Virus record (IMG/VR): IMGVR_UViG_3300031957_001682
Location: 1 to 64,000 of that record
Direction: 5' to 3' (one strand)
Source: a virus
Length of the DNA: 64,000 bases
Shown one piece after another: positions 1-64,000 of this stretch (position 1 is the first letter of the stretch; the number at the start of each line of letters is the position of its first letter). Under the pieces are notes generated by a model, which had not been told where the DNA came from, did not search any database, and saw only the letters and a program-made list of their open reading frames with translations. A program made the translations under genes and the position numbers.

Positions 1-11
1 AAGAAAAATCA

Positions 12-731
12 GTGTTAAAGTTAATTGATGAAGGTGATTTACTTGAGGCTGAAAAGTTGTTCAACAGTGCTATACCATCCCCTCCCGAACCGTATGAGTT
101 CGGTGAAGATGAGCAAATAGCGCAATGGGTGAAATGGCAGTTCAATCGCTTGGTTATCACCAAAGGCGAGCAATGGCGACCCGTCGCTATTGAAGCAAAC
201 ATACAGGCCACACGCTTCGTTGAAGTTGATGGTGTTCACATTCCTATTCACATGAACGGTTTCATTGACGGGCTGTTTGCTGATGACGATGGCTTCGCTC
301 TTATGGAATTGAAGACTGGGAAGTACAACAAAAACAAACCCACGGCCATGCGTAAAGAGATGCAATTTTACAAGATGATGCTTGAGCATAGCCCACACTA
401 CGAGTTCCTTCCTATCACCCATTGGGGATGGGAGTTCCCCGGTGGTGGTATCAACGGCGGCGATGGGCCTACCATGTTCTATGAAGATTCAAAGAAAGGG
501 GGCAGACACGCCTCCAAGAGTATTGAGAAGGGTTTGGTGCGCCTACTTGAAGCACACCTAAACATGGAGTTTCCACCCGACCCCGGTAATAACGAGTTCA
601 AATGTGGGTGGTGCAGTTTTCAAGAACACTGCGAGTATTGGAATCCGGCCAATGATTTAGAATGGCTGGAAAGTTCCGGTGCGAATAAGTTCTTGGACAA
701 ATTAGAAAAAGATGGAGAAGATGAAAAATGA
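12..731 (+). CDS. PD-(D/E)XK (Cas4/RecB-like) nuclease, probably 5'-truncated by the window edge
   Basis: GFIDG...MELKTG (D...ExK) core, QxxxY motif (MQFY), C-terminal CxxC-x5-C (CGWCSFQEHC) Fe-S type ligands. Confidence 0.8.
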   Translation: MLKLIDEGDLLEAEKLFNSAIPSPPEPYEFGEDEQIAQWVKWQFNRLVITKGEQWRPVAIEANIQATRFVEVDGVHIPIHMNGFIDGLFADDDGFALMELKTGKYNKNKPTAMRKEMQFYKMMLEHSPHYEFLPITHWGWEFPGGGINGGDGPTMFYEDSKKGGRHASKSIEKGLVRLLEAHLNMEFPPDPGNNEFKCGWCSFQEHCEYWNPANDLEWLESSGANKFLDKLEKDGEDEK

Positions 732-1030
732 TGGAAGCAATGATGATTTTAGAGCGCATGTTGAATGACAATACTGGTACATTTAACATTGAAGTGAAAG
801 TAAACAAAACGAGTGGTGGGCGTTTACCCAACCGTAAGATGTTCACTCGCCAAGTTATACGACAAACGAAACTAAGCGAGTTCGTGGACATAGGTGGAGA
901 AGCAACAAAGGAACACCCCTTGTTGGTCATCTATACGCTTCACCCCTCACACCTACGGGTGACGGCAGTGAACAAGTTGATTGATGCACTTTTGAAAGAC
1001 CTCGAAGTTTTACTACACGAAAAGCGGTGA
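728..1030 (+). CDS. hypothetical protein
   Basis: 100-aa ORF overlapping the upstream stop by 4 nt, GGAGA upstream, fills the operon gap. Confidence 0.7.
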   Translation: MMEAMMILERMLNDNTGTFNIEVKVNKTSGGRLPNRKMFTRQVIRQTKLSEFVDIGGEATKEHPLLVIYTLHPSHLRVTAVNKLIDALLKDLEVLLHEKR

Positions 1031-1034
1031 TAGC

Positions 1035-2126
1035 GTGCCCTTCGTACCTATTGACTACCCTCGTGAGGTACTCGAATTGCCGAGTAATGGTGAGCGGGGC
1101 TGGCGGCGTATTGTTCGTAGTTCAGCCGAACTTGAACAGTATTGGGCTGGTAAGAACGGAAGTGGTAATGTGTACTTTACCGCTTACGGTTTCAATGAAA
1201 CACAAGCACCTAAACACCACAGGGTTGACTACAACACACCGAAGATTCACCATTTTGTATTGGACTTCGATTGTAAGGATTTCAAGAGCAGGGGCAAGGA
1301 TGTTCCATTTGAAGTTCCACAAGCGGAAGTTAGAAAACTTCACAGTTATTTAATTGAAAAAGATACACTACACTACATTTGGTTTAGTGGGGGCGGCTAC
1401 CATGTATGGGTTCCTTTGGCTAAGACCCTTGAACCTAAAAACGGTAATGAACTTTCACGCATAAAACACTCCGGTAGGTTGCTCATTAACAAATGGGAAA
1501 GCAAACTCGGTGGCCTACGATGCAATGACCCTACGGTAGCGTTCGATACAAGCGGTATGATACGAATACCCAACTCATACAACGCCAAGCGGGAAGTGTG
1601 GGGTGTACCGTTGAGCAGTGACCTTGTTATGAATGCATCATACGATGACTTGATGGATATAGGTCAAGAATCTCACACAGGCTATGTACAGTTAGGTAGC
1701 ATCCCTATCGAATTAAACATTGTCAAAAGTGCCTTTGCTAACATGACACAAATAAAAACAGTGGAAATACCTACAGTATCACTCGATGACATTCACATGC
1801 TCCCCTGTCTTTCACAGGCCGCTATGGGTGGCGGCAATCCTACTCACAGGGCGAGGTTTCACCTTGCCTCCTACTTAGCCGACCGGCTTCGTATGTTCTT
1901 TCCCGCTTGGCGTATAGCCGAGAAGGAAAAGGAAGAGCATGTAGGTATGATTTCAAGAATCATTTCCGGTCAAGGTTGGGTGGATTATCAAAAAGAAAAA
2001 ACAGAAGAACAGGTACGCAGTATCGTGATGGCTGGTTATCCACACGCCACTTGTGCCACACTGTTTCAAGAAGGGTTCTGCATAGGTAAATGCAAATACT
2101 ATGATGGAACTGGCGATATGGAGTGA
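1035..2126 (+). CDS. archaeo-eukaryotic primase, catalytic PriS domain fused to PriL-like Fe-S C-terminal domain
   Basis: VLDFD (motif I), FSGGGYHVW (motif II), D..MIRIPNS (motif III); C-terminal LPCL...HRARF...C..C..C; GGTGA SD before GTG. Confidence 0.88.
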   Translation: MPFVPIDYPREVLELPSNGERGWRRIVRSSAELEQYWAGKNGSGNVYFTAYGFNETQAPKHHRVDYNTPKIHHFVLDFDCKDFKSRGKDVPFEVPQAEVRKLHSYLIEKDTLHYIWFSGGGYHVWVPLAKTLEPKNGNELSRIKHSGRLLINKWESKLGGLRCNDPTVAFDTSGMIRIPNSYNAKREVWGVPLSSDLVMNASYDDLMDIGQESHTGYVQLGSIPIELNIVKSAFANMTQIKTVEIPTVSLDDIHMLPCLSQAAMGGGNPTHRARFHLASYLADRLRMFFPAWRIAEKEKEEHVGMISRIISGQGWVDYQKEKTEEQVRSIVMAGYPHATCATLFQEGFCIGKCKYYDGTGDME

Positions 2127-2130
2127 TACT

Positions 2131-2430
2131 ATGAGCAATATATTTGACGCATACGATGATAAAATTAAACCTAAAAGAAGAAGAAACATTAACACGATTA
2201 AAAGAGTGATAAAATTACTCAAAGATGGGAATAAAAATACACGAGAGATACACTCTCATCTCCATGAAACTTGGCCTCGATGGTGTCCAAGTATGCCTCG
2301 ACTTGGAAATATTTTAAGTAAAAATCGTGAGTTTATTGAAGTCGGTAAAGAAAGAGCAGAAGCGAATTTATCCGGTGCTTACAATTTAGTTATTTGGGGG
2401 TTGGTTGATGAAACCGGACTTGATAATTGA
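2131..2430 (+). CDS. winged helix-turn-helix DNA-binding protein
   Basis: IKLLKDGNKNTREI...PSMPRLGNILS...IWGL pattern typical of archaeal wHTH; GGAGTGA SD before ATG 2131. Confidence 0.6.
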   Translation: MSNIFDAYDDKIKPKRRRNINTIKRVIKLLKDGNKNTREIHSHLHETWPRWCPSMPRLGNILSKNREFIEVGKERAEANLSGAYNLVIWGLVDETGLDN

Positions 2431-3103
2431 CAGTAATGAGCGTGGCTCGTTGTGTGAAGCCATTGAACGAAAGGCGAAGAAGGCTGGCCTAAATGTCGTA
2501 AGACAAACCCTTGTCGTAGGTGATTACCTACTCGGTGGTGCGTTAGTTGAGGCTAAAAGTATTCCCGACCTTTTCCAATCATCCCACTCCGGTCACCTAT
2601 GGCGACAACTCGATAACATGGATGCTAACTTTGAGCGTTTCTTCCTTGTCATACATGGCTCCATTGAGAAGTACATCACGATGGCGAAGCGCAACGGTAA
2701 GCAAGTAAGTTATTCAAGAGTACAGGCCGAAATGACAGGTACTATCGCTCGTATTATGAGCGACTTTGAATGCCAAGTATTCTTCACCCCCGATGTGAGT
2801 AGTGCATCTCAATTCATTGTGAAATTACATGACAAGTTGCACAAGCCAGCAAGCAAGCATGGCGCACAAAGCATACGAAGGGTAGCAAGCAATGACCTAC
2901 GACTGGACATGATAATGACCGTACCCGGTGTTGGTCGTGAAGTGGCCGAACGCTTACTCGAATCATGCGGTAGTATCGAAGAGATGTGCTTCCCCGAATC
3001 ACTCAAGCAAATCAAAGGCTTGGGTGAGGTAAGAAGAAAACTACTCATCAAGATACTTACAAGTGAAGAACCAGTGAAGCAAGAACGAAAAGTCCGACGA
3101 TAA
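2408..3103 (+). CDS. ERCC4/XPF-family structure-specific endonuclease with C-terminal HhH pair
   Basis: IIDSNE, GDYLL, VEAKS..DL (ERKxxxD variant), HhH motifs VPGVG and IKGLG. Confidence 0.88.
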   Translation: MKPDLIIDSNERGSLCEAIERKAKKAGLNVVRQTLVVGDYLLGGALVEAKSIPDLFQSSHSGHLWRQLDNMDANFERFFLVIHGSIEKYITMAKRNGKQVSYSRVQAEMTGTIARIMSDFECQVFFTPDVSSASQFIVKLHDKLHKPASKHGAQSIRRVASNDLRLDMIMTVPGVGREVAERLLESCGSIEEMCFPESLKQIKGLGEVRRKLLIKILTSEEPVKQERKVRR

Positions 3104-3113
3104 TATATAAAGA
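3104..3113 (+). promoter_or_regulatory. putative TATA box upstream of helicase gene
   Basis: TATATAAA in the intergenic gap about 25-30 nt before ATG 3139. Confidence 0.4.
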
Positions 3114-3138
3114 ACAAAAGAAAAAGGAAGTGAGAACA

Positions 3139-4578
3139 ATGAAATCATTCGCAGAAAAACAAGCAGAAATAGAGCAACATAAACCATACACGGCTTACAA
3201 AGCCGTACAGAAGTTCCCCGTTCTTGAGGGGTACTTACACCACTTTTCACAAACTTCCATGATGAATGAGATACCGGGCCTTCTTTCTTTCTTTTTTATT
3301 CAAGGGCAAGTTGCCTTACCCTATGTTCGTATTCCTACCGGTGACTCCCACCTTGACCCCCGTGTACATGTATTTTGGATTCAACCTTCTCGTACTGGTA
3401 AGTCAATCGCTTGGAACTTTATCAGTGAAATTATGGAAAGAATAAATGTCCCGTATGATTCATTTGCATCCGGTACAGATGCCGGTTTGATTGGTTCCAC
3501 CAATGCAGTGCTTGATGAAAACCATAAACCCACAGGAGAGTTTGAAACCGTTCCCGGCTTACTCGCAGGGCGTAAGGCCATCAACTTCGATGAAGGGTCT
3601 ATCCTACTCACTCCAAATAAACACAGTCAAGAAACTGTACTGTACCTACAAACAGCGTGTAATGCCGTTGGTAGCAATAGCAATGTACTGGTAAAACACA
3701 TGAAGGGGAATAAAATTGAGTGTGATTCTTTGGTATCTTTATGGATTACCACATACCCACCAAAGGGTGTTAAGGACTATGTGTTGACAAAAGGTATCTT
3801 TCAGCGTGTATTGCTGTACTGGGCGCATTGGGACATGGGTATGCGGCAAGAGGTGAGCAATATTCGTCTTGGAACCTTTTGGCAAAGGCCCAAAGAAAGC
3901 GATTTGACTAAAGACGATGTTTGTGATTACTTTGATGAAACACAAAAGCGACTACAGACCCGATTAAGGGACTTTGCACAAATACCGTGGTCAGTTTGGG
4001 ATGAAATGAATGATGAAGACCGAGAAGCATTGGTACAACACCACATGTGGGACATGTTCAAACCGGGCTTGAATTACACAAAAAGTTTGAGAGATGCATC
4101 GGAAGAGATTTACGGAGAACTCGTTAAAATGAACCCTACCATGTCGGAAATCGTAGCATCATTCACACCGGGTATTGAGAACTACCTCGGTATCATTTCC
4201 CTTCACATGGCACTACTCGATGAGTCATGGGAAATCAAAGAAGAACATGTTGAGATGGCTCATGAGATTTTACACGACCTGTTCCTAAACCTTATCTCAT
4301 GGCTTGAAGACTCCGTTGAAGTGAACGGAAACAAGGCCAAAGAGGGTAAGTTGCTTGAGCAGATGCTCAAAGCGTACAACGATAGCGTGGGCTATGAGAT
4401 TGAAGGACATAGCGGTGAGTGGCGTAGGAAGCAAGCGGTACTCACAATGTACACCGAAAACACCGGAGTATCGAAGAGTACAGCAGAAAGACATTTCAAA
4501 GATTATGCTTCCAAGATGTTTAACAGCCGCAAGCAAGGCAAGCGGATTTACTACCAACACAAGGCGGCGAAGAAATGA
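3139..4578 (+). CDS. AAA+ ATPase, probable MCM-like replicative helicase with C-terminal winged helix
   Basis: Walker A QPSRTGKS, TDAGLIG and PGLLA (MCM-like), Walker B INFDE, arginine finger IFQR, C-terminal HTH-like segment; next to primase. Confidence 0.7.
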   Translation: MKSFAEKQAEIEQHKPYTAYKAVQKFPVLEGYLHHFSQTSMMNEIPGLLSFFFIQGQVALPYVRIPTGDSHLDPRVHVFWIQPSRTGKSIAWNFISEIMERINVPYDSFASGTDAGLIGSTNAVLDENHKPTGEFETVPGLLAGRKAINFDEGSILLTPNKHSQETVLYLQTACNAVGSNSNVLVKHMKGNKIECDSLVSLWITTYPPKGVKDYVLTKGIFQRVLLYWAHWDMGMRQEVSNIRLGTFWQRPKESDLTKDDVCDYFDETQKRLQTRLRDFAQIPWSVWDEMNDEDREALVQHHMWDMFKPGLNYTKSLRDASEEIYGELVKMNPTMSEIVASFTPGIENYLGIISLHMALLDESWEIKEEHVEMAHEILHDLFLNLISWLEDSVEVNGNKAKEGKLLEQMLKAYNDSVGYEIEGHSGEWRRKQAVLTMYTENTGVSKSTAERHFKDYASKMFNSRKQGKRIYYQHKAAKK

Positions 4579-5180
4579 GTGACATAATGGCATTGGATAT
4601 TGAAACAGGCAACTACTCGTGGGAAATTGGAGGATGGGATAAGACCGCCTCCTTTGAGCCTACAGTTGTTGCTACATGGAACGGCAACGATGGTACGGTG
4701 TATTGCAATAAGTCACTGGACATTGATGCCACAGTGAAAGAACTTCATCCTCGTACACTCGGTGAGGACTTAGCAAAGCATGTGGCTGGCGGTGGCGTTG
4801 TCATCGGTCATAACATCAAGGGATTTGACTTACCTGTACTTCGTGATGCACTCGATTGCTGGACAGCGGGTGACATACTCGGTAAGGCCGATGCAGTCAT
4901 TGACACAAAGCACTTGGTACAGAAGGCGGCAACAGCCGTTGGTAAGGTATCAACAACTCTCGGTATGCTAACAAAGACCACTTTAGAGGACAATAAGTTA
5001 ATGAACAGTGAAGATGCGCCTTTAGCATGGAGAGCGGGTAAATTCGATGAGGTAGCCAAATACTGCCTTAGCGATGCCCAACTTACATTCGACCTATATC
5101 AATTCGGAAAGAGTGAGGGGTATATCAAATCACGAGATTTGGAAACTGGTGAAGTGGTCGAAATAGAAGTGGAATGGTGA
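4575..5180 (+). CDS. DEDD/DnaQ-like 3'-5' exonuclease (RNase_H_2/YprB-like)
   Basis: ALDIET (ExoI), GHNIKGFD (ExoII), YCLSD (ExoIII). Confidence 0.85.
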   Translation: MSDIMALDIETGNYSWEIGGWDKTASFEPTVVATWNGNDGTVYCNKSLDIDATVKELHPRTLGEDLAKHVAGGGVVIGHNIKGFDLPVLRDALDCWTAGDILGKADAVIDTKHLVQKAATAVGKVSTTLGMLTKTTLEDNKLMNSEDAPLAWRAGKFDEVAKYCLSDAQLTFDLYQFGKSEGYIKSRDLETGEVVEIEVEW

Positions 5181-5184
5181 AGAC

Positions 5185-6687
5185 ATGACGGAGATAGAAA
5201 GCACAAAGAGCAAAGCACAGATACACAACATCCGAGCGGCAAAGACGGTAGCAGATACCGTCAAATCGACCCTCGGACCTATGGGTATGGACAAACTGAT
5301 GGTTGACGGTGGAGGTGGTGTTATCGTGACAAACGATGGTGCTACCATCTTGCGTGAACTCGATGTATCTCACCCCGGTGGTAAGATGATTGTTGAAGTA
5401 GCGAAGACACAAGAGAACCTATGCTATGACGGTACTACAAGTACGGTCATTCTTGCAGGTCAACTACTCGGAAACAGCGAAATGCTGTTTGAGAAGGGAT
5501 TGCACCCAAATGTGATTTGTCGTGGTTATCACGAGGCATCACAAATGGCCGTTGAGTACCTTCGTACTAACATTTCACTCACAAGCAATGAGCGAGCCGT
5601 GTTGGTATCAGTTGCTAAAACTGCTATCACAGGTAAAGCACTTGAGAACTCACTCGATGCCGTCGCTGAACTATGTGTGGCCGCTGTCGAGAAGGCTGGC
5701 GATGCTGAAAGCGTGAAGGTCGTGTCCTTCCCCGGTGGTTCACTCGATGACTCGTACTTGTACGAAGGGTCGATTGTGAACAAGGACTATGTGCTTGAAG
5801 GCGAGGATGCCTACAGCAACATCGTTCTGTTGAACACCGGCCTTGAGAACGAGAAGAGTGAAGACAATGTACAGGTCCAACTTGATGCACAGTCATTCCA
5901 ATCATACAAATCATCGGGTAAGGCAAACCTCATCTCAACGGCTAAATTGCTTGTGAAAGCAATGCCGAAGGGTGGCGTAGTCTTTGTCCGTGATGCGGTC
6001 AATGACCATGTTTGCGCCCACCTCAAGAAGCACAACATCATGGTTGCTCGCAGGGTTCCCGAATCAACACTACGCTCATTGAGCAAGGTCACTGGTGCTA
6101 CTGTGTACCAAACAGCCGAGGAAGTCGATACCGCTACCAAGTGTACGATTGAACGACAACGACACAACGATGTGTGGTATCTCTTCGTACAGGGTAATGT
6201 CAAGAGTGATGAAGCAACACTCGTGCTAAGGGGTGCTACTACGCATACCCTTGAAGAAGTTGAGCGTGGTTTCGATGACGCTCTTGGTGTCGTATCATTA
6301 GTGTTGAAGAACGGCAACTTTGTTGTCGGTGGTGGAAACGCATACGCTCGTATGTCAGCCCATCTACGCCAACACGCCGCACAAATAGGTGGTAGGGCGC
6401 AGATGGCGATTGAAGCCTTTGCTGATGCCTTAGAGTGCATCCCTGCTACCATTGCCGAGAACGCTGGGCATGACCCACTTGATACAGTTCTCGCCATCCG
6501 TCACGAAATCCTACAGGGGAACCGTGAGATTGGCCCCGATGTACACAACGGTGGTGTGTGTAGTATGATGGAACTCGGTGTGTATGAACCCGCCGAACTT
6601 GTTCGTCAAGCAGTGTTGAGTGCCAGCGAGGTCACCAACTCCATCCTACGCATTGACGATATTATTGCACGAAGGCCAGCACAATGA
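5185..6687 (+). CDS. ths: group II chaperonin (thermosome-like) subunit
   Basis: TLGPMGMDK, TNDGATIL, DGTTS, LRG...EVERGFDDAL, GGG, IPATIAENAG, ILRIDDII. Confidence 0.95.
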   Translation: MTEIESTKSKAQIHNIRAAKTVADTVKSTLGPMGMDKLMVDGGGGVIVTNDGATILRELDVSHPGGKMIVEVAKTQENLCYDGTTSTVILAGQLLGNSEMLFEKGLHPNVICRGYHEASQMAVEYLRTNISLTSNERAVLVSVAKTAITGKALENSLDAVAELCVAAVEKAGDAESVKVVSFPGGSLDDSYLYEGSIVNKDYVLEGEDAYSNIVLLNTGLENEKSEDNVQVQLDAQSFQSYKSSGKANLISTAKLLVKAMPKGGVVFVRDAVNDHVCAHLKKHNIMVARRVPESTLRSLSKVTGATVYQTAEEVDTATKCTIERQRHNDVWYLFVQGNVKSDEATLVLRGATTHTLEEVERGFDDALGVVSLVLKNGNFVVGGGNAYARMSAHLRQHAAQIGGRAQMAIEAFADALECIPATIAENAGHDPLDTVLAIRHEILQGNREIGPDVHNGGVCSMMELGVYEPAELVRQAVLSASEVTNSILRIDDIIARRPAQ

Positions 6688-6762
6688 ACAGATACATTTG
6701 CCCATTTTGCGATGAACCATGCGAAGTATTGGTTGATGGAGATTTTTGTGAGGCTTGTTTCG

Positions 6763-6948
6763 ATGGGGCGACTGTTGGAGAAGTTAAAAGTAAAGTGTAG
6801 GGCTTGTGCCCATTGGCACATAGCACGACGCATATCGGCTCGCTACCTTGATGATGAGCGTGAGCGATTCCTGTTGCTACAGTGTAGGCAATGTGGGCAC
6901 TATTGGCAAGATACCGCAATTAAGAAAAACAACAGTGAAAGTAGTTGA
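6763..6948 (+). CDS. small Zn-ribbon protein
   Basis: CRAC...CRQCGHYW; GTGAGG SD-like site upstream of ATG 6763. Confidence 0.6.
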   Translation: MGRLLEKLKVKCRACAHWHIARRISARYLDDERERFLLLQCRQCGHYWQDTAIKKNNSESS

Positions 6949-6984
6949 GAATAATTTTTCTTCTTCTATTTTGAATCGCCCTAT
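6949..6984. terminator. convergence point of the two gene blocks; T-rich putative archaeal terminator
   Basis: 36-nt gap between convergent stops containing TTTTTCTTCTTCTATTTT. Confidence 0.45.
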
Positions 6985-8163
6985 TCACACTAACCGAACA
7001 AAGGTTGGGCTATTACCACTTACTGTACAGACGAAACGACCGTACCCACTTGCGGCAATAGTAGCACCTGCAAAGGTGGCGGTGTCACCAGTGTCTTGAT
7101 TCAAAATCTCAACGATATATCCCGCAGGGAACGCACCATTGGTAGTAATACCACATGTACCACTTCGTGCGGTCAAAATCAAAATGTTAGCATCAGTTGA
7201 CTTAATTACCAATGTTGTAAGGGCTGTTGTCAACACACGGTCAAACACTGAACGAGTGAAACGGGCGGCGTGAGTACCACTGTAGTACAACACATCCTTA
7301 TCGTTGTCACCTGCTGTAGTGCTGGCGATTTGTGCCCCAAAGGATTGCCACATTGCACCAAAGCGTGAGCCAGTAAGACCACCCACTTCACCACTGTGGA
7401 AGTTATCGAGTTTTGTATGTGATTCAATAGAGTCAGTGGATGTAATGTCACCACTGGTGACGGGTGAGAAGTACATTGGTGATGGTCGAATGAACACACG
7501 CTTGTCATTCACTTCTGTGATAGCCAATTGTATGTTATCTCCCCCAGCGTCATGAACGACACGGAGGACAGCGAGAACGAGTGTTTGTTTATTTGCTAAA
7601 GCGGTGTATGAGGAACTTACATTTCTTGAAGGGTTATCAAGAAAACTTTTAGGGGAAGCAGGGTAATTGTTAGTGCCTACAGTAGTGGGTGTGCCTAACT
7701 CCCAATAAATATGTTTTACATCAGTATGGTCATCAGCACACACATAGACGACAACGAGTGCTTCTTGACCACTGGTAAGGTTTGATGGTCCACTATTATG
7801 AGAATTACTGGCACTGCTTGTATTCAGTGTGTAAGTTGTTGTTGCACCCACACCACCTGCAAATTGATACATGACACCATCAAGAACAGCGTACCCACCT
7901 TTCACAGTGAAAGTAGTACCACTGGCATAATTGACAGCACCGGGTAGGTTGGCGGGGGTATTCCTGTCACCTTCGCCTACGGAGGTGTCGTCGTACATCA
8001 TGATACCATTACCGTGTACACCCTCAATCATGTTGGTGAGTGTAGGTGATATGATGTGTTCACCATCAGTTAAGCCATCAGCGTTAGTCGCTGTTGTCAC
8101 TGTCAAGTTCTTATTCGTATGTCCCGATACCGGATTGCCGTTTCCCATGTCATGCCACCTCAA
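6985..8163 (-). CDS. virion structural protein (tail/fibre-like, beta-rich)
   Basis: T/G/S-rich 392 aa; FTVKGGYAVLDG and VNDKRVF segments resemble baseplate/fibre N-terminal domains; last gene of the tail block. Confidence 0.55.
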   Translation of the reverse strand: MRWHDMGNGNPVSGHTNKNLTVTTATNADGLTDGEHIISPTLTNMIEGVHGNGIMMYDDTSVGEGDRNTPANLPGAVNYASGTTFTVKGGYAVLDGVMYQFAGGVGATTTYTLNTSSASNSHNSGPSNLTSGQEALVVVYVCADDHTDVKHIYWELGTPTTVGTNNYPASPKSFLDNPSRNVSSSYTALANKQTLVLAVLRVVHDAGGDNIQLAITEVNDKRVFIRPSPMYFSPVTSGDITSTDSIESHTKLDNFHSGEVGGLTGSRFGAMWQSFGAQIASTTAGDNDKDVLYYSGTHAARFTRSVFDRVLTTALTTLVIKSTDANILILTARSGTCGITTNGAFPAGYIVEILNQDTGDTATFAGATIAASGYGRFVCTVSGNSPTFVRLV

Positions 8164-8494
8164 TTAAAATTTCAATGTTAATTTCATTTGCCGATGTTTT
8201 GATAATCGGCTTTGTCGTATAACGAGCGACTGGTGTGAAGTCGGAGGTGCTACGATTCTGTATGTACACCTCACGAATCTTATCATCGAATGCATCATCA
8301 ATACTCATGGATGCTTCGACAAGGAGAGCAGTGTCGTCAATAATCGTCACTGTCGGCGTGAGGACAACGGCAGGGCGACCAGCCGCTCCATCCTCCGAAG
8401 TAGCCGGTGTACCGTCGAAACCTACCACTACTTCGTTGATGTTATCAGCGATGGTCTGTAGGAGCAAACGGCGTATGTGATTCGATACTGGCAT
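8150..8494 (-). CDS. putative baseplate/tail-collar-like protein
   Basis: 114 aa; IREV...VARY...IIKT...IEI pattern resembles tail-collar-like proteins; tail block context. Confidence 0.5.
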   Translation of the reverse strand: MPVSNHIRRLLLQTIADNINEVVVGFDGTPATSEDGAAGRPAVVLTPTVTIIDDTALLVEASMSIDDAFDDKIREVYIQNRSTSDFTPVARYTTKPIIKTSANEINIEILIEVA

Positions 8495-8495
8495 G

Positions 8496-9914
8496 TCAAT
8501 AACTCCTGTACTCGGATTTGTTTACACCTATCGGTAGCCCTTCTCCACCAATTTTGCCTCTTGTCTTCGTGCCTTTAACCCCTCCGATGAGGAAGGCGGT
8601 GTTGTGTACACCTCGTTCTGTCACTGTGGAAGTAATACGCAACTCAATCTTACCAAACATGGATAGGTTCTCTTCGACAATCTGTACATAGGTGAGTGGT
8701 GCTTCTGTGCCGGAAACAGCATTTGCTCCCTCGCTTATGCCTTGCAGTACCCCTTCTATACCCGACTCGATGTTAAGCATGGTTAGGTCGGTGTAGCCTG
8801 TGAGTGGTGTGTGTCTTGCTTCTGTGATGACACGGTTTACCCCACCGTACTCGATGGTCATACCGGGGCGTAGGTGGGTCAAACCCGGATGCCCCTCACT
8901 GCTGATTGCACCAGCAGAAAGCGTATTACCTCGTAGGATTTGACGACCCACACTCTTTGCCTTTCTGCTTGAGCGTACAGTCATATCAACGATAGGTGCG
9001 GGTTCTTCTCGTATCTCACCGTTGATACCGCTTTGTCTTTCAGTATCATTAACAGTGACAATAACCAAGTCATTCAATGCCATTGGTTGTCCTTGTACTG
9101 TGATTCGATTGGGTGTGTTGTCCACGGGGTCTGTGCGGGTCGAGCCAAAGTGGAAGTCAGCATCCACTGTAGCAGTGGCTTCACTGAATGTGATAGGTAC
9201 ATAGAGCATATTACCAAACCGGTCCATCAACACCATACGGCTGTCGTGTCGTCCAATGAAACGCAGTGCTGTCATCAAGTTGACATTAGCGAAGTCTTGA
9301 CCGAGGAAACGATTGGAGTGCATTCTTCGACCATTGTTGTTGTTTGTAGCGGCCATGTTGCGGCCAATGTTGAAACTGTTCATGCTCGTAGTAGCCTGTT
9401 GACCTAAGCGAATCGCCATGTCGGTAGTACGAAGACCAACATCAATCGGCTGTCCCAACTTAACTTCACGCTCAAAGAAGCCGAGGTCGTTAAGTGTTTT
9501 ACCTTTCATATTTCTTAAGTTCATTAAGATACCAACAGTGCTTGACTCAAGCGTTGAGGTCACCAAGCGTTGGGCTGGGTTGTCGGCGTTGTAAACAAGC
9601 ATTGGTTTGTTGGTTGAACTCAATACATTGTCGCCTAAAAAGGGTACTGCGGTACTACTGTGGCCCGGAGTTTCTTTATGTGTGATTTGAATTGACGACT
9701 CACCCTCAACGATTTGATAGCGAGTTTCGGGCATGACTTGGAAGGTGGATGCGTTGCTGTTTTCAATAGTGACCTTCGCCTGTACGCCTGTACTCGTGTC
9801 CACCTTTGCATGATGAACGGCGTTGTCAACAAACACTGGCTTACGCACATGGTCCATCACTGCGGGCATGTCGGTATTGAAACGACCAACAACTGTGTTC
9901 TTGATTACCACCAT
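8496..9914 (-). CDS. putative tail hub/baseplate protein (gpD/gp27-like)
   Basis: MDRFGNMLY, NRITVQG, HLRPGMTI...VITEARH patterns typical of hub proteins; position. Confidence 0.55.
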   Translation of the reverse strand: MVVIKNTVVGRFNTDMPAVMDHVRKPVFVDNAVHHAKVDTSTGVQAKVTIENSNASTFQVMPETRYQIVEGESSIQITHKETPGHSSTAVPFLGDNVLSSTNKPMLVYNADNPAQRLVTSTLESSTVGILMNLRNMKGKTLNDLGFFEREVKLGQPIDVGLRTTDMAIRLGQQATTSMNSFNIGRNMAATNNNNGRRMHSNRFLGQDFANVNLMTALRFIGRHDSRMVLMDRFGNMLYVPITFSEATATVDADFHFGSTRTDPVDNTPNRITVQGQPMALNDLVIVTVNDTERQSGINGEIREEPAPIVDMTVRSSRKAKSVGRQILRGNTLSAGAISSEGHPGLTHLRPGMTIEYGGVNRVITEARHTPLTGYTDLTMLNIESGIEGVLQGISEGANAVSGTEAPLTYVQIVEENLSMFGKIELRITSTVTERGVHNTAFLIGGVKGTKTRGKIGGEGLPIGVNKSEYRSY

Positions 9915-9915
9915 G

Positions 9916-10533
9916 TCACTGCCCCGTTATTTCGCCCCTTGAGCCAAAAGTTCTTGGTTGTCGTTGGTCGTGAGTGTAATAATCTTTAGGTATTCGCACC
10001 AGTCTTTCGGGTGGGATATTTTCGGTCACCCATGCTTCCGGCCCTTCAATTCCCCATCCTTTATTTCTAAATTCACCCTGTACTTCTTTAATCGGTTTTC
10101 TTACACCGACCCTTGCACGATAAGGAAAATCACTCATTACATCTGTTCTTCTTATCGGGCTAAACCAATTACCGGGTTTATCAAAATCAAACAACTTAAC
10201 ATGTGATATGATACCGGCATCAGCCTTTTCTCTAAAATACTTTTCCCAATCTCTTGAATAAGAAGAAAGAGGTTCGGGTTTTAATCCTTGACGGAACACT
10301 TGTTCTGCGGGCTGTTGCATGGAAACCGGCATAGGGCGAACAGGGGTATTCCTATATTCGGGTATTCCCGAATCTACCATCCTTTGCATTTCATTGTTTT
10401 CAAAAAATTCAGCAGTAGGGTGGCTTCTTTGCATCGTCACCGGCCCATACGAACTGGGAAAGTCGGGGTGGAACTCACCCAATTCTGTTTGGCGTGAAGC
10501 CTTGAGAAAATACCATGCCTTCTCAAACACCAT
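9916..10533 (-). CDS. AW..LK-tagged protein with putative ADP-ribosyltransferase (Tpt1/KptA-like) fold
   Basis: N-terminal MVFEKAWYFLKA; VFRQGLKP, GNWFS and EAWVTENIPPERL resemble ART-fold strands; start could be 10545. Confidence 0.5.
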   Translation of the reverse strand: MVFEKAWYFLKASRQTELGEFHPDFPSSYGPVTMQRSHPTAEFFENNEMQRMVDSGIPEYRNTPVRPMPVSMQQPAEQVFRQGLKPEPLSSYSRDWEKYFREKADAGIISHVKLFDFDKPGNWFSPIRRTDVMSDFPYRARVGVRKPIKEVQGEFRNKGWGIEGPEAWVTENIPPERLVRIPKDYYTHDQRQPRTFGSRGEITGQ

Positions 10534-10547
10534 ATCAAGCCTCATGA

Positions 10548-11195
10548 TTACGAATTGGGAGTGTATGGTGCTCGTTGTGGTCCCATTGTTTGTAATTCAC
10601 GAGGCATAAGTTCGTCGGGTGGTGCCCTAAAAAAATCCCTTCTTGTGTCACCCATTGCTACTTCGGGTTTTTGACGACCATGATATTCTTGACCCTCATG
10701 CCTATATGCGTTCCATTGAGGATGAAATGAAGTAGGCGTGTCAACTAGTTGCCTAAATCTAAACGCTTTATTGCCGGTCGTGGGTGAACGGTGTGGGTCG
10801 TCGGGACTTGTATATGGCGCAGGGAACCCTTCTTCATCCGTTGGATAACCCTGTTTAGTTGCAGTAGGCACATCCCTAATTCTATTTTTATTCTTTAGTG
10901 AATCTTCATACAACTCATGAGGGAAATTTTTTGGGTCTAACTCGTACCCTTCCGTGTCTGTTGGTTCGGGGATTATCTTTCCTTTACCTTCCTCATAAGG
11001 ATTTCTTCTGTTTAGCATACCTACGATTGCAGGGTGCATAGTTTTCAATCTTTCTTGAATCCTCAATTGGTTTGGTGCTACTTGGTAGCCACCTTGATTT
11101 GTAAAAGCCGTGTCCGGGTCTATTGTTTCAGTATAAAGTGAATCTTCGGGCAAAGCCTTCAATAATTTCCATGCTTGTTCAAACGGTTGATTCAT
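10548..11195 (-). CDS. AW..LK-tagged hypothetical protein
   Basis: N-terminal MNQPFEQAWKLLKA; AGGTGG SD; start overlaps upstream stop. Confidence 0.7.
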   Translation of the reverse strand: MNQPFEQAWKLLKALPEDSLYTETIDPDTAFTNQGGYQVAPNQLRIQERLKTMHPAIVGMLNRRNPYEEGKGKIIPEPTDTEGYELDPKNFPHELYEDSLKNKNRIRDVPTATKQGYPTDEEGFPAPYTSPDDPHRSPTTGNKAFRFRQLVDTPTSFHPQWNAYRHEGQEYHGRQKPEVAMGDTRRDFFRAPPDELMPRELQTMGPQRAPYTPNS

Positions 11196-11530
11196 TAACA
11201 ATTCCACCTTTTTAGTGATGCGCCTTTAGGAGTAAGTTTACCCTTCTTGCTGGTTGCTCCTTTCATGCCACTCATTCGAGCGCAAAAAGACTTTCGCCTC
11301 TTAGCCTTTTTCGAGCCGGGTTTAAGTTTGCTCGGTTTAGTCGTTACAGGGGGTTTGAGGTTTGCTCCGCTCTTACGCTTGGCGGCGGCACGGCCTTTAG
11401 CGTTCAGTCCACCTTTTTTGCTGTGCTTGTTTGGATTGTAGCCGTGGAATGGTTTCTCTTTTTTGGCTTTTATTACAGCGAAAGCAAGGTCAGCAGGTGA
11501 GCAACAATTACAAAAATCGTAATCCGTCAT
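11195..11530 (-). CDS. small basic protein of a widespread marine phage family (GGLNAKGR...RKSFCARM...RWNC)
   Basis: Recognisable basic domain preceded by Cys-rich leader and LAFAVIKA. Confidence 0.75.
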   Translation of the reverse strand: MTDYDFCNCCSPADLAFAVIKAKKEKPFHGYNPNKHSKKGGLNAKGRAAAKRKSGANLKPPVTTKPSKLKPGSKKAKRRKSFCARMSGMKGATSKKGKLTPKGASLKRWNC

Positions 11531-14500
11531 GCGCCATCACCTGTGTGGTCCGTTGAATTGTAGTCAACATCTCCTTTATGTCCTTTTGGATGAAGGGATT
11601 GGGAGAAGCGTGGTTGTACGGTGAAGTCCTTACGGACAACGCTCTCATCGCTTTCCACGGATGTGCGACGGCGTGATGCGTCAGCACGATAATGTTCCAA
11701 AGTATTTTCACTGATAATTACACGAGTGACTTCATTGTCAATTTTACTGCTATCAAAGCCGCTATCGCCCGTTCCGATAATCTTTGGTCCTTGACTCATA
11801 GGTACGGTGTCACTTGCGCTAATGTCCATGTAATACGCAGGTGTGTAAGGTGGGTTAGTGTCGGGGTTGGTGGCACGAATGTACGAACCAACCGATGCCT
11901 TACCGTTATCCACATCATACACATAAAGCCCATACTTTCCGCCAGCGGTAGCACCGAAGTAATTGCTACCATACTGCGGGGCTGATGAGTGCAAGTTGAG
12001 GTTGGAACGGAACATTTCAGCGTGTTGTTTGTCCAGTAATCGAACTGGGCGCATCATGTATGTGACCTTCTTATCTGTCACATTTGTACGCACATGTCCG
12101 TTAGTGTCCGTTTGGTATGGGTTGCTGGACTTCCACGCAGATGCCGCAGTGATACCATACTTTTCGGCAAGATAACCTTCAACTTGTTGTAGTTCTGTAG
12201 TGCTTAATGCTCTATTGAATTGAATAATTTCAGCAATCTCACCCACATACGGTGCTGATGATGTGTTTAATGTACCTATGTTTTGTGCATCAGCCGTTGA
12301 TTTGTAAAAATTAGCAGATTGAGTGCCTATTTGAGTACCATCTACCCTTAGCAATTGAGTAGCAGAAGCACCTGCGCCATCACCACCGCTTATTTGCATG
12401 GTGATGATGTCGGGTGTGTTGAGTGTAATAGAACCCGTAGCAGATTTCAACGCTTTCCAAGTTGTATCAGCACCAGCCCAATACTCCCATTGATTATTTG
12501 AACCTGTCATATCGGCATATAGATTGTACCCCGACCTCGTGACAGGAGAGGCACTTCTACTTTCATAACCTAATTGATTAGCATTGTTATCACTGTTCAC
12601 AGCACCTACGAAAAATATTGTAAATTGATTTGTATTCAAATTAGCATCGAAAGCCAATTCAAGTTTATCTCCACCATCAAATCTTAACACAGGCATGTTA
12701 TTAAAATCGGATTCACTTGCGATATATGTTGGCTTTTTACTACTTGTAGATTGAGTAAAGTTTCGATTATTTCCACTCGTATCAGCCCATGTTGATACAC
12801 TTTCACCATCAGTCAAATCGAGGCTGTCGGCTTTAAGCCACAACACCATACCCGATGTTGGTATGCCTCCCCATTCAGTGTCGTCAATAGGTGAAAGATA
12901 GTTGCGGGTTTCAGCGAGGTAAGTACCACCAAGCGGGTTGAAGTTTGAGGTGTGACTCATACGCAACACACCGCCTTGAGGTTGCCCTCCGAAGTCGAGT
13001 GCAGTGAGGTCGTAGTTGCCTATAGTTTGAGAGCCAGTTTGCATACCGCCCTGTAGCACAACACGCTGTCCTACATTGCGGTCTGTGTGTAGGCTGTGCG
13101 CCTCGGTGTTAATGATGATTTGATTGGTGTCCACACCTTGTAGGTTTTCGGTGTCAAGACCGATACGGGGGCTACTGCGGCTTATAGCATCCTTGTGAGG
13201 TGAGTCACCAACGATGTTCTCCATGCGGTCACTCACTACTGCTTCGGGCTTGAGTAGTCCATCTTCTGCAATCTCCAAGCGTGAACTGATACCACGAGGT
13301 ACTTCATCGGCTTGCAGTGTATCGTTTCTTGCACGAATAAATCCATCATTGAGGATAGGCTCGGCGGTGTGATGAGAGAGGACAAGACCCGTGGTGTGTA
13401 TTGGTTCACTCAATGCGGTGAGTACATCTTCGTTGAATTGAGTTGGGTATCGAATACCTCGACCATTACCCATGTCACCCACACGCTGTGCGTTTGATGG
13501 CATGAACACATCAACCAGTGTTGTTGAGTCACTACTATTGGTGTTGTTTAACCGACCACCAAATCTCGGTACGGTCGCTGAAATATCCAATGCCGAGTCT
13601 GCCGCATTGGTAAGTCCCTTCAAGTTGACAAGGTGCTTTCCGTTGTTGTGTATTCGCTGATACGGTGTACGGTTGTTGCGTCGGTCATACTCGTATGCGT
13701 CACCCGCATCCCATGATGGGCGAATACCGAATGAACGGACAGGGAAGCGGCGAACATCTTCACCACGGGTGTTGCCCCACCAATCAACGAGGTAGTATTT
13801 TGCCGCACTCTCAATCGAGTCCAAGCCCTTACCGTTGCCATCGCCCCACCAATCACGCAGTACAGTAGCACTGTTGCGTAGGGTGCGTACAGGGCATCCG
13901 AACGGGCGGGTGAAGCGTACACCGTCGCTGTACCGAACTTGCCATTCCGGTTTGTCAACGCCGAGCATACCGGAGAAGTTAGTTTGTCGTTCCATAATAC
14001 CAGTGTATGTGTTAGGGAATGTTGGGTTTGAACTACCGTTGCCGCCAGCGTAAGTCCATGTTTGAGTTTCTTCTTGTACAAACGGACCATGCTTGTACGC
14101 AACGCTGGCGTTGGTTGCTGTTATTGCTGTTTCACGCAATGCTCGCAAACCGTACATAGACCACTGCGGCTTGTTGTATGGTTGGCGTAGGCCAAAGCGA
14201 TAACCGAATGGGCGTGGCCGTGTTGGGTTGCTGATGCCATCATACGATGACTTGCTGATACCACTACTCGGTGCATAATCACTGTTATCAGCATCATAGT
14301 CACCATCGGTCCAAATTGGCCCGTCAAAGCCGTAATCCCGTGGGTATTCCCAAGACGATGAAACATAGGCGTAGCCATCAAGACGGCTCACCAGTGGTCC
14401 ACCACGGCTACCACTCGGCCAAAAGTGATTGAGCATACTCTTGGTGGCTGTATCACTGCTGTCCGATTGTCCACCTTGCATAAGTCCTGTTCCTATTGTG

Positions 14501-17500
14501 GTGTCAATGGTTTGAGCAGTTTGAGGTGTACCGTCTGCACCTGTGTATATGACCGAGCCTACAGTAATTTGAGGTGGTAAAATATCAAACACTACTATGT
14601 TCGTACCTCCTTCTGCTACAGTACCATTGACTTGATACATGTGACCGTCAACAAAGATGTAAGCCCCATCTCCAATACCTTCACCACCGTTTGTTGTAAT
14701 TGTGTGGTCAGCGGTTTGAGATACTACTTGACGAGTATGTGAACCATCAGCGGCAAGGTCAGCGGTCTTGTAGTAGCGCAGTGAATGATTCCCACTTGCC
14801 ATAGTTGTCAACGGTGTACCCTTGACATTAACACACCCTGTCAATGTTGTACCACCAGCACCACCGCCTGTGTATGTGAAGATTTCTTCTTCACTACCAC
14901 TGTTGACATACACTGTGTTTGTACCACTCGTAGGCCATCCAGCCATGATAGTTCCAGTAGCGGTGACCGTGGTGCTACTCACACTTGCTGATGTAGCGGT
15001 GTAGTATGTTGATTGTGCTTCGGTAGGAGGCATGGCTGTCTTCATTCGCAAAGCAAACGGACCCATGCTGGCGTAATAGGTAGCGTCATGGTAGTGAACA
15101 GTTTCAAAGTGTTCCGGCATACTGTTGAGTGGTTTTTGATTGATGGCTCGGTCAGTCAATGGGTTTAACCATGTTCGACTTGCATCACTGTAAAAGGTGT
15201 GGGGGCGACCAAGATTTGGATGCCATAGGCAAAGGAATGCATCAGCCATGTGTAGGCTGTTTGTGTCACGAGTACCCGTAATCAAATTATCAATAGAGTG
15301 AGCCAAAACACTTGTTTCAGTTTCACTTAAAATCGTATTTGCTGGTCGGAAGTCGTATGCACGAGTCAAGCGAATCTTTGTCCCAACGGTTAAGTTGCTG
15401 GTAAAATCACTATTGGCTACAATGGTAAATTGTAGTGGTTTGTTCATGTTGCTTGAATCATAACCGCTTCTTTCAGTGTAAGAATGAGTTCGTCGTGTAC
15501 CTGTAGCGTCTGTGTACTCAAGCAACATACCGTAGTAGGGTTGCTTAGGGAAACCACGAGCATCATCAACTTTTATGACTGTACTCGATGTAAGGCTTAC
15601 AAAAGTACACACGGGCGTGAGGCTGATGTTCTCAAGAATCTCGGAGTATAGGTCGGGGTAATTACTTGGATAACCAGCCAGTGTAATTTGTGCGGCAACG
15701 GAACCGGCGTTGGCTCTTAGGAACTCGTAGTAATTGTCAAGTCGATGCAAAGACAAGTGGTTAAAGCGACTACCATCGGCATCGTCGGGACCGACCTTGT
15801 GGACAATGGACCACCACGGGATATTGATAGTGTACCCCGGAGATGCATCTGCGAATATTCCAGTAGTGTACGGTAGTGAGCGACGAACGAATGCTGGTGA
15901 TTCTGTGCTTTGTACACCAAGAGGGTTGTACAGCATGAGAGGGGGAATGTTGGTGAAATGGCTACCGTGGTCCGGGTCGTGGTCAATCATCAATTCATTG
16001 ATAAACACTTCACAACCTCGCACATCTGCCATTGTAGCGTTAGCCAAGACAAGTGAATAAGCACCTGTAGTAGCATCGGGTTCACGAATACCTACGACAA
16101 GTGCAACTTGTTGGCTTGTTAATTCATTCACAGACTGATTAGGAATATCATTAGCAGGGCCATTTTCATGATAACCAATAAACTGTGAACTGTGCATATT
16201 TGGCTGAATGATGATTTGATAGGCTCCAACTTCCGCAGGGTCGGGGAAGTGTTCTTTCAGTGTGTAAGTACCTGCGGCTTCAAGCACAATGGTGTGCCCA
16301 CCAGCGGCGTTTACTACACCTGCTTGTCCTTCGGAGGCAAGTACGCCGTAGCCGTCATTACGCAACTTGGTTTCAAACATCAGTGAGAACCCACCACCGT
16401 GAATATCGCTTGGCCCACTCGGTGTAGCGGTTAGCGAACCAAAGACCAACAATGGGTCATAGGTAGGGAATTGGTCGGGTGTGCTTGTAATCAAATCATC
16501 CATATCATAACTTTCTTTAAGTATTTCAAACTCACGAGATTGTAAGGTGGCCGAGCGACAGGCTCTATGTTTGTCGTATAATCCTTGATAGGCAGGGTGC
16601 GCCCAATGTCCGGGTAGCATAGCCATTGTAGCGTTGACGAAGTGATGGCCCATGCGAGGAATAGGCGCAGGGGTGAGTTGTGGTTTACTGTAAATCGAAT
16701 AGCCAGTCATGGCTTCTTCCGCTGTCACCGAGTAGTTGACATAATGCGTATGTGCCATGTCGGGGCTGTTTCCGCTTACTTCGGCGTGGTCACGAATGCG
16801 GCGTGAACCATAGAATCGTGTGCTACCAGCAGGGATATAATACGATGGAACTACTTTCAGTGCTGTAATACTGCTAAGAACGAGTTTGTTGAATGTTTCA
16901 TCACCCACACAACCGGTGAATGTGGACCCGCTGATACCGGTAAAGGATGCTACGCCGCCTTCATCGGTGGTAGGATTGTACAAGCGAAGGAATCTGCGCT
17001 CCCCAACACGCTCTTTGTTTCCAAAGGTCGAATCGTACACAGCGGAGTTTACAGTTGTATTTACTGTTAAAGTAGTGCCACTAAAAGACACGCCTGTGAG
17101 TTCGTGATTAACAACACCATCTGCATGAGAATAGATAACTGGGTGCTTGTGGGTGTTGGTATTACCCATCTTTGTCACATGGAAATACAGTGTTCGGTCG
17201 TGTAGTTCATAGGCTGTTTCAAGAGGTGCGTTTCCGGTGGAACTTTGCCAGCCCGACATTGTGCTTTCGGGGCTATCTATACCTTGCTTGAGGTGTTCCC
17301 AATTGTGGTCACTGTAGGTAGGACCGAGGTTAGGGCTAACTGAATCAGTGTTAAACAAATGCTCAACAGTTGATTTTGTCATCATACCGCCTGTACCCAT
17401 TGATTCTGTTTGATAGGCTTGGAGTCGGTCGAAGCCGGAGCGAATGACTAAGTTGCCGGGTATTGAATCGGGGTCCGGTAGGCGAATCTTGAGGTTAGGG

Positions 17501-20500
17501 CTTATCCCACTACCACTAACGGCTGGTGCTAATCCCTGTGCCCCACGGTCGGAAAGTTGAGTGAAGGTGCGAATGATTGTACCAAACGGTGAACCACCCT
17601 CGATTTTGTGTTCTTGCCCCGTATCGTCAATAACAGTGATACTTTCAAATTGAATTTCTTCATTTGGAATTTCAAGGATATTCCGCAACAAGTCGGGGTG
17701 ACGAGCGGCTAATTGAGGGTGTGACAATTCTTGCGCTTGGATGATTGGGAACATTGCGCTGTTAGTTGACTCAAAGGTGAAGCGGTTATTGCCGTACAGT
17801 TTTTCACCAGTGGTGTATGCGTTTCCACCGGCTACACGAGTGACAAATGGTACAGCACCCAACCCTCGTGCATTTGAAGCAGGGAGGCTAAGGTTGCCAC
17901 CATCCATACGCTTCCACACTACATGTTCAACACTGAAATTCTTAGCAGGTGTGCGTTGTGCTAACTTGTACCCATTGGTGTCACCAAGCCAAAACTCCGG
18001 TCCAGTCACGCCATCCACAGTGGTTTCTGTGTAATCGTAATTGTCAATTTCAGCATCAGCACTCGCAATTGTCAATTCCTTTGTGATGTTTCGTAATACA
18101 TCTGTAGCAACTTCAAGTTGAACTGAACCGGGGCTAATATCGGTGTCAAAGAACAAATCGCCTGTTTCAGCAAAACAAGGTTCAGCGTTAAACAAGTTGG
18201 TATCTTGGTCACCGGTCAGTGCGGTGTGTAAGACATAAGCACCGTTTGGTACATCAGCAGTAGGGGTAGCGGTTCCTGTAGCAATCAACGCTTCAACATT
18301 CGGACCAGCATTAGCAGGTGCAATGTATCGTTCAGCATTGTGGAACCGCTCATCCCATCGTGTAGTACCAGCGAATGTGATAGCAGTAGCGGCGGCTACA
18401 CCAGCACGAGTCTTTGATACGACCGACAACCAATCACCGGTTGACTTGATACCGTCACGGTCAGTCTTGGCTACAAGAGCCAATTCACTTTCGTTGCTAA
18501 TGACAAGCATTGCTCGACTGAATACACCCTGTTGGTGGTGTAGTTTTGGATTGAGTACAAAGTTTGTATCTGTGTCTATTTCACGCATGTGTGCTGGTTT
18601 AGCACTGAAAATATCCTTTGCACTTTCAACATCAGTAAAGTCGTAATTGGTGTACCACGAAGCATTTCCAGCCAAACCAATGTTCCAAGTGTACGGGGTG
18701 GTGAGGGCAACATCGTATGATGTATTCGATGCTTCTTGCCCGTTGACTCTTGGGCTTGATTCGGGACTGTTGTACATTGGGTATGAACTTGGCAAGTGAC
18801 CTAATGTACTCATACATGAGGCTGATGAGCCGTATGGGGTGAATCCCATTTTAGGATGCCAAGCACCTTTTCCGGCGGCGTAAAGATTCGTAGTGAAAGT
18901 GAGTGTACCGTTTGTCACAGAACCTCCTGTTGTTGATGCCGACAACTCAAATCCAGTGCTACTGGTGATGCTACGAACATAAGCACCTGTAGGAATACCA
19001 GTTCCACTCACTAACATACCAACCTTCAATTTTGCAGTTGAATCCATTGCAATAGTAGGGTCGTTGTTGTAGTCACAGGTAGCATCGGTAAATGCGCTTG
19101 TATCGACCTTGAGGGAGTTGAGGTAAGAATAACGCTCTCCCGCCCATCCTACGGCTCCTACAGGGCGTGTACGGTCAATAGCATCCACCAGCCCACCAAA
19201 GTGTGCTTGGGTCATGTGACTACGAGGTGTTTCGTTTTCGTTATTGAAGCGGTGAACACCAGCCTTTGACCATACATACAATTGAGATGGAAGTGGATAT
19301 TCAATAGGTTCGGGTTGACTTGGTGGGTTAGGGTCGATAACATGACCCGGACTTGGGTAAGTCAAAGTAGCACCTTGACATTTATTATGCCAAGTTGTAC
19401 GGTCTTCAAGTAAGGGTAAACCACTGATACGATTTGGTGCAAGGTAAAACCGCACTTTGAAAGTACCACTGTCACTGAATACCTCTCGACTATGATAACA
19501 TCCCCATGTTGGTCCAGCGTGATAAGAGGGGTCACTATGCCCTCCACCTACTGTATGGTCACGACCACCAGTAGGTGTACGCACCCACCCACTCATAGGT
19601 AATTGTTCTAATTCTTCTTGAGTAGCACCACTGATACTTGCTTGAATGTAATTTCTTGAGTTAATGGCAGTTCCCAAAGTCCCAGCATAAAGATTACCAA
19701 TCAGCGTATCTGCATTAACAGTTGGTCCTGTACTTGCGGCATTGGTGTACGCTTCAAATGTCATTTCAACCCAACCATAGCGGTCTTGTCGAGATGCATT
19801 ACCCATAGATGGTAGGAATGTACCACCCATTGCTTTAAGTGCGCCTTTACCGGGGTTTTCGTTGATTGCTTGACCGATGATAGTCGCCAGTTCTTCGCCA
19901 TTTTGACAGCGTGTACCGTCAACTACAATATAATCAGTGTCAAAGTTAAGCGCAGTTTCACTGTTCGCACCTTCAAGGATGGCTTTACCCATTACTCCCG
20001 ATACACGATAAGCAGTAGCGTTGACTTGGTTCCACGCTTCCAAAGCATAGCGGTAGTTGCTGTTTGGATTTGGTGGGTTGAAGGAAACTTGGTTGTCCAA
20101 CCACGAACCGCCGGGGTGGTAGCCGCCGTCCATGTGGAAGGTCATATCCGCACTCATGGCAATACCATAGTAGGCAGTTGCACTGTGTTTGTACGGGTGG
20201 GCCTTCCAATAATCTCCTTTATTATCACTGGTAATTTTACCACTTGTCGGGTTGGTAAATACTTCACCATAGTGGGAACCGTGTTCGGGTCGCTGTTGTA
20301 GGTAGCCCACATTTGGAATACCCTGCGGTGGTGACCAGTTGAGTGTGGTGCGCCAGTGATAGCGGTTTCTTGCGGTTTGGTAAGCCGAATCGGGTGGGCC
20401 GTACAAATTGTCACTGTTGGTAATTTCATTTGGTAGGTACTTGCTGTGAGGTACTTTGCTCCAAGTGTTGCCGGTAGTGACGACATATCCGGGGTGTGGC

Positions 20501-23500
20501 TCGACAGCCGCATTGGAGTTGTCGTCTTCGGTGAATGGGAATGCTTGACCGGGGCCATAGACAAGGTAGGTGGTTTTGTTTTCAATGTAATTGAATGTTA
20601 AAGTACCGTTTGAAACCGAGCCGCCAGTAGTAGCCACCGATAACTCAAATGTAGTAGCGTTGGTAATGGATGCTACTGTAGCCCCATCGGGAATGCCTGT
20701 ACCGGTGACCGTCATTCCTACAACAAGTTGGGCTGTCGAATCCATTGTAATCGTTGGGTCATTGTTATAATCACAGGTTGCGTCAACAATAGGCTGGCTG
20801 TCGTGGTAGCGAGCAGTAGGATGAGCAAAGCGAAGCACCAACGGTACAGGCTGTTGGCGAACAATACCTGCGGAGTATCTTGCTCGTACATCACCAGCCG
20901 CCGCCGCATTCAATAAAGCAAAGTTGTCATCCAAGTTGCCGCCCCGTAGGTCGGGCGATAGGATGCTGTTCTTGTTAGACACCGGACTGTTGATTGAGCC
21001 TCGGTGTTGATTGAGTAGGGCTGTACCGGGGAAGAAAGCGAGCAGTGCATTACAATCCACCATAGCGAATGACCCGCTGATTTCATTGGCGTTTTGAATA
21101 CCAGCAGTACCAGTAGGTCCACCGGAGTAAGGATGGGTATAGAATGACGAGTAATCGTTTTGTGTACCATCGTTAATGTCAAGCGTGACACCACTGAATC
21201 CACCACCGAAGTACAATGGTATGCTGTGGTCTATGCTGTCCCTCGCACCACGGAAGTAAATGATAGGCTCACTGTCAACGCTACCGTGTGAACGATAACC
21301 ACATATAGCCTCGAACTCTATGTTGGCAAAATTAGTTAGACTGAAACGAGTGAGTACGAAATCATCAGTAATGTCTTGATAGAAATGAGTCTTCCAAAAA
21401 CTATGTCCATCACCATAGGGGTTTGTTAAAGAGGTGTGAGAAGTAGCACCCTTGATTGATTCTAACCCTGCTACTCCAATTCCTGTAGCAGTAGGGTATC
21501 GGAATGTCATTATCTCACCAAATGAAGGGGCTTTGGCGTGAGTGTCGGCATCATCAGCATCACCCAAAGCATCTGCTTCTTGTCCAGCGGGAATCATAAC
21601 ATGTGCAATTTTATTGGTTTTTGAAAGGAATACATTGCCGGAGTGAGTGTATGATTCAAACAATAAAATTGGATTATTTAAACAAGGCAGAATATGGTCG
21701 CCATTTATTGAAGTGTAATCTTCTCCTTTGAGGTTTCTTCGCCAAGAATTAACTGATACGGGGGTGTTAGCCGAATCAACCAAGACAGGTGTGGCTGTAT
21801 TTGCATTATAACCTCGACCCTTACTTCGTAATTGTAGTACAGTGTATGGGAGGTAGCCTACATCCATTCGACGGTTTGCATCAAGTTCATTATCACTGTA
21901 TGGTTTGTTGATTGCATCGGTGGATGTAATAGCCCAACCAGCAGTAGTGGGTTTGAGAGTTGTGTATTCACCATATTCAAGATGAGCGGCATGAATACCC
22001 CAATCTTTGTGTAGCGTAGCCTCAAACATGTTTGCAAGGGGTTTTGTGTTTCTAAAGGGGTTATGTGCCCGTATTTTGATAGCGTCACCGGCTACTCCCC
22101 ATTGTCCGAATGTTCTTCCATCAGCGGCATACATTCCTCGACAATCAAAGTTGAGTGTGCTACTTGGGCTGGTATGGTTAATCGCCGCCGCTGTCACAGC
22201 CGCCATCAATTCATCAGTCACAAGTGTTGTCCAGTTAATTCGTGGTGAAAGTAAAACACGCATTGAGTTATTGCTTGCGTGAGGTTGCACTGTTGCCACA
22301 TCATGAATTTCAGTTCCTTCGGCGGTGTTTGCAACATAGTGCGAAGAGGTAAAACCATCACCGCTTACACCATAGAAAATATGCGTACCATCATTATCAT
22401 TTTGACTACGATGAGTGTAAGAAAAGGTATTCCCAACAGCCCCCGGTGCTGTAGTACCAGTGAAGGGGTCGTTAATTTGAATCAAGCCGTTTGTTTTAGG
22501 GAACCCAAGATAACCAAGTACATCGGGGTGATTACCTACTACTCCGTCACCAACAGTACCAGTGTCAAACGGTGGATGAAGCACGACAGTAAGTTGACTC
22601 GATGTGAGTGTAATACTTGCATCAATACCAACAGAAGGCGCAGGTACGCCATTCCAGCGATTACCACGGTATGATGCTTCTGTGAGTACACCCGTGGTAT
22701 CAATTCGACCAGTAGCATCACCAAATCCAAGCATGTGATTACCAATGGTAAGTCCACCCTGCCCTACATCTCGGTCATCGAAATACACACATATTTCATT
22801 GTCGAGAGTAGGGGGTAAGGCTGTATTATCATTGCTAAAGTTGTCACCCATTCTGCGATAAATGAACCTCACGCCGTATGTATTTCCACGATGGTCTTCA
22901 AATTGGAATCCATACAGTTGTGAGTCACCCACATTATCAACTTGAGAATCAGTGACATAACCGGAGTAATTGGGAATTGATGATGTATCTGCATCGCCTG
23001 TAGTAATTGCATCGGAGTATCGAGTATCAAACAAACCAGCATCACTTCGGCTACCAAGACCCCACACACCAGCATCGGGGGCAAAACCCGGAATACCACT
23101 GGCGACCATACCACCAAAGTTGACTCGACCAAACGCTTGAGTTCCTGTCCTCAATCCCTCAACAAGAGTTTTTGATGGGCTTTGAGATTCAAATGATTCA
23201 TCATTGATTGTGTTTGCAATCATACCACTACCATTGAAAGCCGATATGCTACGCTTTTGATTATTTGATAGGTTGCTCTTTCTTGTAGCAAAATCACCAT
23301 TGCTTAGGAAATTATCATCAGCATCTTCTTGCGTGACATATTCCCGTAGTGTAGTGATTGGAGCAAATGGCCTACCGTGTTTGTTGATAGGCATAGGCGC
23401 AGGGTGCATGTTCTCACCGGTAGTTTCGTCGGGTTGACACCAAAAGTTTCGGAATCGCCCACCGTGTCCAACAAGGAATTGAGGTTTGTATTGCGATTGA

Positions 23501-26500
23501 CCCTTACTGTTGTCCAACCATGTACAGAAATTGCGACCACTGGCTCCGGGTACGGTGGAGTGAATAACAATTGAGTGTCCTGTGTTTCCATCAAGGTCTT
23601 CAACAACACGCCCCAAGTGTGCCCGCAAGTACCCCATGTGACTACCACGGTTTTGTGTATCAAGTGCTTCATCAGCAAACCACCACGGTGCAGGGTCAAA
23701 TATCGAACCCGTATCGGAATCCTTTGCACCGGTAGTAAGTGCATTCTTGGCTCCACCTTGATTGATAAGACGAACAATTTCTCTTGCGGCGGCTTCAATA
23801 TCAGTGACACCTTCTTTGATACCTACTTCACCACAGTCGATGGTAAGACGGCGCACGAAATCCATATTGGTCCAATGCTCAAGATGTTGCAATCGACTTT
23901 CTTCATGGTCTGCAAGTGTAAGTGCTTGTGAGCGAATACCCTTCAAGCAAAGGAAGGCGGAAATGGCTCGTGTACCATCCGGTGTGTCCATCATTGTACT
24001 GGCATCACGAAGCGAAAATGTATCGGGGTTGTTAATGAATCTTGATTTCTTCAAAGCACCAGCAAGTGTTTGTGTAGCACCAAGTGTTTTTCTCGATAAG
24101 GCATGTAAATGGTTAGCCCAGTAAGGCGAGGCTACGGCTGGTTGAACACGAGGTAAGGTACTGTCTGCAATGGTGAATGAATCACTTGTCCCTTCATTCA
24201 TAAGACCGGTATGAACATAATGCCCGTGACCTTTACCCATGAAATACGAATTGTTTGTCGTAATGAAGGTCAATGTTTGATTTGAATTGGTTGCCGTAGT
24301 GTCCTTATCAAGATACAACAAACTTGCATTGGTATCTATTTCAATAATTTTAGAACCACTCGCTATACCCGTTCCGCTTACAGTCATACCGACTGTAAAC
24401 TTATCCATTTTTGTATAACCACCGTTAGGTCGTATAATTTTATGATTACCAGCGAATAAATGAGAATTTGGTGTAAAAGTAATGGTTTGATTATTATTTG
24501 TAGCAGTTGTATCTTTATCCACTCTAAACAAAGTCCCGCTGTCAATTTGAGTAATAACTGAACCGCTTGCTACACCTGTACCACTTACACCCATACCTAC
24601 TCTTAGTAAAGAAGTTGAATCCATTTTGAGGATTTTTGCATTACCACCACCAAATGTCGAAGCCGAAGGCGAACTATTGTTATGGTTTGTATCAACAGTA
24701 GCATCTGTAAATACACTGGTAGGGGCATTATGGTCTGTATCGCATCCCAAAGTAAACGAGTTTCCTATCAGTGCTAATTTTGTTTTACCTTCTCCGGGTA
24801 TGGCATAAGAATCATGAGTCAAGAAATTACTAATCGGGTTTTCACCGCCAGCATTGGTACTCATCACATCCTCGGATGTATTACCGGCTATGTTATGCAC
24901 ATACGCACTTTCAATAAACTTGGATTGCTGGTTCCTACGCATGTATGGGTTTTCACTTGGGAAACCATTTGCTACATCTATTTGAGTAGTAAAGTAGTGT
25001 GGCGCACCACCGTTTTGTTGTATTAAGTATCGGTCAAGGTCAACAATACCATCTTTGGTGATAATGTGCCGACCAAATCCGATGTGTGGTGTAGCGGCAC
25101 TGGATTGAACCTGCATGTGCAAATCGTGGAATGCAATGAACTCACGGTCGTGCGCTACATCGAACATCAATACTCGTGCATGTCCTTTCTTAGCAAGGTA
25201 TGGGTCGAGGTAAGCAACAGTGGGTGCTTGAGATGATGATAGTCCCATTGATTCGTAGTTCAACTCAATAGTTTTGTTTACATGTTGAACAAAGTTGTTT
25301 GCAGTTTCAAGACACGAATTACCAATCAAGAAGTTTTCAATTGGTATAGAATCACGAGGGCGGTTAGCCAAAGCACCTTGCCCGCCGTTGAATCCGGTCC
25401 AAACTTGACCTTCGTTAAGCACACCACGGGACTTAGCAAACAACCCCTCGACAGCATGGGGATTGTTCATTGTCATGTTCATCCATACAGTGTCACCATT
25501 GCGTAAGCCACCTTGAGCATACGGGTACAACCAACTGCGATTGAGTACAGCATCGGGGTCATTTTCAGTGACAGTTCCGATACTCAATAGCAACGGGTCA
25601 CCACTTGCAATAGTGGTTGAATTGCCACCATAAACTCCGGTGACAGTACCACTACTCGAAGCATTAGCACTCATTACAAAAGTAGTTGCGTTGGTGATAC
25701 TAAGCACTGTTGTTGCCGCTGGTATTCTTGTTGCTCCATCACTTACAGACATACCTACACGAATGTTAGTTGTATCAGCCACAGTTGCAGTAGGTGAACC
25801 ACTTGATACTACAGTGGATAATGAAAAGGTATCAAGTGTAATTACTGTGTTTGTGGCGTGTCCACTACCAGCAAGGGGTGATTCACTGAAAGCGACCTTT
25901 CCTACATACTTAATGTTGCTATTGTCACTTACATCTTCCATGAAGATTTCATCACCCGGTCGGAGATTGATACCTACGGTGTTAGCCTGTGGCATAAGAG
26001 TAGCAGTTGCGGGTGCTAAAGAAAGAGTGGTAGCCCCTACCGCACCCGCCGCTGTAAATGTCCATTGCTCACCACCCACTGATGGTTTGAAAGTAGTCAT
26101 TATATTTTCAAAGGGGTCGGCGTAAAAAGGGTCTGTGAGTGTGTACAAAGCCCGACATGCTTTTTTCAGTCGTATTGTTTTACCTTTCATGTTTGTTGTT
26201 GAAAAACTCAAAGGGGCCATACAAACAAATTGATTTTGTGTTTCACTCGCAGTTGTGATATTTCCAAGATAAATCATTTCAATCGGTGTATCGGCAAGAA
26301 CTTCAATTACAAATACCATATCACCCTTACCAGCAAGAGGGTTATTTGAATCACTTGTATATCCCCCTTGTTTAGAAAATTGAATTTCGGGGAATACAGA
26401 CGCATCTTCAACCGTAAAATAATAAAATCCTCTATTACCAGCCGAACCATCACGGTCAGTCACTTTGTTCACTTCTAAGATAGTCGAAGATGCAGTTTTT

Positions 26501-29500
26501 GATTGAATACGAGGGGCGTGGGGATTGGTAAGTGGTCCTTCTTTGAACTCAACTGCACTCACATATTGCCGCAATCCGTAATCAAGATTGCCACCTTGAG
26601 TTTGCATGTTTGCGTTATCGTAGTAGTAAGGTGAGCGACCTTCATAATCGGATGATGGTGTAGTCACATCCGAAGCAATAGGAACGAGTGTTTCGTTTCG
26701 ATAACCACCGGCTACATAGACTAAAGCACCCACAGTAGCATCGGTAAAGAAATCATCCGAAAAACCACCAGTAAACCCACCGGATGCGGTAGTGGGTATT
26801 CGTAAATATCCAGCACCAGCCACAGTAGGGTCATTGATGTATATTGCCCATTGGTTATTCGACAAGAAAACACGACGATAGCGTGTCACATCTTTCATGT
26901 TTCGATGAGCGTTAGCAGTAGTAGTACCTTCGGCAGTTGGGAATATCTTCGGATGAGATACATACACATCAGTATGATTTGTACTCACTTTAATTTGAGT
27001 GATGGTGGCTGATGAAATATGTGCGTCGGTATTTGCATTAAATCCATACGCTGAATGAGCATTACGGTCGCTTACAGCAATATCGTTTGCACGACGACCT
27101 ACAGGGGTGGGGTTCCATGAATGGGCTGTGTAAGTAGCATCAAGGTGAATTTTCATGCTGTTATCGGGACCGGGAAATACGCTGTCCGGTGCGTGGTCAA
27201 AGAATTGCTTAGGGAAAAGTGGGATTTCGACCATTGCACGAGTGCTGGCATACTGTGTACCAAGTTGATAATCGTGATTTACTGTGTCCATACTTTGGAA
27301 CAATCGGTCATTGACTGTGCTACCGTCTTCGCAAAGGTTGTCATCATTGAAATCCGGGTCATTGTATATTTTCACACTTATTTCATACTCATTTTCTGTG
27401 GCATTTGCAAGAATACCAGTAGCGTTTAGCCACTCATGGAATGTTGCATACGCTACACCTTCTGCATCTAAAAACGACCTTTGCTGTAAAATACCCGGTC
27501 CACCGCTTGTATCAACAGTGAAATTAAATCCAGCACCAGTTTTTGAACTGTAGGCGGCACTTGCGCCGTCTGCGAGATAAATACGACCTATCTTTGGAAA
27601 ACAATATGTACCCCATGAGGCCAAATCAGTTGATTGGTTATTGAGTGGCTGAACGGACATGTAAATCCTATCGGTATCAGTATTCACCTTTACGGCTTGT
27701 ACAGCGCAGTTGCGGCGGGTTGAACCCGGTAAGCGCATCAGTAGGCTGGGGTCATTGGTAGGCTTGGTGTTGACAGCACCCTGTCCCGGTCCACCAAGCG
27801 TGACAGTGACGACAGGAGCGTTAGGCTCAATCTCTTTGACGATGTGCGAATCGGGTGAGCCGCTACCGGTGATGTTGACATTTTGATTGGCGAGTCCTTC
27901 CGCAATACCGGTCGCCGTGATTGTGATGATTTTAGTGTTGTCTTCGGGGTTTTCATCTTCCTTAATTGAGCGAATGCGTGTACGACTCATCAAGAACAAC
28001 AGCGATGCAATGCTGGGTGAGTCGCCTTCGGTAAGGTTTGTACGCATCTTTGACAGTTGATTTATTCTTGTTCTGTCCGATGGTTGTACATAAATTACCA
28101 TTGAAGTTTCGTGTGTATCTTCAAGAACATTGTCAATAATGTCAAACATTTCAAAGGTATTGCTTGCATCGCTTGTGGAGCCTTCGTCAAAAACACCAGT
28201 ACCAGTATTAGTGACAGCGGCCCCTTTGACAAATTGTATGCCTGTATCGGTGGTGTTCCTTACAGTATCACTGGATGCTGGCTCAATGCATAATTTGTGA
28301 TATGCTGAATCATGTATGCCATTGTTGTGCGAAGCAGTAAGATATTGAGGGGCTGTATTACCTTGTGCCGTGGCATCGTTAGGTGGTGTGTAGTTGACAG
28401 GACATAGACTAAAATCAACTTCACTGTCAAGTTCATATCCACCAGTGTTGTCACCAACTAAGGAGTGAGATTCTTCTAAATGAACCGACCCTGCAATTTG
28501 ACCTAAGCCCAAGAACAACACTCCGCCCGGTGAGAAAAGAGTGGTATCTTTTGATGCATCAGCCAAATCTGCTTCGATAACATCCAGTACCGTAGTTGAA
28601 CCTGTGAGTACAAAATTACCACTCGGTACAGTCTTTTCAATCATCAAGCAAGGTGTTGTTTTACCCATACTTGCACCAGTCAAGTCAATGGCGTTGTAAT
28701 GAATTTCAACATACGGTGCAAGATTGTGGGTGCTTTGAAGAGTAGGAACTTTGAGCAGTGCGATGCGACTTACGCTTTCCGGTCGCAAGTGATACAAGCG
28801 AGCGTCGTCATCTATGTCACCATACTCCGGTACTGGTCCTTTCATCATAAAAGGGCGATAATCAAAGTTAGTTCCACCAATAGCGATTGCTTGTTCCTTG
28901 CTTGCTGGTAGTCCATTGGTGACTACGAAATCAACGGCAGATGAATTATTAAACTTAGCAACATCGACTTGTGTACTTTCTTCATAAAAATCGGATAGTG
29001 CGTTCATGGCAAAAAGTCCCGCTATTCCCTTTCCTGTGTTTTCATACACCATTTCAACAATATCTGCTGAACCATCCATCTTTTGGTCAATAGCGAGATA
29101 CGATGGTGTTGGATAACGACGCATGTACTCGTGGCCGTTGATGTGTGAGAACTTGTGCCGCCCACTGTGACCCACTTGGTAAAGAGTGTCGAGTGTAGCG
29201 GGCCAAGTGACAGCAAACGGATTGTTTGGTGAGTTGTCCGTTGTAGCCATTTGTGTTGAATACACCAAGCCATGTTGAGCAAAATCACTCTCATCAAGCA
29301 CCATTTGACCTGTTTTATCAAAGATTTGGCTACCGTAGTGTGGGGGTTGATACGGCCTACCTGTGCCATTGTCAATCAACAAATCAGCATTTACAATGAC
29401 AAAATAGTTGTCAACATTTGCAGTACGAGAATGAAGAAGACCACGCTTACCACCAGTGCCGAGGATAAAATCAATGTGAATACTGCTTACAGTAATTACC

Positions 29501-30606
29501 CCTGTCGAGCCATTTATTGACTCTATTCTTGCTCTTTCCGGCGGAGATGCGTTTGGTTTTTCCGTATTCCGGTTAATCGCACCGGGGTTAATGAGAAGAT
29601 TATAAGGAGTATGTGGTATAGCAAGTGTGGCTTCTGTGCCGGGAGTGGTGACAAAATCAGTCACCTTGTAGTTCCCCATGCTGTATGGTGTGGCTGTGAA
29701 TGTAGTAGTGACACTGGTGCTGTCATACGGCTTACCAGTCAAGCGAGCGATAAGGGCTTGAGCATCAGTGGCGGCTACGGTGATTGTAGTTGTCGTACCA
29801 TCAGCGGCTACAGTAAACGCATTGAACTCGTATGACTCACTCACAATATCAAGTGGTTCTTCAAAGCGATACATACCAGTTGTTGTATCACCGTTGACAG
29901 GCACAGTGCTATCAATCATTCCCGAATCAAAATCACTGTTAAAGTGAAGTGCTTCGATAGCACCACGGAACTCTCCACCCTTTCCACCAACATACACATG
30001 CGCTGTTGAATTAACAATACTGGAATCCTTTTCAATAATCTCGCTTGCTACCCTATTACCATTGACATACAATGATACTGAACGCTGTGAAACAGCGGCA
30101 ACAACATGATACAAACCTCGATGCTTGAAGTTAAGATTGGTAGCATCGTTGTACAAGTTGGGTTCTGTGGTAGGTGGATTACCCGTTAAAAAGCGGTTGT
30201 AGGTGTCGTGTATGCCCCCAACTTCTTGTGGGGGGTACACTACCCCCTCCCACCGGGTGGAGGTCAATTTAGCGGTGCTTAGGACTACTTTTTGCGTACC
30301 GCTTGGGGTTTGAATGAAAACAGTAAATTTGGCTGGACCGGGCGTATCGACTGTACCAAACTCAAGTGTAAACTGGTCATCACGATGAGCAATCACGCCA
30401 CCGCAATCGGGAACAACCCAAGCCTCGATAGCAAATTGGTCATCGACTAAAGAATTGATAACAGTGATTTCATCACTACCACTGCCGGTTTTACCGAGAA
30501 TATCTCGTGCTGGACCAACGCTTGTAAAATTACCTTGAGGTAGCAGAATAGAATCACTAACACCATCAAAAAAGAAAGCGTTGCTTGTTCTTCCAATTCC
30601 AACCAT
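11527..30606 (-). CDS. giant 6359-aa virion/tail protein with N- and C-terminal LamG (concanavalin-like) domains and inserted beta modules
   Basis: Uninterrupted 19-kb ORF; N-terminal FDG..FAIEAWV..YHVVA..LYVNG..FRGAI; C-terminal LWLKAD..LRFDG..GEIAEIIQFNRALS; GAGGTGA SD; downstream of tape measure. Confidence 0.8.
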   Translation of the reverse strand: MVGIGRTSNAFFFDGVSDSILLPQGNFTSVGPARDILGKTGSGSDEITVINSLVDDQFAIEAWVVPDCGGVIAHRDDQFTLEFGTVDTPGPAKFTVFIQTPSGTQKVVLSTAKLTSTRWEGVVYPPQEVGGIHDTYNRFLTGNPPTTEPNLYNDATNLNFKHRGLYHVVAAVSQRSVSLYVNGNRVASEIIEKDSSIVNSTAHVYVGGKGGEFRGAIEALHFNSDFDSGMIDSTVPVNGDTTTGMYRFEEPLDIVSESYEFNAFTVAADGTTTTITVAATDAQALIARLTGKPYDSTSVTTTFTATPYSMGNYKVTDFVTTPGTEATLAIPHTPYNLLINPGAINRNTEKPNASPPERARIESINGSTGVITVSSIHIDFILGTGGKRGLLHSRTANVDNYFVIVNADLLIDNGTGRPYQPPHYGSQIFDKTGQMVLDESDFAQHGLVYSTQMATTDNSPNNPFAVTWPATLDTLYQVGHSGRHKFSHINGHEYMRRYPTPSYLAIDQKMDGSADIVEMVYENTGKGIAGLFAMNALSDFYEESTQVDVAKFNNSSAVDFVVTNGLPASKEQAIAIGGTNFDYRPFMMKGPVPEYGDIDDDARLYHLRPESVSRIALLKVPTLQSTHNLAPYVEIHYNAIDLTGASMGKTTPCLMIEKTVPSGNFVLTGSTTVLDVIEADLADASKDTTLFSPGGVLFLGLGQIAGSVHLEESHSLVGDNTGGYELDSEVDFSLCPVNYTPPNDATAQGNTAPQYLTASHNNGIHDSAYHKLCIEPASSDTVRNTTDTGIQFVKGAAVTNTGTGVFDEGSTSDASNTFEMFDIIDNVLEDTHETSMVIYVQPSDRTRINQLSKMRTNLTEGDSPSIASLLFLMSRTRIRSIKEDENPEDNTKIITITATGIAEGLANQNVNITGSGSPDSHIVKEIEPNAPVVTVTLGGPGQGAVNTKPTNDPSLLMRLPGSTRRNCAVQAVKVNTDTDRIYMSVQPLNNQSTDLASWGTYCFPKIGRIYLADGASAAYSSKTGAGFNFTVDTSGGPGILQQRSFLDAEGVAYATFHEWLNATGILANATENEYEISVKIYNDPDFNDDNLCEDGSTVNDRLFQSMDTVNHDYQLGTQYASTRAMVEIPLFPKQFFDHAPDSVFPGPDNSMKIHLDATYTAHSWNPTPVGRRANDIAVSDRNAHSAYGFNANTDAHISSATITQIKVSTNHTDVYVSHPKIFPTAEGTTTANAHRNMKDVTRYRRVFLSNNQWAIYINDPTVAGAGYLRIPTTASGGFTGGFSDDFFTDATVGALVYVAGGYRNETLVPIASDVTTPSSDYEGRSPYYYDNANMQTQGGNLDYGLRQYVSAVEFKEGPLTNPHAPRIQSKTASSTILEVNKVTDRDGSAGNRGFYYFTVEDASVFPEIQFSKQGGYTSDSNNPLAGKGDMVFVIEVLADTPIEMIYLGNITTASETQNQFVCMAPLSFSTTNMKGKTIRLKKACRALYTLTDPFYADPFENIMTTFKPSVGGEQWTFTAAGAVGATTLSLAPATATLMPQANTVGINLRPGDEIFMEDVSDNSNIKYVGKVAFSESPLAGSGHATNTVITLDTFSLSTVVSSGSPTATVADTTNIRVGMSVSDGATRIPAATTVLSITNATTFVMSANASSSGTVTGVYGGNSTTIASGDPLLLSIGTVTENDPDAVLNRSWLYPYAQGGLRNGDTVWMNMTMNNPHAVEGLFAKSRGVLNEGQVWTGFNGGQGALANRPRDSIPIENFLIGNSCLETANNFVQHVNKTIELNYESMGLSSSQAPTVAYLDPYLAKKGHARVLMFDVAHDREFIAFHDLHMQVQSSAATPHIGFGRHIITKDGIVDLDRYLIQQNGGAPHYFTTQIDVANGFPSENPYMRRNQQSKFIESAYVHNIAGNTSEDVMSTNAGGENPISNFLTHDSYAIPGEGKTKLALIGNSFTLGCDTDHNAPTSVFTDATVDTNHNNSSPSASTFGGGNAKILKMDSTSLLRVGMGVSGTGVASGSVITQIDSGTLFRVDKDTTATNNNQTITFTPNSHLFAGNHKIIRPNGGYTKMDKFTVGMTVSGTGIASGSKIIEIDTNASLLYLDKDTTATNSNQTLTFITTNNSYFMGKGHGHYVHTGLMNEGTSDSFTIADSTLPRVQPAVASPYWANHLHALSRKTLGATQTLAGALKKSRFINNPDTFSLRDASTMMDTPDGTRAISAFLCLKGIRSQALTLADHEESRLQHLEHWTNMDFVRRLTIDCGEVGIKEGVTDIEAAAREIVRLINQGGAKNALTTGAKDSDTGSIFDPAPWWFADEALDTQNRGSHMGYLRAHLGRVVEDLDGNTGHSIVIHSTVPGASGRNFCTWLDNSKGQSQYKPQFLVGHGGRFRNFWCQPDETTGENMHPAPMPINKHGRPFAPITTLREYVTQEDADDNFLSNGDFATRKSNLSNNQKRSISAFNGSGMIANTINDESFESQSPSKTLVEGLRTGTQAFGRVNFGGMVASGIPGFAPDAGVWGLGSRSDAGLFDTRYSDAITTGDADTSSIPNYSGYVTDSQVDNVGDSQLYGFQFEDHRGNTYGVRFIYRRMGDNFSNDNTALPPTLDNEICVYFDDRDVGQGGLTIGNHMLGFGDATGRIDTTGVLTEASYRGNRWNGVPAPSVGIDASITLTSSQLTVVLHPPFDTGTVGDGVVGNHPDVLGYLGFPKTNGLIQINDPFTGTTAPGAVGNTFSYTHRSQNDNDGTHIFYGVSGDGFTSSHYVANTAEGTEIHDVATVQPHASNNSMRVLLSPRINWTTLVTDELMAAVTAAAINHTSPSSTLNFDCRGMYAADGRTFGQWGVAGDAIKIRAHNPFRNTKPLANMFEATLHKDWGIHAAHLEYGEYTTLKPTTAGWAITSTDAINKPYSDNELDANRRMDVGYLPYTVLQLRSKGRGYNANTATPVLVDSANTPVSVNSWRRNLKGEDYTSINGDHILPCLNNPILLFESYTHSGNVFLSKTNKIAHVMIPAGQEADALGDADDADTHAKAPSFGEIMTFRYPTATGIGVAGLESIKGATSHTSLTNPYGDGHSFWKTHFYQDITDDFVLTRFSLTNFANIEFEAICGYRSHGSVDSEPIIYFRGARDSIDHSIPLYFGGGFSGVTLDINDGTQNDYSSFYTHPYSGGPTGTAGIQNANEISGSFAMVDCNALLAFFPGTALLNQHRGSINSPVSNKNSILSPDLRGGNLDDNFALLNAAAAGDVRARYSAGIVRQQPVPLVLRFAHPTARYHDSQPIVDATCDYNNDPTITMDSTAQLVVGMTVTGTGIPDGATVASITNATTFELSVATTGGSVSNGTLTFNYIENKTTYLVYGPGQAFPFTEDDNSNAAVEPHPGYVVTTGNTWSKVPHSKYLPNEITNSDNLYGPPDSAYQTARNRYHWRTTLNWSPPQGIPNVGYLQQRPEHGSHYGEVFTNPTSGKITSDNKGDYWKAHPYKHSATAYYGIAMSADMTFHMDGGYHPGGSWLDNQVSFNPPNPNSNYRYALEAWNQVNATAYRVSGVMGKAILEGANSETALNFDTDYIVVDGTRCQNGEELATIIGQAINENPGKGALKAMGGTFLPSMGNASRQDRYGWVEMTFEAYTNAASTGPTVNADTLIGNLYAGTLGTAINSRNYIQASISGATQEELEQLPMSGWVRTPTGGRDHTVGGGHSDPSYHAGPTWGCYHSREVFSDSGTFKVRFYLAPNRISGLPLLEDRTTWHNKCQGATLTYPSPGHVIDPNPPSQPEPIEYPLPSQLYVWSKAGVHRFNNENETPRSHMTQAHFGGLVDAIDRTRPVGAVGWAGERYSYLNSLKVDTSAFTDATCDYNNDPTIAMDSTAKLKVGMLVSGTGIPTGAYVRSITSSTGFELSASTTGGSVTNGTLTFTTNLYAAGKGAWHPKMGFTPYGSSASCMSTLGHLPSSYPMYNSPESSPRVNGQEASNTSYDVALTTPYTWNIGLAGNASWYTNYDFTDVESAKDIFSAKPAHMREIDTDTNFVLNPKLHHQQGVFSRAMLVISNESELALVAKTDRDGIKSTGDWLSVVSKTRAGVAAATAITFAGTTRWDERFHNAERYIAPANAGPNVEALIATGTATPTADVPNGAYVLHTALTGDQDTNLFNAEPCFAETGDLFFDTDISPGSVQLEVATDVLRNITKELTIASADAEIDNYDYTETTVDGVTGPEFWLGDTNGYKLAQRTPAKNFSVEHVVWKRMDGGNLSLPASNARGLGAVPFVTRVAGGNAYTTGEKLYGNNRFTFESTNSAMFPIIQAQELSHPQLAARHPDLLRNILEIPNEEIQFESITVIDDTGQEHKIEGGSPFGTIIRTFTQLSDRGAQGLAPAVSGSGISPNLKIRLPDPDSIPGNLVIRSGFDRLQAYQTESMGTGGMMTKSTVEHLFNTDSVSPNLGPTYSDHNWEHLKQGIDSPESTMSGWQSSTGNAPLETAYELHDRTLYFHVTKMGNTNTHKHPVIYSHADGVVNHELTGVSFSGTTLTVNTTVNSAVYDSTFGNKERVGERRFLRLYNPTTDEGGVASFTGISGSTFTGCVGDETFNKLVLSSITALKVVPSYYIPAGSTRFYGSRRIRDHAEVSGNSPDMAHTHYVNYSVTAEEAMTGYSIYSKPQLTPAPIPRMGHHFVNATMAMLPGHWAHPAYQGLYDKHRACRSATLQSREFEILKESYDMDDLITSTPDQFPTYDPLLVFGSLTATPSGPSDIHGGGFSLMFETKLRNDGYGVLASEGQAGVVNAAGGHTIVLEAAGTYTLKEHFPDPAEVGAYQIIIQPNMHSSQFIGYHENGPANDIPNQSVNELTSQQVALVVGIREPDATTGAYSLVLANATMADVRGCEVFINELMIDHDPDHGSHFTNIPPLMLYNPLGVQSTESPAFVRRSLPYTTGIFADASPGYTINIPWWSIVHKVGPDDADGSRFNHLSLHRLDNYYEFLRANAGSVAAQITLAGYPSNYPDLYSEILENISLTPVCTFVSLTSSTVIKVDDARGFPKQPYYGMLLEYTDATGTRRTHSYTERSGYDSSNMNKPLQFTIVANSDFTSNLTVGTKIRLTRAYDFRPANTILSETETSVLAHSIDNLITGTRDTNSLHMADAFLCLWHPNLGRPHTFYSDASRTWLNPLTDRAINQKPLNSMPEHFETVHYHDATYYASMGPFALRMKTAMPPTEAQSTYYTATSASVSSTTVTATGTIMAGWPTSGTNTVYVNSGSEEEIFTYTGGGAGGTTLTGCVNVKGTPLTTMASGNHSLRYYKTADLAADGSHTRQVVSQTADHTITTNGGEGIGDGAYIFVDGHMYQVNGTVAEGGTNIVVFDILPPQITVGSVIYTGADGTPQTAQTIDTTIGTGLMQGGQSDSSDTATKSMLNHFWPSGSRGGPLVSRLDGYAYVSSSWEYPRDYGFDGPIWTDGDYDADNSDYAPSSGISKSSYDGISNPTRPRPFGYRFGLRQPYNKPQWSMYGLRALRETAITATNASVAYKHGPFVQEETQTWTYAGGNGSSNPTFPNTYTGIMERQTNFSGMLGVDKPEWQVRYSDGVRFTRPFGCPVRTLRNSATVLRDWWGDGNGKGLDSIESAAKYYLVDWWGNTRGEDVRRFPVRSFGIRPSWDAGDAYEYDRRNNRTPYQRIHNNGKHLVNLKGLTNAADSALDISATVPRFGGRLNNTNSSDSTTLVDVFMPSNAQRVGDMGNGRGIRYPTQFNEDVLTALSEPIHTTGLVLSHHTAEPILNDGFIRARNDTLQADEVPRGISSRLEIAEDGLLKPEAVVSDRMENIVGDSPHKDAISRSSPRIGLDTENLQGVDTNQIIINTEAHSLHTDRNVGQRVVLQGGMQTGSQTIGNYDLTALDFGGQPQGGVLRMSHTSNFNPLGGTYLAETRNYLSPIDDTEWGGIPTSGMVLWLKADSLDLTDGESVSTWADTSGNNRNFTQSTSSKKPTYIASESDFNNMPVLRFDGGDKLELAFDANLNTNQFTIFFVGAVNSDNNANQLGYESRSASPVTRSGYNLYADMTGSNNQWEYWAGADTTWKALKSATGSITLNTPDIITMQISGGDGAGASATQLLRVDGTQIGTQSANFYKSTADAQNIGTLNTSSAPYVGEIAEIIQFNRALSTTELQQVEGYLAEKYGITAASAWKSSNPYQTDTNGHVRTNVTDKKVTYMMRPVRLLDKQHAEMFRSNLNLHSSAPQYGSNYFGATAGGKYGLYVYDVDNGKASVGSYIRATNPDTNPPYTPAYYMDISASDTVPMSQGPKIIGTGDSGFDSSKIDNEVTRVIISENTLEHYRADASRRRTSVESDESVVRKDFTVQPRFSQSLHPKGHKGDVDYNSTDHTGDGA
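18895..19092 (-). repeat. ~65-aa beta module copy (FTDATCDYNNDPT..GM.VSGTGIP..NGTLTF)
   Basis: Closely similar in translation to 20593-20784. Confidence 0.85.
20593..20784 (-). repeat. ~65-aa beta module copy (DATCDYNNDPT..GMTVTGTGIP..NGTLTF)
   Basis: Closely similar in translation to 18895-19092. Confidence 0.85.
24265..24756 (-). repeat. two beta module copies, one (24475-24711) nested inside the other
   Basis: Two module starts (FTLGCDTDHN, FTDATVDTNHN) followed by two module ends (DKDTTATNNNQTITF, DKDTTATNSNQTLTF). Confidence 0.7.
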
Positions 30607-30615
30607 AAACTCACC

Positions 30616-31809
30616 TCAAAGAATCCTGTCAATTGGTAGGAATTGAATATCGAATGAATAGATTGGCTCGCCGCCCATTTGTACAAATGTGGCTTTTGTG
30701 ACGGCTCCTTTGATGAATGAAAATTCGTATGAATCATTTGTGTCTTCAATGACAGTTGAAGCGGCTTTAGCGGCAGTTGCTTCTTTTTCCGATGGTTTTA
30801 CCAACCTACCAGTGGGCATGAAGAAATTCATTGCTTTGTATTTTTCTCCATCTGCATTTACAGTTGAATTAAATGGAATTTGTATGCCTCCTATGTACAT
30901 ACCGTGTTTTGCCTTTGCATCAAATCCAAAATTACCCACATGTGTTCTTTTGTTTTTACCATAAGTAAAGCCTATTCCGTTGGTAAATCGAAATCCACCA
31001 TCGTTAGAATTGTTAAGCACAGCGTACAATTCAGCCACTTTATCACCAGCACTCTTGCCCGTGAATCCAGCAGAATCATCAACACCGTTTTTGAAATTCT
31101 TAATTGAAGGGGTGTACAACGATGAACTGTTCCAAGAAACAGGAGTGTTTCCATTTGCACCTGTCACTTTTTGTTCAATTTTGACAAGTGTGTTTGCTTC
31201 GTCACTCAATGTTGATTGTTCAAGAGTAGCAGTAAATCTGTTGCTTAACAATACATTATCTGCTGTAGCGGTACTGTTGATAAGGTTGACTAAGTTTGTA
31301 GCAATTTCAACAGCAGTATTCATATCCGAATTATCATGAATTGACACATGGTATTTACCACTACTGGCTGTATTGTGGGCTTGAGCAGTTGAAGATTTGA
31401 TAAAAAGAATTTCGTACTCTTCTCCATCTGTTGCTTTTAAAGTAAGTTTTGGAATAAGAAAACTACCAAAATCATTGTGTGTTAAAGTAGCCGCTAATGA
31501 GGTAAGGTCACCACCTGCTCCGGTGCCAACCAATGAGAAATCCGTATTATTTCTTCTTGAAAAATCAATGCTGGCCGAAGCCTTTTGTCCAAGCGACACA
31601 CCAGTTGAAAGGTCATCATCGACAATATATCCCTTCAACAAAATAACCGCCTTTGGTCTGTTCAAATCAATCGCAAAACGCTCCGCTCCGCCTCTTAATC
31701 CAGTACGAGCGTTCACACCACGGTCCACATCGAGTACCAGTTCGGTCACATCGAGTGGGATTAACTCACCGTCTTTACGAACTAAACGGACAGGAACATT
31801 TGTCACCAT
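30616..31809 (-). CDS. putative distal tail/baseplate protein
   Basis: Directly follows the tape-measure-like gene; 397 aa, beta-rich. Confidence 0.5.
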   Translation of the reverse strand: MVTNVPVRLVRKDGELIPLDVTELVLDVDRGVNARTGLRGGAERFAIDLNRPKAVILLKGYIVDDDLSTGVSLGQKASASIDFSRRNNTDFSLVGTGAGGDLTSLAATLTHNDFGSFLIPKLTLKATDGEEYEILFIKSSTAQAHNTASSGKYHVSIHDNSDMNTAVEIATNLVNLINSTATADNVLLSNRFTATLEQSTLSDEANTLVKIEQKVTGANGNTPVSWNSSSLYTPSIKNFKNGVDDSAGFTGKSAGDKVAELYAVLNNSNDGGFRFTNGIGFTYGKNKRTHVGNFGFDAKAKHGMYIGGIQIPFNSTVNADGEKYKAMNFFMPTGRLVKPSEKEATAAKAASTVIEDTNDSYEFSFIKGAVTKATFVQMGGEPIYSFDIQFLPIDRIL

Positions 31810-32843
31810 CAGTATCGCCCTCGCATGGTTGAGCCACCGATACTGCGAGCAAGTTCTTGTTGAATCATATTACCAATCTCCCTTGCTAATGCTCGCTTGT
31901 CTGTGCGGTCTGTAATACCTCCGGCATTGACGGTGATGTTGTATGTACCACCACCCATACCAGCCCCACCGGGGTTGTTGCGTTGGCTTAGGGGAACAAC
32001 CGCCTCCGGCCCATCCTCACCAATCATGGCGAGCGTAGGCTTGTTGACGATACCACCCTTAGCAAGTGCTGGAATACTCCAAGAAGTTAAATCAAAACCT
32101 ACAGTCATGGGGTCAAGACCCGGTAAATCAATTGTTTTACTGAAATTGATTGATGCAAACATAGAATTGATTAAGGAAATAATACCGTTAATACCCGCTT
32201 TCATTCCTTCTATGAGGAAGTCACCGATACCAAGAAATGCACCCCCAATATCCTCAACAAGCCCTGTCCAAAAATCGAGTGTAAAAAGTTCGGGGATGGA
32301 GGGTAAAGAGTCCCAAATGTTGCTTATTTTGGTGCTAAAGAAATCATAGATACCTTGTACTTTTAGTATGGCTTCGTCTTTCAAACCACCAAAAAAATCT
32401 TTGATAATCTGCAATTTTGTCTTAACAGGTGTAATAAAATTGTTGTTAATGTAAGCCTTGATTAGTGTCCACTTCTCAATAACACTTTCTTTGAATCCAG
32501 TAAACCATTCTTTTAGTGTACCCCATTTTTCTTTAATCGGGTCAACGACATTATCACTGATAAAATCCTTGATACCCTGCCATTTTTCTTGTATGGGGGT
32601 GACAACATTATCATTGATGAAGTCCTTGATACCCTGCCATTTTTCAATAACGGTTTCTTTAAATCCAGTCCACCATTCTTTGATTTCGCCAAGTTTTTCT
32701 TTAAGTGGTTTGATAAATTTGTCACTTACAAATTGCTTAAGGGCGGTCCACATTTTCATTGCTGTTTGTCCTATGGCTGTAAAGGCTGGCCCAATGGCAT
32801 TGACCATCGTTGACATAGAAGCGAGGGTCGCTACGAGTGTCAT
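31809..32843 (-). CDS. short tape-measure-like protein
   Basis: 11/22-residue W/F periodic amphipathic repeats; C-terminal LAKGGIV..PTLAMIGEDGPEAVVPL typical of tape measure C-termini; follows tail chaperones. Confidence 0.8.
   Translation of the reverse strand: MTLVATLASMSTMVNAIGPAFTAIGQTAMKMWTALKQFVSDKFIKPLKEKLGEIKEWWTGFKETVIEKWQGIKDFINDNVVTPIQEKWQGIKDFISDNVVDPIKEKWGTLKEWFTGFKESVIEKWTLIKAYINNNFITPVKTKLQIIKDFFGGLKDEAILKVQGIYDFFSTKISNIWDSLPSIPELFTLDFWTGLVEDIGGAFLGIGDFLIEGMKAGINGIISLINSMFASINFSKTIDLPGLDPMTVGFDLTSWSIPALAKGGIVNKPTLAMIGEDGPEAVVPLSQRNNPGGAGMGGGTYNITVNAGGITDRTDKRALAREIGNMIQQELARSIGGSTMRGRY
32533..32664 (-). repeat. 66-nt imperfect tandem repeat (EKWQGIKDFI.DNVV.PI) in tape measure
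   Basis: TCCTTGATACCCTGCCATTTTTC occurs twice, 66 nt apart. Confidence 0.8.
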
Positions 32844-33124
32844 TCAGTACCCTCCCAATCTAAAAACGAGTAATCCAAACTTACCATTTCCCTGTCACCC
32901 GCCTTCGCCTGTTGTTTGCTATGTTCGGTTTTCTTTTTGTCTTCTTCGGTTGCAACCATCGCCCATACGAGTGATTGCTTGAATAAGTGAGGTGGCATTG
33001 AGTACACTTCAAGCAAAGAAATTGAGTAGTGTTTAGCGATGGTATAAGCCCAAAGTTCAACTTGAGATGTTAAATCACTTTCACTGTCAATTTTATCTTT
33101 GCTTAGAAACTTTTGCACCCTCAC
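32840..33124 (-). CDS. tail assembly chaperone, gpT-like part (probably reached by -1 frameshift)
   Basis: In the -1 frame relative to the upstream ORF; IAKHYSISLLEVYSMP resembles gpT-like domains; directly before tape measure. Confidence 0.6.
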   Translation of the reverse strand: MRVQKFLSKDKIDSESDLTSQVELWAYTIAKHYSISLLEVYSMPPHLFKQSLVWAMVATEEDKKKTEHSKQQAKAGDREMVSLDYSFLDWEGTE

Positions 33125-33495
33125 TTTGTCGGCTTCGTAAACCCCCCTTGCAAAGCCTCCGCCATGTCGTTAGGTTGCGGTAGCACTTTCGAGAGTTGCT
33201 CACCGACATAGCCCTTGAGTGACAGCATTTCTTCTGTAGTCAAGGATGGATTGGTTTTAGTGACCCAATGGGTAAATGCAAATTGCCAGTAGCCTTTCAA
33301 GTTCAATGCTACATCCCCGTTTGCTACGAGGAACATTTCTTGAGCGGCGGCTTGAATGTCAAGGAAAGAGATTTCACGAACCCAAACTTCGATGATTGCA
33401 CTTTCGTCATCGGGGTCAACCCGAATCTTGTGCTTGGTCACATCGTCATTCTTCAATAATAGGCTCTTGTTCATCACTACTTGTTGTTTGGTCAT
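33121..33495 (-). CDS. tail assembly chaperone, gpG-like
   Basis: Between tail tube and tape measure; ends shortly after a G6-TTT run. Confidence 0.6.
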   Translation of the reverse strand: MTKQQVVMNKSLLLKNDDVTKHKIRVDPDDESAIIEVWVREISFLDIQAAAQEMFLVANGDVALNLKGYWQFAFTHWVTKTNPSLTTEEMLSLKGYVGEQLSKVLPQPNDMAEALQGGFTKPTK

Positions 33496-33934
33496 CTATT
33501 GCACTTCCATTGGCTACAGCCACCTCTTCGGTGGGGGCATCCGGCGTTTCTTCGGGGGCTACCTCTTCGGTAGGGCCGTCAGTCACACCCTCGTCGTTTT
33601 GCTTAAGTCGGAGAACTATCTCGGCTTTTGTACCGTAAACGGGCAAGCCTCGTTCTTTGCATAGTTCTCGCAGTTCAGCGACGGTTAGGGAATCGTATTG
33701 TACTTCATCAACGATGAAAGGGGATGGTGCGTCTTCTTGCACCAGTGGATTGATTTCTTCTTCAACGGGTTTACTATTGAGGTTAAACAAGTTGATAGCG
33801 ATAGCGGCGTGAATGGTGTGGTTTGAAGCACAGTCGATGTCTGTTTCCACTATGTCAAGACCGTTTGCCTTAATCACCCACTTGGCATATCCAACTGGTC
33901 CGAGGCGGCGGTATTGTTGTAGTGATTGCTTCAT
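33446..33934 (-). CDS. SAP-domain protein with acidic tail
   Basis: YDSLTVAELRELCKERGLPVYGTKAEIVLRL is a canonical SAP motif; GAGGTGA SD. Confidence 0.85.
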   Translation of the reverse strand: MKQSLQQYRRLGPVGYAKWVIKANGLDIVETDIDCASNHTIHAAIAINLFNLNSKPVEEEINPLVQEDAPSPFIVDEVQYDSLTVAELRELCKERGLPVYGTKAEIVLRLKQNDEGVTDGPTEEVAPEETPDAPTEEVAVANGSAIDDQTTSSDEQEPIIEE

Positions 33935-33943
33935 ATTTTCACC

Positions 33944-36124
33944 TCAATACTTTGCGATAGTATCACGAGCCAAGACTTTGATAGCCTTTGGCATAATTTT
34001 CAGTGTGGATTTTACCACACCTTTGTCTTCGGGAATTTGAAGTGGTGCTTCAATAATGTAGTAATCATCAATCAAAAGCACCATTTTTTCGGTGTGTGCG
34101 TCTGCTGTACTACCCATTTTATTCTTTTCAAAAATGATACGAATTTGATTGGTTGTTGAGTTGTTTTCACCGTGTACACTGAACTCCGTTCCTGTACGCA
34201 TTTTGTGGTAAAACAACGGGTCATCCACTGCAATTTCCATTGTCATTTCATACGAAGTTTGACCTTCAACCATGAGGTTTGCGTTTCTCGCACCAGCAAA
34301 TGGTACTTGGTCCGTTGATGCTGATGCTGATTGATACTGTCCATTGATGGTATGGAATGCTTGCATACCTGTTTGTCCGGTTAATGAGAAGTTCATCACT
34401 TGAGCAACCTGTTGTCCAGCCAAAGTAATGCTACCGTTGTAAAACATAAACGGTTTCTGCGTTCCCTTACCAATACCCGATTCAAGACGCTTTGCTTCAG
34501 TGCTGGCAGTATCATCAAACATGCGATGTGCGCCATATCTTGTCAACGGTGTGGCTTCTAAACGACCAGTATCGGTGTAGCAAAGAGCCGCATTGAAGTT
34601 GACTGAAAGGCGTAGTGCCGCATCGTTGTCAGTTGTCATGGTAAAGTCAGTGACCTTACAGCCACGGAACACACGAGTCAATTCCTTTGAGTCATTAACT
34701 CCACCATCGGTACTACCAGCATTTGAGTCAATATCTCGGCGGCGTTGTGATACTTCAAGAGCAAATGATGGTTGGGTGGTGCGAGAGAAAAGAAGATGTG
34801 AAACAGAATCAGTAATGGTATTATCAGTGCCAACTGCTACAGGGTTTGTATCAGCATCACCGATAATTCGTACTTCAACTACTCTTCCCGAATCGTGAGC
34901 ATATTTCAAGGGTTCATCCAAGTACACAACATGGTCGCCTGTGTTCTCCGAAACTCCGATTACTCTTCGGATTTCATTTGTTTGCGCTAAATCAAAATCA
35001 AAGTCAGTAAGTGTTCCATCCCATTCAGCCGAGCCTGTTTCCGGCTCATGGTCGCTTACAATAGGAACTTCTGTAGGGTCTTGAATTTCAATGTAAGTGC
35101 CTACAGCAACTTGAGCATCGTGAGCGTTGAGAACAATGTGTGATTGACCAGCAAAAGAAGCCGAGCCAAGAGAAAGTGTCACATCACTGGCAAGTGAAGT
35201 TTGAAGTTTGCTTAACAATTCATGTCCAAGACAGTATTTGAGCCAGCGAGCAGAATGCATAGCGACTTCAAATGAGCCACCTTCGTTGGTAAGTTTGCCG
35301 GGAACTTGCACGCTTACATCACGACCAAGCCCTACAACATGGAACCGCTTCAAGTCCACCTTAGTTTCGGGTAGGGTGAGGGCCGTAGCAATACCCAAGA
35401 ACTGGTCTGTTTTGACTGATTCAGTACCCGGTAAGGCTACTGTGGCTTGAGTCATTGCTATATCCATTGGTGGTGTTTTGTAAGGTAAAATTTCTAACAC
35501 ATTGCCCGCTCCCATAGTGACCATATCATCTGTTATCATTGCGGGTGTAATTTGTAAAGAACAACCGTTATTTTCAACAATGGTAAAAATACGCCCATTG
35601 CTTGCTAAGTCACCCGAATCAACATCATCAGCCCCGCTTCCACCCGAAGTGGTCCAAATAAGTTGAGAGCCAACAAGCATATTTTTTGGGTACTTTAAAT
35701 TAGTTGCTGAAAAAGTTAATGTTTGGTTGCTATTTGTAGCAGTAGTAGCAACTGAAACAGTAATTACAGTAGCACTGTTAATTTTTGTCACTATGCTATT
35801 TGAACCAATACCTGTTCCGGTCACTACCATACCCACTCTTACAAGAGCAGTTGAGTCCATAGTGATGTGTTTTACACTGGATGTAGTACCGTCGCTTAAA
35901 CCGGATGTATGGTTGGTATCGCATGTATTATCGGTAAATGTAATTGCCTCTTGAAAAAGAGTAGTGTTTACTTCTGCTTTAAATGCCAAAGTGGTGATAT
36001 TATTACTCGATACTACAGTTAGCCCCACATCGGAGTTTGCATCCGTACCAATTCTTATTCGCATACCCGCTTCCGGTGCAAATGATACTTCTGCTAAATC
36101 GCCCTTGTACACTGTGCTTGGCAT
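33944..36124 (-). CDS. major tail tube protein with inserted accessory domains
   Basis: PSFALEV, FRGCKVTDFTM, PFMFYNGSI segments resemble tail tube proteins; position after neck genes; contains a beta module at 35711-35938. Confidence 0.7.
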   Translation of the reverse strand: MPSTVYKGDLAEVSFAPEAGMRIRIGTDANSDVGLTVVSSNNITTLAFKAEVNTTLFQEAITFTDNTCDTNHTSGLSDGTTSSVKHITMDSTALVRVGMVVTGTGIGSNSIVTKINSATVITVSVATTATNSNQTLTFSATNLKYPKNMLVGSQLIWTTSGGSGADDVDSGDLASNGRIFTIVENNGCSLQITPAMITDDMVTMGAGNVLEILPYKTPPMDIAMTQATVALPGTESVKTDQFLGIATALTLPETKVDLKRFHVVGLGRDVSVQVPGKLTNEGGSFEVAMHSARWLKYCLGHELLSKLQTSLASDVTLSLGSASFAGQSHIVLNAHDAQVAVGTYIEIQDPTEVPIVSDHEPETGSAEWDGTLTDFDFDLAQTNEIRRVIGVSENTGDHVVYLDEPLKYAHDSGRVVEVRIIGDADTNPVAVGTDNTITDSVSHLLFSRTTQPSFALEVSQRRRDIDSNAGSTDGGVNDSKELTRVFRGCKVTDFTMTTDNDAALRLSVNFNAALCYTDTGRLEATPLTRYGAHRMFDDTASTEAKRLESGIGKGTQKPFMFYNGSITLAGQQVAQVMNFSLTGQTGMQAFHTINGQYQSASASTDQVPFAGARNANLMVEGQTSYEMTMEIAVDDPLFYHKMRTGTEFSVHGENNSTTNQIRIIFEKNKMGSTADAHTEKMVLLIDDYYIIEAPLQIPEDKGVVKSTLKIMPKAIKVLARDTIAKY

Positions 36125-36134
36125 GTTAATCAAC

Positions 36135-36587
36135 TCATGGTATTGCTTCTGCGAGTATTACTACTTCAACTTGGAATGTCATACGGAATAATTGCTTGCT
36201 ACGGTCGGAAAGGTCGGTGCGGGTCTTGAAAACTAAGCGGTCAAAACTTACCCCATCCCCCTTTCTTTTCGAGTGAATCAGCCTTCGCACTTCGTTCTCA
36301 AGTGCTTGCAGATGCTTCCTCCCCTTAACAGTTCGCATATCAACCGTGATATTTATACGAGAAGTGACGAAATCATAGAACAATTCCGGTGCTTCTTCGT
36401 TGTGTGCGGTTTCATAGCACATGATATAATCATGGCGTTGTAAATCAATACGCTTTCCTCTTTCCGGCGATGTGGAAGCAATATCAATTACTATAGGGCG
36501 TATATTGCTGGTATTTCCCCGATTCCAGTCAGTTTGAAACAGGTTGATGATAACATCAAGTGATTCAGTCCAAGTTGCAACCATCAA
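36135..36587 (-). CDS. putative tail terminator/completion protein
   Basis: 150 aa directly upstream of tail tube; INITVDMRT...EVRRLI pattern. Confidence 0.5.
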   Translation of the reverse strand: MMVATWTESLDVIINLFQTDWNRGNTSNIRPIVIDIASTSPERGKRIDLQRHDYIMCYETAHNEEAPELFYDFVTSRINITVDMRTVKGRKHLQALENEVRRLIHSKRKGDGVSFDRLVFKTRTDLSDRSKQLFRMTFQVEVVILAEAIP

Positions 36588-36955
36588 ATACCACCACTTA
36601 TTTTGTCGCTAAGTTCTTTGAAGTTTAAAGGAATAATAAAACCATCTTTGAATTGCAAATTGTGTTCCACCATCTTCGGATTCTGCCGTAGCATAGCATC
36701 ATCGGTGGCTTTGAAGAGTTTTTCCATCTCTTCATCAGTGGCTTGTTTTTTACTTGAAGTGTTAAAATATGCACCATCTTTTTGTTGTAAACCTTGAGCA
36801 GTAGCCTCAATATCCATCATTCGCTCACGAAAATCTTTGGGTTCTTGAGTGAACTCTTCACGCATTTGCTTTTGCAATTGCTTGTCTTTAATGTACATTT
36901 CAGTAATTCCAGTATGAAAGTAATTACCTTGTTCTGTGAACTCTCGGACACTCAC
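36584..36955 (-). CDS. hypothetical protein (neck region)
   Basis: 123-aa ORF overlapping both neighbours by 4 nt. Confidence 0.6.
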   Translation of the reverse strand: MSVREFTEQGNYFHTGITEMYIKDKQLQKQMREEFTQEPKDFRERMMDIEATAQGLQQKDGAYFNTSSKKQATDEEMEKLFKATDDAMLRQNPKMVEHNLQFKDGFIIPLNFKELSDKISGGI

Positions 36956-38514
36956 TCAAACACCACCATTTCGACATACTTTGGTAGGGTTCGGTCGATT
37001 TCGGCTTGATACAACTGCACCTTGCTCGCAAGGTCAATGTTCTGTGTACCTTCGGGAATAAGCACCGAGCGGTCGTCAGCCATCAATAATTCAATGGCAA
37101 CCATCTTGGTACATACATCTTCAATGGCTTTCTCAAGGTATCTTTCACCGTAGATATAACTGGTTTTGATAGCGTTCCATTCAAAGAACGGGTAGGAGTT
37201 GTTGAAGTAAACAATCCCCATTTCGTGGTCAAGCCACCAATCACGGAGTCGGCCACTGTCACCACTGCTTGAGCCGCCTTGTAGGTCAACCAAGAGTGAT
37301 TGTTGGGTGATAGCCCCTGTAATTGCTCCTAAACTACCGGTGACAGCCACGCATCCTGTGAAGGAGGTAGCCGTCTTGCCTGTGTATCGGAACACATCAC
37401 CACTGGCATCAATAGCAACACCAGCGTTTACGAATCCTTCTGTTGATGCTACATTGATAGTTGTACTGTCAAGGCTTGTGAATGTAGTGCTGTTGGTCTG
37501 TGTTTGGTCAATAGCAATAGTTGATGAATTGGTGACCATACTACACACCTCACCAGCCTTTACACCCCTCATGCTGGTGACTTTGACCACACCTGTACCG
37601 TAATCAGCGTTGGCAGTAGCCAAAAACTCATTATGAATAGCGATATTTGATGTAGAGCCTTCAAGTGTAAATGTTGGTGAAAACTCAACAGCCGCTTTGC
37701 TTACACGGTCTTCCTTGTTTATGAGGTCAGCAAAGTTTTGCGCTACCGTAGCGGCATCAAAGTCGTCACGCCACTGGCCTGTACCAGTGCCTTGAGCAAG
37801 AGTAGCAACACTTCCATTACCGGGTGAAAAGTACACTGCGGCTGAACTAAGCGAAGACACATCCTCAAACTTTACACGGGCTTCTGCCGCACCAATTTCA
37901 CGATAGTCAGCACCTTGCCATAGTTCAAGGCGAAGAATTTGCTGTACATTCCTAAAAAGAAGGGGTGCAGTACCGACATAATCCGTATAGTATCGTCGTC
38001 GGTATGGCTTGTAGGTATCGAAATTAATGTACTCGGCTGATACCAAATAAGGTCGCCAAGCGTTGCGAGTAAGATTGTCGATGCGGTCTTGCATCTTAAG
38101 AATAACATGGTCCACTTTGGCCTTCGTCATTCCACGAGTGCGGCCATCGGTAAACGATGCTTGGTTTTGCACATAGGTGTTGTCAGCCACTTGATAATCA
38201 GCCGCCGTAATACTACCACTAAAAGCCAGTTTTACACCGCTGGCTGAACTGGTGATAGCAGTAATGACTTTTTCAAAACCCATAGGGTCTGCATCGGAGT
38301 AAATTAAAAGTGTGTCACCAACACTGTAGCCGTTGTTTCGATAGTCGCCACCAGTGATAAAAACACCATCAGTAGCACTGTCGGCACTTACGAGGACAGC
38401 CTCGCTTGGTCCAATATCGAGTAGGTCAGCGACTTTTTGGGCGGTGGTGTACACTACAGCAGACGGGTCAAGTGGGCGGGTTTCCGCCTCACCGGGACTG
38501 AACACTACTGGCAT
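36952..38514 (-). CDS. putative head-tail adaptor with inserted beta domains
   Basis: YTTAQKVADLL, RIDNLTRNAW, YIYG...IEDVCTKMVA resemble gp6/gp15-like connectors. Confidence 0.6.
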   Translation of the reverse strand: MPVVFSPGEAETRPLDPSAVVYTTAQKVADLLDIGPSEAVLVSADSATDGVFITGGDYRNNGYSVGDTLLIYSDADPMGFEKVITAITSSASGVKLAFSGSITAADYQVADNTYVQNQASFTDGRTRGMTKAKVDHVILKMQDRIDNLTRNAWRPYLVSAEYINFDTYKPYRRRYYTDYVGTAPLLFRNVQQILRLELWQGADYREIGAAEARVKFEDVSSLSSAAVYFSPGNGSVATLAQGTGTGQWRDDFDAATVAQNFADLINKEDRVSKAAVEFSPTFTLEGSTSNIAIHNEFLATANADYGTGVVKVTSMRGVKAGEVCSMVTNSSTIAIDQTQTNSTTFTSLDSTTINVASTEGFVNAGVAIDASGDVFRYTGKTATSFTGCVAVTGSLGAITGAITQQSLLVDLQGGSSSGDSGRLRDWWLDHEMGIVYFNNSYPFFEWNAIKTSYIYGERYLEKAIEDVCTKMVAIELLMADDRSVLIPEGTQNIDLASKVQLYQAEIDRTLPKYVEMVVFE

Positions 38515-38531
38515 ACATTACCCTCCCTCAT

Positions 38532-39368
38532 TCAATAGCCTAAATCCTGTGAATAGTCGGGGTTATTACGAGCATTTTCCGTCATTTCTTCGAGAGAATT
38601 AAACCCACCAGTTGGGAACATTTCTGCCGGGAAACGAAGTCTTGGTGGTTGGCCTTCGCTTTGTATCATCATTTGTGCTGGACAGTTCGCATTCATACAA
38701 ACCATTTTTCCTTCACCGGGGTGAACTTCTTCCAACTTTCCTTGACAAACTTTACAATTTGAAGCAACAACATTATGCCTCGCTCGCACTTCTTCGGGAA
38801 TCTCCACACCCGCTACCGAAGGATAGCCAAATTTCAAAATATCCCAAGCATCACGCATAGGAACTTGGCGAGAGGTCATGATGCGGCGCATGTGTTCAGC
38901 CTCGGCATCGGGGTTGAACTCTTCTTCGGGCGGCATACCATCACGGAGTTTACCTTCACTGTCAAACAAATTAGGCATTCGTTTTTTATCAGCATCTATG
39001 TCTTCTTGGCTTTCATTAGGCGTTGTACCTTCTTTCATAGCCTGTTCTAATTCTTCTTGTCTTAGTGCGAAGTCTGCCTCCGCTTCACCGCTATAATCGG
39101 GTTCACTCAACGAACTTTCCAAGTTTTGCCCCTCAAAGGGTACTCTTTCGTTCATGAACTTGAGTCCGTGTTCCTCCGGGTTCGCTACAGCGTCGTACAT
39201 GAGTTTGTCACGGGCTTGAGTAAACTGTTCACCTGCGGCATCACCACCAGCACCACGAAGTTCGTTAGCGACTTTTTTGTTTGCCCACCGTTGAAGGCGA
39301 ACTTCTTCACCATCTGCGGTAAGCACCTTTTGTCGGTGGGGTTGCATTGCTTTAATCAAAATCTTCAT
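38532..39368 (-). CDS. hypothetical protein with internal AW..LK tag and C-terminal Zn ribbon
   Basis: MKILIKA start; PMRDAWDILK followed by CKVC...CMNANC. Confidence 0.7.
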   Translation of the reverse strand: MKILIKAMQPHRQKVLTADGEEVRLQRWANKKVANELRGAGGDAAGEQFTQARDKLMYDAVANPEEHGLKFMNERVPFEGQNLESSLSEPDYSGEAEADFALRQEELEQAMKEGTTPNESQEDIDADKKRMPNLFDSEGKLRDGMPPEEEFNPDAEAEHMRRIMTSRQVPMRDAWDILKFGYPSVAGVEIPEEVRARHNVVASNCKVCQGKLEEVHPGEGKMVCMNANCPAQMMIQSEGQPPRLRFPAEMFPTGGFNSLEEMTENARNNPDYSQDLGY

Positions 39369-39573
39369 AGTATCACATCAGTATTGTGGTTCAAAACCGG
39401 GTTGTTGCATCGCCGCCCTACAATGAGGACATGCGTTATGGGCGTTGCGGCCCATACCTGCGGGTGCATCAAAATGACCGCCGCAATTCTTACATTCAAA
39501 ACCGACTATTTCATCTTCACGGGCTTTCAAAACTTTCCATGCCTCATTCATTGCATTCTTCATAGTATCACAT
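39362..39573. repeat. 17-bp direct repeats (39362-39378 and 39557-39573) flanking one small gene
   Basis: TCTTCATAGTATCACAT present twice, exact. Confidence 0.9.
39378..39563 (-). CDS. AW..LK-tagged Zn-ribbon microprotein
   Basis: MKNAMNEAWKVLKA then CKNC...CPHC. Confidence 0.75.
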   Translation of the reverse strand: MKNAMNEAWKVLKAREDEIVGFECKNCGGHFDAPAGMGRNAHNACPHCRAAMQQPGFEPQY

Positions 39574-39867
39574 TCTGTTCTTTTCGTCACGACTTGCTAA
39601 GTTGTATTCCATTGGTTTGTCACAACTACCACAAGTGGCTCTCCACATAAAATGAAGGAAGCCACAGTGTGTACAGCGTGTACCCGAACCTATGTTCAGC
39701 ACATCACCGATATTACGATTACGGTTGCGTTGTGAAGATGTAATACCCTTGAGGGGGTTTTGCTCGTCAGTCACAGCGGCAATGCTGTACTCACTATCGT
39801 TCTTGACACCTTGCTTACTCGACCGCACCATGTCGCTAAGGTCGAGAGTTCTTGCATCAAATCCCAT
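39568..39867 (-). CDS. Zn-finger protein
   Basis: CTHCG...CGSC; GAGGTGA SD. Confidence 0.75.
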   Translation of the reverse strand: MGFDARTLDLSDMVRSSKQGVKNDSEYSIAAVTDEQNPLKGITSSQRNRNRNIGDVLNIGSGTRCTHCGFLHFMWRATCGSCDKPMEYNLASRDEKNRM

Positions 39868-39878
39868 ACCTACTCACC

Positions 39879-40082
39879 TCAAGCGAGTTGGTATGTCACC
39901 ATGACAAAGATATTTCCCAATACAGGGAATACTTCGGTATCAATCACAGAACTCGTACTGCTTGAATCAGCAACCGCTTGAATGAGGTCTTCAACTGCCG
40001 CCGCCCATGTAGCCGCCGCATTTACCTCTTTAGGCGAGAAAGGGCCGAAGCACTTTACGCCAATCTTGGTTAGTGATGCCAT
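39879..40082 (-). CDS. small hypothetical (putative virion) protein
   Basis: GAGGTGA SD, fills operon. Confidence 0.65.
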   Translation of the reverse strand: MASLTKIGVKCFGPFSPKEVNAAATWAAAVEDLIQAVADSSSTSSVIDTEVFPVLGNIFVMVTYQLA

Positions 40083-40093
40083 CGTTAGTCACC

Positions 40094-40420
40094 TCAAGAG
40101 CGGCGACCAATTGCGATGAATGTACCTGCTTTGACAGGGAAACCACCGTTGCCAGCGGCAATGAGTAGGGAAGTACCGTTGATAAGACACAAGTTGTTGA
40201 AGTGAACATCTTGTGCATCAGCCGCACCGCCTGTGTCAGTGATTCCCACTGCTGAAAGCGCACCAGTACCGTTAGTGCCAGCAAAGTCAATGCTTGCGAG
40301 TTGAGAACTCAAATCAATAGTGAGTGTTCCTGTGTCACCTGCGGTATAACTACCTGTGATAATCATTCGGTCACCGAAAACGGTTGGTCTTGGGTCAATT
40401 GTTGCTGTGCTTGCCGCCAT
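40094..40420 (-). CDS. putative capsid decoration protein
   Basis: 108 aa, G/A/T-rich beta protein downstream of MCP; GGAGA SD. Confidence 0.5.
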   Translation of the reverse strand: MAASTATIDPRPTVFGDRMIITGSYTAGDTGTLTIDLSSQLASIDFAGTNGTGALSAVGITDTGGAADAQDVHFNNLCLINGTSLLIAAGNGGFPVKAGTFIAIGRRS

Positions 40421-40800
40421 TATTGTTCATCTCCTGTTGTTTCTTCGCTGGGTTCAACTTCACTTAAAGATTCCTCAACCGGTGTAGGGTTCAAATGTTC
40501 CTCAACCAGTTTGAGTGCGGCTGTCTTTGTGAGATAGCCAGCACCCATAGGTACTTCTTGTGCTTTTAGCCAAGCAAGAATGTCTTTGCGACTCCAACCC
40601 GTGTCGGGCAAGCCGTCATTGTCTGCATCTATGGTAATACCATTATCACCTTCAATCAAGAAGCGTGATGCGGGTAGTGTGTGTCGCCACTCGTCAAGCC
40701 AATGTTGACTTACTTCAACAACTTCACCACGAGTCCACATACCCATTGTATGTCGCATTGGGCGTTCAAAGAACGGTCCTAAAAAGGTCACAGTAGGCAT
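40420..40800 (-). CDS. hypothetical protein with HeH/SAP-like helical motif
   Basis: WSRKDILAWLK...TKTAALKLV; GAGGTGG SD. Confidence 0.55.
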   Translation of the reverse strand: MPTVTFLGPFFERPMRHTMGMWTRGEVVEVSQHWLDEWRHTLPASRFLIEGDNGITIDADNDGLPDTGWSRKDILAWLKAQEVPMGAGYLTKTAALKLVEEHLNPTPVEESLSEVEPSEETTGDEQ

Positions 40801-40810
40801 TTAGCCCACC

Positions 40811-41440
40811 TCAAACAACGAGCATCATCAAGACGACTGATTCAGTGCCACCGCTCACATTCTTCAAGATGAGTGGTGTTCGCTTGTAAAGTTCTGTGTT
40901 GTCGTTGGTTTGCACTGGTGTGTTGCCAGTGAGTGTAATCGAAGTTGCTGTGAGTTCCTTGATAGTACCAAGATGCGCCCCCTCAAGAGTGGTGATAACA
41001 TCACCAGCACTGAATTGAGTGGTTGCATCAACAGTATCAACGGTAGCGACACTTTGACTTGTCAAAAAGTGTGAGCCATCGTTAATCAAAACACCTGTTG
41101 CAACGGATTGCATCATCAATGGGTCGAGTGAAGCACTGTCACCCAACCATTGGCAACTTGTGTGAACAATGTCACTGCAAGAACCGGAAAGGGTAAGAGT
41201 TGCGTTGTCAGTAGCGTTTGACCACTTAGCGACAATCAATCGTGGGTTGTGAACTTGGCCGGAACCATCGGAGTTCGATGCTTGGAAACCGGTAATGCTA
41301 CCGGGGTATGTTCCGTTAAAGCCGTCAAGCCACTTTGTTTTGTCTTGGTCAACACCGCCCTGCAAGGGTAGGTCCATCATTACATGGATTTCGCCCGCAG
41401 ATGGTGTGTATGTCAAATTTCGGTATGTAATTGCTGCCAT
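40811..41440 (-). CDS. putative capsid cement/decoration protein
   Basis: Directly downstream of MCP; shares its upstream translation element; beta-rich. Confidence 0.55.
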   Translation of the reverse strand: MAAITYRNLTYTPSAGEIHVMMDLPLQGGVDQDKTKWLDGFNGTYPGSITGFQASNSDGSGQVHNPRLIVAKWSNATDNATLTLSGSCSDIVHTSCQWLGDSASLDPLMMQSVATGVLINDGSHFLTSQSVATVDTVDATTQFSAGDVITTLEGAHLGTIKELTATSITLTGNTPVQTNDNTELYKRTPLILKNVSGGTESVVLMMLVV

Positions 41441-41476
41441 ATTATGTCATCTCCATTATTTTTTTCTCATCCACCA

Positions 41477-42577
41477 TCACTTAAGGTCACGAATTGAAGC
41501 GTGTCCTCCGAAGAAAGTCGTCCATAGTTCTCCCATAGTTCGGTACATTCCTTCTTGTCCAAGACGGTTGATTGCGAATGGGTCACCAGTTTCAATACCA
41601 CTCTCGAAGTATTGGGTCGGGATAGCGGTTGAGAAGTACAAGTAGTCCGTATCAAGGAAGTACATGCGGCTCAAGGTGTCTGCTTGAACATCCTTAGATG
41701 GGATGATTGGGACACCGTTGTAGGTAGCGACGATGAATCCGGCTTCGATACCGGGAACACCCTTCACACCGTTGTAGGTAGGAGTGATTCGCTTCTCTTC
41801 CATGAATCGCTGTTGCGACTGTAGGAGTTGTTGAAGGCGCATCAAAGTGTCATATCCTGTAAGGATGACCTTTGGGTTGCCACCACGAGTCCAGCACTTT
41901 TGGAAGATGGTGTCCAAGTGGTCGAGGGAAAGAGTTCGGTCAGTACCGGAGTTCTCATCGTGTTCTGCAAGGGACCAAGAGTTTGCACTTCGGTCGATTG
42001 AGTAAATGTCTTCGTTAGCGGAAGCAGATGCACCGGTTGTGATTCGGTCAAGTGACTCGAAATCGTTGCCAGCGGCGGTAGCCTTGTCAACAAGAAGCAT
42101 CTTGTTGATATGCTCGGCGTGGTGCTTACCCATTTCTTCCTTGAGGATTGAGCGAATGTCGCCCAGTCCGTCATCCTTGTCAGCAAGGAACATTGCGGTT
42201 TCGCTCATGTCGAAGGTGTGAACCACAGTCTTCGGCTTTGCGGCAATGTGTTGGAAGGTAGGCTTGGTGGTGTCCGGTAGGGTTGCGTTTTCTGCAACAC
42301 CGCCGCCAACAGTAAACGAAGGTCGTGCAGTGATGACTCGCCATCCACTGCGTTCCCACGGTCGCTTTGGTAGGATTGAAAAGGCGTTGAACTCTTGGTT
42401 CAATTGGGACCAAACTTTGCGACCATAAATCGCTTGGTAAGTACCAGCAGTTGTGGACAGCATAGGGCTGTCAGCCTTGAGCAACTCACTACCGGAGTAG
42501 GAATAGCCCATTGCGTTCCCTGCGCCGTAGTAGTATCGTTCCATGTCAGTTACGCTTCGGATATAATCTCGTGCCAT
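41477..42577 (-). CDS. major capsid protein (HK97 fold)
   Basis: Follows protease; AIYGRKVWSQLN, GGVAENA, FIVATYNGVPII, YFLDTD; C-rich high-expression codon usage. Confidence 0.88.
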   Translation of the reverse strand: MARDYIRSVTDMERYYYGAGNAMGYSYSGSELLKADSPMLSTTAGTYQAIYGRKVWSQLNQEFNAFSILPKRPWERSGWRVITARPSFTVGGGVAENATLPDTTKPTFQHIAAKPKTVVHTFDMSETAMFLADKDDGLGDIRSILKEEMGKHHAEHINKMLLVDKATAAGNDFESLDRITTGASASANEDIYSIDRSANSWSLAEHDENSGTDRTLSLDHLDTIFQKCWTRGGNPKVILTGYDTLMRLQQLLQSQQRFMEEKRITPTYNGVKGVPGIEAGFIVATYNGVPIIPSKDVQADTLSRMYFLDTDYLYFSTAIPTQYFESGIETGDPFAINRLGQEGMYRTMGELWTTFFGGHASIRDLK

Positions 42578-42608
42578 ATATTTCACTCTCCATTATTTTT
42601 TTTGTTTT

Positions 42609-44024
42609 TCAAGCCCCTCGTGTTACCGATGCGGCGAGATTGTGTACTTCATCCCAAGACATGTTGCCCAAGTCTTGTGTGGATGGGACTTCAACATTAG
42701 ATGTGGAAGCCGACTTTTGAATTGATGTGCCGGAAATGGCGATGTTGTCAATTCGCTCACTTAGAGCGTTGATGGACTTCATCACTTCATTGATTGGGGC
42801 ACGAGCATCGAACTCGGCTTTTTCAGCCTCATGCTTTGCGATTGCCATTTCTTTGCTCAATCGGTTAGAGAATTGAGATTCAAGGTCACCACGGAATCCT
42901 TGTTCCAATGCGGCGGCTTTGTACACTTCGTATGCGGCTTCAATATCACTTGAAGAAACATTGCTGTGGTTAAGGTAGCCCTTGCTCATCGAAACAGGTC
43001 CGAGTGCGCCGGATGGGGTCTTACCACCGGATGAGGTGATAGCGTTAATTGCACCAGTGGAAGGTGAACCGTTTTCTTGTCCACGGCCACGGACTTGACC
43101 AGCAAAGTAGTCAGCACCGTCAACAGCGTCGGGATTGTCAAAGCCACCAAGTTGTGCCTTCTCCAAGTTGTCGAAGTGAGAGCGTGCTTGCATTGTGTCA
43201 ACACCAGCAGATTTGAGGGTGTCTTCCATCCAGTTCAAGTATTCAGCGGTGATTACATCGCTGTATTCACTCTTTGCGTAGTTCATCTTATCATCATCAT
43301 TAGTCATAGGTTCATCATCCTTTTTGTCTTCGTCTTTTTTGTCAGCGAATGGGTTTTTAGATTCTTTCTTTTCCTCTTTGGGGTCGGAATCATCTTTTTT
43401 GTCGTTCATGTGTTCTTTGAGGCCGGGGGGCATTTCGCCTTTTTCCATTGCGTCAAGTCGGGCTTCGAGTCTGCTCATAACATTGTTTAAGTCATTTTCT
43501 GTGGTCATGTTGGTGTCCTCCTTTAGAATGCGAAATTGTGCTTCGGGGTTAATTCCTTTTTCACAAATCGTAATCTCATGTAGTTCCATCTTACTAATTT
43601 CTTGGTAATCTCCATGTTCTCCATCGGACTTTCGCACTCTTTTGAACGCTTGTCCTCCAATGGAAAATCCTTGCAAATTACCCTTACGGATTTCTGCGGC
43701 CACTTCACGAGCCTTTTCAATGTCGTTGCGAAGTGAAACAACCACAAACATACCAGTATCGTCAACTTCGGATTTCCACATCCTTCCGTTTGAGTCAACA
43801 TAGGAGTCAATAACTTCTCCCACTTGAATGTTAGAGTGAGCGAGTTGCACATTGCGGAACTTGTCACTCTTCATAAATCCGCCAAAAGCATCCTTTAGTG
43901 CTGAACGGGTAATGAGGTCGCCTTGCTTGTCCACCAGTTCAACTGATGCGTAGCCAGCGATAACCATGTCGGAACTGCCCTTGATGAGAGCAATGCCGGA
44001 GGTAGGTCGCTTGAGGGACAACAT
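42609..44024 (-). CDS. prohead protease (HK97-type) fused to scaffold domain
   Basis: IAGYAS..VDKQGD, catalytic H (LAHS), GFSIGG (Ser), LHEITI...INPEA; acidic coiled-coil C-terminus; GGAGGGT SD before ATG 44024. Confidence 0.9.
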   Translation of the reverse strand: MLSLKRPTSGIALIKGSSDMVIAGYASVELVDKQGDLITRSALKDAFGGFMKSDKFRNVQLAHSNIQVGEVIDSYVDSNGRMWKSEVDDTGMFVVVSLRNDIEKAREVAAEIRKGNLQGFSIGGQAFKRVRKSDGEHGDYQEISKMELHEITICEKGINPEAQFRILKEDTNMTTENDLNNVMSRLEARLDAMEKGEMPPGLKEHMNDKKDDSDPKEEKKESKNPFADKKDEDKKDDEPMTNDDDKMNYAKSEYSDVITAEYLNWMEDTLKSAGVDTMQARSHFDNLEKAQLGGFDNPDAVDGADYFAGQVRGRGQENGSPSTGAINAITSSGGKTPSGALGPVSMSKGYLNHSNVSSSDIEAAYEVYKAAALEQGFRGDLESQFSNRLSKEMAIAKHEAEKAEFDARAPINEVMKSINALSERIDNIAISGTSIQKSASTSNVEVPSTQDLGNMSWDEVHNLAASVTRGA

Positions 44025-44045
44025 TACCCTCCGATTCATTGTCAT

Positions 44046-44055
44046 GGTATATAGA
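44046..44055 (-). promoter_or_regulatory. putative TATA box for the protease-capsid operon
   Basis: TCTATATACC on the - strand in the gap upstream of the protease start. Confidence 0.4.
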
Positions 44056-44064
44056 ATGATACTA

Positions 44065-47000
44065 TTACACTGAAAGAGTTGGAGTATCGTTTTCATCGTC
44101 ATAAACGATGGACTCGTCTTCATCGGTCTTCATTTCAATGTGTTTTATTGGCTTTTTCTTTTTTTCTGCGGAATCGGGTTTTATTTCCCCTTCATCCGGT
44201 CTTTTCTTTCCGTCATAATCCGGTAAGTTGCTTTCTTCGGTTAATTTTGTAGGACCGCTTGGAGATTCTATAGGTGTAGCCATATCAATTCCTAAGCCTC
44301 TCGGTCCAGTCCAAGTCAATTTTTCTTTAGCAAGTTGGTCTAAAGCCCTACTGATTACTTCAAGTGCCTTTTTTGTTGAAGGTTTAAGCAAACGATTGTC
44401 GTCTTTTTCATCCAACACCCCTGCCGATTGCTCATCTTGTTTTTTACGACTCGGTACATCTTTTTCATCCATTTCTAACTTCATAAGATGACCTTCAATC
44501 ATCAATGGAGCAACGGTATGCCAATACGGGTGAAGACTTTCTGCTAATGTAATTGAGTAATTTGACTTTCTCAAATCACCCAAAGCGGAAGAAGGTGTGT
44601 GTAAATACCAATTTTCTCCAATTCTTTCAACTTGATATGTCACTGTGTCGATATTTTTCAAAATTACTTGAATAGTATTGTTGTGATATTCTAAATCGTG
44701 TGGTATGAGTATAGGTGAAAATGATTTTGTAAGTAAGTCGAGGGATTCTGTGCTGGCCGCACCTTCACCTTCACCTTCACTTTCTATTTGTCCCACTTGT
44801 ACATTGTACACATCTCGACTTTTTCTTCGTTTTTTAGAAACACCAGTGATAGTTGCTCGAACAATATCGCCAACTTTGAATGCCTTTTGTTGATTGTGTG
44901 CTGTTCCTACATCCATGTAAAATTTGTTTTTATGTGTCACAGCCCGGTTGCCCAATGATTCACCATCAAGAATTGGACCAGCACCAAGTTGGTATGAGAA
45001 TGGACCATTACCCTTACGGTTAAGGATAATAAAATTGAAGTCACGAGTTTTACGCAGTAATAACCACTTTGGATGACGACGCTCTCCTTTCATGTATGTA
45101 GATTTGTTGTCACGCAGAAGTACAACTTTATGTTCATTCTGCAAAATTTTAACAGCATCTTCAAGTCCTTCTTCATCAGTCATTTTAGTGTCATGCGGGC
45201 CGGGAATAATGACATTTTCATGGCTATCAAACTGCCCTCTTAGCACTTTCATGCGTTCATGCATCAACATTTCACTCACATTAGTATCATCATAATTGAT
45301 AATGTCGATGATGTTCAAATCTTTTTCACCTACAATACCATCAATAACAAAATTATTGTCATTTAGTTCTGCAAGGCTTTCTTTGAAGGCTTTCTTCAAT
45401 CCTACTTTACGGCCATTCTCGTCGTAAGTGGTAATTTCATTGTCTTTTTGTACGATAATAACACGCTTACCATCGTACCATTTACTTACAACCCAAGAAC
45501 CACTGAACCCTCTTAAGTGTTCAAGGTCGCTTAAATCAAAGATACGATGCATGGGTCGTACAGGTGGAACCCATTCAGCATCACTACTCTTTGTTAAAAG
45601 AACATCCGGGTTCAAAAGAGAAGCAATATATTCTCCCATCTCCCCCAAAGCAATACGGTCTTCTGCTGTTTCGTAAGTTAATGGATTCATTGCTAAAGCC
45701 GGTGATGTGGCATTTTGTACTGGTATGCTTTCTAAACTTTGAAGCACTTGACTACCTACTTCTTTCCCGTGTAAACCAGTAATTGCATCTTGCCATGTAT
45801 TTTGAAACAACTTTGGTTCAGTAAAAGTTCCGACTATGGGTTCACCATCACTTGAAAAATCAATTCCAAATGTTGATTGTTGAGGATTAGCCACTGAATG
45901 TACTACACCGGCTCCGGTGTGTGTTGGAATAATACCATAGGTATCGGGGTTTATTCCACCTACAGGTACAGGTTCTTCATTAAAACCAACAGACAGTGTG
46001 GTTTTTTCTTGAGGTGCTATATTATCAATGTTAATTTGATTTTGATTCAAGGCAACAATACTATCAAGTCGGTTTTTTGAAGCACGAGTCTTGTATTTTT
46101 TCTCCCCCGAACCAACACCAAAACGATTGTGAATGTCAAATTGCTTACCACCAGCATCAAAGAACGATAAACCAGCAGGTGACATAAGTGAGTCATCGGC
46201 TACAGTGCGTACAACATTGCTTGTAATACTGTGAACTGGGTGTTGCTTCCATTTTTCGTGTTTTGGTTGTGCGTTTTCCATTGCAGTGTGGAAGCCTTCT
46301 TTTACACTGTCTTGTAAAAATTCATCATCACCAGCAAGGTGATGCAAAAAGAAATCATCATCAAATTTACCGCTTTCCATAAGTTGGCCCACGGTACTCA
46401 CATGCAAGGGTTGGTTTGTATTGTTAGATTCGTCAATTATTCGTTGAACATGTGAAGCCATGCGGTTTTTTTGTTCTGTGGTTTTTGGAGTAAGACCAAG
46501 ACCTTCTAAAACTTCATCGGTGTTCATAGTACCGTCAACGGTAAAAATTTCGTCACCTTGCAGGTGTTCGGTTATTTTTGGATGTACACCCTTTTGTCGT
46601 TGGGGTACTTTTTCAGTTGTATTACCAAAACGGTATGCTTGAGTTTTGATACCGTGTACATCATGCGGTACTATACCCAACATTCTTTCAGCCTCAAACA
46701 TCAGTCGATTGTGATTTGCAAGGAACTGTTGAGGGTCTGTTTTTGCTAATTCTTCACTAAAGTGATTTGGGTCATGTTCCAATACACGAGGTAGTAAAAA
46801 TTGTGCGGCTTGAAATACAGACTCACGGCTTGCTTTGAGTAAGTTATTGAAAACTTTAGCATCTGCCTCAACAGGATTGGTTTTACCAAGTGCCCTCTTT
46901 GCGGCTTTACCTTGTAGTTGATTAAGTTCAACTGTGAGTTCTTGTATTTCATTCATAATGCGCTTTGCCCCTTCGGGACTAAACTCTCCTTGTGCCGCAG

Positions 47001-50000
47001 GGTCATAGAGTGTTGATTGAAGTTTTTCAATTTCTGTACGAATATCTTCTTCTCTTTGAACAGAAGGGTACATACCACCCATTGATAACGCTCTATGAAT
47101 AGTGTGAGCATCAAATGGTAGTAGATTACCTTCCTTATCAAGAGTTTTAATTTTACTCTTGCCAGTCAAACTTTCTTTTATGTTTTCTTTTCTTTTTTCT
47201 TGTGCCAGTTCATAACGGTGGTTTGTCAGCCAGTTATGTAAACCTTCAATGTCGCCAGTATTGAGTGCTACATCTTGTTGAGTAAGAGCATCCTTAAGTT
47301 GTTGAAATTCTATGTTATTTTCATCGTCATCAATATCCCCATGAAGGTGATTAAAAACTTCGGTTGCTGAATTGTTGTTCAATTTTGCTAATGCAGTTAA
47401 AATCCTCATATTTTTAGCATCATCGGCGTTTCTAATGTACCGCTTAGTATGTGTAAACGATGGTTGTGTTTGCCCCATTCCTTGAAAATCTATGAAATCG
47501 TCATGGTCAGCACCATAAGTGACAGGTACATTTCCATCTTTTAATGCCTTGAGTTGTTCTATTGAAGTTTTGTTGGGTGCATGGGGTGAATTACTTCGAC
47601 CGAGCATAGTTTTGAGGTAATGTAGTTTTCTTTTCTTTGCTAATATAGGCGTATCACCGCTATGTGATGAATATGCTTGTTCGGGATGAGTAGTTTTCAT
47701 AGCGTTAGATGTAATGGATGGATGGAAATACCGTGTTTTAAATTTCTTCCTTTCTGCACTGTTCATATTCCTTATTGCATATTCTGTTTGAGGTGAAAGC
47801 GTTGTTTTATGAAGAGTCCAGTTATGTTTTTCACCTGCTAATGTTTTTGTAAATACATTGGCTGGTGAAAATATGTTTTCCAACAAAGTGCGTTTATCAC
47901 CTTTATCGAACTTTTTTGTGACCGGGTTCCAAGTACCAACAGGATTTGCTTTTCCAGTACCAAAATGTAATCCCAATGACATATTTTCGGGGTTTACATT
48001 TAATGGTTCATACTGTTTTGAACCTGTCATCGTATTAGTGTGCGGTATAGTTTCAAACATTGAAGAAAACTCCGGCATAGTATCGTCTTCCTTTATGCTT
48101 GAAGTTTGTACTGGTTTTTGACCTTCACCGGTAAAGGGGTTAAAAGGCTCATCAGCATCTATGGAAGCAGGTAATAGTTCATCGAGTGTTGATTGCATTC
48201 CGGGCGATAAACTGTGAATTATTTCGTTGTAAGCAGAATGAGTCATACCTGCTCCACCACCTACATCAAAACCTTGACTCCAAAATTTAGCCGGTCCTAC
48301 GGTGAAATTACCATTACCACCAAGTTGCCAGTGTTTGGGTACATCTTCATCGGGATGAGGGCCATGTGGGGATTGAAGGAAAGTAAGGTGTTCCCTCATT
48401 TCCTTTCCTCTTGATGCGATATTACCGCTTAATTTTGCTTCTTCTTCCATATTTTCTATGTCTTCTAATGGTATAATAGGACCATCCATGTTTCCGTAAA
48501 TAGGGTGTTTTAACAGTGGTTTACGGGTTTTAGGGTCATAACCGGCAAGGAAAAGAATATCTTCCATTGACATAAATGTTTCATGTGGACCTTGCATGAT
48601 ACTTTTCTTTTTTGGTCGATGGTTTCTTGATGATGCCCATAGACCCTTTACTCCATCTTTTGTTTCAAGAGGGTAAGATTCCGCCATGTCATTTTTGTCA
48701 AGATTCAATTTTGGTAAGAAACTGAATGGTTTACCTACCCACTCACCGTTTTGGTCTTCTTCGATACCATGAGCATCATGCAACGCTTCAATGATATAAT
48801 CAGCAATAGAACCAGTTGCTTCTTTTTTATCATCTAAAAGTTGGTATGTATGTACGCCTTCACCAAAGGCATTTTGCAAAAATCTGTTATTACCTTGACT
48901 ATAATCTTCCATACTTTCCATACGATGATGTGCATTAGCACCTCTATGTTCATCACCTCGTGTAGCCCAATTTAACTCCGGTGTACGACGAATTAAGTTA
49001 TTCCAAGCAATGCGAGCAGAAGGTATTGTTTCACCGTTAGGTAATTTTAGAAGAGGGCTTTTATCAAGACCACCTTCTTCATGTATTCGACGCATAACTG
49101 CTGTACGCTCAACAGGGTTTAGCCATTCAAGACCATACATGTACCCCTCATGACCAAGTGCTGATGGGTGTTTATCACCATTTTCATCAACAACATAACC
49201 GTCACTTACCCATTGCTTGGCTCTTGCTTCAAAATGAGCAACTCGCAAGCGATTCTCATTTTCTTCTGCCGAACGACCCTCGGAAAGATTTGCCTCATTC
49301 ATTTTGATAGCATCAATGTTATTTCGTTTCCATCGTTGATAATCTCGTTGATACAAGTCATCTTGATGAGAAACATTGCTACCATTTACTCGGATTGGTC
49401 CTAAAAGTGTTTTTTTGTTGTGACCAAAAATAAGTGGACTTTTGACCTTTTCAAGTTCATCGTGTAGTAAACCTTCCATTCGTGCTTCTTCTTTTGAGTG
49501 TCCGTTGAAAATGTGACTTCTAAACTTCTCAACAAAAGCCGGATAACCACTTGTGGAATTAGTATGCAATAAAGGATAAACGGAAGAATGGAATGGAAAA
49601 TGCATTTTTGTGTAGGGTGAGCCGGGTTCGGGGGTAAAAGAAGGCCATACAGCATGAGAATGCATTATGTCTTTTGCACCACGCAGACCTTTATTCCAAA
49701 TATGATTTGTAGGTTCATTGTAAATTTCTTGACGACCAAGAAGCATACCCGGTCCTTCTGCTACTCCCGCTTGGGTATTTACCGTAGCAATATCTTGACT
49801 TGCTATTTTTTCTCGTTGTGCGTCATCTTTGACAATCATTTCAGCACTGTATTTCAAAGTACGAAGAGTGTCATCGGTAGGTGCTTTTTCTAAAGACTCC
49901 CACGCTATAATGTATTCTGCGGCATTAAAGGCTAAATCCTTACCATCGGCTAATGACAAAAGAAAGTCATCTTTTACAATGTTGAAATTTTCTGCCACCA

Positions 50001-50001
50001 T
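44065..50001 (-). CDS. 1978-aa head-region protein with C-terminal ATP-dependent DNA ligase-like fold (catalytic motifs degenerate)
   Basis: WYDGKRV, VIDG, IIDII, ERMKVL, STYMKGER..WLLLR and OB-like VGT at about 44725-45585; the long N-terminal part is unrecognised. Confidence 0.75.
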   Translation of the reverse strand: MVAENFNIVKDDFLLSLADGKDLAFNAAEYIIAWESLEKAPTDDTLRTLKYSAEMIVKDDAQREKIASQDIATVNTQAGVAEGPGMLLGRQEIYNEPTNHIWNKGLRGAKDIMHSHAVWPSFTPEPGSPYTKMHFPFHSSVYPLLHTNSTSGYPAFVEKFRSHIFNGHSKEEARMEGLLHDELEKVKSPLIFGHNKKTLLGPIRVNGSNVSHQDDLYQRDYQRWKRNNIDAIKMNEANLSEGRSAEENENRLRVAHFEARAKQWVSDGYVVDENGDKHPSALGHEGYMYGLEWLNPVERTAVMRRIHEEGGLDKSPLLKLPNGETIPSARIAWNNLIRRTPELNWATRGDEHRGANAHHRMESMEDYSQGNNRFLQNAFGEGVHTYQLLDDKKEATGSIADYIIEALHDAHGIEEDQNGEWVGKPFSFLPKLNLDKNDMAESYPLETKDGVKGLWASSRNHRPKKKSIMQGPHETFMSMEDILFLAGYDPKTRKPLLKHPIYGNMDGPIIPLEDIENMEEEAKLSGNIASRGKEMREHLTFLQSPHGPHPDEDVPKHWQLGGNGNFTVGPAKFWSQGFDVGGGAGMTHSAYNEIIHSLSPGMQSTLDELLPASIDADEPFNPFTGEGQKPVQTSSIKEDDTMPEFSSMFETIPHTNTMTGSKQYEPLNVNPENMSLGLHFGTGKANPVGTWNPVTKKFDKGDKRTLLENIFSPANVFTKTLAGEKHNWTLHKTTLSPQTEYAIRNMNSAERKKFKTRYFHPSITSNAMKTTHPEQAYSSHSGDTPILAKKRKLHYLKTMLGRSNSPHAPNKTSIEQLKALKDGNVPVTYGADHDDFIDFQGMGQTQPSFTHTKRYIRNADDAKNMRILTALAKLNNNSATEVFNHLHGDIDDDENNIEFQQLKDALTQQDVALNTGDIEGLHNWLTNHRYELAQEKRKENIKESLTGKSKIKTLDKEGNLLPFDAHTIHRALSMGGMYPSVQREEDIRTEIEKLQSTLYDPAAQGEFSPEGAKRIMNEIQELTVELNQLQGKAAKRALGKTNPVEADAKVFNNLLKASRESVFQAAQFLLPRVLEHDPNHFSEELAKTDPQQFLANHNRLMFEAERMLGIVPHDVHGIKTQAYRFGNTTEKVPQRQKGVHPKITEHLQGDEIFTVDGTMNTDEVLEGLGLTPKTTEQKNRMASHVQRIIDESNNTNQPLHVSTVGQLMESGKFDDDFFLHHLAGDDEFLQDSVKEGFHTAMENAQPKHEKWKQHPVHSITSNVVRTVADDSLMSPAGLSFFDAGGKQFDIHNRFGVGSGEKKYKTRASKNRLDSIVALNQNQINIDNIAPQEKTTLSVGFNEEPVPVGGINPDTYGIIPTHTGAGVVHSVANPQQSTFGIDFSSDGEPIVGTFTEPKLFQNTWQDAITGLHGKEVGSQVLQSLESIPVQNATSPALAMNPLTYETAEDRIALGEMGEYIASLLNPDVLLTKSSDAEWVPPVRPMHRIFDLSDLEHLRGFSGSWVVSKWYDGKRVIIVQKDNEITTYDENGRKVGLKKAFKESLAELNDNNFVIDGIVGEKDLNIIDIINYDDTNVSEMLMHERMKVLRGQFDSHENVIIPGPHDTKMTDEEGLEDAVKILQNEHKVVLLRDNKSTYMKGERRHPKWLLLRKTRDFNFIILNRKGNGPFSYQLGAGPILDGESLGNRAVTHKNKFYMDVGTAHNQQKAFKVGDIVRATITGVSKKRRKSRDVYNVQVGQIESEGEGEGAASTESLDLLTKSFSPILIPHDLEYHNNTIQVILKNIDTVTYQVERIGENWYLHTPSSALGDLRKSNYSITLAESLHPYWHTVAPLMIEGHLMKLEMDEKDVPSRKKQDEQSAGVLDEKDDNRLLKPSTKKALEVISRALDQLAKEKLTWTGPRGLGIDMATPIESPSGPTKLTEESNLPDYDGKKRPDEGEIKPDSAEKKKKPIKHIEMKTDEDESIVYDDENDTPTLSV

Positions 50002-50013
50002 AATTTCACCGCC

Positions 50014-50181
50014 TCATTGTAGCGGTTGAAATTTAGGACAAGCAAAAATATCCATACCGGGATGTAATTTACAACCTTCTCGTGGATTACCCCCACAAGT
50101 TAGGCAAGTCATTGGTTTACCCTGCTCGACTTCTTCACGAACTGCCGCTTTGGGTGACTTGATTACCATGATGTAAGCCAT
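50014..50181 (-). CDS. 55-aa Cys-containing microprotein (not in ORF track)
   Basis: Manual translation MAYIMVIKSPKAAVREEVEQGKPMTCLTCGGNPREGCKLHPGMDIFACPKFQPLQ; fills the gap between neighbours. Confidence 0.65.
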   Translation of the reverse strand: MAYIMVIKSPKAAVREEVEQGKPMTCLTCGGNPREGCKLHPGMDIFACPKFQPLQ

Positions 50182-50190
50182 GTGACCACA

Positions 50191-50646
50191 TCACTCGCCT
50201 TGATTATCTTCTCGCTCAACACCAGTACCAACATGTGGGTTCATACGACCGCCAAGTTTACCCAAGTCAACTTTTTTGTCATGCTTGTCACGCTTTGGTT
50301 TACCATCTTCATATTCAATGGTGTTGCCATTTGTGGTGTAGTAAGCGGTTTTGGTTTGCCCACCGGATTCGGTGACCAAGTGAGGGTTCACATCGGTGAT
50401 TTTTTCTTTTGGAAGTGGCTTTGGGTTTTTGATTGCGGCTTTTGCCATCTTTCCACCACAACCCATTTTCATGCAACCCATCTTGTTCATTTTAGAACCG
50501 CACTTAGGACAGTCTTTACACTTACAAGGTTTTTTTCCACAGTCACACTTGCCTTTTTCAAGAAGACCTAAACGATTGTTCATTTCTTCTGCTTTTTCAA
50601 GTATCTGCTTAACTTCATAACTTATTGCTTCAAATCTTGGCTTCAT
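50191..50646 (-). CDS. hypothetical protein with Cys/Lys-rich (metallothionein-like) segment
   Basis: KCDCGKKPCKCKDCPKCG..GCMKMGCGG; GAGGTG SD. Confidence 0.7.
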   Translation of the reverse strand: MKPRFEAISYEVKQILEKAEEMNNRLGLLEKGKCDCGKKPCKCKDCPKCGSKMNKMGCMKMGCGGKMAKAAIKNPKPLPKEKITDVNPHLVTESGGQTKTAYYTTNGNTIEYEDGKPKRDKHDKKVDLGKLGGRMNPHVGTGVEREDNQGE

Positions 50647-50648
50647 AC

Positions 50649-50984
50649 TTACACCTCGGTTTCTTTTGCTGATTGTGCCATTTCATGAATATCTTCCCAC
50701 GACATATTGTGGAACTCTTCATTTGTTTGCGGCACAGAAGAGTTTACACCTTTCATAATTGAATCATCATTCATGTCATTACGAAAAGCATCGCCAGTGA
50801 CATTTTCAGTAAATGGTGTTGTTGCTTTCACCATGCCCATTTTTTTCAACATAATAGTTGGATTGTTAATCATCTTACGAAGGCGCATGTTTTCTTGCTT
50901 GAGTGATTCAAGGTCGCTGTCCATGCTTTCCATCTTTGTAATTAAAACACCCATCAATCGTTCCGCATCCGATTGTTCAGTCAT
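50649..50984 (-). CDS. coiled-coil, scaffold-like protein
   Basis: C-terminus VPQTNEEFHNMSWEDIHEMA resembles the protease-scaffold C-terminus VPSTQDLGNMSWDEVHNLA; GAGGTGA SD. Confidence 0.7.
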   Translation of the reverse strand: MTEQSDAERLMGVLITKMESMDSDLESLKQENMRLRKMINNPTIMLKKMGMVKATTPFTENVTGDAFRNDMNDDSIMKGVNSSVPQTNEEFHNMSWEDIHEMAQSAKETEV

Positions 50985-50994
50985 TTAAATCACC

Positions 50995-51351
50995 TCATTG
51001 AGAGTGTCGGCCAAAGGTTCCGGTGACACGGGTATAGTTTGATGGTCGAACTCCGTTTGAAACAGTACCAGTAAGTCGTTGTCCTTGAAGGGATTGAGCC
51101 GAAGCAGGTCGATTATCGAACTTCATAACAGGTGCGCCACCAGCGTAAATATCGTTAGGACCAATAGTAAGACCACTTTCAGCCTTAGCAATAGCGGCAG
51201 ACAAATCTTCCGAAAGATAGTCTGCTACCTTACGCAATTCATTCAATTGTTGCTTTGCTAAGTTAGCATCACCATCTGTCAAAGCACTAATGAATGCTTT
51301 TTGATGTTGTTCCATCTTTCTTGCCATTGGGTCCATTTTGATTAAATCCAT
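50995..51351 (-). CDS. hypothetical head-region protein
   Basis: 118 aa, MDLIKM start, AGGTAGG SD-like site. Confidence 0.7.
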   Translation of the reverse strand: MDLIKMDPMARKMEQHQKAFISALTDGDANLAKQQLNELRKVADYLSEDLSAAIAKAESGLTIGPNDIYAGGAPVMKFDNRPASAQSLQGQRLTGTVSNGVRPSNYTRVTGTFGRHSQ

Positions 51352-51394
51352 GTTCAGCCCTACCTTATCCCATGTTGTTGCTCTTTAAGAGTCT

Positions 51395-53182
51395 TTATGC
51401 ACCTTTGAAATTTCTTGCATTCAAAAGAGCATTGCTATTCTGTTGCCCAATAGAGGGTTGTGGACCTCTTTGTTGCACACTTGTTATTGGAGAGCCACTA
51501 CCAGCCGATGTACGGCGTTGTGGAGCGGCTGGTCCTCGATTACGGATTCCCATACCTTGACCGCCGGGTTGTGGTGGCGGCATCGGCATACCACCCATTG
51601 GCATACCCGGAGGCATACCTCGCATCATTGGTGCGCCACCCATTGGCATACCCATTGGCATACCCGGTGGTGGCATTCCTCCACCCGGCATAGGTGGTGG
51701 CATTCCTCCACCCGGAGGTGCGCCACCCGGAGGTGCGCCACCCGGAGGTGCGGCAGGTTGTGGTGGAGGCTTACGATACACAAACCGAATATCGCTACTC
51801 GACTCTCCATCAACCAAGTCGGCTACAAAGCCAAGTTGAGTCATTCGCTGTGCTACATTGAGTTCTTGCTCATCACGGCGTAGTCGAGTAATTTCATCTT
51901 CTTCTTCGTTTGGATAAAGAGTGAGTTTCCAATCATGAACCCCCATTTCTTTCAGCATCTTAGGGAATAAAACATCAGTGTAAATTTTTTGTCCAAATTC
52001 AACAGCACGATTTGTGACAAGAATTTGCATACCTTCATTACTCAAGCCACCCGACTTACCGCTATCAACCATGAATACACTTGAAACACCAAAGTAAGCC
52101 GCAATACGATTACGAATTTCATCCCGAACTGCAATGTACTGCATTTCTTCAAGAGTGTCCATAAATTTAATCCAATTCACACCACCACGGCCAGTTTGAC
52201 TTTCAATACCGACCTTTGGAATATAATGCGGGTCACGCTCCATTTTTTCATCAACAGACTTCCAAAATGATTTCATTGACTCAAGGTTATCAGTCGTGAC
52301 TGAAATAATACCCTTTGGCATTCTTCGCTTTTGATAAGCAGTGTACATGTAGTTATCCATCGCTGTAAGTGTCATTGCTTGTCGCCACATTGTATTAACT
52401 GGTGAACGACCGTACAATTTAGATGGATTGTATTTACTCAAGTGAAGAACTTCACCTTCAATGAAATACTGTGTTTTACCACTACCAGCCATATTGACAT
52501 AGTGAACATCATGTAAGTCCATTCCGCATGTTTCACAGGTATCACTTTCGCTGTGTGTTTTTACTTGGTCCCTGTGTATTCTGCAAACTTTGTATCGCCC
52601 ACCACGGACACCACGCTTATCAGCAACAATACGCATAAAGATGGGGTCACCCCGAATCATTTCTTTAACACGGAAAAATGCAACTTCTTTTGATTCCGGG
52701 TCAATGTAGTATTCTTTTACCAAAATTAAGAATGCATCATCAACAATGTTTAGGTCGTTTTCAACTTCATTAAGAATGTGAATGAATGCTTGGTCCATGC
52801 TATTGTTTTGATTTAACAACCATTTGACATAGGTAATTTCATCATGGTCGGGGTCACGCACCGGACCCTCGCAAACATTACAAACTTGAACTTCGTGTTG
52901 GTATTCTTCACCACAGTCAGTGCATTTTTTATGAAAACGCTTTTCAAAATAGTGTCCTCTTCGGAACATTTCTTGTCGAATTTTTGAAAGAACCGTTCTT
53001 AAAATCAAACACTCGGTACTTACTGCATAAAGCGCAGGTATGGTAATACCCTGTGCCATGACTGGTTCTTGAATACCACTTGTCCAAAGTGGCATGGTTG
53101 GAGTTGGAGATTGCTTACGCTTGAATGGTTTTCCAAGCGCACCCAAAAATCGGCTTATTCTGCTATCGTCATCTGCCATCAA
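51395..53182 (-). CDS. portal protein with Zn-ribbon insertions and Pro/Gly/Met-rich tail
   Basis: DLNIVDDAF, EVLHL, YGRSPV, MPKGII, IAAYFGVS are HK97-like portal motifs; lies between terminase and protease. Confidence 0.88.
   Translation of the reverse strand: MMADDDSRISRFLGALGKPFKRKQSPTPTMPLWTSGIQEPVMAQGITIPALYAVSTECLILRTVLSKIRQEMFRRGHYFEKRFHKKCTDCGEEYQHEVQVCNVCEGPVRDPDHDEITYVKWLLNQNNSMDQAFIHILNEVENDLNIVDDAFLILVKEYYIDPESKEVAFFRVKEMIRGDPIFMRIVADKRGVRGGRYKVCRIHRDQVKTHSESDTCETCGMDLHDVHYVNMAGSGKTQYFIEGEVLHLSKYNPSKLYGRSPVNTMWRQAMTLTAMDNYMYTAYQKRRMPKGIISVTTDNLESMKSFWKSVDEKMERDPHYIPKVGIESQTGRGGVNWIKFMDTLEEMQYIAVRDEIRNRIAAYFGVSSVFMVDSGKSGGLSNEGMQILVTNRAVEFGQKIYTDVLFPKMLKEMGVHDWKLTLYPNEEEDEITRLRRDEQELNVAQRMTQLGFVADLVDGESSSDIRFVYRKPPPQPAAPPGGAPPGGAPPGGGMPPPMPGGGMPPPGMPMGMPMGGAPMMRGMPPGMPMGGMPMPPPQPGGQGMGIRNRGPAAPQRRTSAGSGSPITSVQQRGPQPSIGQQNSNALLNARNFKGA
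51708..51752 (-). repeat. 15-nt tandem repeat x3 (APPGG) in portal tail
   Basis: CCACCCGGAGGTGCG x3. Confidence 0.85.
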
Positions 53183-54477
53183 AGTCCCTCCGCATATCCA
53201 CCTATGGTATCAGCATCCAAGCCCCACTTAGTCAAGAGGTTGTCGGCCTTCTTTTTATCATCTTTCCAATTACTGAAAGTGACAAGTTTTTGTAATTCGT
53301 TTTTTCTCATTTTATCTTTAGAGTCAATAAAAGTCAAAACAGCCTTTGCTTGCAATGATTTCATTTTCAAGTGAGGTAAGATTCCTTTGAGTAATTGTCG
53401 TAAATCATCCTTTGATTGAAAAACCAATCTGTGAAGACTCCGATTACTGTTTTTATGAATTTTTTGATTCAAAACTAAGCGACCACAACCAAGGGCTTTG
53501 TGTAAGTTTTCACAGTGGTCTTTACCCCTTTCTCCTGTAGCAACAAATGTTGCTCTTGGCTCACCTCTTTCGCTAATAAAAATACTTCCATCAGCATCAA
53601 GAAAACCAGCCGCATACGCCCAAATATCCTTGATAATTAAACCATCAGTGCCCATTTTTAAAAATTGTCCACGAGTCGGTGAACGATAAATGTCGAGTTC
53701 TTCGCCGTACATTTTGATAAGCATACCAAGTTTACTGGGAGTAATGGACTTGTTTAAGACACCAACACCACGACGCACAATCTCACGGCTACTTAATTCA
53801 CCGCTTTTTTCTAATTGCGTCGAAGCAAACTCTAAAGTTGTTTTATCGTCTTTTGAAATAGAATCAATTTGATGCAAAGTTTTTCTCCACATCTTTTGAG
53901 CATCTTTACGCATTTGCATTGCGTCAACCCAATTTTCTTGTTCATCAGTACCCCAATCATCAAGTTCGTTTAGCATTGAAAGTACAGAAGTAGCCTTCAA
54001 AAACATTTGACATGCTTGTTGTAAACCGGTACTTCTTGACTCACCAAACTTTCGCAGTGATTTTAGTGAGCGGTCATTTATTCCCATGTATCGTATGGTG
54101 TCTTGCAAACCGTCACTCCAAGTTAAATTATTGATTGTTGCTTCAACTTCCATTGCTTTAATAGTTCTCACATCATCAATAATAGCATCAATCATATCTC
54201 GATTACTTTTGTCGTTTCTACGCATTTTTCGACACATACGAATAATTGAGTCGGCATCTTTACCGTATGTAGCCTCAAGCCACCCATCACCATTTTTTGG
54301 AAAACCGTATGATTTTATGTCTTCTTTGATAAACAAAGACGACTCCTTGACTACAGGGATTTGTTTATTGTAAAAATGTGGATGTTGTGCTAATGTGTTA
54401 AACACGCTTTTGGTGAAATCATCGCCATTAATTTGTGGAGTATCATACTCATCACCGACAATTGCACTACCCCACAT
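53179..54477 (-). CDS. protein with C-terminal single LAGLIDADG endonuclease domain
   Basis: YAAGFLDADGSI ... ILPHLKMKSLQA; ~280-aa unrelated N-terminal part. Confidence 0.8.
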   Translation of the reverse strand: MWGSAIVGDEYDTPQINGDDFTKSVFNTLAQHPHFYNKQIPVVKESSLFIKEDIKSYGFPKNGDGWLEATYGKDADSIIRMCRKMRRNDKSNRDMIDAIIDDVRTIKAMEVEATINNLTWSDGLQDTIRYMGINDRSLKSLRKFGESRSTGLQQACQMFLKATSVLSMLNELDDWGTDEQENWVDAMQMRKDAQKMWRKTLHQIDSISKDDKTTLEFASTQLEKSGELSSREIVRRGVGVLNKSITPSKLGMLIKMYGEELDIYRSPTRGQFLKMGTDGLIIKDIWAYAAGFLDADGSIFISERGEPRATFVATGERGKDHCENLHKALGCGRLVLNQKIHKNSNRSLHRLVFQSKDDLRQLLKGILPHLKMKSLQAKAVLTFIDSKDKMRKNELQKLVTFSNWKDDKKKADNLLTKWGLDADTIGGYAEGL

Positions 54478-54502
54478 ATTGGCTACCTCATTGTCCTATC
54501 AT

Positions 54503-55237
54503 TTAGAGATTCCTATGATGTTGAAACACAGGAATTTTAGTATCTCCATGACCCATTTGACGAAGGGCTTCCATACGATGACCACCTTCTTGCATTCCAG
54601 TGTAATTATTATTGTTAAAACTTAACTCCGGCATACCTATTGGCATCCCTGCTTTTATTCCCTCTATGATTCGAGCGATGTTTTCACGGCTTCCTCCTTG
54701 TGAGGTAAACTGGCGACCATCCCATCTGTATTCAGCATCTCTTCCCCCTACGGGTGGTTCATTGTGTTCTTCTGCACCTTGTCCTACAATGTCAAAATAA
54801 TCATTCGGTGTCATTTGAGTAATTTTATCATTTTTACCATAAGCATAAGGTTGACCACCAATCACGGGTTCGGAGAAATCCATATTGTAAGCCATTCGTA
54901 CACCCGGTATATCAGTATCAACAATAGGTGCTTTGACTAAGACGCTCTTGACAATTGTAGGTTTACCGCCTACGCCTTGTTTTTTTGCACGCTTGCGTTT
55001 GGTAGCGGCTTGCTTTTGACCCTCGGACATTGAGCCGCTGGTCTTAGGTGTTTTACTTGATACTTTGACGGAAGGACGACACTTTGGATAACCCTTGCTT
55101 GATTTACTTGCTTTAGAACGCCCACATGGTGGGTGCTTGCCGTCTTTGTCTTTGCGTGACACATCAACCCACTTTTCTTTGAACCAACGGTTCAAATCCT
55201 TAACGATGAGAACATCGTAGCAGGTACATCGAGTCAT
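54503..55237 (-). CDS. fusion of basic phage domain (LNRWFKEKWVDV..CGRS..YPKCRP) and ParB/Srx-like domain
   Basis: Junction TIVKS-VLVKA; C-terminal IGMPEL..EGGHRMEALRQMG..IPV is ParB-like. Confidence 0.65.
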   Translation of the reverse strand: MTRCTCYDVLIVKDLNRWFKEKWVDVSRKDKDGKHPPCGRSKASKSSKGYPKCRPSVKVSSKTPKTSGSMSEGQKQAATKRKRAKKQGVGGKPTIVKSVLVKAPIVDTDIPGVRMAYNMDFSEPVIGGQPYAYGKNDKITQMTPNDYFDIVGQGAEEHNEPPVGGRDAEYRWDGRQFTSQGGSRENIARIIEGIKAGMPIGMPELSFNNNNYTGMQEGGHRMEALRQMGHGDTKIPVFQHHRNL

Positions 55238-55402
55238 TCAAAGTACACCGACCATTTTCTTAATGTCTTTTTGCTTGTCAATAAGAGCGTAACAGGGACA
55301 CTTCGGAGAAGAAGCAGAACACTGCATAACACCTTTAATCATGCAAACACATGGTGTTTTTTCGGTTCCACCACAGCAACAAGATTTTCTTTTAAGTTTC
55401 AT
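55238..55402 (-). CDS. 54-aa Cys-rich microprotein (not in ORF track)
   Basis: Manual translation MKLKRKSCCCGGTEKTPCVCMIKGVMQCSASSPKCPCYALIDKQKDIKKMVGVL; overlaps upstream stop by 4 nt and abuts the next start. Confidence 0.7.
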   Translation of the reverse strand: MKLKRKSCCCGGTEKTPCVCMIKGVMQCSASSPKCPCYALIDKQKDIKKMVGVL

Positions 55403-55590
55403 TTTTTCTTCCCCTTCTTCTTACCTTTGAACTTACCTTTGCAATATTGAACAGCCCATCCATTTGCATAGGCTGATGGGTAAACATCGAACTTGCGCTT
55501 TGCCGCCGCTTTACCAGCGGGACACAGTTTCTTTTCTAATGCATCCCACGCTGTTGTCATTCCGACACAGTGACCGCAATAGCAACTCAT
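55399..55590 (-). CDS. small basic protein (AKRKFDVYPSAYANGW family) with Cys leader and AW tag
   Basis: MSCYCGHCVGMTTAWDALEK then the PSAYANGW domain common in marine viruses. Confidence 0.75.
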   Translation of the reverse strand: MSCYCGHCVGMTTAWDALEKKLCPAGKAAAKRKFDVYPSAYANGWAVQYCKGKFKGKKKGKKK

Positions 55591-55591
55591 A

Positions 55592-56068
55592 TCAATCACT
55601 TCTTTGCGTAAAAGGATTTGGTGGGTCACTAAAATCTAAGACTCTTTCTTTAGCATGTTGCGGAGGGGGTGCTTGTGGCATCGTACTTCGAGTCATCTGT
55701 CTTTGTTGAGCGAAAGATGCTGGATTGATTGTACCGCCGGGCGTTGAAGGTGTGGTAGGTACATCATCACCAAGTTCCGGTGATTTAGTTTCATTCTTTT
55801 CTGCATTAGGGTCATTTACATTTCCCATTTGCATACGGGCTTGTTGATGTTCTTCTCTCCCTGCTCGCATTCGTGCAATAGGAGTTGAAAATGGTTTACC
55901 TGTTTTATCAGTTTCTTTCATCTTCAAAAATTTCCAAGCGTCACCCATTGGGATTGCTTTCTTTTTGCTGTCCGGGTCTGCTGTTTTTTCCGGCGACTTA
56001 GGCGGCTTACCACCAAGTGCAATTACAACAACCATGCCTTTCTTTTTCTTTTTATCGTCTTCTTTCAT
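55592..56068 (-). CDS. hypothetical protein with internal AW..LK tag
   Basis: IPMGDAWKFLK; overlaps the terminase stop by 4 nt. Confidence 0.7.
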   Translation of the reverse strand: MKEDDKKKKKGMVVVIALGGKPPKSPEKTADPDSKKKAIPMGDAWKFLKMKETDKTGKPFSTPIARMRAGREEHQQARMQMGNVNDPNAEKNETKSPELGDDVPTTPSTPGGTINPASFAQQRQMTRSTMPQAPPPQHAKERVLDFSDPPNPFTQRSD

Positions 56069-57555
56069 GGTACTAACCATCCGTCGCCAGTTCCTTTATT
56101 TCGATGTGGCATACCACCGATGTACTCATCGAGTCCCGGTAGTATGTCATCGAGTAGTTGCACTGAACCTTTGAACTCTTTTGTTCCCCAGTTCGCTAAA
56201 GCAAGTGCCATTGCCAAGTCATCGTGAGTACCGACCGATTCAAGTCGCCCATTCTTTTGCATACCGAATCGGTTCAATTCTTCTTCTAATTTGTGAGTGA
56301 ATGTACGACTTCGCTCATCACCATACGGCAATTGAATGTGTCCTTGTTCAAAAGCCATAAGCAAAGACATGAACATACTTTCTTTGCGCTGGCGTGTTGT
56401 CATAAAAGTACGAATAGGAATATCGTTTCTCATGTCTTGAAGTTCAGCGGCAAACATTCGCTGGAAGTTGTTTCCTTCAAGTTCAATCAAATCCGGCTGG
56501 AAGCGATTGTTAAGAGTGAGAATGTGTTTTTTCTGTGCTAATCCACCAAGTCCTTTTTCGTGAACGATACCGACAATTTGCTTTATGTTTTCACCGGGTG
56601 GTGTACGAAGCACAAGCATGGCTGTGTAGTCAGCGTTCTTATCCGAAGCAATCGCTGTGTCCCATCCAATGAAGTGCTGTCCGAACACACCAGCGGGATT
56701 ACCTTCTTCGTCGTATTCGGTATCAGCCCTGTCAAGTAATACCAGTTCATTGTTGCGAGCCTCATTTAGAATTGTAGCAGGGAACATACTCGCAACATCG
56801 TGAATAGGTTCACACAAATACTCACGGCTGAATTGGATAGCGGGCATGGACATACGCCGTTGCTCAAGTGCCTCAAGATTCCACCGTTCCGGCCAAAGCG
56901 CATTACCTTCCCCATCAATAGCAGGGTATGTTTCGACACGGAATGTTTCTTTTTGCTCAAGTTCTGCGTACAAATCGTTGTACGAAAACGGTGTACCGAC
57001 CATCATCAAACGAGAAGAGTGGTGCAGAACAGGCAAAAGAACACCATAGAACCAGTCAGCGGCACGCTGTAGTTCTCCACCTGTAGTACCCCAAAGAATA
57101 TCGTCGCAAACGACCACATCGGGGTGGAAACCACGGGTAGCACCACCAACGGACTTAGCCATCAATCGGCTACCGTTAGTGAACTCAAAGTACGACTTAG
57201 CCCACGGTCGGCCACCTTCGGGCTTGAGGTGTCGAAGAATATCGGATGATTCAATGTTGTTGCGAATAAATCGCATGTGTTCAAGCGTCTGTTCAAGAGA
57301 GTGAGAAAAAATCATGATGTGTGTACCGGGTTTGAAAGCGGCAATCCAAAGAGCATAGGCCATGAACAAAGTGGATTTACCGTGGTCACGACTCGCTTTA
57401 ACACAGTAGTATCGGTGTTCGTTCAATCCTGTTTCCCAAGACTCGTGGTGATGACTGTAATGAAAGCCCAAAATTTCTGTAAAGAAATACTTGAATGACT
57501 TGGCCGACATTTTGCTATCCATCTCGTGGATAAACGCATTCATGTCCTCTCCCAT
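56065..57555 (-). CDS. terL: terminase large subunit
   Basis: Walker A ASRDHGKS, RGFHPDVVVCDD (Walker B), VGTP, LWPE, FSREYLC, nuclease GWD..D and HDDLAMA; GGTGA SD before ATG 57555. Confidence 0.93.
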   Translation of the reverse strand: MGEDMNAFIHEMDSKMSAKSFKYFFTEILGFHYSHHHESWETGLNEHRYYCVKASRDHGKSTLFMAYALWIAAFKPGTHIMIFSHSLEQTLEHMRFIRNNIESSDILRHLKPEGGRPWAKSYFEFTNGSRLMAKSVGGATRGFHPDVVVCDDILWGTTGGELQRAADWFYGVLLPVLHHSSRLMMVGTPFSYNDLYAELEQKETFRVETYPAIDGEGNALWPERWNLEALEQRRMSMPAIQFSREYLCEPIHDVASMFPATILNEARNNELVLLDRADTEYDEEGNPAGVFGQHFIGWDTAIASDKNADYTAMLVLRTPPGENIKQIVGIVHEKGLGGLAQKKHILTLNNRFQPDLIELEGNNFQRMFAAELQDMRNDIPIRTFMTTRQRKESMFMSLLMAFEQGHIQLPYGDERSRTFTHKLEEELNRFGMQKNGRLESVGTHDDLAMALALANWGTKEFKGSVQLLDDILPGLDEYIGGMPHRNKGTGDGWLVP

Positions 57556-57559
57556 TGTA

Positions 57560-58390
57560 TCACCGTGTCTTAATATACATGAAAGCGGCGAGTTCACCAA
57601 TTTCATTTGGTGTCATTTTGTAAAGATTATCGGGTCCGAGTAAGTCGAATAACATTCCATTAAACGCTTTGGTGGGCATCAATACAGGTCTTGGTTGTCC
57701 GGTCACGGGGTCTATGGATGCTTGATACTGCGCCATCCCCGATGGATTCATTTGTTGTTGAACGGTACTTGCCATATTTGACTGATTCAATACATTGGGA
57801 GGTAGTGGTGGATTCATTTGTTGTTCAACGGTACTTGCCATATCTTGCTGATTCAATACATTGGGAGGTAATGGCACAGCAGGTGCGGCAGTTGCGGCAG
57901 GTTGGGGTAATGCAGGTATGGGTGCGGCAGGTGCAGATGCTACAGGTGCAGGTACGGATGGTGAAGTTGATACATTTACAAGACCAGTGGATGAAGGTAA
58001 TGGTACTCCACCTTCATTTGCCGCCATACCCGGAGCGGGTAATGGGATAGAATTGGGTTTAACCCCGACATGAGAATTTCCTTCAATTTGTCTTGCTGTG
58101 AATGCCCCTGTTGGGTCAAGTCCTTGATAGGTGTACCCTGCTCCAAGTGGAGCGGCTATGTTGCCACCTTGCATTGCATCAGCGGTGCTTAAAGCAGTAG
58201 CCCCTAAAGCCGCACCTTTACCAGCAAGTCCAGCAAGTCCAACCAATCGACCTGTTCTGCTAACTTTGGAACCGGGTTTTGTACCACGACCACGAACCGC
58301 ATTGAACAAATCCATTGCCGAAGGACTACCTTGACCCACTGTTTGAAATTGAGTCACATCTGCTTTTACCAAAACTTTGTTGCTCACCAT
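57560..58390 (-). CDS. low-complexity Pro/Ala/Gln-rich protein with Gly-rich hydrophobic segment
   Basis: KVLVKAD start; LVGLAGLAGKGAALGATAL; internal 22-aa duplication. Confidence 0.7.
   Translation of the reverse strand: MVSNKVLVKADVTQFQTVGQGSPSAMDLFNAVRGRGTKPGSKVSRTGRLVGLAGLAGKGAALGATALSTADAMQGGNIAAPLGAGYTYQGLDPTGAFTARQIEGNSHVGVKPNSIPLPAPGMAANEGGVPLPSSTGLVNVSTSPSVPAPVASAPAAPIPALPQPAATAAPAVPLPPNVLNQQDMASTVEQQMNPPLPPNVLNQSNMASTVQQQMNPSGMAQYQASIDPVTGQPRPVLMPTKAFNGMLFDLLGPDNLYKMTPNEIGELAAFMYIKTR
57743..57874 (-). repeat. 66-nt tandem duplication (PLPPNVLNQ..MASTV.QQMNP)
   Basis: Two near-identical 66-nt units. Confidence 0.85.
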
Positions 58391-58391
58391 A

Positions 58392-60593
58392 TCACCCCAT
58401 GTTTGTTTTTATGACTTTGATAATCTTAGCATCAACATTGTAGGACTTAGCGATGTTGTGCCAATCTCCCATTGTTTGATTGATTGTCACGACCTCACTT
58501 GCGGTTAGCCCGACATGTTTCGCCAGTGCGTGTGGATTGTTAAGATTACTGTTAATTTTAATCCCCTCGAATCCGGCTTCTTCTTGTTGCATTCGCTCTA
58601 ATGCTTTCATCACTCGGTCCATTACCGGTAGGTGTGCATCTTCGCTTCTTAGGTACTGGTCAAGTAATTGCTGTCTTGGGTCGGAAAGTGATTGTTGCGC
58701 CCTTCTTTCAATCGGTGTTAAAAATTCATCCGGTGCTGGACTTGCTCGACCTCCACCACCAGCAACCATCATTTCTCTAAATTGCTGTGGTGTTTGATTT
58801 GCAATCTGTGGTCTAACTTGCTGGAACCGTGGGTCAAGAGGCGTAGCCGGTGGGCCTTGTGGTCTTACCGCTACAGGAGGAAGAGGTGCCGCACCGGAGG
58901 GAGGTGGTGAAGAAACCGGAACCTGCGAAAGAGCGGAAGCAGGGGATTCCGGTGCGACTGTATCACCACTTGGGCGAATTGGCATGGCTGTACTTTCTGC
59001 AAAGTCTTCCATAGGGTGTAGGTATGCATCCATGTGAGGGTCGAGTGTGGCATCAACTCCTTCTTCGGGATAATCTAAAAATTGCATATTTTTTGCTGGT
59101 TCTGTTTTTATGTCACCAATGGGCATTTTTACTGGCAAACCCTGTGATTCTGCTTGGTGGTCGGCTAATGCTTCGATAATACCACGAAAACGCTCGACTT
59201 GACCCATAAGCCGCTCATCGTATCGTACACCAAATGCGTTTAACTGCTCACTGTCAATTGAATGATTACTCAAATTACTTCGCTCGGAGTCATCATCACT
59301 TAGACCGGACCTGTGAGCGAGTGCCATAAGACGGGCGGCAGTGGTGTCTTTTCCTTTGCTACCACCCCTACCGGGTTTGAAATGACGACTTTGTTCATCA
59401 TAGGACAAACCTTCTTCTCCTTCACCATAGATACCCATGAGGCTATTGAAATGCTTGTTAAAATCACCTTGACCCGGCCTACCAAACAAATACATCATTG
59501 CTGGTACATTTGCCATATCTTGAATTAAACTTCTTCGTAGTTCACTATCTTGAAGAATGACACGAAGTGGGCGTTGAATCATTTCGGGACTCGCTAAAGT
59601 GCCCACATTGATTGTAGCGGGTACATCGGGAATTGCATCTATGTTGCCCAAAGCGTTTGTAATGGCCCTTTCAGCCATTTGATATAATCCATTTTTGTGT
59701 TCCCAACTACCTTTTTTTCCGGCTTTTTGTCCACTTGCTTTTGTGTTAGGATAAAAGAAAATGTCCGGTAGGTGGTGAGTAGTTGATTCAGTGTGTACCG
59801 CAGTTTGTTCACTGAAATAATCATCGGGTGCCCTTGACATGTGTTGTGTGCTTATTTGATTCGGATGTTCTTGATATGAAGCATCAACTCGACCTTTAGG
59901 TGCTGTTTCACGAGCGTAAATGTAAGGTCTTTTTACAAAAGTTAAATCCGATGATACTTCAAATGGAACTCCATGTTCTCTTTCAAGAATTTGACCAAGT
60001 TCGTGATTAAAAGGAATAGAATATGATTCAATAAAACGACCCATTGGGGTATAGTTTTTGTCACCGGGGGTGAAATTTTTGTTAGTGTAAGTGGTAATCA
60101 AAGAACCATTTTTGGTTTTTGTTGGGCGTTCGGAGTGGCCTTCTGTGCTGTCACCCGGAGGTAGCATTCCAGCCCTAATTTTTCTCCACGCCATGTTGTC
60201 AAAAGGTGGTAATGCGTGCATTCCATTATTCTTATCATCATCACCTTTGTGACTTGTATGGTTTTGATTAAACAATTGAATTGCTTTGTTAATCAAATCG
60301 ACAGGATGTGCTTTGATACCATGTTTTTCTAAAAACCACCCTAAGCGTGTAGCCGCCGCATCAATACCGTGTTGATAACTTCCCATTGGTGTGTTGTAGT
60401 GTAGTTCACCGTGGTCACCCGGAGCAAACTCACCTTCAAGAATTTCTCCTTGAGCATGTGCAAAGGCGGGTACATCTTCTTCTGTAGGTGGTCGAAACGC
60501 TGTTGCCGGTGGGTTGCGAATCATTGCCGCACCCTGTGGGGTAAAATGCTTCATTCCCCATGCTTTAATCAATGGAAAACGAACAGGTATCAT
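58392..60593 (-). CDS. 733-aa hypothetical (putative internal virion) protein
   Basis: Long coupled ORF, FPLIKA start, Pro-rich linker, short helical C-terminal domain. Confidence 0.7.
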   Translation of the reverse strand: MIPVRFPLIKAWGMKHFTPQGAAMIRNPPATAFRPPTEEDVPAFAHAQGEILEGEFAPGDHGELHYNTPMGSYQHGIDAAATRLGWFLEKHGIKAHPVDLINKAIQLFNQNHTSHKGDDDKNNGMHALPPFDNMAWRKIRAGMLPPGDSTEGHSERPTKTKNGSLITTYTNKNFTPGDKNYTPMGRFIESYSIPFNHELGQILEREHGVPFEVSSDLTFVKRPYIYARETAPKGRVDASYQEHPNQISTQHMSRAPDDYFSEQTAVHTESTTHHLPDIFFYPNTKASGQKAGKKGSWEHKNGLYQMAERAITNALGNIDAIPDVPATINVGTLASPEMIQRPLRVILQDSELRRSLIQDMANVPAMMYLFGRPGQGDFNKHFNSLMGIYGEGEEGLSYDEQSRHFKPGRGGSKGKDTTAARLMALAHRSGLSDDDSERSNLSNHSIDSEQLNAFGVRYDERLMGQVERFRGIIEALADHQAESQGLPVKMPIGDIKTEPAKNMQFLDYPEEGVDATLDPHMDAYLHPMEDFAESTAMPIRPSGDTVAPESPASALSQVPVSSPPPSGAAPLPPVAVRPQGPPATPLDPRFQQVRPQIANQTPQQFREMMVAGGGGRASPAPDEFLTPIERRAQQSLSDPRQQLLDQYLRSEDAHLPVMDRVMKALERMQQEEAGFEGIKINSNLNNPHALAKHVGLTASEVVTINQTMGDWHNIAKSYNVDAKIIKVIKTNMG

Positions 60594-62257
60594 CCCATGT
60601 GCCCCCGCTTTGAAGTAAGATAACCAGCGGGGTCAAGTCCTAAACGACTTGAATTGGTTTCAAGATTTTGAGTAGGACCGTCATTCTTCTCATCTTCATC
60701 TTCATTCTGTTGCACACCGGCTGGATGCGCTGGCACTGCCCCTTCTTCAAAAGCCGACGCTGTACCCGCTTTTTTCATATTGGCTTTTTTTCTTTGAAGT
60801 TCAATTAACTGCCTCATCAATTGAAGCATTTCAACACGATTAGCGTGACGATTACCTTTGAGTAAATCACTTTCAGTACGCTCTTCACTCATCATCATTG
60901 TTGACGATGGTGCTGGCATACTCGGAACGCTACTCATCGGTGGAGCCATCTGTGGCATTTGTGGCATGGCTGGCACACGAGGCATACGAGGCACACGAGG
61001 CATACGAGGGCGGCGCATTCTTCGGAGAGAAGGCTGTCGCATTTGTCCCGATTGACCCGGTAATAGACCAGTTAAACGCCCAGCACCAGTTGGTCCAGCA
61101 GTAAACGACCTTGCGCTGTGACGAGCGTGTGGAGAATATGTGTTGCGAACACCACCAAGAATTTTTTGTGATTCTTGCTGGCCCATGTATTGACGGTATT
61201 TTTGTGGGTCTTTACTCATGGGTTGCTTAGTCGCAATACCACGGTGACTCATTTCAACAGACAAGTGAGGCTTCATCAAACCTGTTTTCTTTCCACCCTT
61301 GATACCACGCATTCTTGCTTTAAATCGCTTCATGGTTGCACCAACACCACCGCTTTGCCCACCCGGTGGTTTCTTGAATTGTCCAGTTGAAGGGCGGAAC
61401 TCTCTTCGTTTTTCACGGCGACGACGAGCCTCTATTGTACCCATTGTGTCACGCTTAAGTAGTGTACTCCAAGCATCAGCCATTGGTTCACTCATGGTAA
61501 AACTTGTTTCATCATTAAACGGTACATCAGTAAAATCACGATATTTACCTTCTATATCATCAAACGGAGGTTGTGCATCATCAACTTGAAAATTATGTAA
61601 ATCATATAATTTCTCAAAAAAATCTTCACGAGATGTAGCACTTGCTAAGTGGTTTATGTCGGGTTGTTGGAAATCATCTGCAAGACCCTCATACAAATGG
61701 GGGTTATCTATCTGTTCTTGAATCCAATTATACCATTCGGGGTGAACATCATTACGATTTGGCATTTTGTAATCGTGTTTGTATTGATTTTCACCGGGAT
61801 GAACCGTAGGTTCTTCTTTCAACAATGTACTCCAAGCACCATCCATCGGCTCGCCTGTTCTTACGGCTGAATTACCCGTACCCATCGCTGAACCTGTACC
61901 TGTCTTTGCACCTGTGGCTAAATCGAGTAAATGTCCACGACTACCAGCCGGTCCACCTTGAAGCCCTATCTCACGCTCATCATCACGCTTGTTACCGTCA
62001 TCAAGACCGGGTTCTGTTTCCAATCCCGCCCCTTGACCTAACCCTTGAGATGGTTTAATTTTGATGTGTTTGATTTCTTTGGCCTTTTTCTTAGCCTCTT
62101 CTTCTTTGAGTTTTTTTGCTTCTGCCCGCTTTTCATTATCTTCGGGTGAAGTAGGGTTGTATTTACCCTCATCTTCATTAGCAGAAGAATACATGTGAGA
62201 TGATTCACTACGGGGTGCATACATGCGTGTGTCCGAACCTCGACCCATAACCATCAT
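60590..62257 (-). CDS. 555-aa mosaic, largely disordered protein with two AW..LK tags
   Basis: EPMDGAWSTLLK and EPMADAWSTLLK bracket an acidic block; highly basic block and PR[M/V] repeats follow. Confidence 0.75.
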   Translation of the reverse strand: MMVMGRGSDTRMYAPRSESSHMYSSANEDEGKYNPTSPEDNEKRAEAKKLKEEEAKKKAKEIKHIKIKPSQGLGQGAGLETEPGLDDGNKRDDEREIGLQGGPAGSRGHLLDLATGAKTGTGSAMGTGNSAVRTGEPMDGAWSTLLKEEPTVHPGENQYKHDYKMPNRNDVHPEWYNWIQEQIDNPHLYEGLADDFQQPDINHLASATSREDFFEKLYDLHNFQVDDAQPPFDDIEGKYRDFTDVPFNDETSFTMSEPMADAWSTLLKRDTMGTIEARRRREKRREFRPSTGQFKKPPGGQSGGVGATMKRFKARMRGIKGGKKTGLMKPHLSVEMSHRGIATKQPMSKDPQKYRQYMGQQESQKILGGVRNTYSPHARHSARSFTAGPTGAGRLTGLLPGQSGQMRQPSLRRMRRPRMPRVPRMPRVPAMPQMPQMAPPMSSVPSMPAPSSTMMMSEERTESDLLKGNRHANRVEMLQLMRQLIELQRKKANMKKAGTASAFEEGAVPAHPAGVQQNEDEDEKNDGPTQNLETNSSRLGLDPAGYLTSKRGHMG

Positions 62258-62934
62258 TCCACCCCCATGTTTGCTTCAAGTTGCTTTTTAATTCGAGTCC
62301 ATGTTTCCGGGCTTTCTTTACTTAATTCGATTGACAACACATTGATTGTTTGATTAATTTGTTGTCCGTCGCTTTGTGCGCCCCATTGGTCTTGGAACCG
62401 AAGTAGGTCTTTGACTGTTTCTCGCACTTCTTTATGCAATATAACAGCATCCCTTACGAAGCCATCTTCGTGTACACTCCCCTCATCAAGTAATTCGGAA
62501 AGTTTATGATTTAATTTTTGAGCGTTTGAGCGTAGTAATTCAATTTCTCGACCTGCTGTAAGTGCTACTTCTAACGCCGCTGTTTTTTGCACCAGCGGTT
62601 GAAAGTGATTTTTCATGTGACTATACACTACACTTTCACTTATTTCAAGAGCCGTAGCAATGGCATCAGTAGTTCCTCCATTGTTAAAATACTCAAATTC
62701 GTATTCAGCCCGATTAGGTGAAGCACATACAGGGCAAGATGGATTTGCCGCCATGTGGTATTCACCCATGTGATTACGATAATGACGGTCAGCGGTATTG
62801 GCTCGCCATCCCATGTTTTTATCCATTTCTTTAGGTGTGATGTGACCTTGTAAGAGTTGTTCTTCTAACTCATCACGGTCTTCATGAATGCACATTCGGC
62901 AAGAGCGTTTGACAACTTTATCACCGCCCTCCAT
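62254..62934 (-). CDS. tandem CxxC..H..H Zn/HTH protein with coiled coil; candidate terminase small subunit
   Basis: CRMC...HYRNHM and CPVC...HMKNHF duplicated domains; first gene of the packaging/head operon. Confidence 0.5.
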   Translation of the reverse strand: MEGGDKVVKRSCRMCIHEDRDELEEQLLQGHITPKEMDKNMGWRANTADRHYRNHMGEYHMAANPSCPVCASPNRAEYEFEYFNNGGTTDAIATALEISESVVYSHMKNHFQPLVQKTAALEVALTAGREIELLRSNAQKLNHKLSELLDEGSVHEDGFVRDAVILHKEVRETVKDLLRFQDQWGAQSDGQQINQTINVLSIELSKESPETWTRIKKQLEANMGVE

Positions 62935-62994
62935 GACAGTGCTACGAGTTGCCTTTAGAAAACTGTTATGGTAAATGTAGTGTTCGCAAAAAAC

Positions 62995-63285
62995 ATGTGG
63001 AGGGTAAAAAGAGTAGCAGGTGTGCCGCTTAACAAAGAAAGTATTCGTAGCCTTACACAAGCCGCTAAGGATGTTGTAAAAGGTGAATACGCACCTACAA
63101 ATTTAGTGAAAGAAAGACTTCGTATATGTGGCACTTGTCCTCACGGTGGTACAAAATGCTCACTTTGTGGTTGTTTTTTGAAGTCTAAAACAGCATTGCT
63201 TAACTCGCAATGCCCAATACACAAATGGCCGTCAGCGAGTGATACGGGAATAAACACCAGTGAGCATAAGGAAACTACCAAATAA
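62995..63285 (+). CDS. small Cys-rich protein (RLRICxxC..CxxCGCF..K....CP..KW family)
   Basis: Conserved Cys pattern common in phages; divergent from the head operon. Confidence 0.7.
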   Translation: MWRVKRVAGVPLNKESIRSLTQAAKDVVKGEYAPTNLVKERLRICGTCPHGGTKCSLCGCFLKSKTALLNSQCPIHKWPSASDTGINTSEHKETTK

Positions 63286-63483
63286 TCCTACAAGGTAATA
63301 AGAAACGCTGGCTGAATCCATTGTTCCTCCTTTAAAAATTAAAATCATAAGCATAGTCACAATAATAGAAATTAGTTGCACCATTACCATATCAATTATA
63401 ATGCTTCGATTTGGATTTAACATATCGAGTGTAGTAGCGGCAAAGGAAGTTGGAATGTACCCTGTATAATCATATTCTTTCAT
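63232..63483 (-). CDS. small membrane protein, two transmembrane helices
   Basis: Two long hydrophobic stretches; GAGGTGA SD. Confidence 0.7.
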   Translation of the reverse strand: MKEYDYTGYIPTSFAATTLDMLNPNRSIIIDMVMVQLISIIVTMLMILIFKGGTMDSASVSYYLVGLFGSFLMLTGVYSRITR

Positions 63484-63487
63484 AATA

Positions 63488-63997
63488 TCACCTCATACCA
63501 ATAAAACTGCGACCAAGACTACCAAGCCCTCCGCCGACTTTTTCCATTACACCTTCATTAGCAAGAGCCGCTGAAAGCGCACCACCCATCATAGACTGTT
63601 GAGCGAAAGTTGACAGTTGTTGTTGTTCCATTTCTGTTTGACTTACTTTCTGTGTAGCGGCGGCTTGAAGATTGGTAAATTGTCCCGTCACATTTTCTGC
63701 GCTCATAGTTTGCAAATTTGATGGAAGTGAAGTCACATCCATTTTCATTGTACCACTTTCTTCGTCAATAGTAAAAGTAGCATTACGAAGAACTTCAAGA
63801 ACACTGAAACTCACAAGGTTGCTAAACATTTCAACAAGAGTTCCCATTTGTGGGCTGGCAACATATCGCTCAATAGGAGTAATACCTCGTAAAAGCATAA
63901 TTTGAATTTCAAGTTCACTTGGAGGTGCTACCGGTTGTTGAGTAAATTGATTTTGTTGACCACCAAACATTCCTTGCATAATAGGGGCTTGACTCAC
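63488..63997 (-). CDS. hypothetical Gln/Met/Gly-rich protein (may extend beyond the window)
   Basis: 169-aa ORF at window edge. Confidence 0.6.
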   Translation of the reverse strand: MSQAPIMQGMFGGQQNQFTQQPVAPPSELEIQIMLLRGITPIERYVASPQMGTLVEMFSNLVSFSVLEVLRNATFTIDEESGTMKMDVTSLPSNLQTMSAENVTGQFTNLQAAATQKVSQTEMEQQQLSTFAQQSMMGGALSAALANEGVMEKVGGGLGSLGRSFIGMR

Positions 63998-64000
63998 ACC

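Follow-up and report, generated by a model that had tools for sequence, protein, structure and literature searches.

Short peptides that direct unrelated proteins into a viral head or a related shell are known from several systems. The capsid-targeting sequence (CTS) of T4 is known only from the N-terminus, and gp21, a protease of a family other than S78, cuts it at L/I-x-E. Both the loading and the cutting of T4 internal proteins are proven. The CTS is the one feature shared across a diverse and fast-changing set of internal proteins, IPI-III and Alt among them (PMC3012670). Encapsulin cargo-loading peptides are likewise short, are carried by unrelated cargo and dock on the inside of an HK97-fold shell; they can be moved to foreign cargo, and cleavage is unnecessary. 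They are usually C-terminal, extended and rich in Gly, Ser and Leu. Scaffold proteins of P22, 80alpha and herpesviruses use a short C-terminal helix to dock onto the capsid protein while the shell assembles. In the giant phages phiKZ and SPN3US, the prohead protease cuts many internal head proteins at a short motif that they have in common (PMC10052503, PMC7411985). A further class, the polyvalent proteins (Iyer et al. 2017, PMC5512222), which include MuF-fused effectors, are multi-module proteins encoded near portal and terminase genes that combine ADP-ribosyltransferase (ART), zincin-like peptidase, HNH and other conflict domains. Packaging and delivery along with the DNA has been proposed for them, and some undergo proteolytic processing; the text of that study (PMC5512222) describes no common peptide at module joints, nor does the term 'linker' occur in it.

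The recurrent peptide described here, hereafter the tag, is found in the genome of an uncultured ocean archaeal virus, a magrovirus (107.6 kb, 113 ORFs, 35,130 aa), of which the window comprises the first 64,000 nucleotides. The positions of the nine canonical copies and the variant PADLAFAVIK listed by the initial annotation were confirmed, all in minus-strand ORFs, and the whole genome holds 15 clear copies, spread over roughly a dozen late proteins. The tag is 10-12 residues long with Lys at its end, and has the consensus ([ST][GS]E)-P-[MF]-x-x-A-[WMF]-x-[LIV]-L-K, in which the helix-capping [ST][GS]E precedes internal copies; N-terminal copies begin M-[NTK]. Among 141 distinct copies from related marine viral contigs, 85 of them <60% identical over 30 residues, the A, L and K are invariant, the W is near-invariant and the residue after the Lys (P1') is unconstrained. 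The hydrophobic positions are spaced i, i+4, i+7, and the structure predicted for the tag is an amphipathic helix of ~10 residues with a flexible linker behind it. The strict pattern AW..L[LE]?K matches the 113 ORFs 11 times, compared with a mean of 0.19 and a maximum of 3 in 300 per-protein shuffles, and a looser pattern including the P[MF] prefix matches 15 times against 0.19 expected across the genome. The motif is thus far more frequent than in shuffled proteins, with 0 matches in the replication block and 0 in non-gene frames of the whole genome. An HMM built from the copies scores members at >=15 bits and everything else at <=5.5, a separation that is circular for the seeds themselves. 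The suggestion that the tagged proteins share nothing else was upheld by a tag-masked all-against-all BLASTP of 14 tagged proteins, which returned a single 19-residue stretch, between ORF 9916-10545 and module 2 of ORF 66935-69670. The tag is a real, lineage-specific and portable short linear motif.

It is highly improbable that the conserved element is the DNA, with the coding sequence serving as a homology arm for in-frame shuffling of cassettes and the peptide itself functionless. Module swaps do fall exactly at tags and copies within one gene do share DNA, as in the two EPM..AWSTLLK copies of ORF 60590-62257, but identical tag residues of different genes have the same codon at 78/202 positions, hardly above the ~34% expected from codon usage. 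This divergence of codons argues for selection on the peptide. Protein-level selection is also indicated by the amphipathic pattern and the constancy of the A, L, K and W, and the peptide is conserved across lineages whose other proteins are only ~30% identical.

Tags occur only in the late (virion) gene block. All 15 copies lie at 9.9-74.4 kb, a distribution with a chance of ~0.001 if copies were placed in proportion to coding length, and the earlier observation that none falls in the plus-strand replication block holds for the genome. In three whole relatives, with 15, 10 and 12 tags, every tag but one lies on the late strand and most are immediately upstream of the terminase; a reversed-pattern control gave 0 matches. 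The gene just upstream of the large terminase is often tagged, with the tag at its C-terminal end in the relatives G001 and L149. Some tagged genes (9.9-11.5 kb) adjoin tail-fibre genes and not head genes, a neighbourhood that speaks against docking in the head, and some come after the giant tail-fibre gene. The tag was not found in the halovirus HVTV-1, and among 185,579 prokaryote genomes its strict form occurs only in one mis-binned viral contig, which argues that it does not mimic a host motif. The tag is limited to one virus lineage, and a literature search found no paper describing it.

These locations bear on a rather unlikely reading in which the tag docks to another hub, such as the virus thermosome, the terminase or portal, a tail component or a co-opted host protein. 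Position independence and multivalency are typical of hub-binding short linear motifs, the tagged genes beside the terminase and behind the giant tail-fibre gene would suit such partners, and a thermosome is encoded by 9/9 large tag-bearing genomes examined. However, the nine genomes represent one virus lineage, so that this co-occurrence is confounded, and cargo such as small Zn ribbons and disordered basic proteins would have little need of a chaperonin. A motif for host takeover might also be expected on replication and early proteins, which are untagged, and the near-complete absence of the strict tag from prokaryote genomes counts against a host partner.

The individual tagged ORFs, all on the minus strand within the window, illustrate the range of sequences behind the tag. 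In ORF 9916-10545, VFEKAWYFLK (10501-10530) occupies residues 6-15, or begins at residue 2 if translation starts at Met5, and is retained in 50/53 homologues. An AF2 model (overall pLDDT 78) has a helix at residues 2-14 followed by a linker with pLDDT <50 at 14-19. In VIA-align, nearly all of the top 50 matches to the ORF are ADP-ribosyltransferases (Z <=4.9), a Foldseek search with the model gave 0 significant matches, and one homologue has a sub-threshold PARP match of 22.9 bits; on this modelling, the tag appears to precede an ADP-ribosyltransferase-like domain. The adjacent ORF 10548-11207 (likely start Met5) carries PFEQAWKLLK (11157-11186) at residues 8-17, and the sequence behind it has no family match. 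The variant PADLAFAVIK (11468-11497) lies in ORF 11195-11530, ahead of a DUF6321 domain at residues 36-109, and is read as a decayed tag because the orthologue in the relative L146 carries the canonical AFDEAWDLLEK. Together with YIIAWESLEK (49885-49914; 15.6 bits), at residues 30-39 of a 1978-aa head-module protein (44065-50001) and preserved in the relative L011, it is a weak member of the set.

In ORF 38532-39368, PMRDAWDILK (38832-38861, residues 170-179) ends a conserved N-terminal domain, behind which comes a variable Zn-ribbon tail; homology to relatives stops exactly at K179, and in six relatives the gene ends 1-6 residues past the tag Lys. AMNEAWKVLK (39525-39554) stands at the start of a 70-aa Zn-ribbon microgene (39378-39590) that is missing in 10 relatives. 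GMTTAWDALEK (55531-55563) in ORF 55399-55629 is directly followed by a phrog_27331 domain (residues 33-76), and PMGDAWKFLK (55922-55951) occupies residues 44-53 of ORF 55592-56080, the gene just upstream of the large terminase subunit (56065-57606). PMDGAWSTLLK (61817-61849, residues 137-147) and PMADAWSTLLK (61454-61486, residues 258-268) flank an acidic module in ORF 60590-62257. A possible tag remnant, VKSVLVK (54932-54952), marks the joint between DUF5872 and the APIVDTDIPG module in ORF 54503-55237, and canonical tags head the same module in the relatives L138, L089 and L141. Beyond the window, ORF 66935-69670 consists of four modules separated by tags, the fourth matching phrog_6437. No Pfam match reaches threshold in this ORF; an HExxH was recognised by eye, and a putative ART-like module is suggested by the leader common to ORF 9916-10545 and a YHGT motif. 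The putative ART-like fold and the HExxH module match the repertoire of T4 Alt and of the polyvalent proteins (PMC5512222), an observation in favour of effector packaging.

A degenerate DNA scan of IMG/VR returned 79 loci, of which ~50 are relatives of the magrovirus, and these ~50 hold 121 tags, many of them outside the scan pattern itself. The placement of the 141 distinct copies is N-terminal in 46, internal in 84 and C-terminal in 11, with as many as six in one protein. The initial annotation placed most copies at an N-terminus or at a boundary where the character of the protein changes, which is correct for the window; relatives require an amendment, as the tag may also be very C-terminal, and in many of them the conserved core protein of the 38532-39368 family ends 1-3 residues after the Lys. 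The existence of C-terminal copies implies that the tag is not merely a leader. The module boundary falls exactly after the tag Lys, with phrog_27331, DUF6321 and phrog_6437 each starting just behind it. The sequences after the Lys are diverse, among them a putative ADP-ribosyltransferase-like fold, HExxH, HNH-like modules, Zn ribbons and small basic proteins. The cargo at syntenic sites varies between relatives and modules are swapped exactly at tags, bearing out the earlier proposal of a portable tag with plug-in cargo on unrelated proteins.

Such joints might also be explained, though this is unlikely, by processing only, with S78 or another viral protease removing leaders and splitting polyproteins, and no capsid addressing. 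Multi-module ORFs have a full tag at every joint, up to six per ORF, the homology break lies exactly behind an invariant Lys, and processing is known for polyvalent proteins (PMC5512222). Against this, ten conserved residues with helical periodicity go far beyond the needs of a cleavage site, and tags 1-3 residues from a C-terminus are conserved even though cutting there would be pointless. Nor does a dedicated protease fit readily, since the embedded HExxH module, a possible candidate, is missing in the three whole relatives with 10-15 tags. Loading alone would require just one tag per polyprotein, yet every joint has a full tag, which counts against loading as the only role.

The head genes of the window, also on the minus strand, provide candidate partners. 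An S78 (HK97-type) prohead protease with a scaffold-like C-terminal half (42609-44123; likely start Met27, 44045) was identified by Pfam as Peptidase_S78, and this fusion is a candidate cutter and/or receptor of the tag. S78 proteases are normally active only in the prohead interior, and cleavage of the tag by S78 would therefore itself imply capsid entry, a further point against processing without addressing. The N-terminus of the protease carries [LI][LI]K[SG], which resembles the end of the tag. So does the conserved [LI]LK|AD (residues 35-39, 42470-42484) of the major capsid protein (MCP; SU10/HK97 type, 41477-42586), both resemblances being consistent with processing after Lys. The MCP motif aligns with MSK|AD (K102) of HVTV-1, and HK97, the type member of the S78 family, is cleaved after Lys at K103/S104 (PMC10275583). 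The MCP, whose structure model has a pLDDT of 30, is likewise a candidate receptor. The portal protein is encoded at 51395-53182. A different peptide, NMSW[DE][ED][VI]H.[LM]A, is common to the C-termini of the scaffold and another scaffold-like protein and is a more obvious coat-binding element than the tag, so that the coat site may already be taken.

The resemblance to T4 extends to a single short peptide shared by otherwise diverse proteins, a possible ADP-ribosyltransferase among the cargo, the presence of a prohead protease and, in principle, portability. In contrast to the CTS, the magrovirus tag can also lie inside a protein (up to six copies) or at its C-terminus, has Lys as its last residue and is predicted to be helical. 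The archaeal virus that carries it has an S78 protease fused to a scaffold, and loading and cutting of the tagged proteins are putative. To our knowledge, the two peptides have no sequence similarity. A T4-type, exclusively N-terminal peptide is ruled out by the 84 internal and 11 C-terminal copies, and a gp21-type protease by the Pfam assignment to Peptidase_S78. In common with polyvalent proteins, the tags cluster in a packaging-gene context, on the late strand upstream of the large terminase, but a single conserved helix at every joint, which also heads single-module genes, distinguishes the magrovirus; a Pfam search found no significant match to polyvalent-protein domain models. Encapsulin peptides have no known similarity to the tag, whose binding to a capsid protein is putative. 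The motif of phiKZ and SPN3US is a three-residue cleavage site (S/A/G-x-E) rather than a 10-residue helix, and the propeptides removed are not one shared sequence. As for the scaffold helices, the magrovirus equivalent for coat binding would be the NMSW[DE][ED][VI]H.[LM]A element at two scaffold-like C-termini, which is unlike AW..LK.

The most likely role of the tag, although one that we propose only tentatively, is to mark a set of interchangeable proteins so that they are loaded into the head, packaged and delivered with the DNA. The tag would serve as a common docking handle on one viral partner in the assembling head, and the docked accessory or effector-like modules would be packaged and subsequently delivered with the DNA, as T4 does by means of its CTS. 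Cleavage after the Lys is a second and weaker inference: the HK97-type prohead protease could plausibly cut at this residue, and cutting there would release N-terminally tagged cargo and split multi-tag polyproteins. Very C-terminal tags would gain nothing from being cut. Protease substrates bind in an extended form and are not usually helical. The predicted helix, together with the existence of C-terminal tags, suggests that docking is more likely to be the main role, with cleavage optional. The fuller scheme, a position-independent 10-residue helical code that combines prohead loading through one receptor with protease-cut joints in cassette polyproteins, is possible but doubtful. If true, effector modules could be inserted, duplicated and exchanged at the tag with loading left intact, and the magrovirus would possess a modular system for virion cargo that is broader in scope than the N-terminal CTS of T4 and has no described counterpart among archaeal viruses.

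Magroviruses rank among the most abundant viruses in surface seawater, a search with the major capsid protein alone yielding 1592 protein clusters, and, to our knowledge, most of their genes lack a known function. The window represents the initial 64 kb of a single viral contig of 107,632 bp, in which the late, virion-related genes form a minus-strand block spanning ~7-74.5 kb. Its genes include those for the large terminase subunit (56065-57606) and the portal protein (51395-53182), for an S78 prohead protease of the HK97 type fused to a half that resembles a scaffold (42609-44123) and for a major capsid protein of the SU10/HK97 type (MCP; 41477-42586), as well as a giant ORF of 6359 residues (11527-30606). 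Genes on the plus strand include those for a chaperonin of the thermosome type (Cpn60_TCP1, E 5e-125; 5185-6687), an ERCC4 nuclease and an SNF2 helicase. By MCP comparison, the closest cultured viruses are haloarchaeal siphoviruses such as HVTV-1 (37% identity). These features agree with those of the published magroviruses, group A in particular, whose description includes a thermosome, an SNF2 helicase and a halovirus-like head module (PMC5434244). As in HVTV-1, a protein with an HNH endonuclease domain (residues 287-392 of 432) is encoded between the portal and terminase genes (53179-54477). The ORF of a 1978-residue head-module protein (44065-50001) overlaps that of the protease by 59 nt (44065-44123) in a different frame, and at two related loci, L061 and L062, the homologue of this large protein and the protease-scaffold constitute a single open frame of ~1800 residues, so the 1978-residue protein is probably a protease-linked head component.

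An initial annotation of this DNA had described a recurrent AW..LK peptide, a tag of ~10-12 residues ending in Lys, on otherwise unrelated late proteins. All of the copies that it listed are present, where it had placed them, in long minus-strand ORFs, and the tag is more frequent than in shuffled proteins. A strict pattern (AW..L[LE]?K) occurs 11 times genome-wide versus 0.19 expected from per-protein shuffles (at most three in 300), and a looser pattern with a P[MF] prefix occurs 15 times across the whole genome, again versus 0.19. No match was found in the non-gene frames of the whole genome, nor in the replication block, from which the tag had already been reported to be missing. All 15 copies fall within 9.9-74.4 kb, which has a probability of ~0.001 if copies are placed proportionally to coding length. 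Beyond the window, a 911-residue protein (66935-69670) has four, a protein encoded on the plus strand and containing a tail-lysin-like domain (69643-71241) has one, and two further proteins (72347-73291 and 73401-74429) each have one at the N-terminus. The view that the carriers are otherwise unrelated also held, as comparison of 14 tagged proteins with the tag masked revealed just one shared stretch of 19 residues. The occurrence of the tag far beyond chance is confirmed.

Relatives were identified by scanning IMG/VR with a degenerate DNA version of PMxxAWxxLK, which matched at least 79 loci; ~50 of these belong to relatives of this virus, and the other ~29, matched by chance in unrelated phages, were excluded. 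The relatives possess at least 121 tags, many of them outside the scan pattern itself, with up to six per ORF (in an ORF of 1205 residues) among the matches listed. The 141 distinct copies listed in all conform to the consensus P(113/141) [MF] [DENR] x A(141) W(116) x [LIVF] L(132) K(141), with M, F or Y replacing W in the remainder, and in the same copies the residue after the Lys is unconstrained (A 17%, E 15%, M 11%, R 10% etc.). The hydrophobic positions follow an i, i+4, i+7 spacing and, in an AF2 model of the protein encoded at 9916-10545 (pLDDT 78), the tag is predicted to form a helix (residues 2-14), separated from the domain behind it by a linker with pLDDT below 50. Among the 141 contexts listed, 46 are N-terminal, 84 internal and 11 C-terminal, and 85 share less than 60% identity over 30 residues; internal copies are directly preceded by [ST][GS]E, whilst N-terminal copies begin M-[NTK]-P-M. 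Three whole relatives with MCPs 76-77% identical to that of this virus (G001, G002 and G005) encode 15, 10 and 12 tags, respectively, all except one on the late strand and mostly directly upstream of the terminase. Each of five near-complete relatives has one to six occurrences of the strict DNA pattern, on a single strand per genome, and none of a reversed control pattern. The late half of HVTV-1 contains no tag (top HMM score 3.5 bits), and a search of 596 Gb of prokaryote genomes for EPMDxAWxLLK returned two matches, one magrovirus fragment and one chance match. The former, a 16-kb contig labelled as a Parvibaculum sp. MAG (L220; NZQM01000026.1), carries the tag alongside homologues of the window genes at 58392-65962 (28-73% identity); judged by its gene content, it is a magrovirus fragment in an alphaproteobacterial MAG, likely through a binning error.

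Such recurrence could in principle reflect a recombination joint maintained at the level of DNA. This is unlikely given the codon data, as identical tag residues in different genes share the same codon in 78 of 202 cases, close to the ~34% predicted by codon usage. In addition, the tag is intact in relatives whose neighbouring proteins are only ~30% identical. On these sequence comparisons, the target of selection is the peptide rather than a DNA repeat.

The tag also marks the boundaries of protein modules. Three recognizable domains begin directly behind it: phrog_27331 (residues 33-76 of 55399-55629), DUF6321 (residues 36-109 of 11195-11530) and phrog_6437 (residues 839-906 of the 911-residue protein). 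In the family represented by 38532-39368, homology between relatives stops exactly at the tag Lys (K179), downstream of which lies a Zn-ribbon-like tail that differs per lineage; in six relatives the gene ends 1-6 residues past the Lys and the next conserved gene follows within ~35 nt. A tagged Zn-ribbon microgene of 70 residues (39378-39590) has no counterpart in ten relatives, where its neighbours are directly adjacent, and probably represents the recent insertion of a tagged cassette. The tagged genes located between the giant ORF and 8496-9914 likewise vary between relatives. The protein encoded at 54503-55237 consists of DUF5872 (residues 14-86) followed by an APIVDTDIPG... module; relatives have a canonical tag ahead of the same module, and the joint here, VKSVLVK/AP, resembles a decayed tag. 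A ParB-like reading of GGHRMEALRQ in this protein, made by eye, was dropped, a PDB sequence search with the C-terminal module having returned no match. With exact module boundaries and interchangeable modules in relatives, the proposal of a portable tag with plug-in cargo is well supported.

Most tagged proteins have no match in Pfam or PHROGs, and a search of the ESM Atlas yielded nothing usable. Within the presumed cargo, the family of 9916-10545, with 53 homologues, has a near-invariant N-terminal leader, composed of the tag and a 20-residue stretch (RQTELGEFHPDFPSSYGP), ahead of divergent bodies. This stretch, which is also found in the related proteins P0044-P0053, some with a YHGT motif, may be the conserved element with which an ART-like domain opens or else a second peptide with a function of its own. 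Foldseek gave no significant PDB match to the 9916-10545 model. When structures were compared exhaustively, however, ADP-ribosyltransferases made up nearly all of the top 50 chains, including KptA/Tpt1, DarT, Rhs toxins, cholix, exotoxin A, pertussis and diphtheria toxins and PARPs; with Z not exceeding 4.9, the signal is consistent but weak. A PARP match below threshold was obtained for one homologue. Within the 911-residue protein, module 2 shares this leader and also includes YHGT, module 3 contains HEYTH and module 4 is phrog_6437. In its make-up the set recalls T4 Alt and the phage polyvalent proteins, for which packaging and processing have been proposed (PMC5512222). The C-terminal part of the portal (51395-51800) finishes with a Pro/Gly/Met-rich low-complexity tail of ~75 residues (GMPPPMPGGGMPPPGMPMG...), which RMP/QMP repeats (60590-61100) in the tagged 555-residue protein (60590-62257) resemble.

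The best fit to these data is a docking handle, as the tag is a short predicted helix on a linker, is found in any position, is often multivalent and invariant across the lineage, and is borne by interchangeable modules encoded among the virion genes. These modules would be loaded into the prohead. The analogy is with the capsid targeting sequence (CTS) of T4, the only feature that its diverse internal proteins have in common (PMC3012670), and it makes loading the most likely role of the tag and the best available explanation, one to which we assign slightly less than an even chance. A complex prediction for MCP, protease-scaffold and a 30-residue tag piece of 10548-11207, run without controls and outside the calibration of the tool (three chains, own alignments), scored 0.01 (mark, 0.32), which counts neither for nor against docking. 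The AF2 model of the MCP, built on a 26-row alignment, reached a pLDDT of 30, as every available relative is at least 72% identical. A second shared peptide, P[ST]T.[ED][LMF].[NA]M[SGD]W[DE][DE][VI]H.[LM]A (core NMSW[DE][ED][VI]H.[LM]A), forms the C-terminal end of both the protease-scaffold (42633-42665) and a 111-residue protein encoded at 50649-50984 (peptide at 50676-50708) and is conserved in every relative seen. Both proteins are scaffold-like, and the peptide is probably the end by which they bind the coat; the shorter protein may be a second scaffold or adaptor. As this peptide appears to be a more obvious coat-binding element than the tag, the tag receptor may be the scaffold/protease, the portal or something else. 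Less probably, the tag might dock onto another hub, such as the thermosome, which is encoded in all nine large tag-bearing genomes examined (this virus and eight others); this co-occurrence is, however, confounded, since the nine genomes belong to one lineage.

Cleavage after the tag Lys by the prohead protease is a weaker proposition than loading, and we regard it as rather doubtful. It is made plausible by the assignment of the protease to the HK97 family, a member of which cuts the HK97 MCP at K103/S104 (PMC10275583), and by retention of the tag at every polyprotein joint. The N-arm of the MCP also contains [LI]LK/AD (42470-42484), conserved in relatives down to 69% identity, which aligns with MSK/AD (K102/A103) of the HVTV-1 MCP, near the HK97 maturation cut. 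This is a candidate MCP maturation site, at which cutting would remove only ~34-37 residues. A conserved [LI][LI]K[SG] at the N-terminus of the protease points the same way. The tripeptide concerned is, however, common (~50 expected per proteome, a rough estimate from residue frequencies). MNRRVMLSLK at this N-terminus was rejected as a tag, relatives reading MLAIQRP there. If cleavage occurs, the tag could be a processing joint devoid of any addressing role; conserved C-terminal tags and the helical motif disfavour a pure leader-and-cut model. That the embedded HExxH module acts as a dedicated tag protease is unlikely, because three whole relatives with 10-15 tags lack this module (tblastn, E<=1e-3).

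As a docking handle, the tag would be a form of virion-cargo addressing akin to the T4 CTS, polyvalent proteins and encapsulin peptides, in an abundant lineage of archaeal viruses. No description was found in the searchable literature, and the AW..LK motif is not mentioned in the magrovirus papers PMC5434244 and PMC11706807. With one tag on a dozen or more accessory proteins per genome, proteins likely to be delivered or co-assembled can simply be listed, across thousands of metagenomic contigs, and the exchange of modules between viruses can be tracked. The tag also helps to choose candidates (ART-like, HExxH and HNH-like) for the takeover of Marine Group II archaea. Should loading be its function, no earlier cargo-loading code would have been described for a tailed virus of archaea, and the tag would offer a compact handle with which to package foreign proteins in HK97-type shells; docking to a different hub would instead draw attention to a new central player in infection.

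Follow-up and report, generated by a model that had tools for sequence, protein, structure and literature searches.

The morons of lambdoid phages, known from the work of Hendrix and colleagues, are extra genes that have their own promoter and terminator and often a base composition differing from that of their surroundings. A second kind of insert has been described in mycobacteriophages. In LRRHood, 29-bp direct repeats enclose a 1.35-kb insert comprising genes 43 to 46 (Pope et al. 2011, PMC3029335); one repeat is located at the 3' end of a gene and the other ahead of the gene that follows, and relatives have a single copy (PMC3029335). In Island3, gene 68 is a small inserted gene whose end repeats the end of the upstream gene (PMC3029335). 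Pope et al. (2011) weighed gain by recombination within the repeat against loss by recombination between the repeats (PMC3029335). Direct-repeat-flanked inserts at gene boundaries are already known in mycobacteriophages, and the microgene described here, a gene of 61 codons enclosed between two copies of a translational junction, is a further example of them. The features by which inserts of the LRRHood and Island3 type can be recognized, namely, collinear relatives without the insert, a flanking repeat, and the placement of that repeat, were all found at the locus.

The window, that is, the whole stretch of 64,000 nucleotides analysed here, comprises positions 1 to 64,000 of the IMG/VR virus record IMGVR_UViG_3300031957_001682, which measures 107,632 bp, contains direct terminal repeats, and is rated complete. 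The locus belongs to a head-gene block whose gene order starts with the prohead protease (42609 to 44123) and the major capsid protein (41477 to 42577) and continues, after the major capsid gene, with several small genes, the 99-aa gene, the microgene, the 278-aa gene, and the gene of a 520-aa virion protein. Nucleotide and protein searches of cultured phages gave no match to either the locus or the 99-aa protein. The major capsid protein shares 35 to 37% identity with those of the haloarchaeal siphoviruses HVTV-1, HCTV-1, and HCTV-5, and its other matches are found in viruses assigned to methanogens, with no bacterial phage among them. Furthermore, a gene for a family B DNA polymerase is present at genome positions 105037 to 106107, and the sequencing runs in which the sequence occurs come from marine or seawater metagenomes. 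Viruses of Marine Group II archaea, known as magroviruses, are marine, contain PolB, and have a major capsid protein that resembles those of haloarchaeal siphoviruses only, at about 33% identity (PMC5434244). The virus under study shows the same capsid protein similarity, marine source, and PolB. It belongs to a family of marine tailed viruses of roughly 100 kb, the hosts of which, judging from these characters, are probably Marine Group II archaea. We also noticed that the tail region (11527 to 30606) consists of one open frame of 6359 aa, spanning 19 kb.

The features of the locus, in the order in which the minus strand is read, are the following.

39568 to 39867, minus strand: upstream 99-aa zinc-ribbon gene, kept in 243 IMG/VR relatives
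39557 to 39573, minus strand: upstream copy of the 17-mer, made of the last sense codon of the 99-aa gene plus TGA, the TACT spacer, and the ATGAAGA that opens the microgene
39378 to 39563, minus strand: 61-aa microgene including its stop, with a dN/dS of about 0.12 between its two types
39369 to 39563, minus strand: insertion/deletion unit of 195 nt, made of the microgene ORF and stop plus the 9-nt relic TGTGATACT
39525 to 39554, minus strand: AW..LK tag AMNEAWKVLK (residues 4 to 13 of the microgene product), a motif found nine times within ORFs of the genome
39420 to 39494, minus strand: four-cysteine zinc ribbon CKNC ... CPHC (residues 24 to 48), a sub-threshold match to Pfam Zn_ribbon_8
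39362 to 39378, minus strand: downstream copy of the 17-mer, made of the final base of the microgene stop, TGTGATACT, and the ATGAAGA that opens the 278-aa gene
38532 to 39368, minus strand: downstream 278-aa gene, with a conserved N-terminal part ending in a tag, followed by a variable tail

The 17-mer ATGTGATACTATGAAGA occurs on the minus strand in two exact copies, at 39557 to 39573 and at 39362 to 39378. No further copy was found in the 64-kb window, even when up to two mismatches were allowed, and the number of matches expected from dinucleotide shuffles is 0. When the complete 107,632-bp genome was searched with the 15-nt core of the repeat at no more than two mismatches, the matches were confined to the two junction copies. 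The microgene extends from its ATG at 39563 to 39561 to its stop at 39380 to 39378, and its start is separated from the start of the 278-aa gene by 195 nt. Ten of the 17 bases of the repeat correspond to the end of the 99-aa gene and the spacer, and the other seven (ATGAAGA) are common to the starts of the two genes. The duplicated part of the junction is formed by the last codons of the 99-aa gene, its stop, and the spacer, and the TGTGATACT of the downstream copy is a relic of the same gene end and spacer. Thus, the duplication reported in the initial annotation was confirmed, with no further copy in the genome, as was its assignment of the 99-aa stop and the microgene ATG to the upstream copy and of the next gene's ATG to the downstream copy. 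That annotation had spoken of a stop/SD/start junction, of which the stop and the start are present but the Shine-Dalgarno sequence is not. In particular, both starts are preceded by GTGAT only, with no GGAG-type box, and the junction is therefore better termed stop/spacer/start; most of the neighbouring genes have a GGAG or GAGGTG box 6 to 9 nt ahead of their ATG. As a consequence of the duplication, the microgene and the 278-aa gene both keep a stop a few bases before the ATG, without a Shine-Dalgarno sequence, and from this arrangement it follows that the two genes are probably translated by termination-reinitiation coupling.

The state of the site in related viruses was read from assembled contigs. 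With the 278-aa protein as the query, IMG/VR yielded 26 related loci, in 23 of which a homologue of the 99-aa gene directly adjoins the 278-type gene. A second search, conducted through the more conserved 99-aa gene, gave 243 relatives; among the best 80 of them 78 loci were readable, and in all 78 the gene next to the 99-aa gene was either of the 278 type or the microgene. The 195-nt unit is missing from L003 to L006 and from about 75 other relatives. It is present in the same layout in L035, L034, and L028/L012 and as a shorter variant in L032/L033 and L037. In L003 to L006, both flanks are about 98.5% identical to those of the window, a single 17-mer is found, and the 99-aa gene adjoins the 278-aa gene. 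For L003 and L004 in particular, the alignment with the window gives 98.5 to 98.7% identity on each side and a clean 195-nt gap, which is the sole difference at the junction, since the two flank alignments overlap by exactly the 17-mer. The occupied L028 and the empty L019 form a second pair, with flanks that are 100% and 98% identical. Among the loci fetched, the exact 17-mer occurs twice in L035 only, at the 195-nt spacing seen in the window. It is present once in 21 locus entries, which are mostly empty alleles (L003 to L006, L013, and others) and include the occupied L029, L032, and L034 as well. Moreover, the viral metagenome X14 contains contigs of both alleles, and its unitigs end at the repeats, which is what a branch of the assembly graph would produce. 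The empty-site allele that had been predicted, with one 17-mer and a seamless junction of the 99-aa and 278-aa genes, was thus found in near-isogenic relatives. Alternative cassettes at the same site, which the initial annotation had proposed to look for as well, were not found among the 78 readable loci (from the best 80 of 243 relatives), so that the site is not a general cassette dock. As far as the window and L003 are concerned, the difference may be read as a gain in the former or as a loss in the latter alike.

The microgene was found on nine contigs, including the window, and in four junction backgrounds; in a collection of 5.8 billion proteins, it is represented by four clusters only. 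The four junction types are the following.

Type A, carried by the window, L029, L034, and L035: 99-aa gene end before the microgene AGAATGTGATACT, flanking repeat of 17 nt
Type B, carried by L011/L028/L036 and L012: 99-aa gene end before the microgene AGGTTGTAGAT, flanking repeat of 7 nt
Type C, carried by L032 and L033/L038: 99-aa gene end before the microgene AGGCTGTGATATT, flanking repeat of 14 nt (in L033)
Type D, carried by L037: 99-aa gene end before the microgene AGGTTGTGAAATA, flanking repeat of 12/14 nt

In every carrier, the microgene is preceded by the local form of the 99-aa gene's end and followed by TGA-TGTGAT(A/G)(C/T)T-ATG, in which the ATG is the start of the 278-type gene. 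The length of the repeat differs by lineage because the relic behind the microgene is constant, while the upstream junction is local. This 9-nt relic equals the normal A-type end of the 99-aa gene, that is, the last two bases of the final codon, TGA, and TACT, and the A-type end (TGTGATACT) is common among the empty relatives. It follows that the unit that is present or absent comprises the ORF and the relic of an A-type (or C-type) junction. Judging from the relic, lineage B must have received the unit from an A-type (or C-type) background. Furthermore, repeat lengths of 17, 14, 12/14, and 7 nt argue against a target duplication of fixed length or a defined att-like site.

The microgene is a real gene under purifying selection. 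Its two types differ at about 16% of their nucleotides and both keep the C-terminal QPGFEP motif; the four cysteines are invariant, and the frame is intact in every variant. Between the window and L028, the microgene is 96% identical at the nucleotide level with a dS of 0.195, whereas the 99-aa gene is 68% identical with a saturated dS of 4.4; between L032 and L037, the corresponding values are 98% with a dS of 0 for the microgene and 82% with a dS of 0.97 for the 99-aa gene. The low dS of the microgene against the high dS of the 99-aa gene implies that each type was exchanged at least once between diverged backgrounds. Exchange between diverged lineages, by all indications always into the same position and with the relic attached, is what these comparisons show. 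As far as the start codons themselves, the flanks of lineage B are identical to those of L019, an empty relative, and since the boundaries lie within a few bases of these codons, it is reasonable to suppose that recombination took place at or very near the junction. The sharpness of these boundaries may instead reflect later recombination that eroded imported flanks. The initial annotation had described a cassette that entered, or could leave, by recombination at the junction. The movement between lineages and the position of the lineage B boundaries agree with that description; a general cassette dock and a fixed-length or att-like site are not supported. Taken as a whole, its observation stands and its interpretation stands in part, as the empty site, the movement, and the lack of an integrase were borne out and the alternative cassettes were not.

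The explanation that we favour, and that we consider fairly probable, is that of an optional accessory gene that arrived by a short-homology insertion in which the junction was copied again and that was then spread and lost by general recombination, with no dedicated integrase. The optional 61-aa gene is part of the head-gene operon, where its ORF and the 9-nt junction relic together form a 195-nt unit. As far as can be reconstructed from the end product, the first arrival would have been a short-homology event, either illegitimate or by template switch, that copied about 10 nt of the target a second time; the remaining 7 nt (ATGAAGA) may be merely shared, since the microgene family and the 278-type gene both start with Met-Lys. 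Later spread between co-infecting relatives, and loss, would have proceeded through general recombination, with crossovers placed either in the conserved flanks or within the short homology of the junction.

It is possible, on the other hand, to read the same alleles as the outcome of loss and not of gain. The microgene would then be ancestral, and precise deletions between the direct repeats, recurring by slippage during replication or by single-strand annealing, would have produced the empty alleles. Repeats of 14 to 17 nt that are 195 nt apart are good substrates for such a deletion, the empty allele is exactly what it would leave behind, and the distant free-standing homologues P0005, P0008, P0014, and P0036 indicate that the gene family is old. 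However, the carriers amount to about 6 of about 244 IMG/VR relatives, so that very many independent losses would be needed. Moreover, a near-identical gene between synonymously saturated flanks would call for lateral transfer anyway, and in lineage B the repeat measures 7 nt only, with a downstream junction of the A type, which is foreign to that lineage. We therefore regard a history of loss as rather unlikely.

In the microgene product, an N-terminal AW..LK helix is followed by a four-cysteine zinc ribbon, which bears out the description of the gene as tagged and of its product as a zinc ribbon (AMNEAWKVLK at residues 4 to 13; CxxC...CPHC present). The match to Pfam Zn_ribbon_8 (PF09723, FmdB-type) covers residues 22 to 52 and scores 25.8 bits (E value of 1.1e-5), below the curated cut-off of 34.4 bits; PF09723 is listed for a 70-aa form of the protein in the precomputed table of the protein collection. 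An AlphaFold model with a mean pLDDT of 75 places a helix at residues 2 to 17, followed by a beta hairpin and two short helices, and no structural neighbour of this model was found in the PDB or BFVD at an E value of 0.001 or less. The head of the product conforms to the motif [PA][MF]xxAWxxLK, by which tagged modules are recognized. Sequences of the form AW..L[KE] with a [PA][MF]xx-like left context occur in nine in-ORF copies in the genome, versus about one expected in shuffled sequence, all nine on the minus strand (genome positions 10518, 11174, 38849, 39542, 49905, 55551, 55939, 73270, and 74408). The tag is N-terminal, within a few residues, in five proteins and internal elsewhere, as is PMRDAWDILK in the 278-aa protein. 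In the two tagged genes at 9916 to 10545 and 10548 to 11207, no repeat at the starts was found beyond near-identical 10-mers (9/10) in the stretches inspected.

The full HMM search retrieved the distant free-standing homologues already mentioned, all of which start with MK(A/P)(M/F)..AW..LK, and P0006, a metagenomic protein of 523 aa. P0006 is highly charged and has no family assigned; its C terminus consists of the tag PISMAWALLK and a zinc ribbon clearly related to that of the microgene, and its N-terminal part is unrelated. A word-based search for longer fused forms had no result. The module of tag plus zinc ribbon thus exists both free and fused. A scan with P0036 as the query gave no match, and with P0008 it gave a match at the level of the tag only, in L126. 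In this IMG/VR virus, positions 1960 to 5328 contain five consecutive genes that start with (MK)AFDKAW.[IV]VK and have unrelated bodies, which looks like an array of tagged genes. Since its layout matches that of the other tagged modules of the genome, the microgene product is probably another tagged, exchangeable virion-associated module, and we infer that the tag may link it to the virion.

It is tempting to carry this reasoning further and to see in the duplicated junction a working part and not a scar. The microgene would in that case be a plug-in with neither a promoter nor an integrase, in which the junction copy keeps both genes coupled and the tag delivers the protein to the virion, and tagged cargo microgenes of marine archaeal viruses would, more generally, enter operons by short-homology recombination at stop/start junctions. 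We put this forward as a speculation that is unlikely to prove correct.

The 278-aa gene itself is a composite. Its conserved N-terminal part ends in the tag PMRDAWDILK (38832 to 38861), and its C-terminal tail (38535 to 38831) differs between relatives. In the 278 family as a whole (window 38532 to 38861; L002 to L121), at least ten distinct tails follow the conserved tag PMRDAWSILK; they include several unrelated zinc ribbons and a long acidic tail, and in some cases the tail is missing. On their downstream side, the tails are delimited by the conserved block TGAGGGAGGGTAATGTATGCC, which contains the stop, the SD, and the start of the 520-aa gene, and they can be described as variable segments between two conserved anchors, the tag-coding DNA and the stop/SD/start block. 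We considered whether the microgene supplies a zinc ribbon in trans where the 278-type tail is without one, and rejected this, since the association is not significant: a tail without a zinc ribbon is found in 5/7 occupied versus 3/14 empty alleles in a small sample (Fisher p = 0.056) and in 5/7 occupied versus 12/28 empty alleles in a larger one.

Variation of other kinds was seen around the locus. Compared with L003 and L004, the window is a dense mosaic within 6 kb, in which stretches of 98% identity alternate with unalignable replacements (40093 to 40417, the 108-aa gene; 40837 to 41435, the 209-aa gene; 38971 to 39096, an inner piece of the 278-aa gene). In the place of the 209-aa gene, L003 and L004, 98% identical to the window, have unrelated sequence. 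A 31-nt block composed of an A-run, a GGAG box, and an ATGGCA start occurs at 41435 to 41465 and at 42572 to 42602 with 81% identity; one copy stands in front of the major capsid gene, and the other in front of the 209-aa gene that follows it.

Yet another possible origin is one in which the microgene was born in place by a tandem duplication of the junction and the 278-aa gene, followed by an internal deletion that left the start, the tag, and a zinc-ribbon tail. Such a duplication would explain the doubled junction, both genes open with ATGAAR, and a profile comparison of the microgene family with the 278 family gives a probability of 87% (E value of 3.8e-6), with residues 4 to 56 aligned to the tag and the zinc-ribbon tail. 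However, most of the alignment falls on the AW..LK tag, a generic element with nine copies in unrelated proteins of the genome, and the match is therefore weak evidence for descent from the 278-aa gene. Furthermore, no tail of the 278 family resembles the zinc ribbon of the microgene, the N-terminal part of P0006, the nearest fused form, is unrelated, and the distant free-standing homologues, which have the same N terminus, argue for an older, independent gene. Birth in place thus appears improbable to us.

The statement that no integrase is visible in the window can be extended to the whole genome. Tyrosine (PF00589) and serine (PF00239) recombinases gave no match in the complete genome, and neither did RecT, ERF, RecA, and Rad51; the control genomes matched in both searches. 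Inverted repeats of at least 8 nt, including attC-like ones, were absent from 39330 to 39610. The microgene unit is present in one copy in the genome, and its GC content is 47.3%, versus 46 to 48% in the flanks. These results bear on the possibility of a dedicated mobile cassette, whether integron-like, transposon/MITE-like, or of the homing type, in which an enzyme recognizes the junction and the 17-mer is a target-site duplication. The exact flanking repeat, the precision of the empty site, an insertion point common to all four backgrounds, and the promoter-less character of the cassette are what one would expect of it. Nevertheless, none of the recombinase families searched for is found in the complete genome, terminal inverted repeats are absent, the genome has a single copy, the duplication varies from 7 to 17 nt, and one cargo only is seen at the site, so that we consider a dedicated cassette highly improbable. 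In its individual forms, an integron-type cassette was rejected for the absence of an integron integrase and of an attC-like inverted repeat and for the single cargo across 78 loci, and a transposon or MITE with target-site duplication for the absence of inverted repeats, the single copy, and the repeat length of 7 to 17 nt. A moron was rejected on the basis of length and GC content, as the unit adds only 4 nt upstream and 9 nt downstream of the gene and has a GC content like that of its flanks. A 195-nt tandem duplication within the 3' part of the 99-aa gene can be dismissed as the source of the microgene, since the profile probability is 5.6% and the two are not similar at the nucleotide level outside the 17-mer.

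The locus records with unusual clarity how a tailed virus adds a very small gene inside a tight operon and leaves the operon unbroken. Its boundaries are known to the base, both alleles are found in several lineages, and the insert has moved while keeping a piece of its first target. With the microgene, the AW..LK-tagged modules also gain a free-standing member, in viruses of abundant uncultured ocean archaea. Since the phenomenon is already documented in phages, the value of the locus lies in a well-resolved example and in a handle on the tagged-module system, and not in a new principle.

As in LRRHood and Island3, an extra gene is present with respect to close relatives, a short repeat occupies the extreme 3' end of the gene upstream and recurs before the next gene, the relatives without the insert have a single copy of the repeat, and no mobile-element enzyme is associated with it. 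Different from these two phages, one 61-aa gene makes up the whole insert, and the stop, the spacer, and the start codon are all covered by the repeat; moreover, both alleles are found in several diverged lineages, the relic is carried along, and the virus is marine and probably archaeal. With morons, the microgene shares the condition of an extra, dispensable gene between two genes that are adjacent in relatives, but its unit has no room for a promoter or a terminator and has the same GC content as the flanks. The tails of the 278-aa gene resemble systems in which variable segments lie between short conserved junction anchors; different from such systems, the anchor of the microgene is duplicated around the insert and not merely conserved from genome to genome. 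Finally, the AW..LK helix found at the head of other, unrelated tagged modules in the genome also opens the microgene product; the mobility of the microgene depends on the junction repeat and not on the tag.
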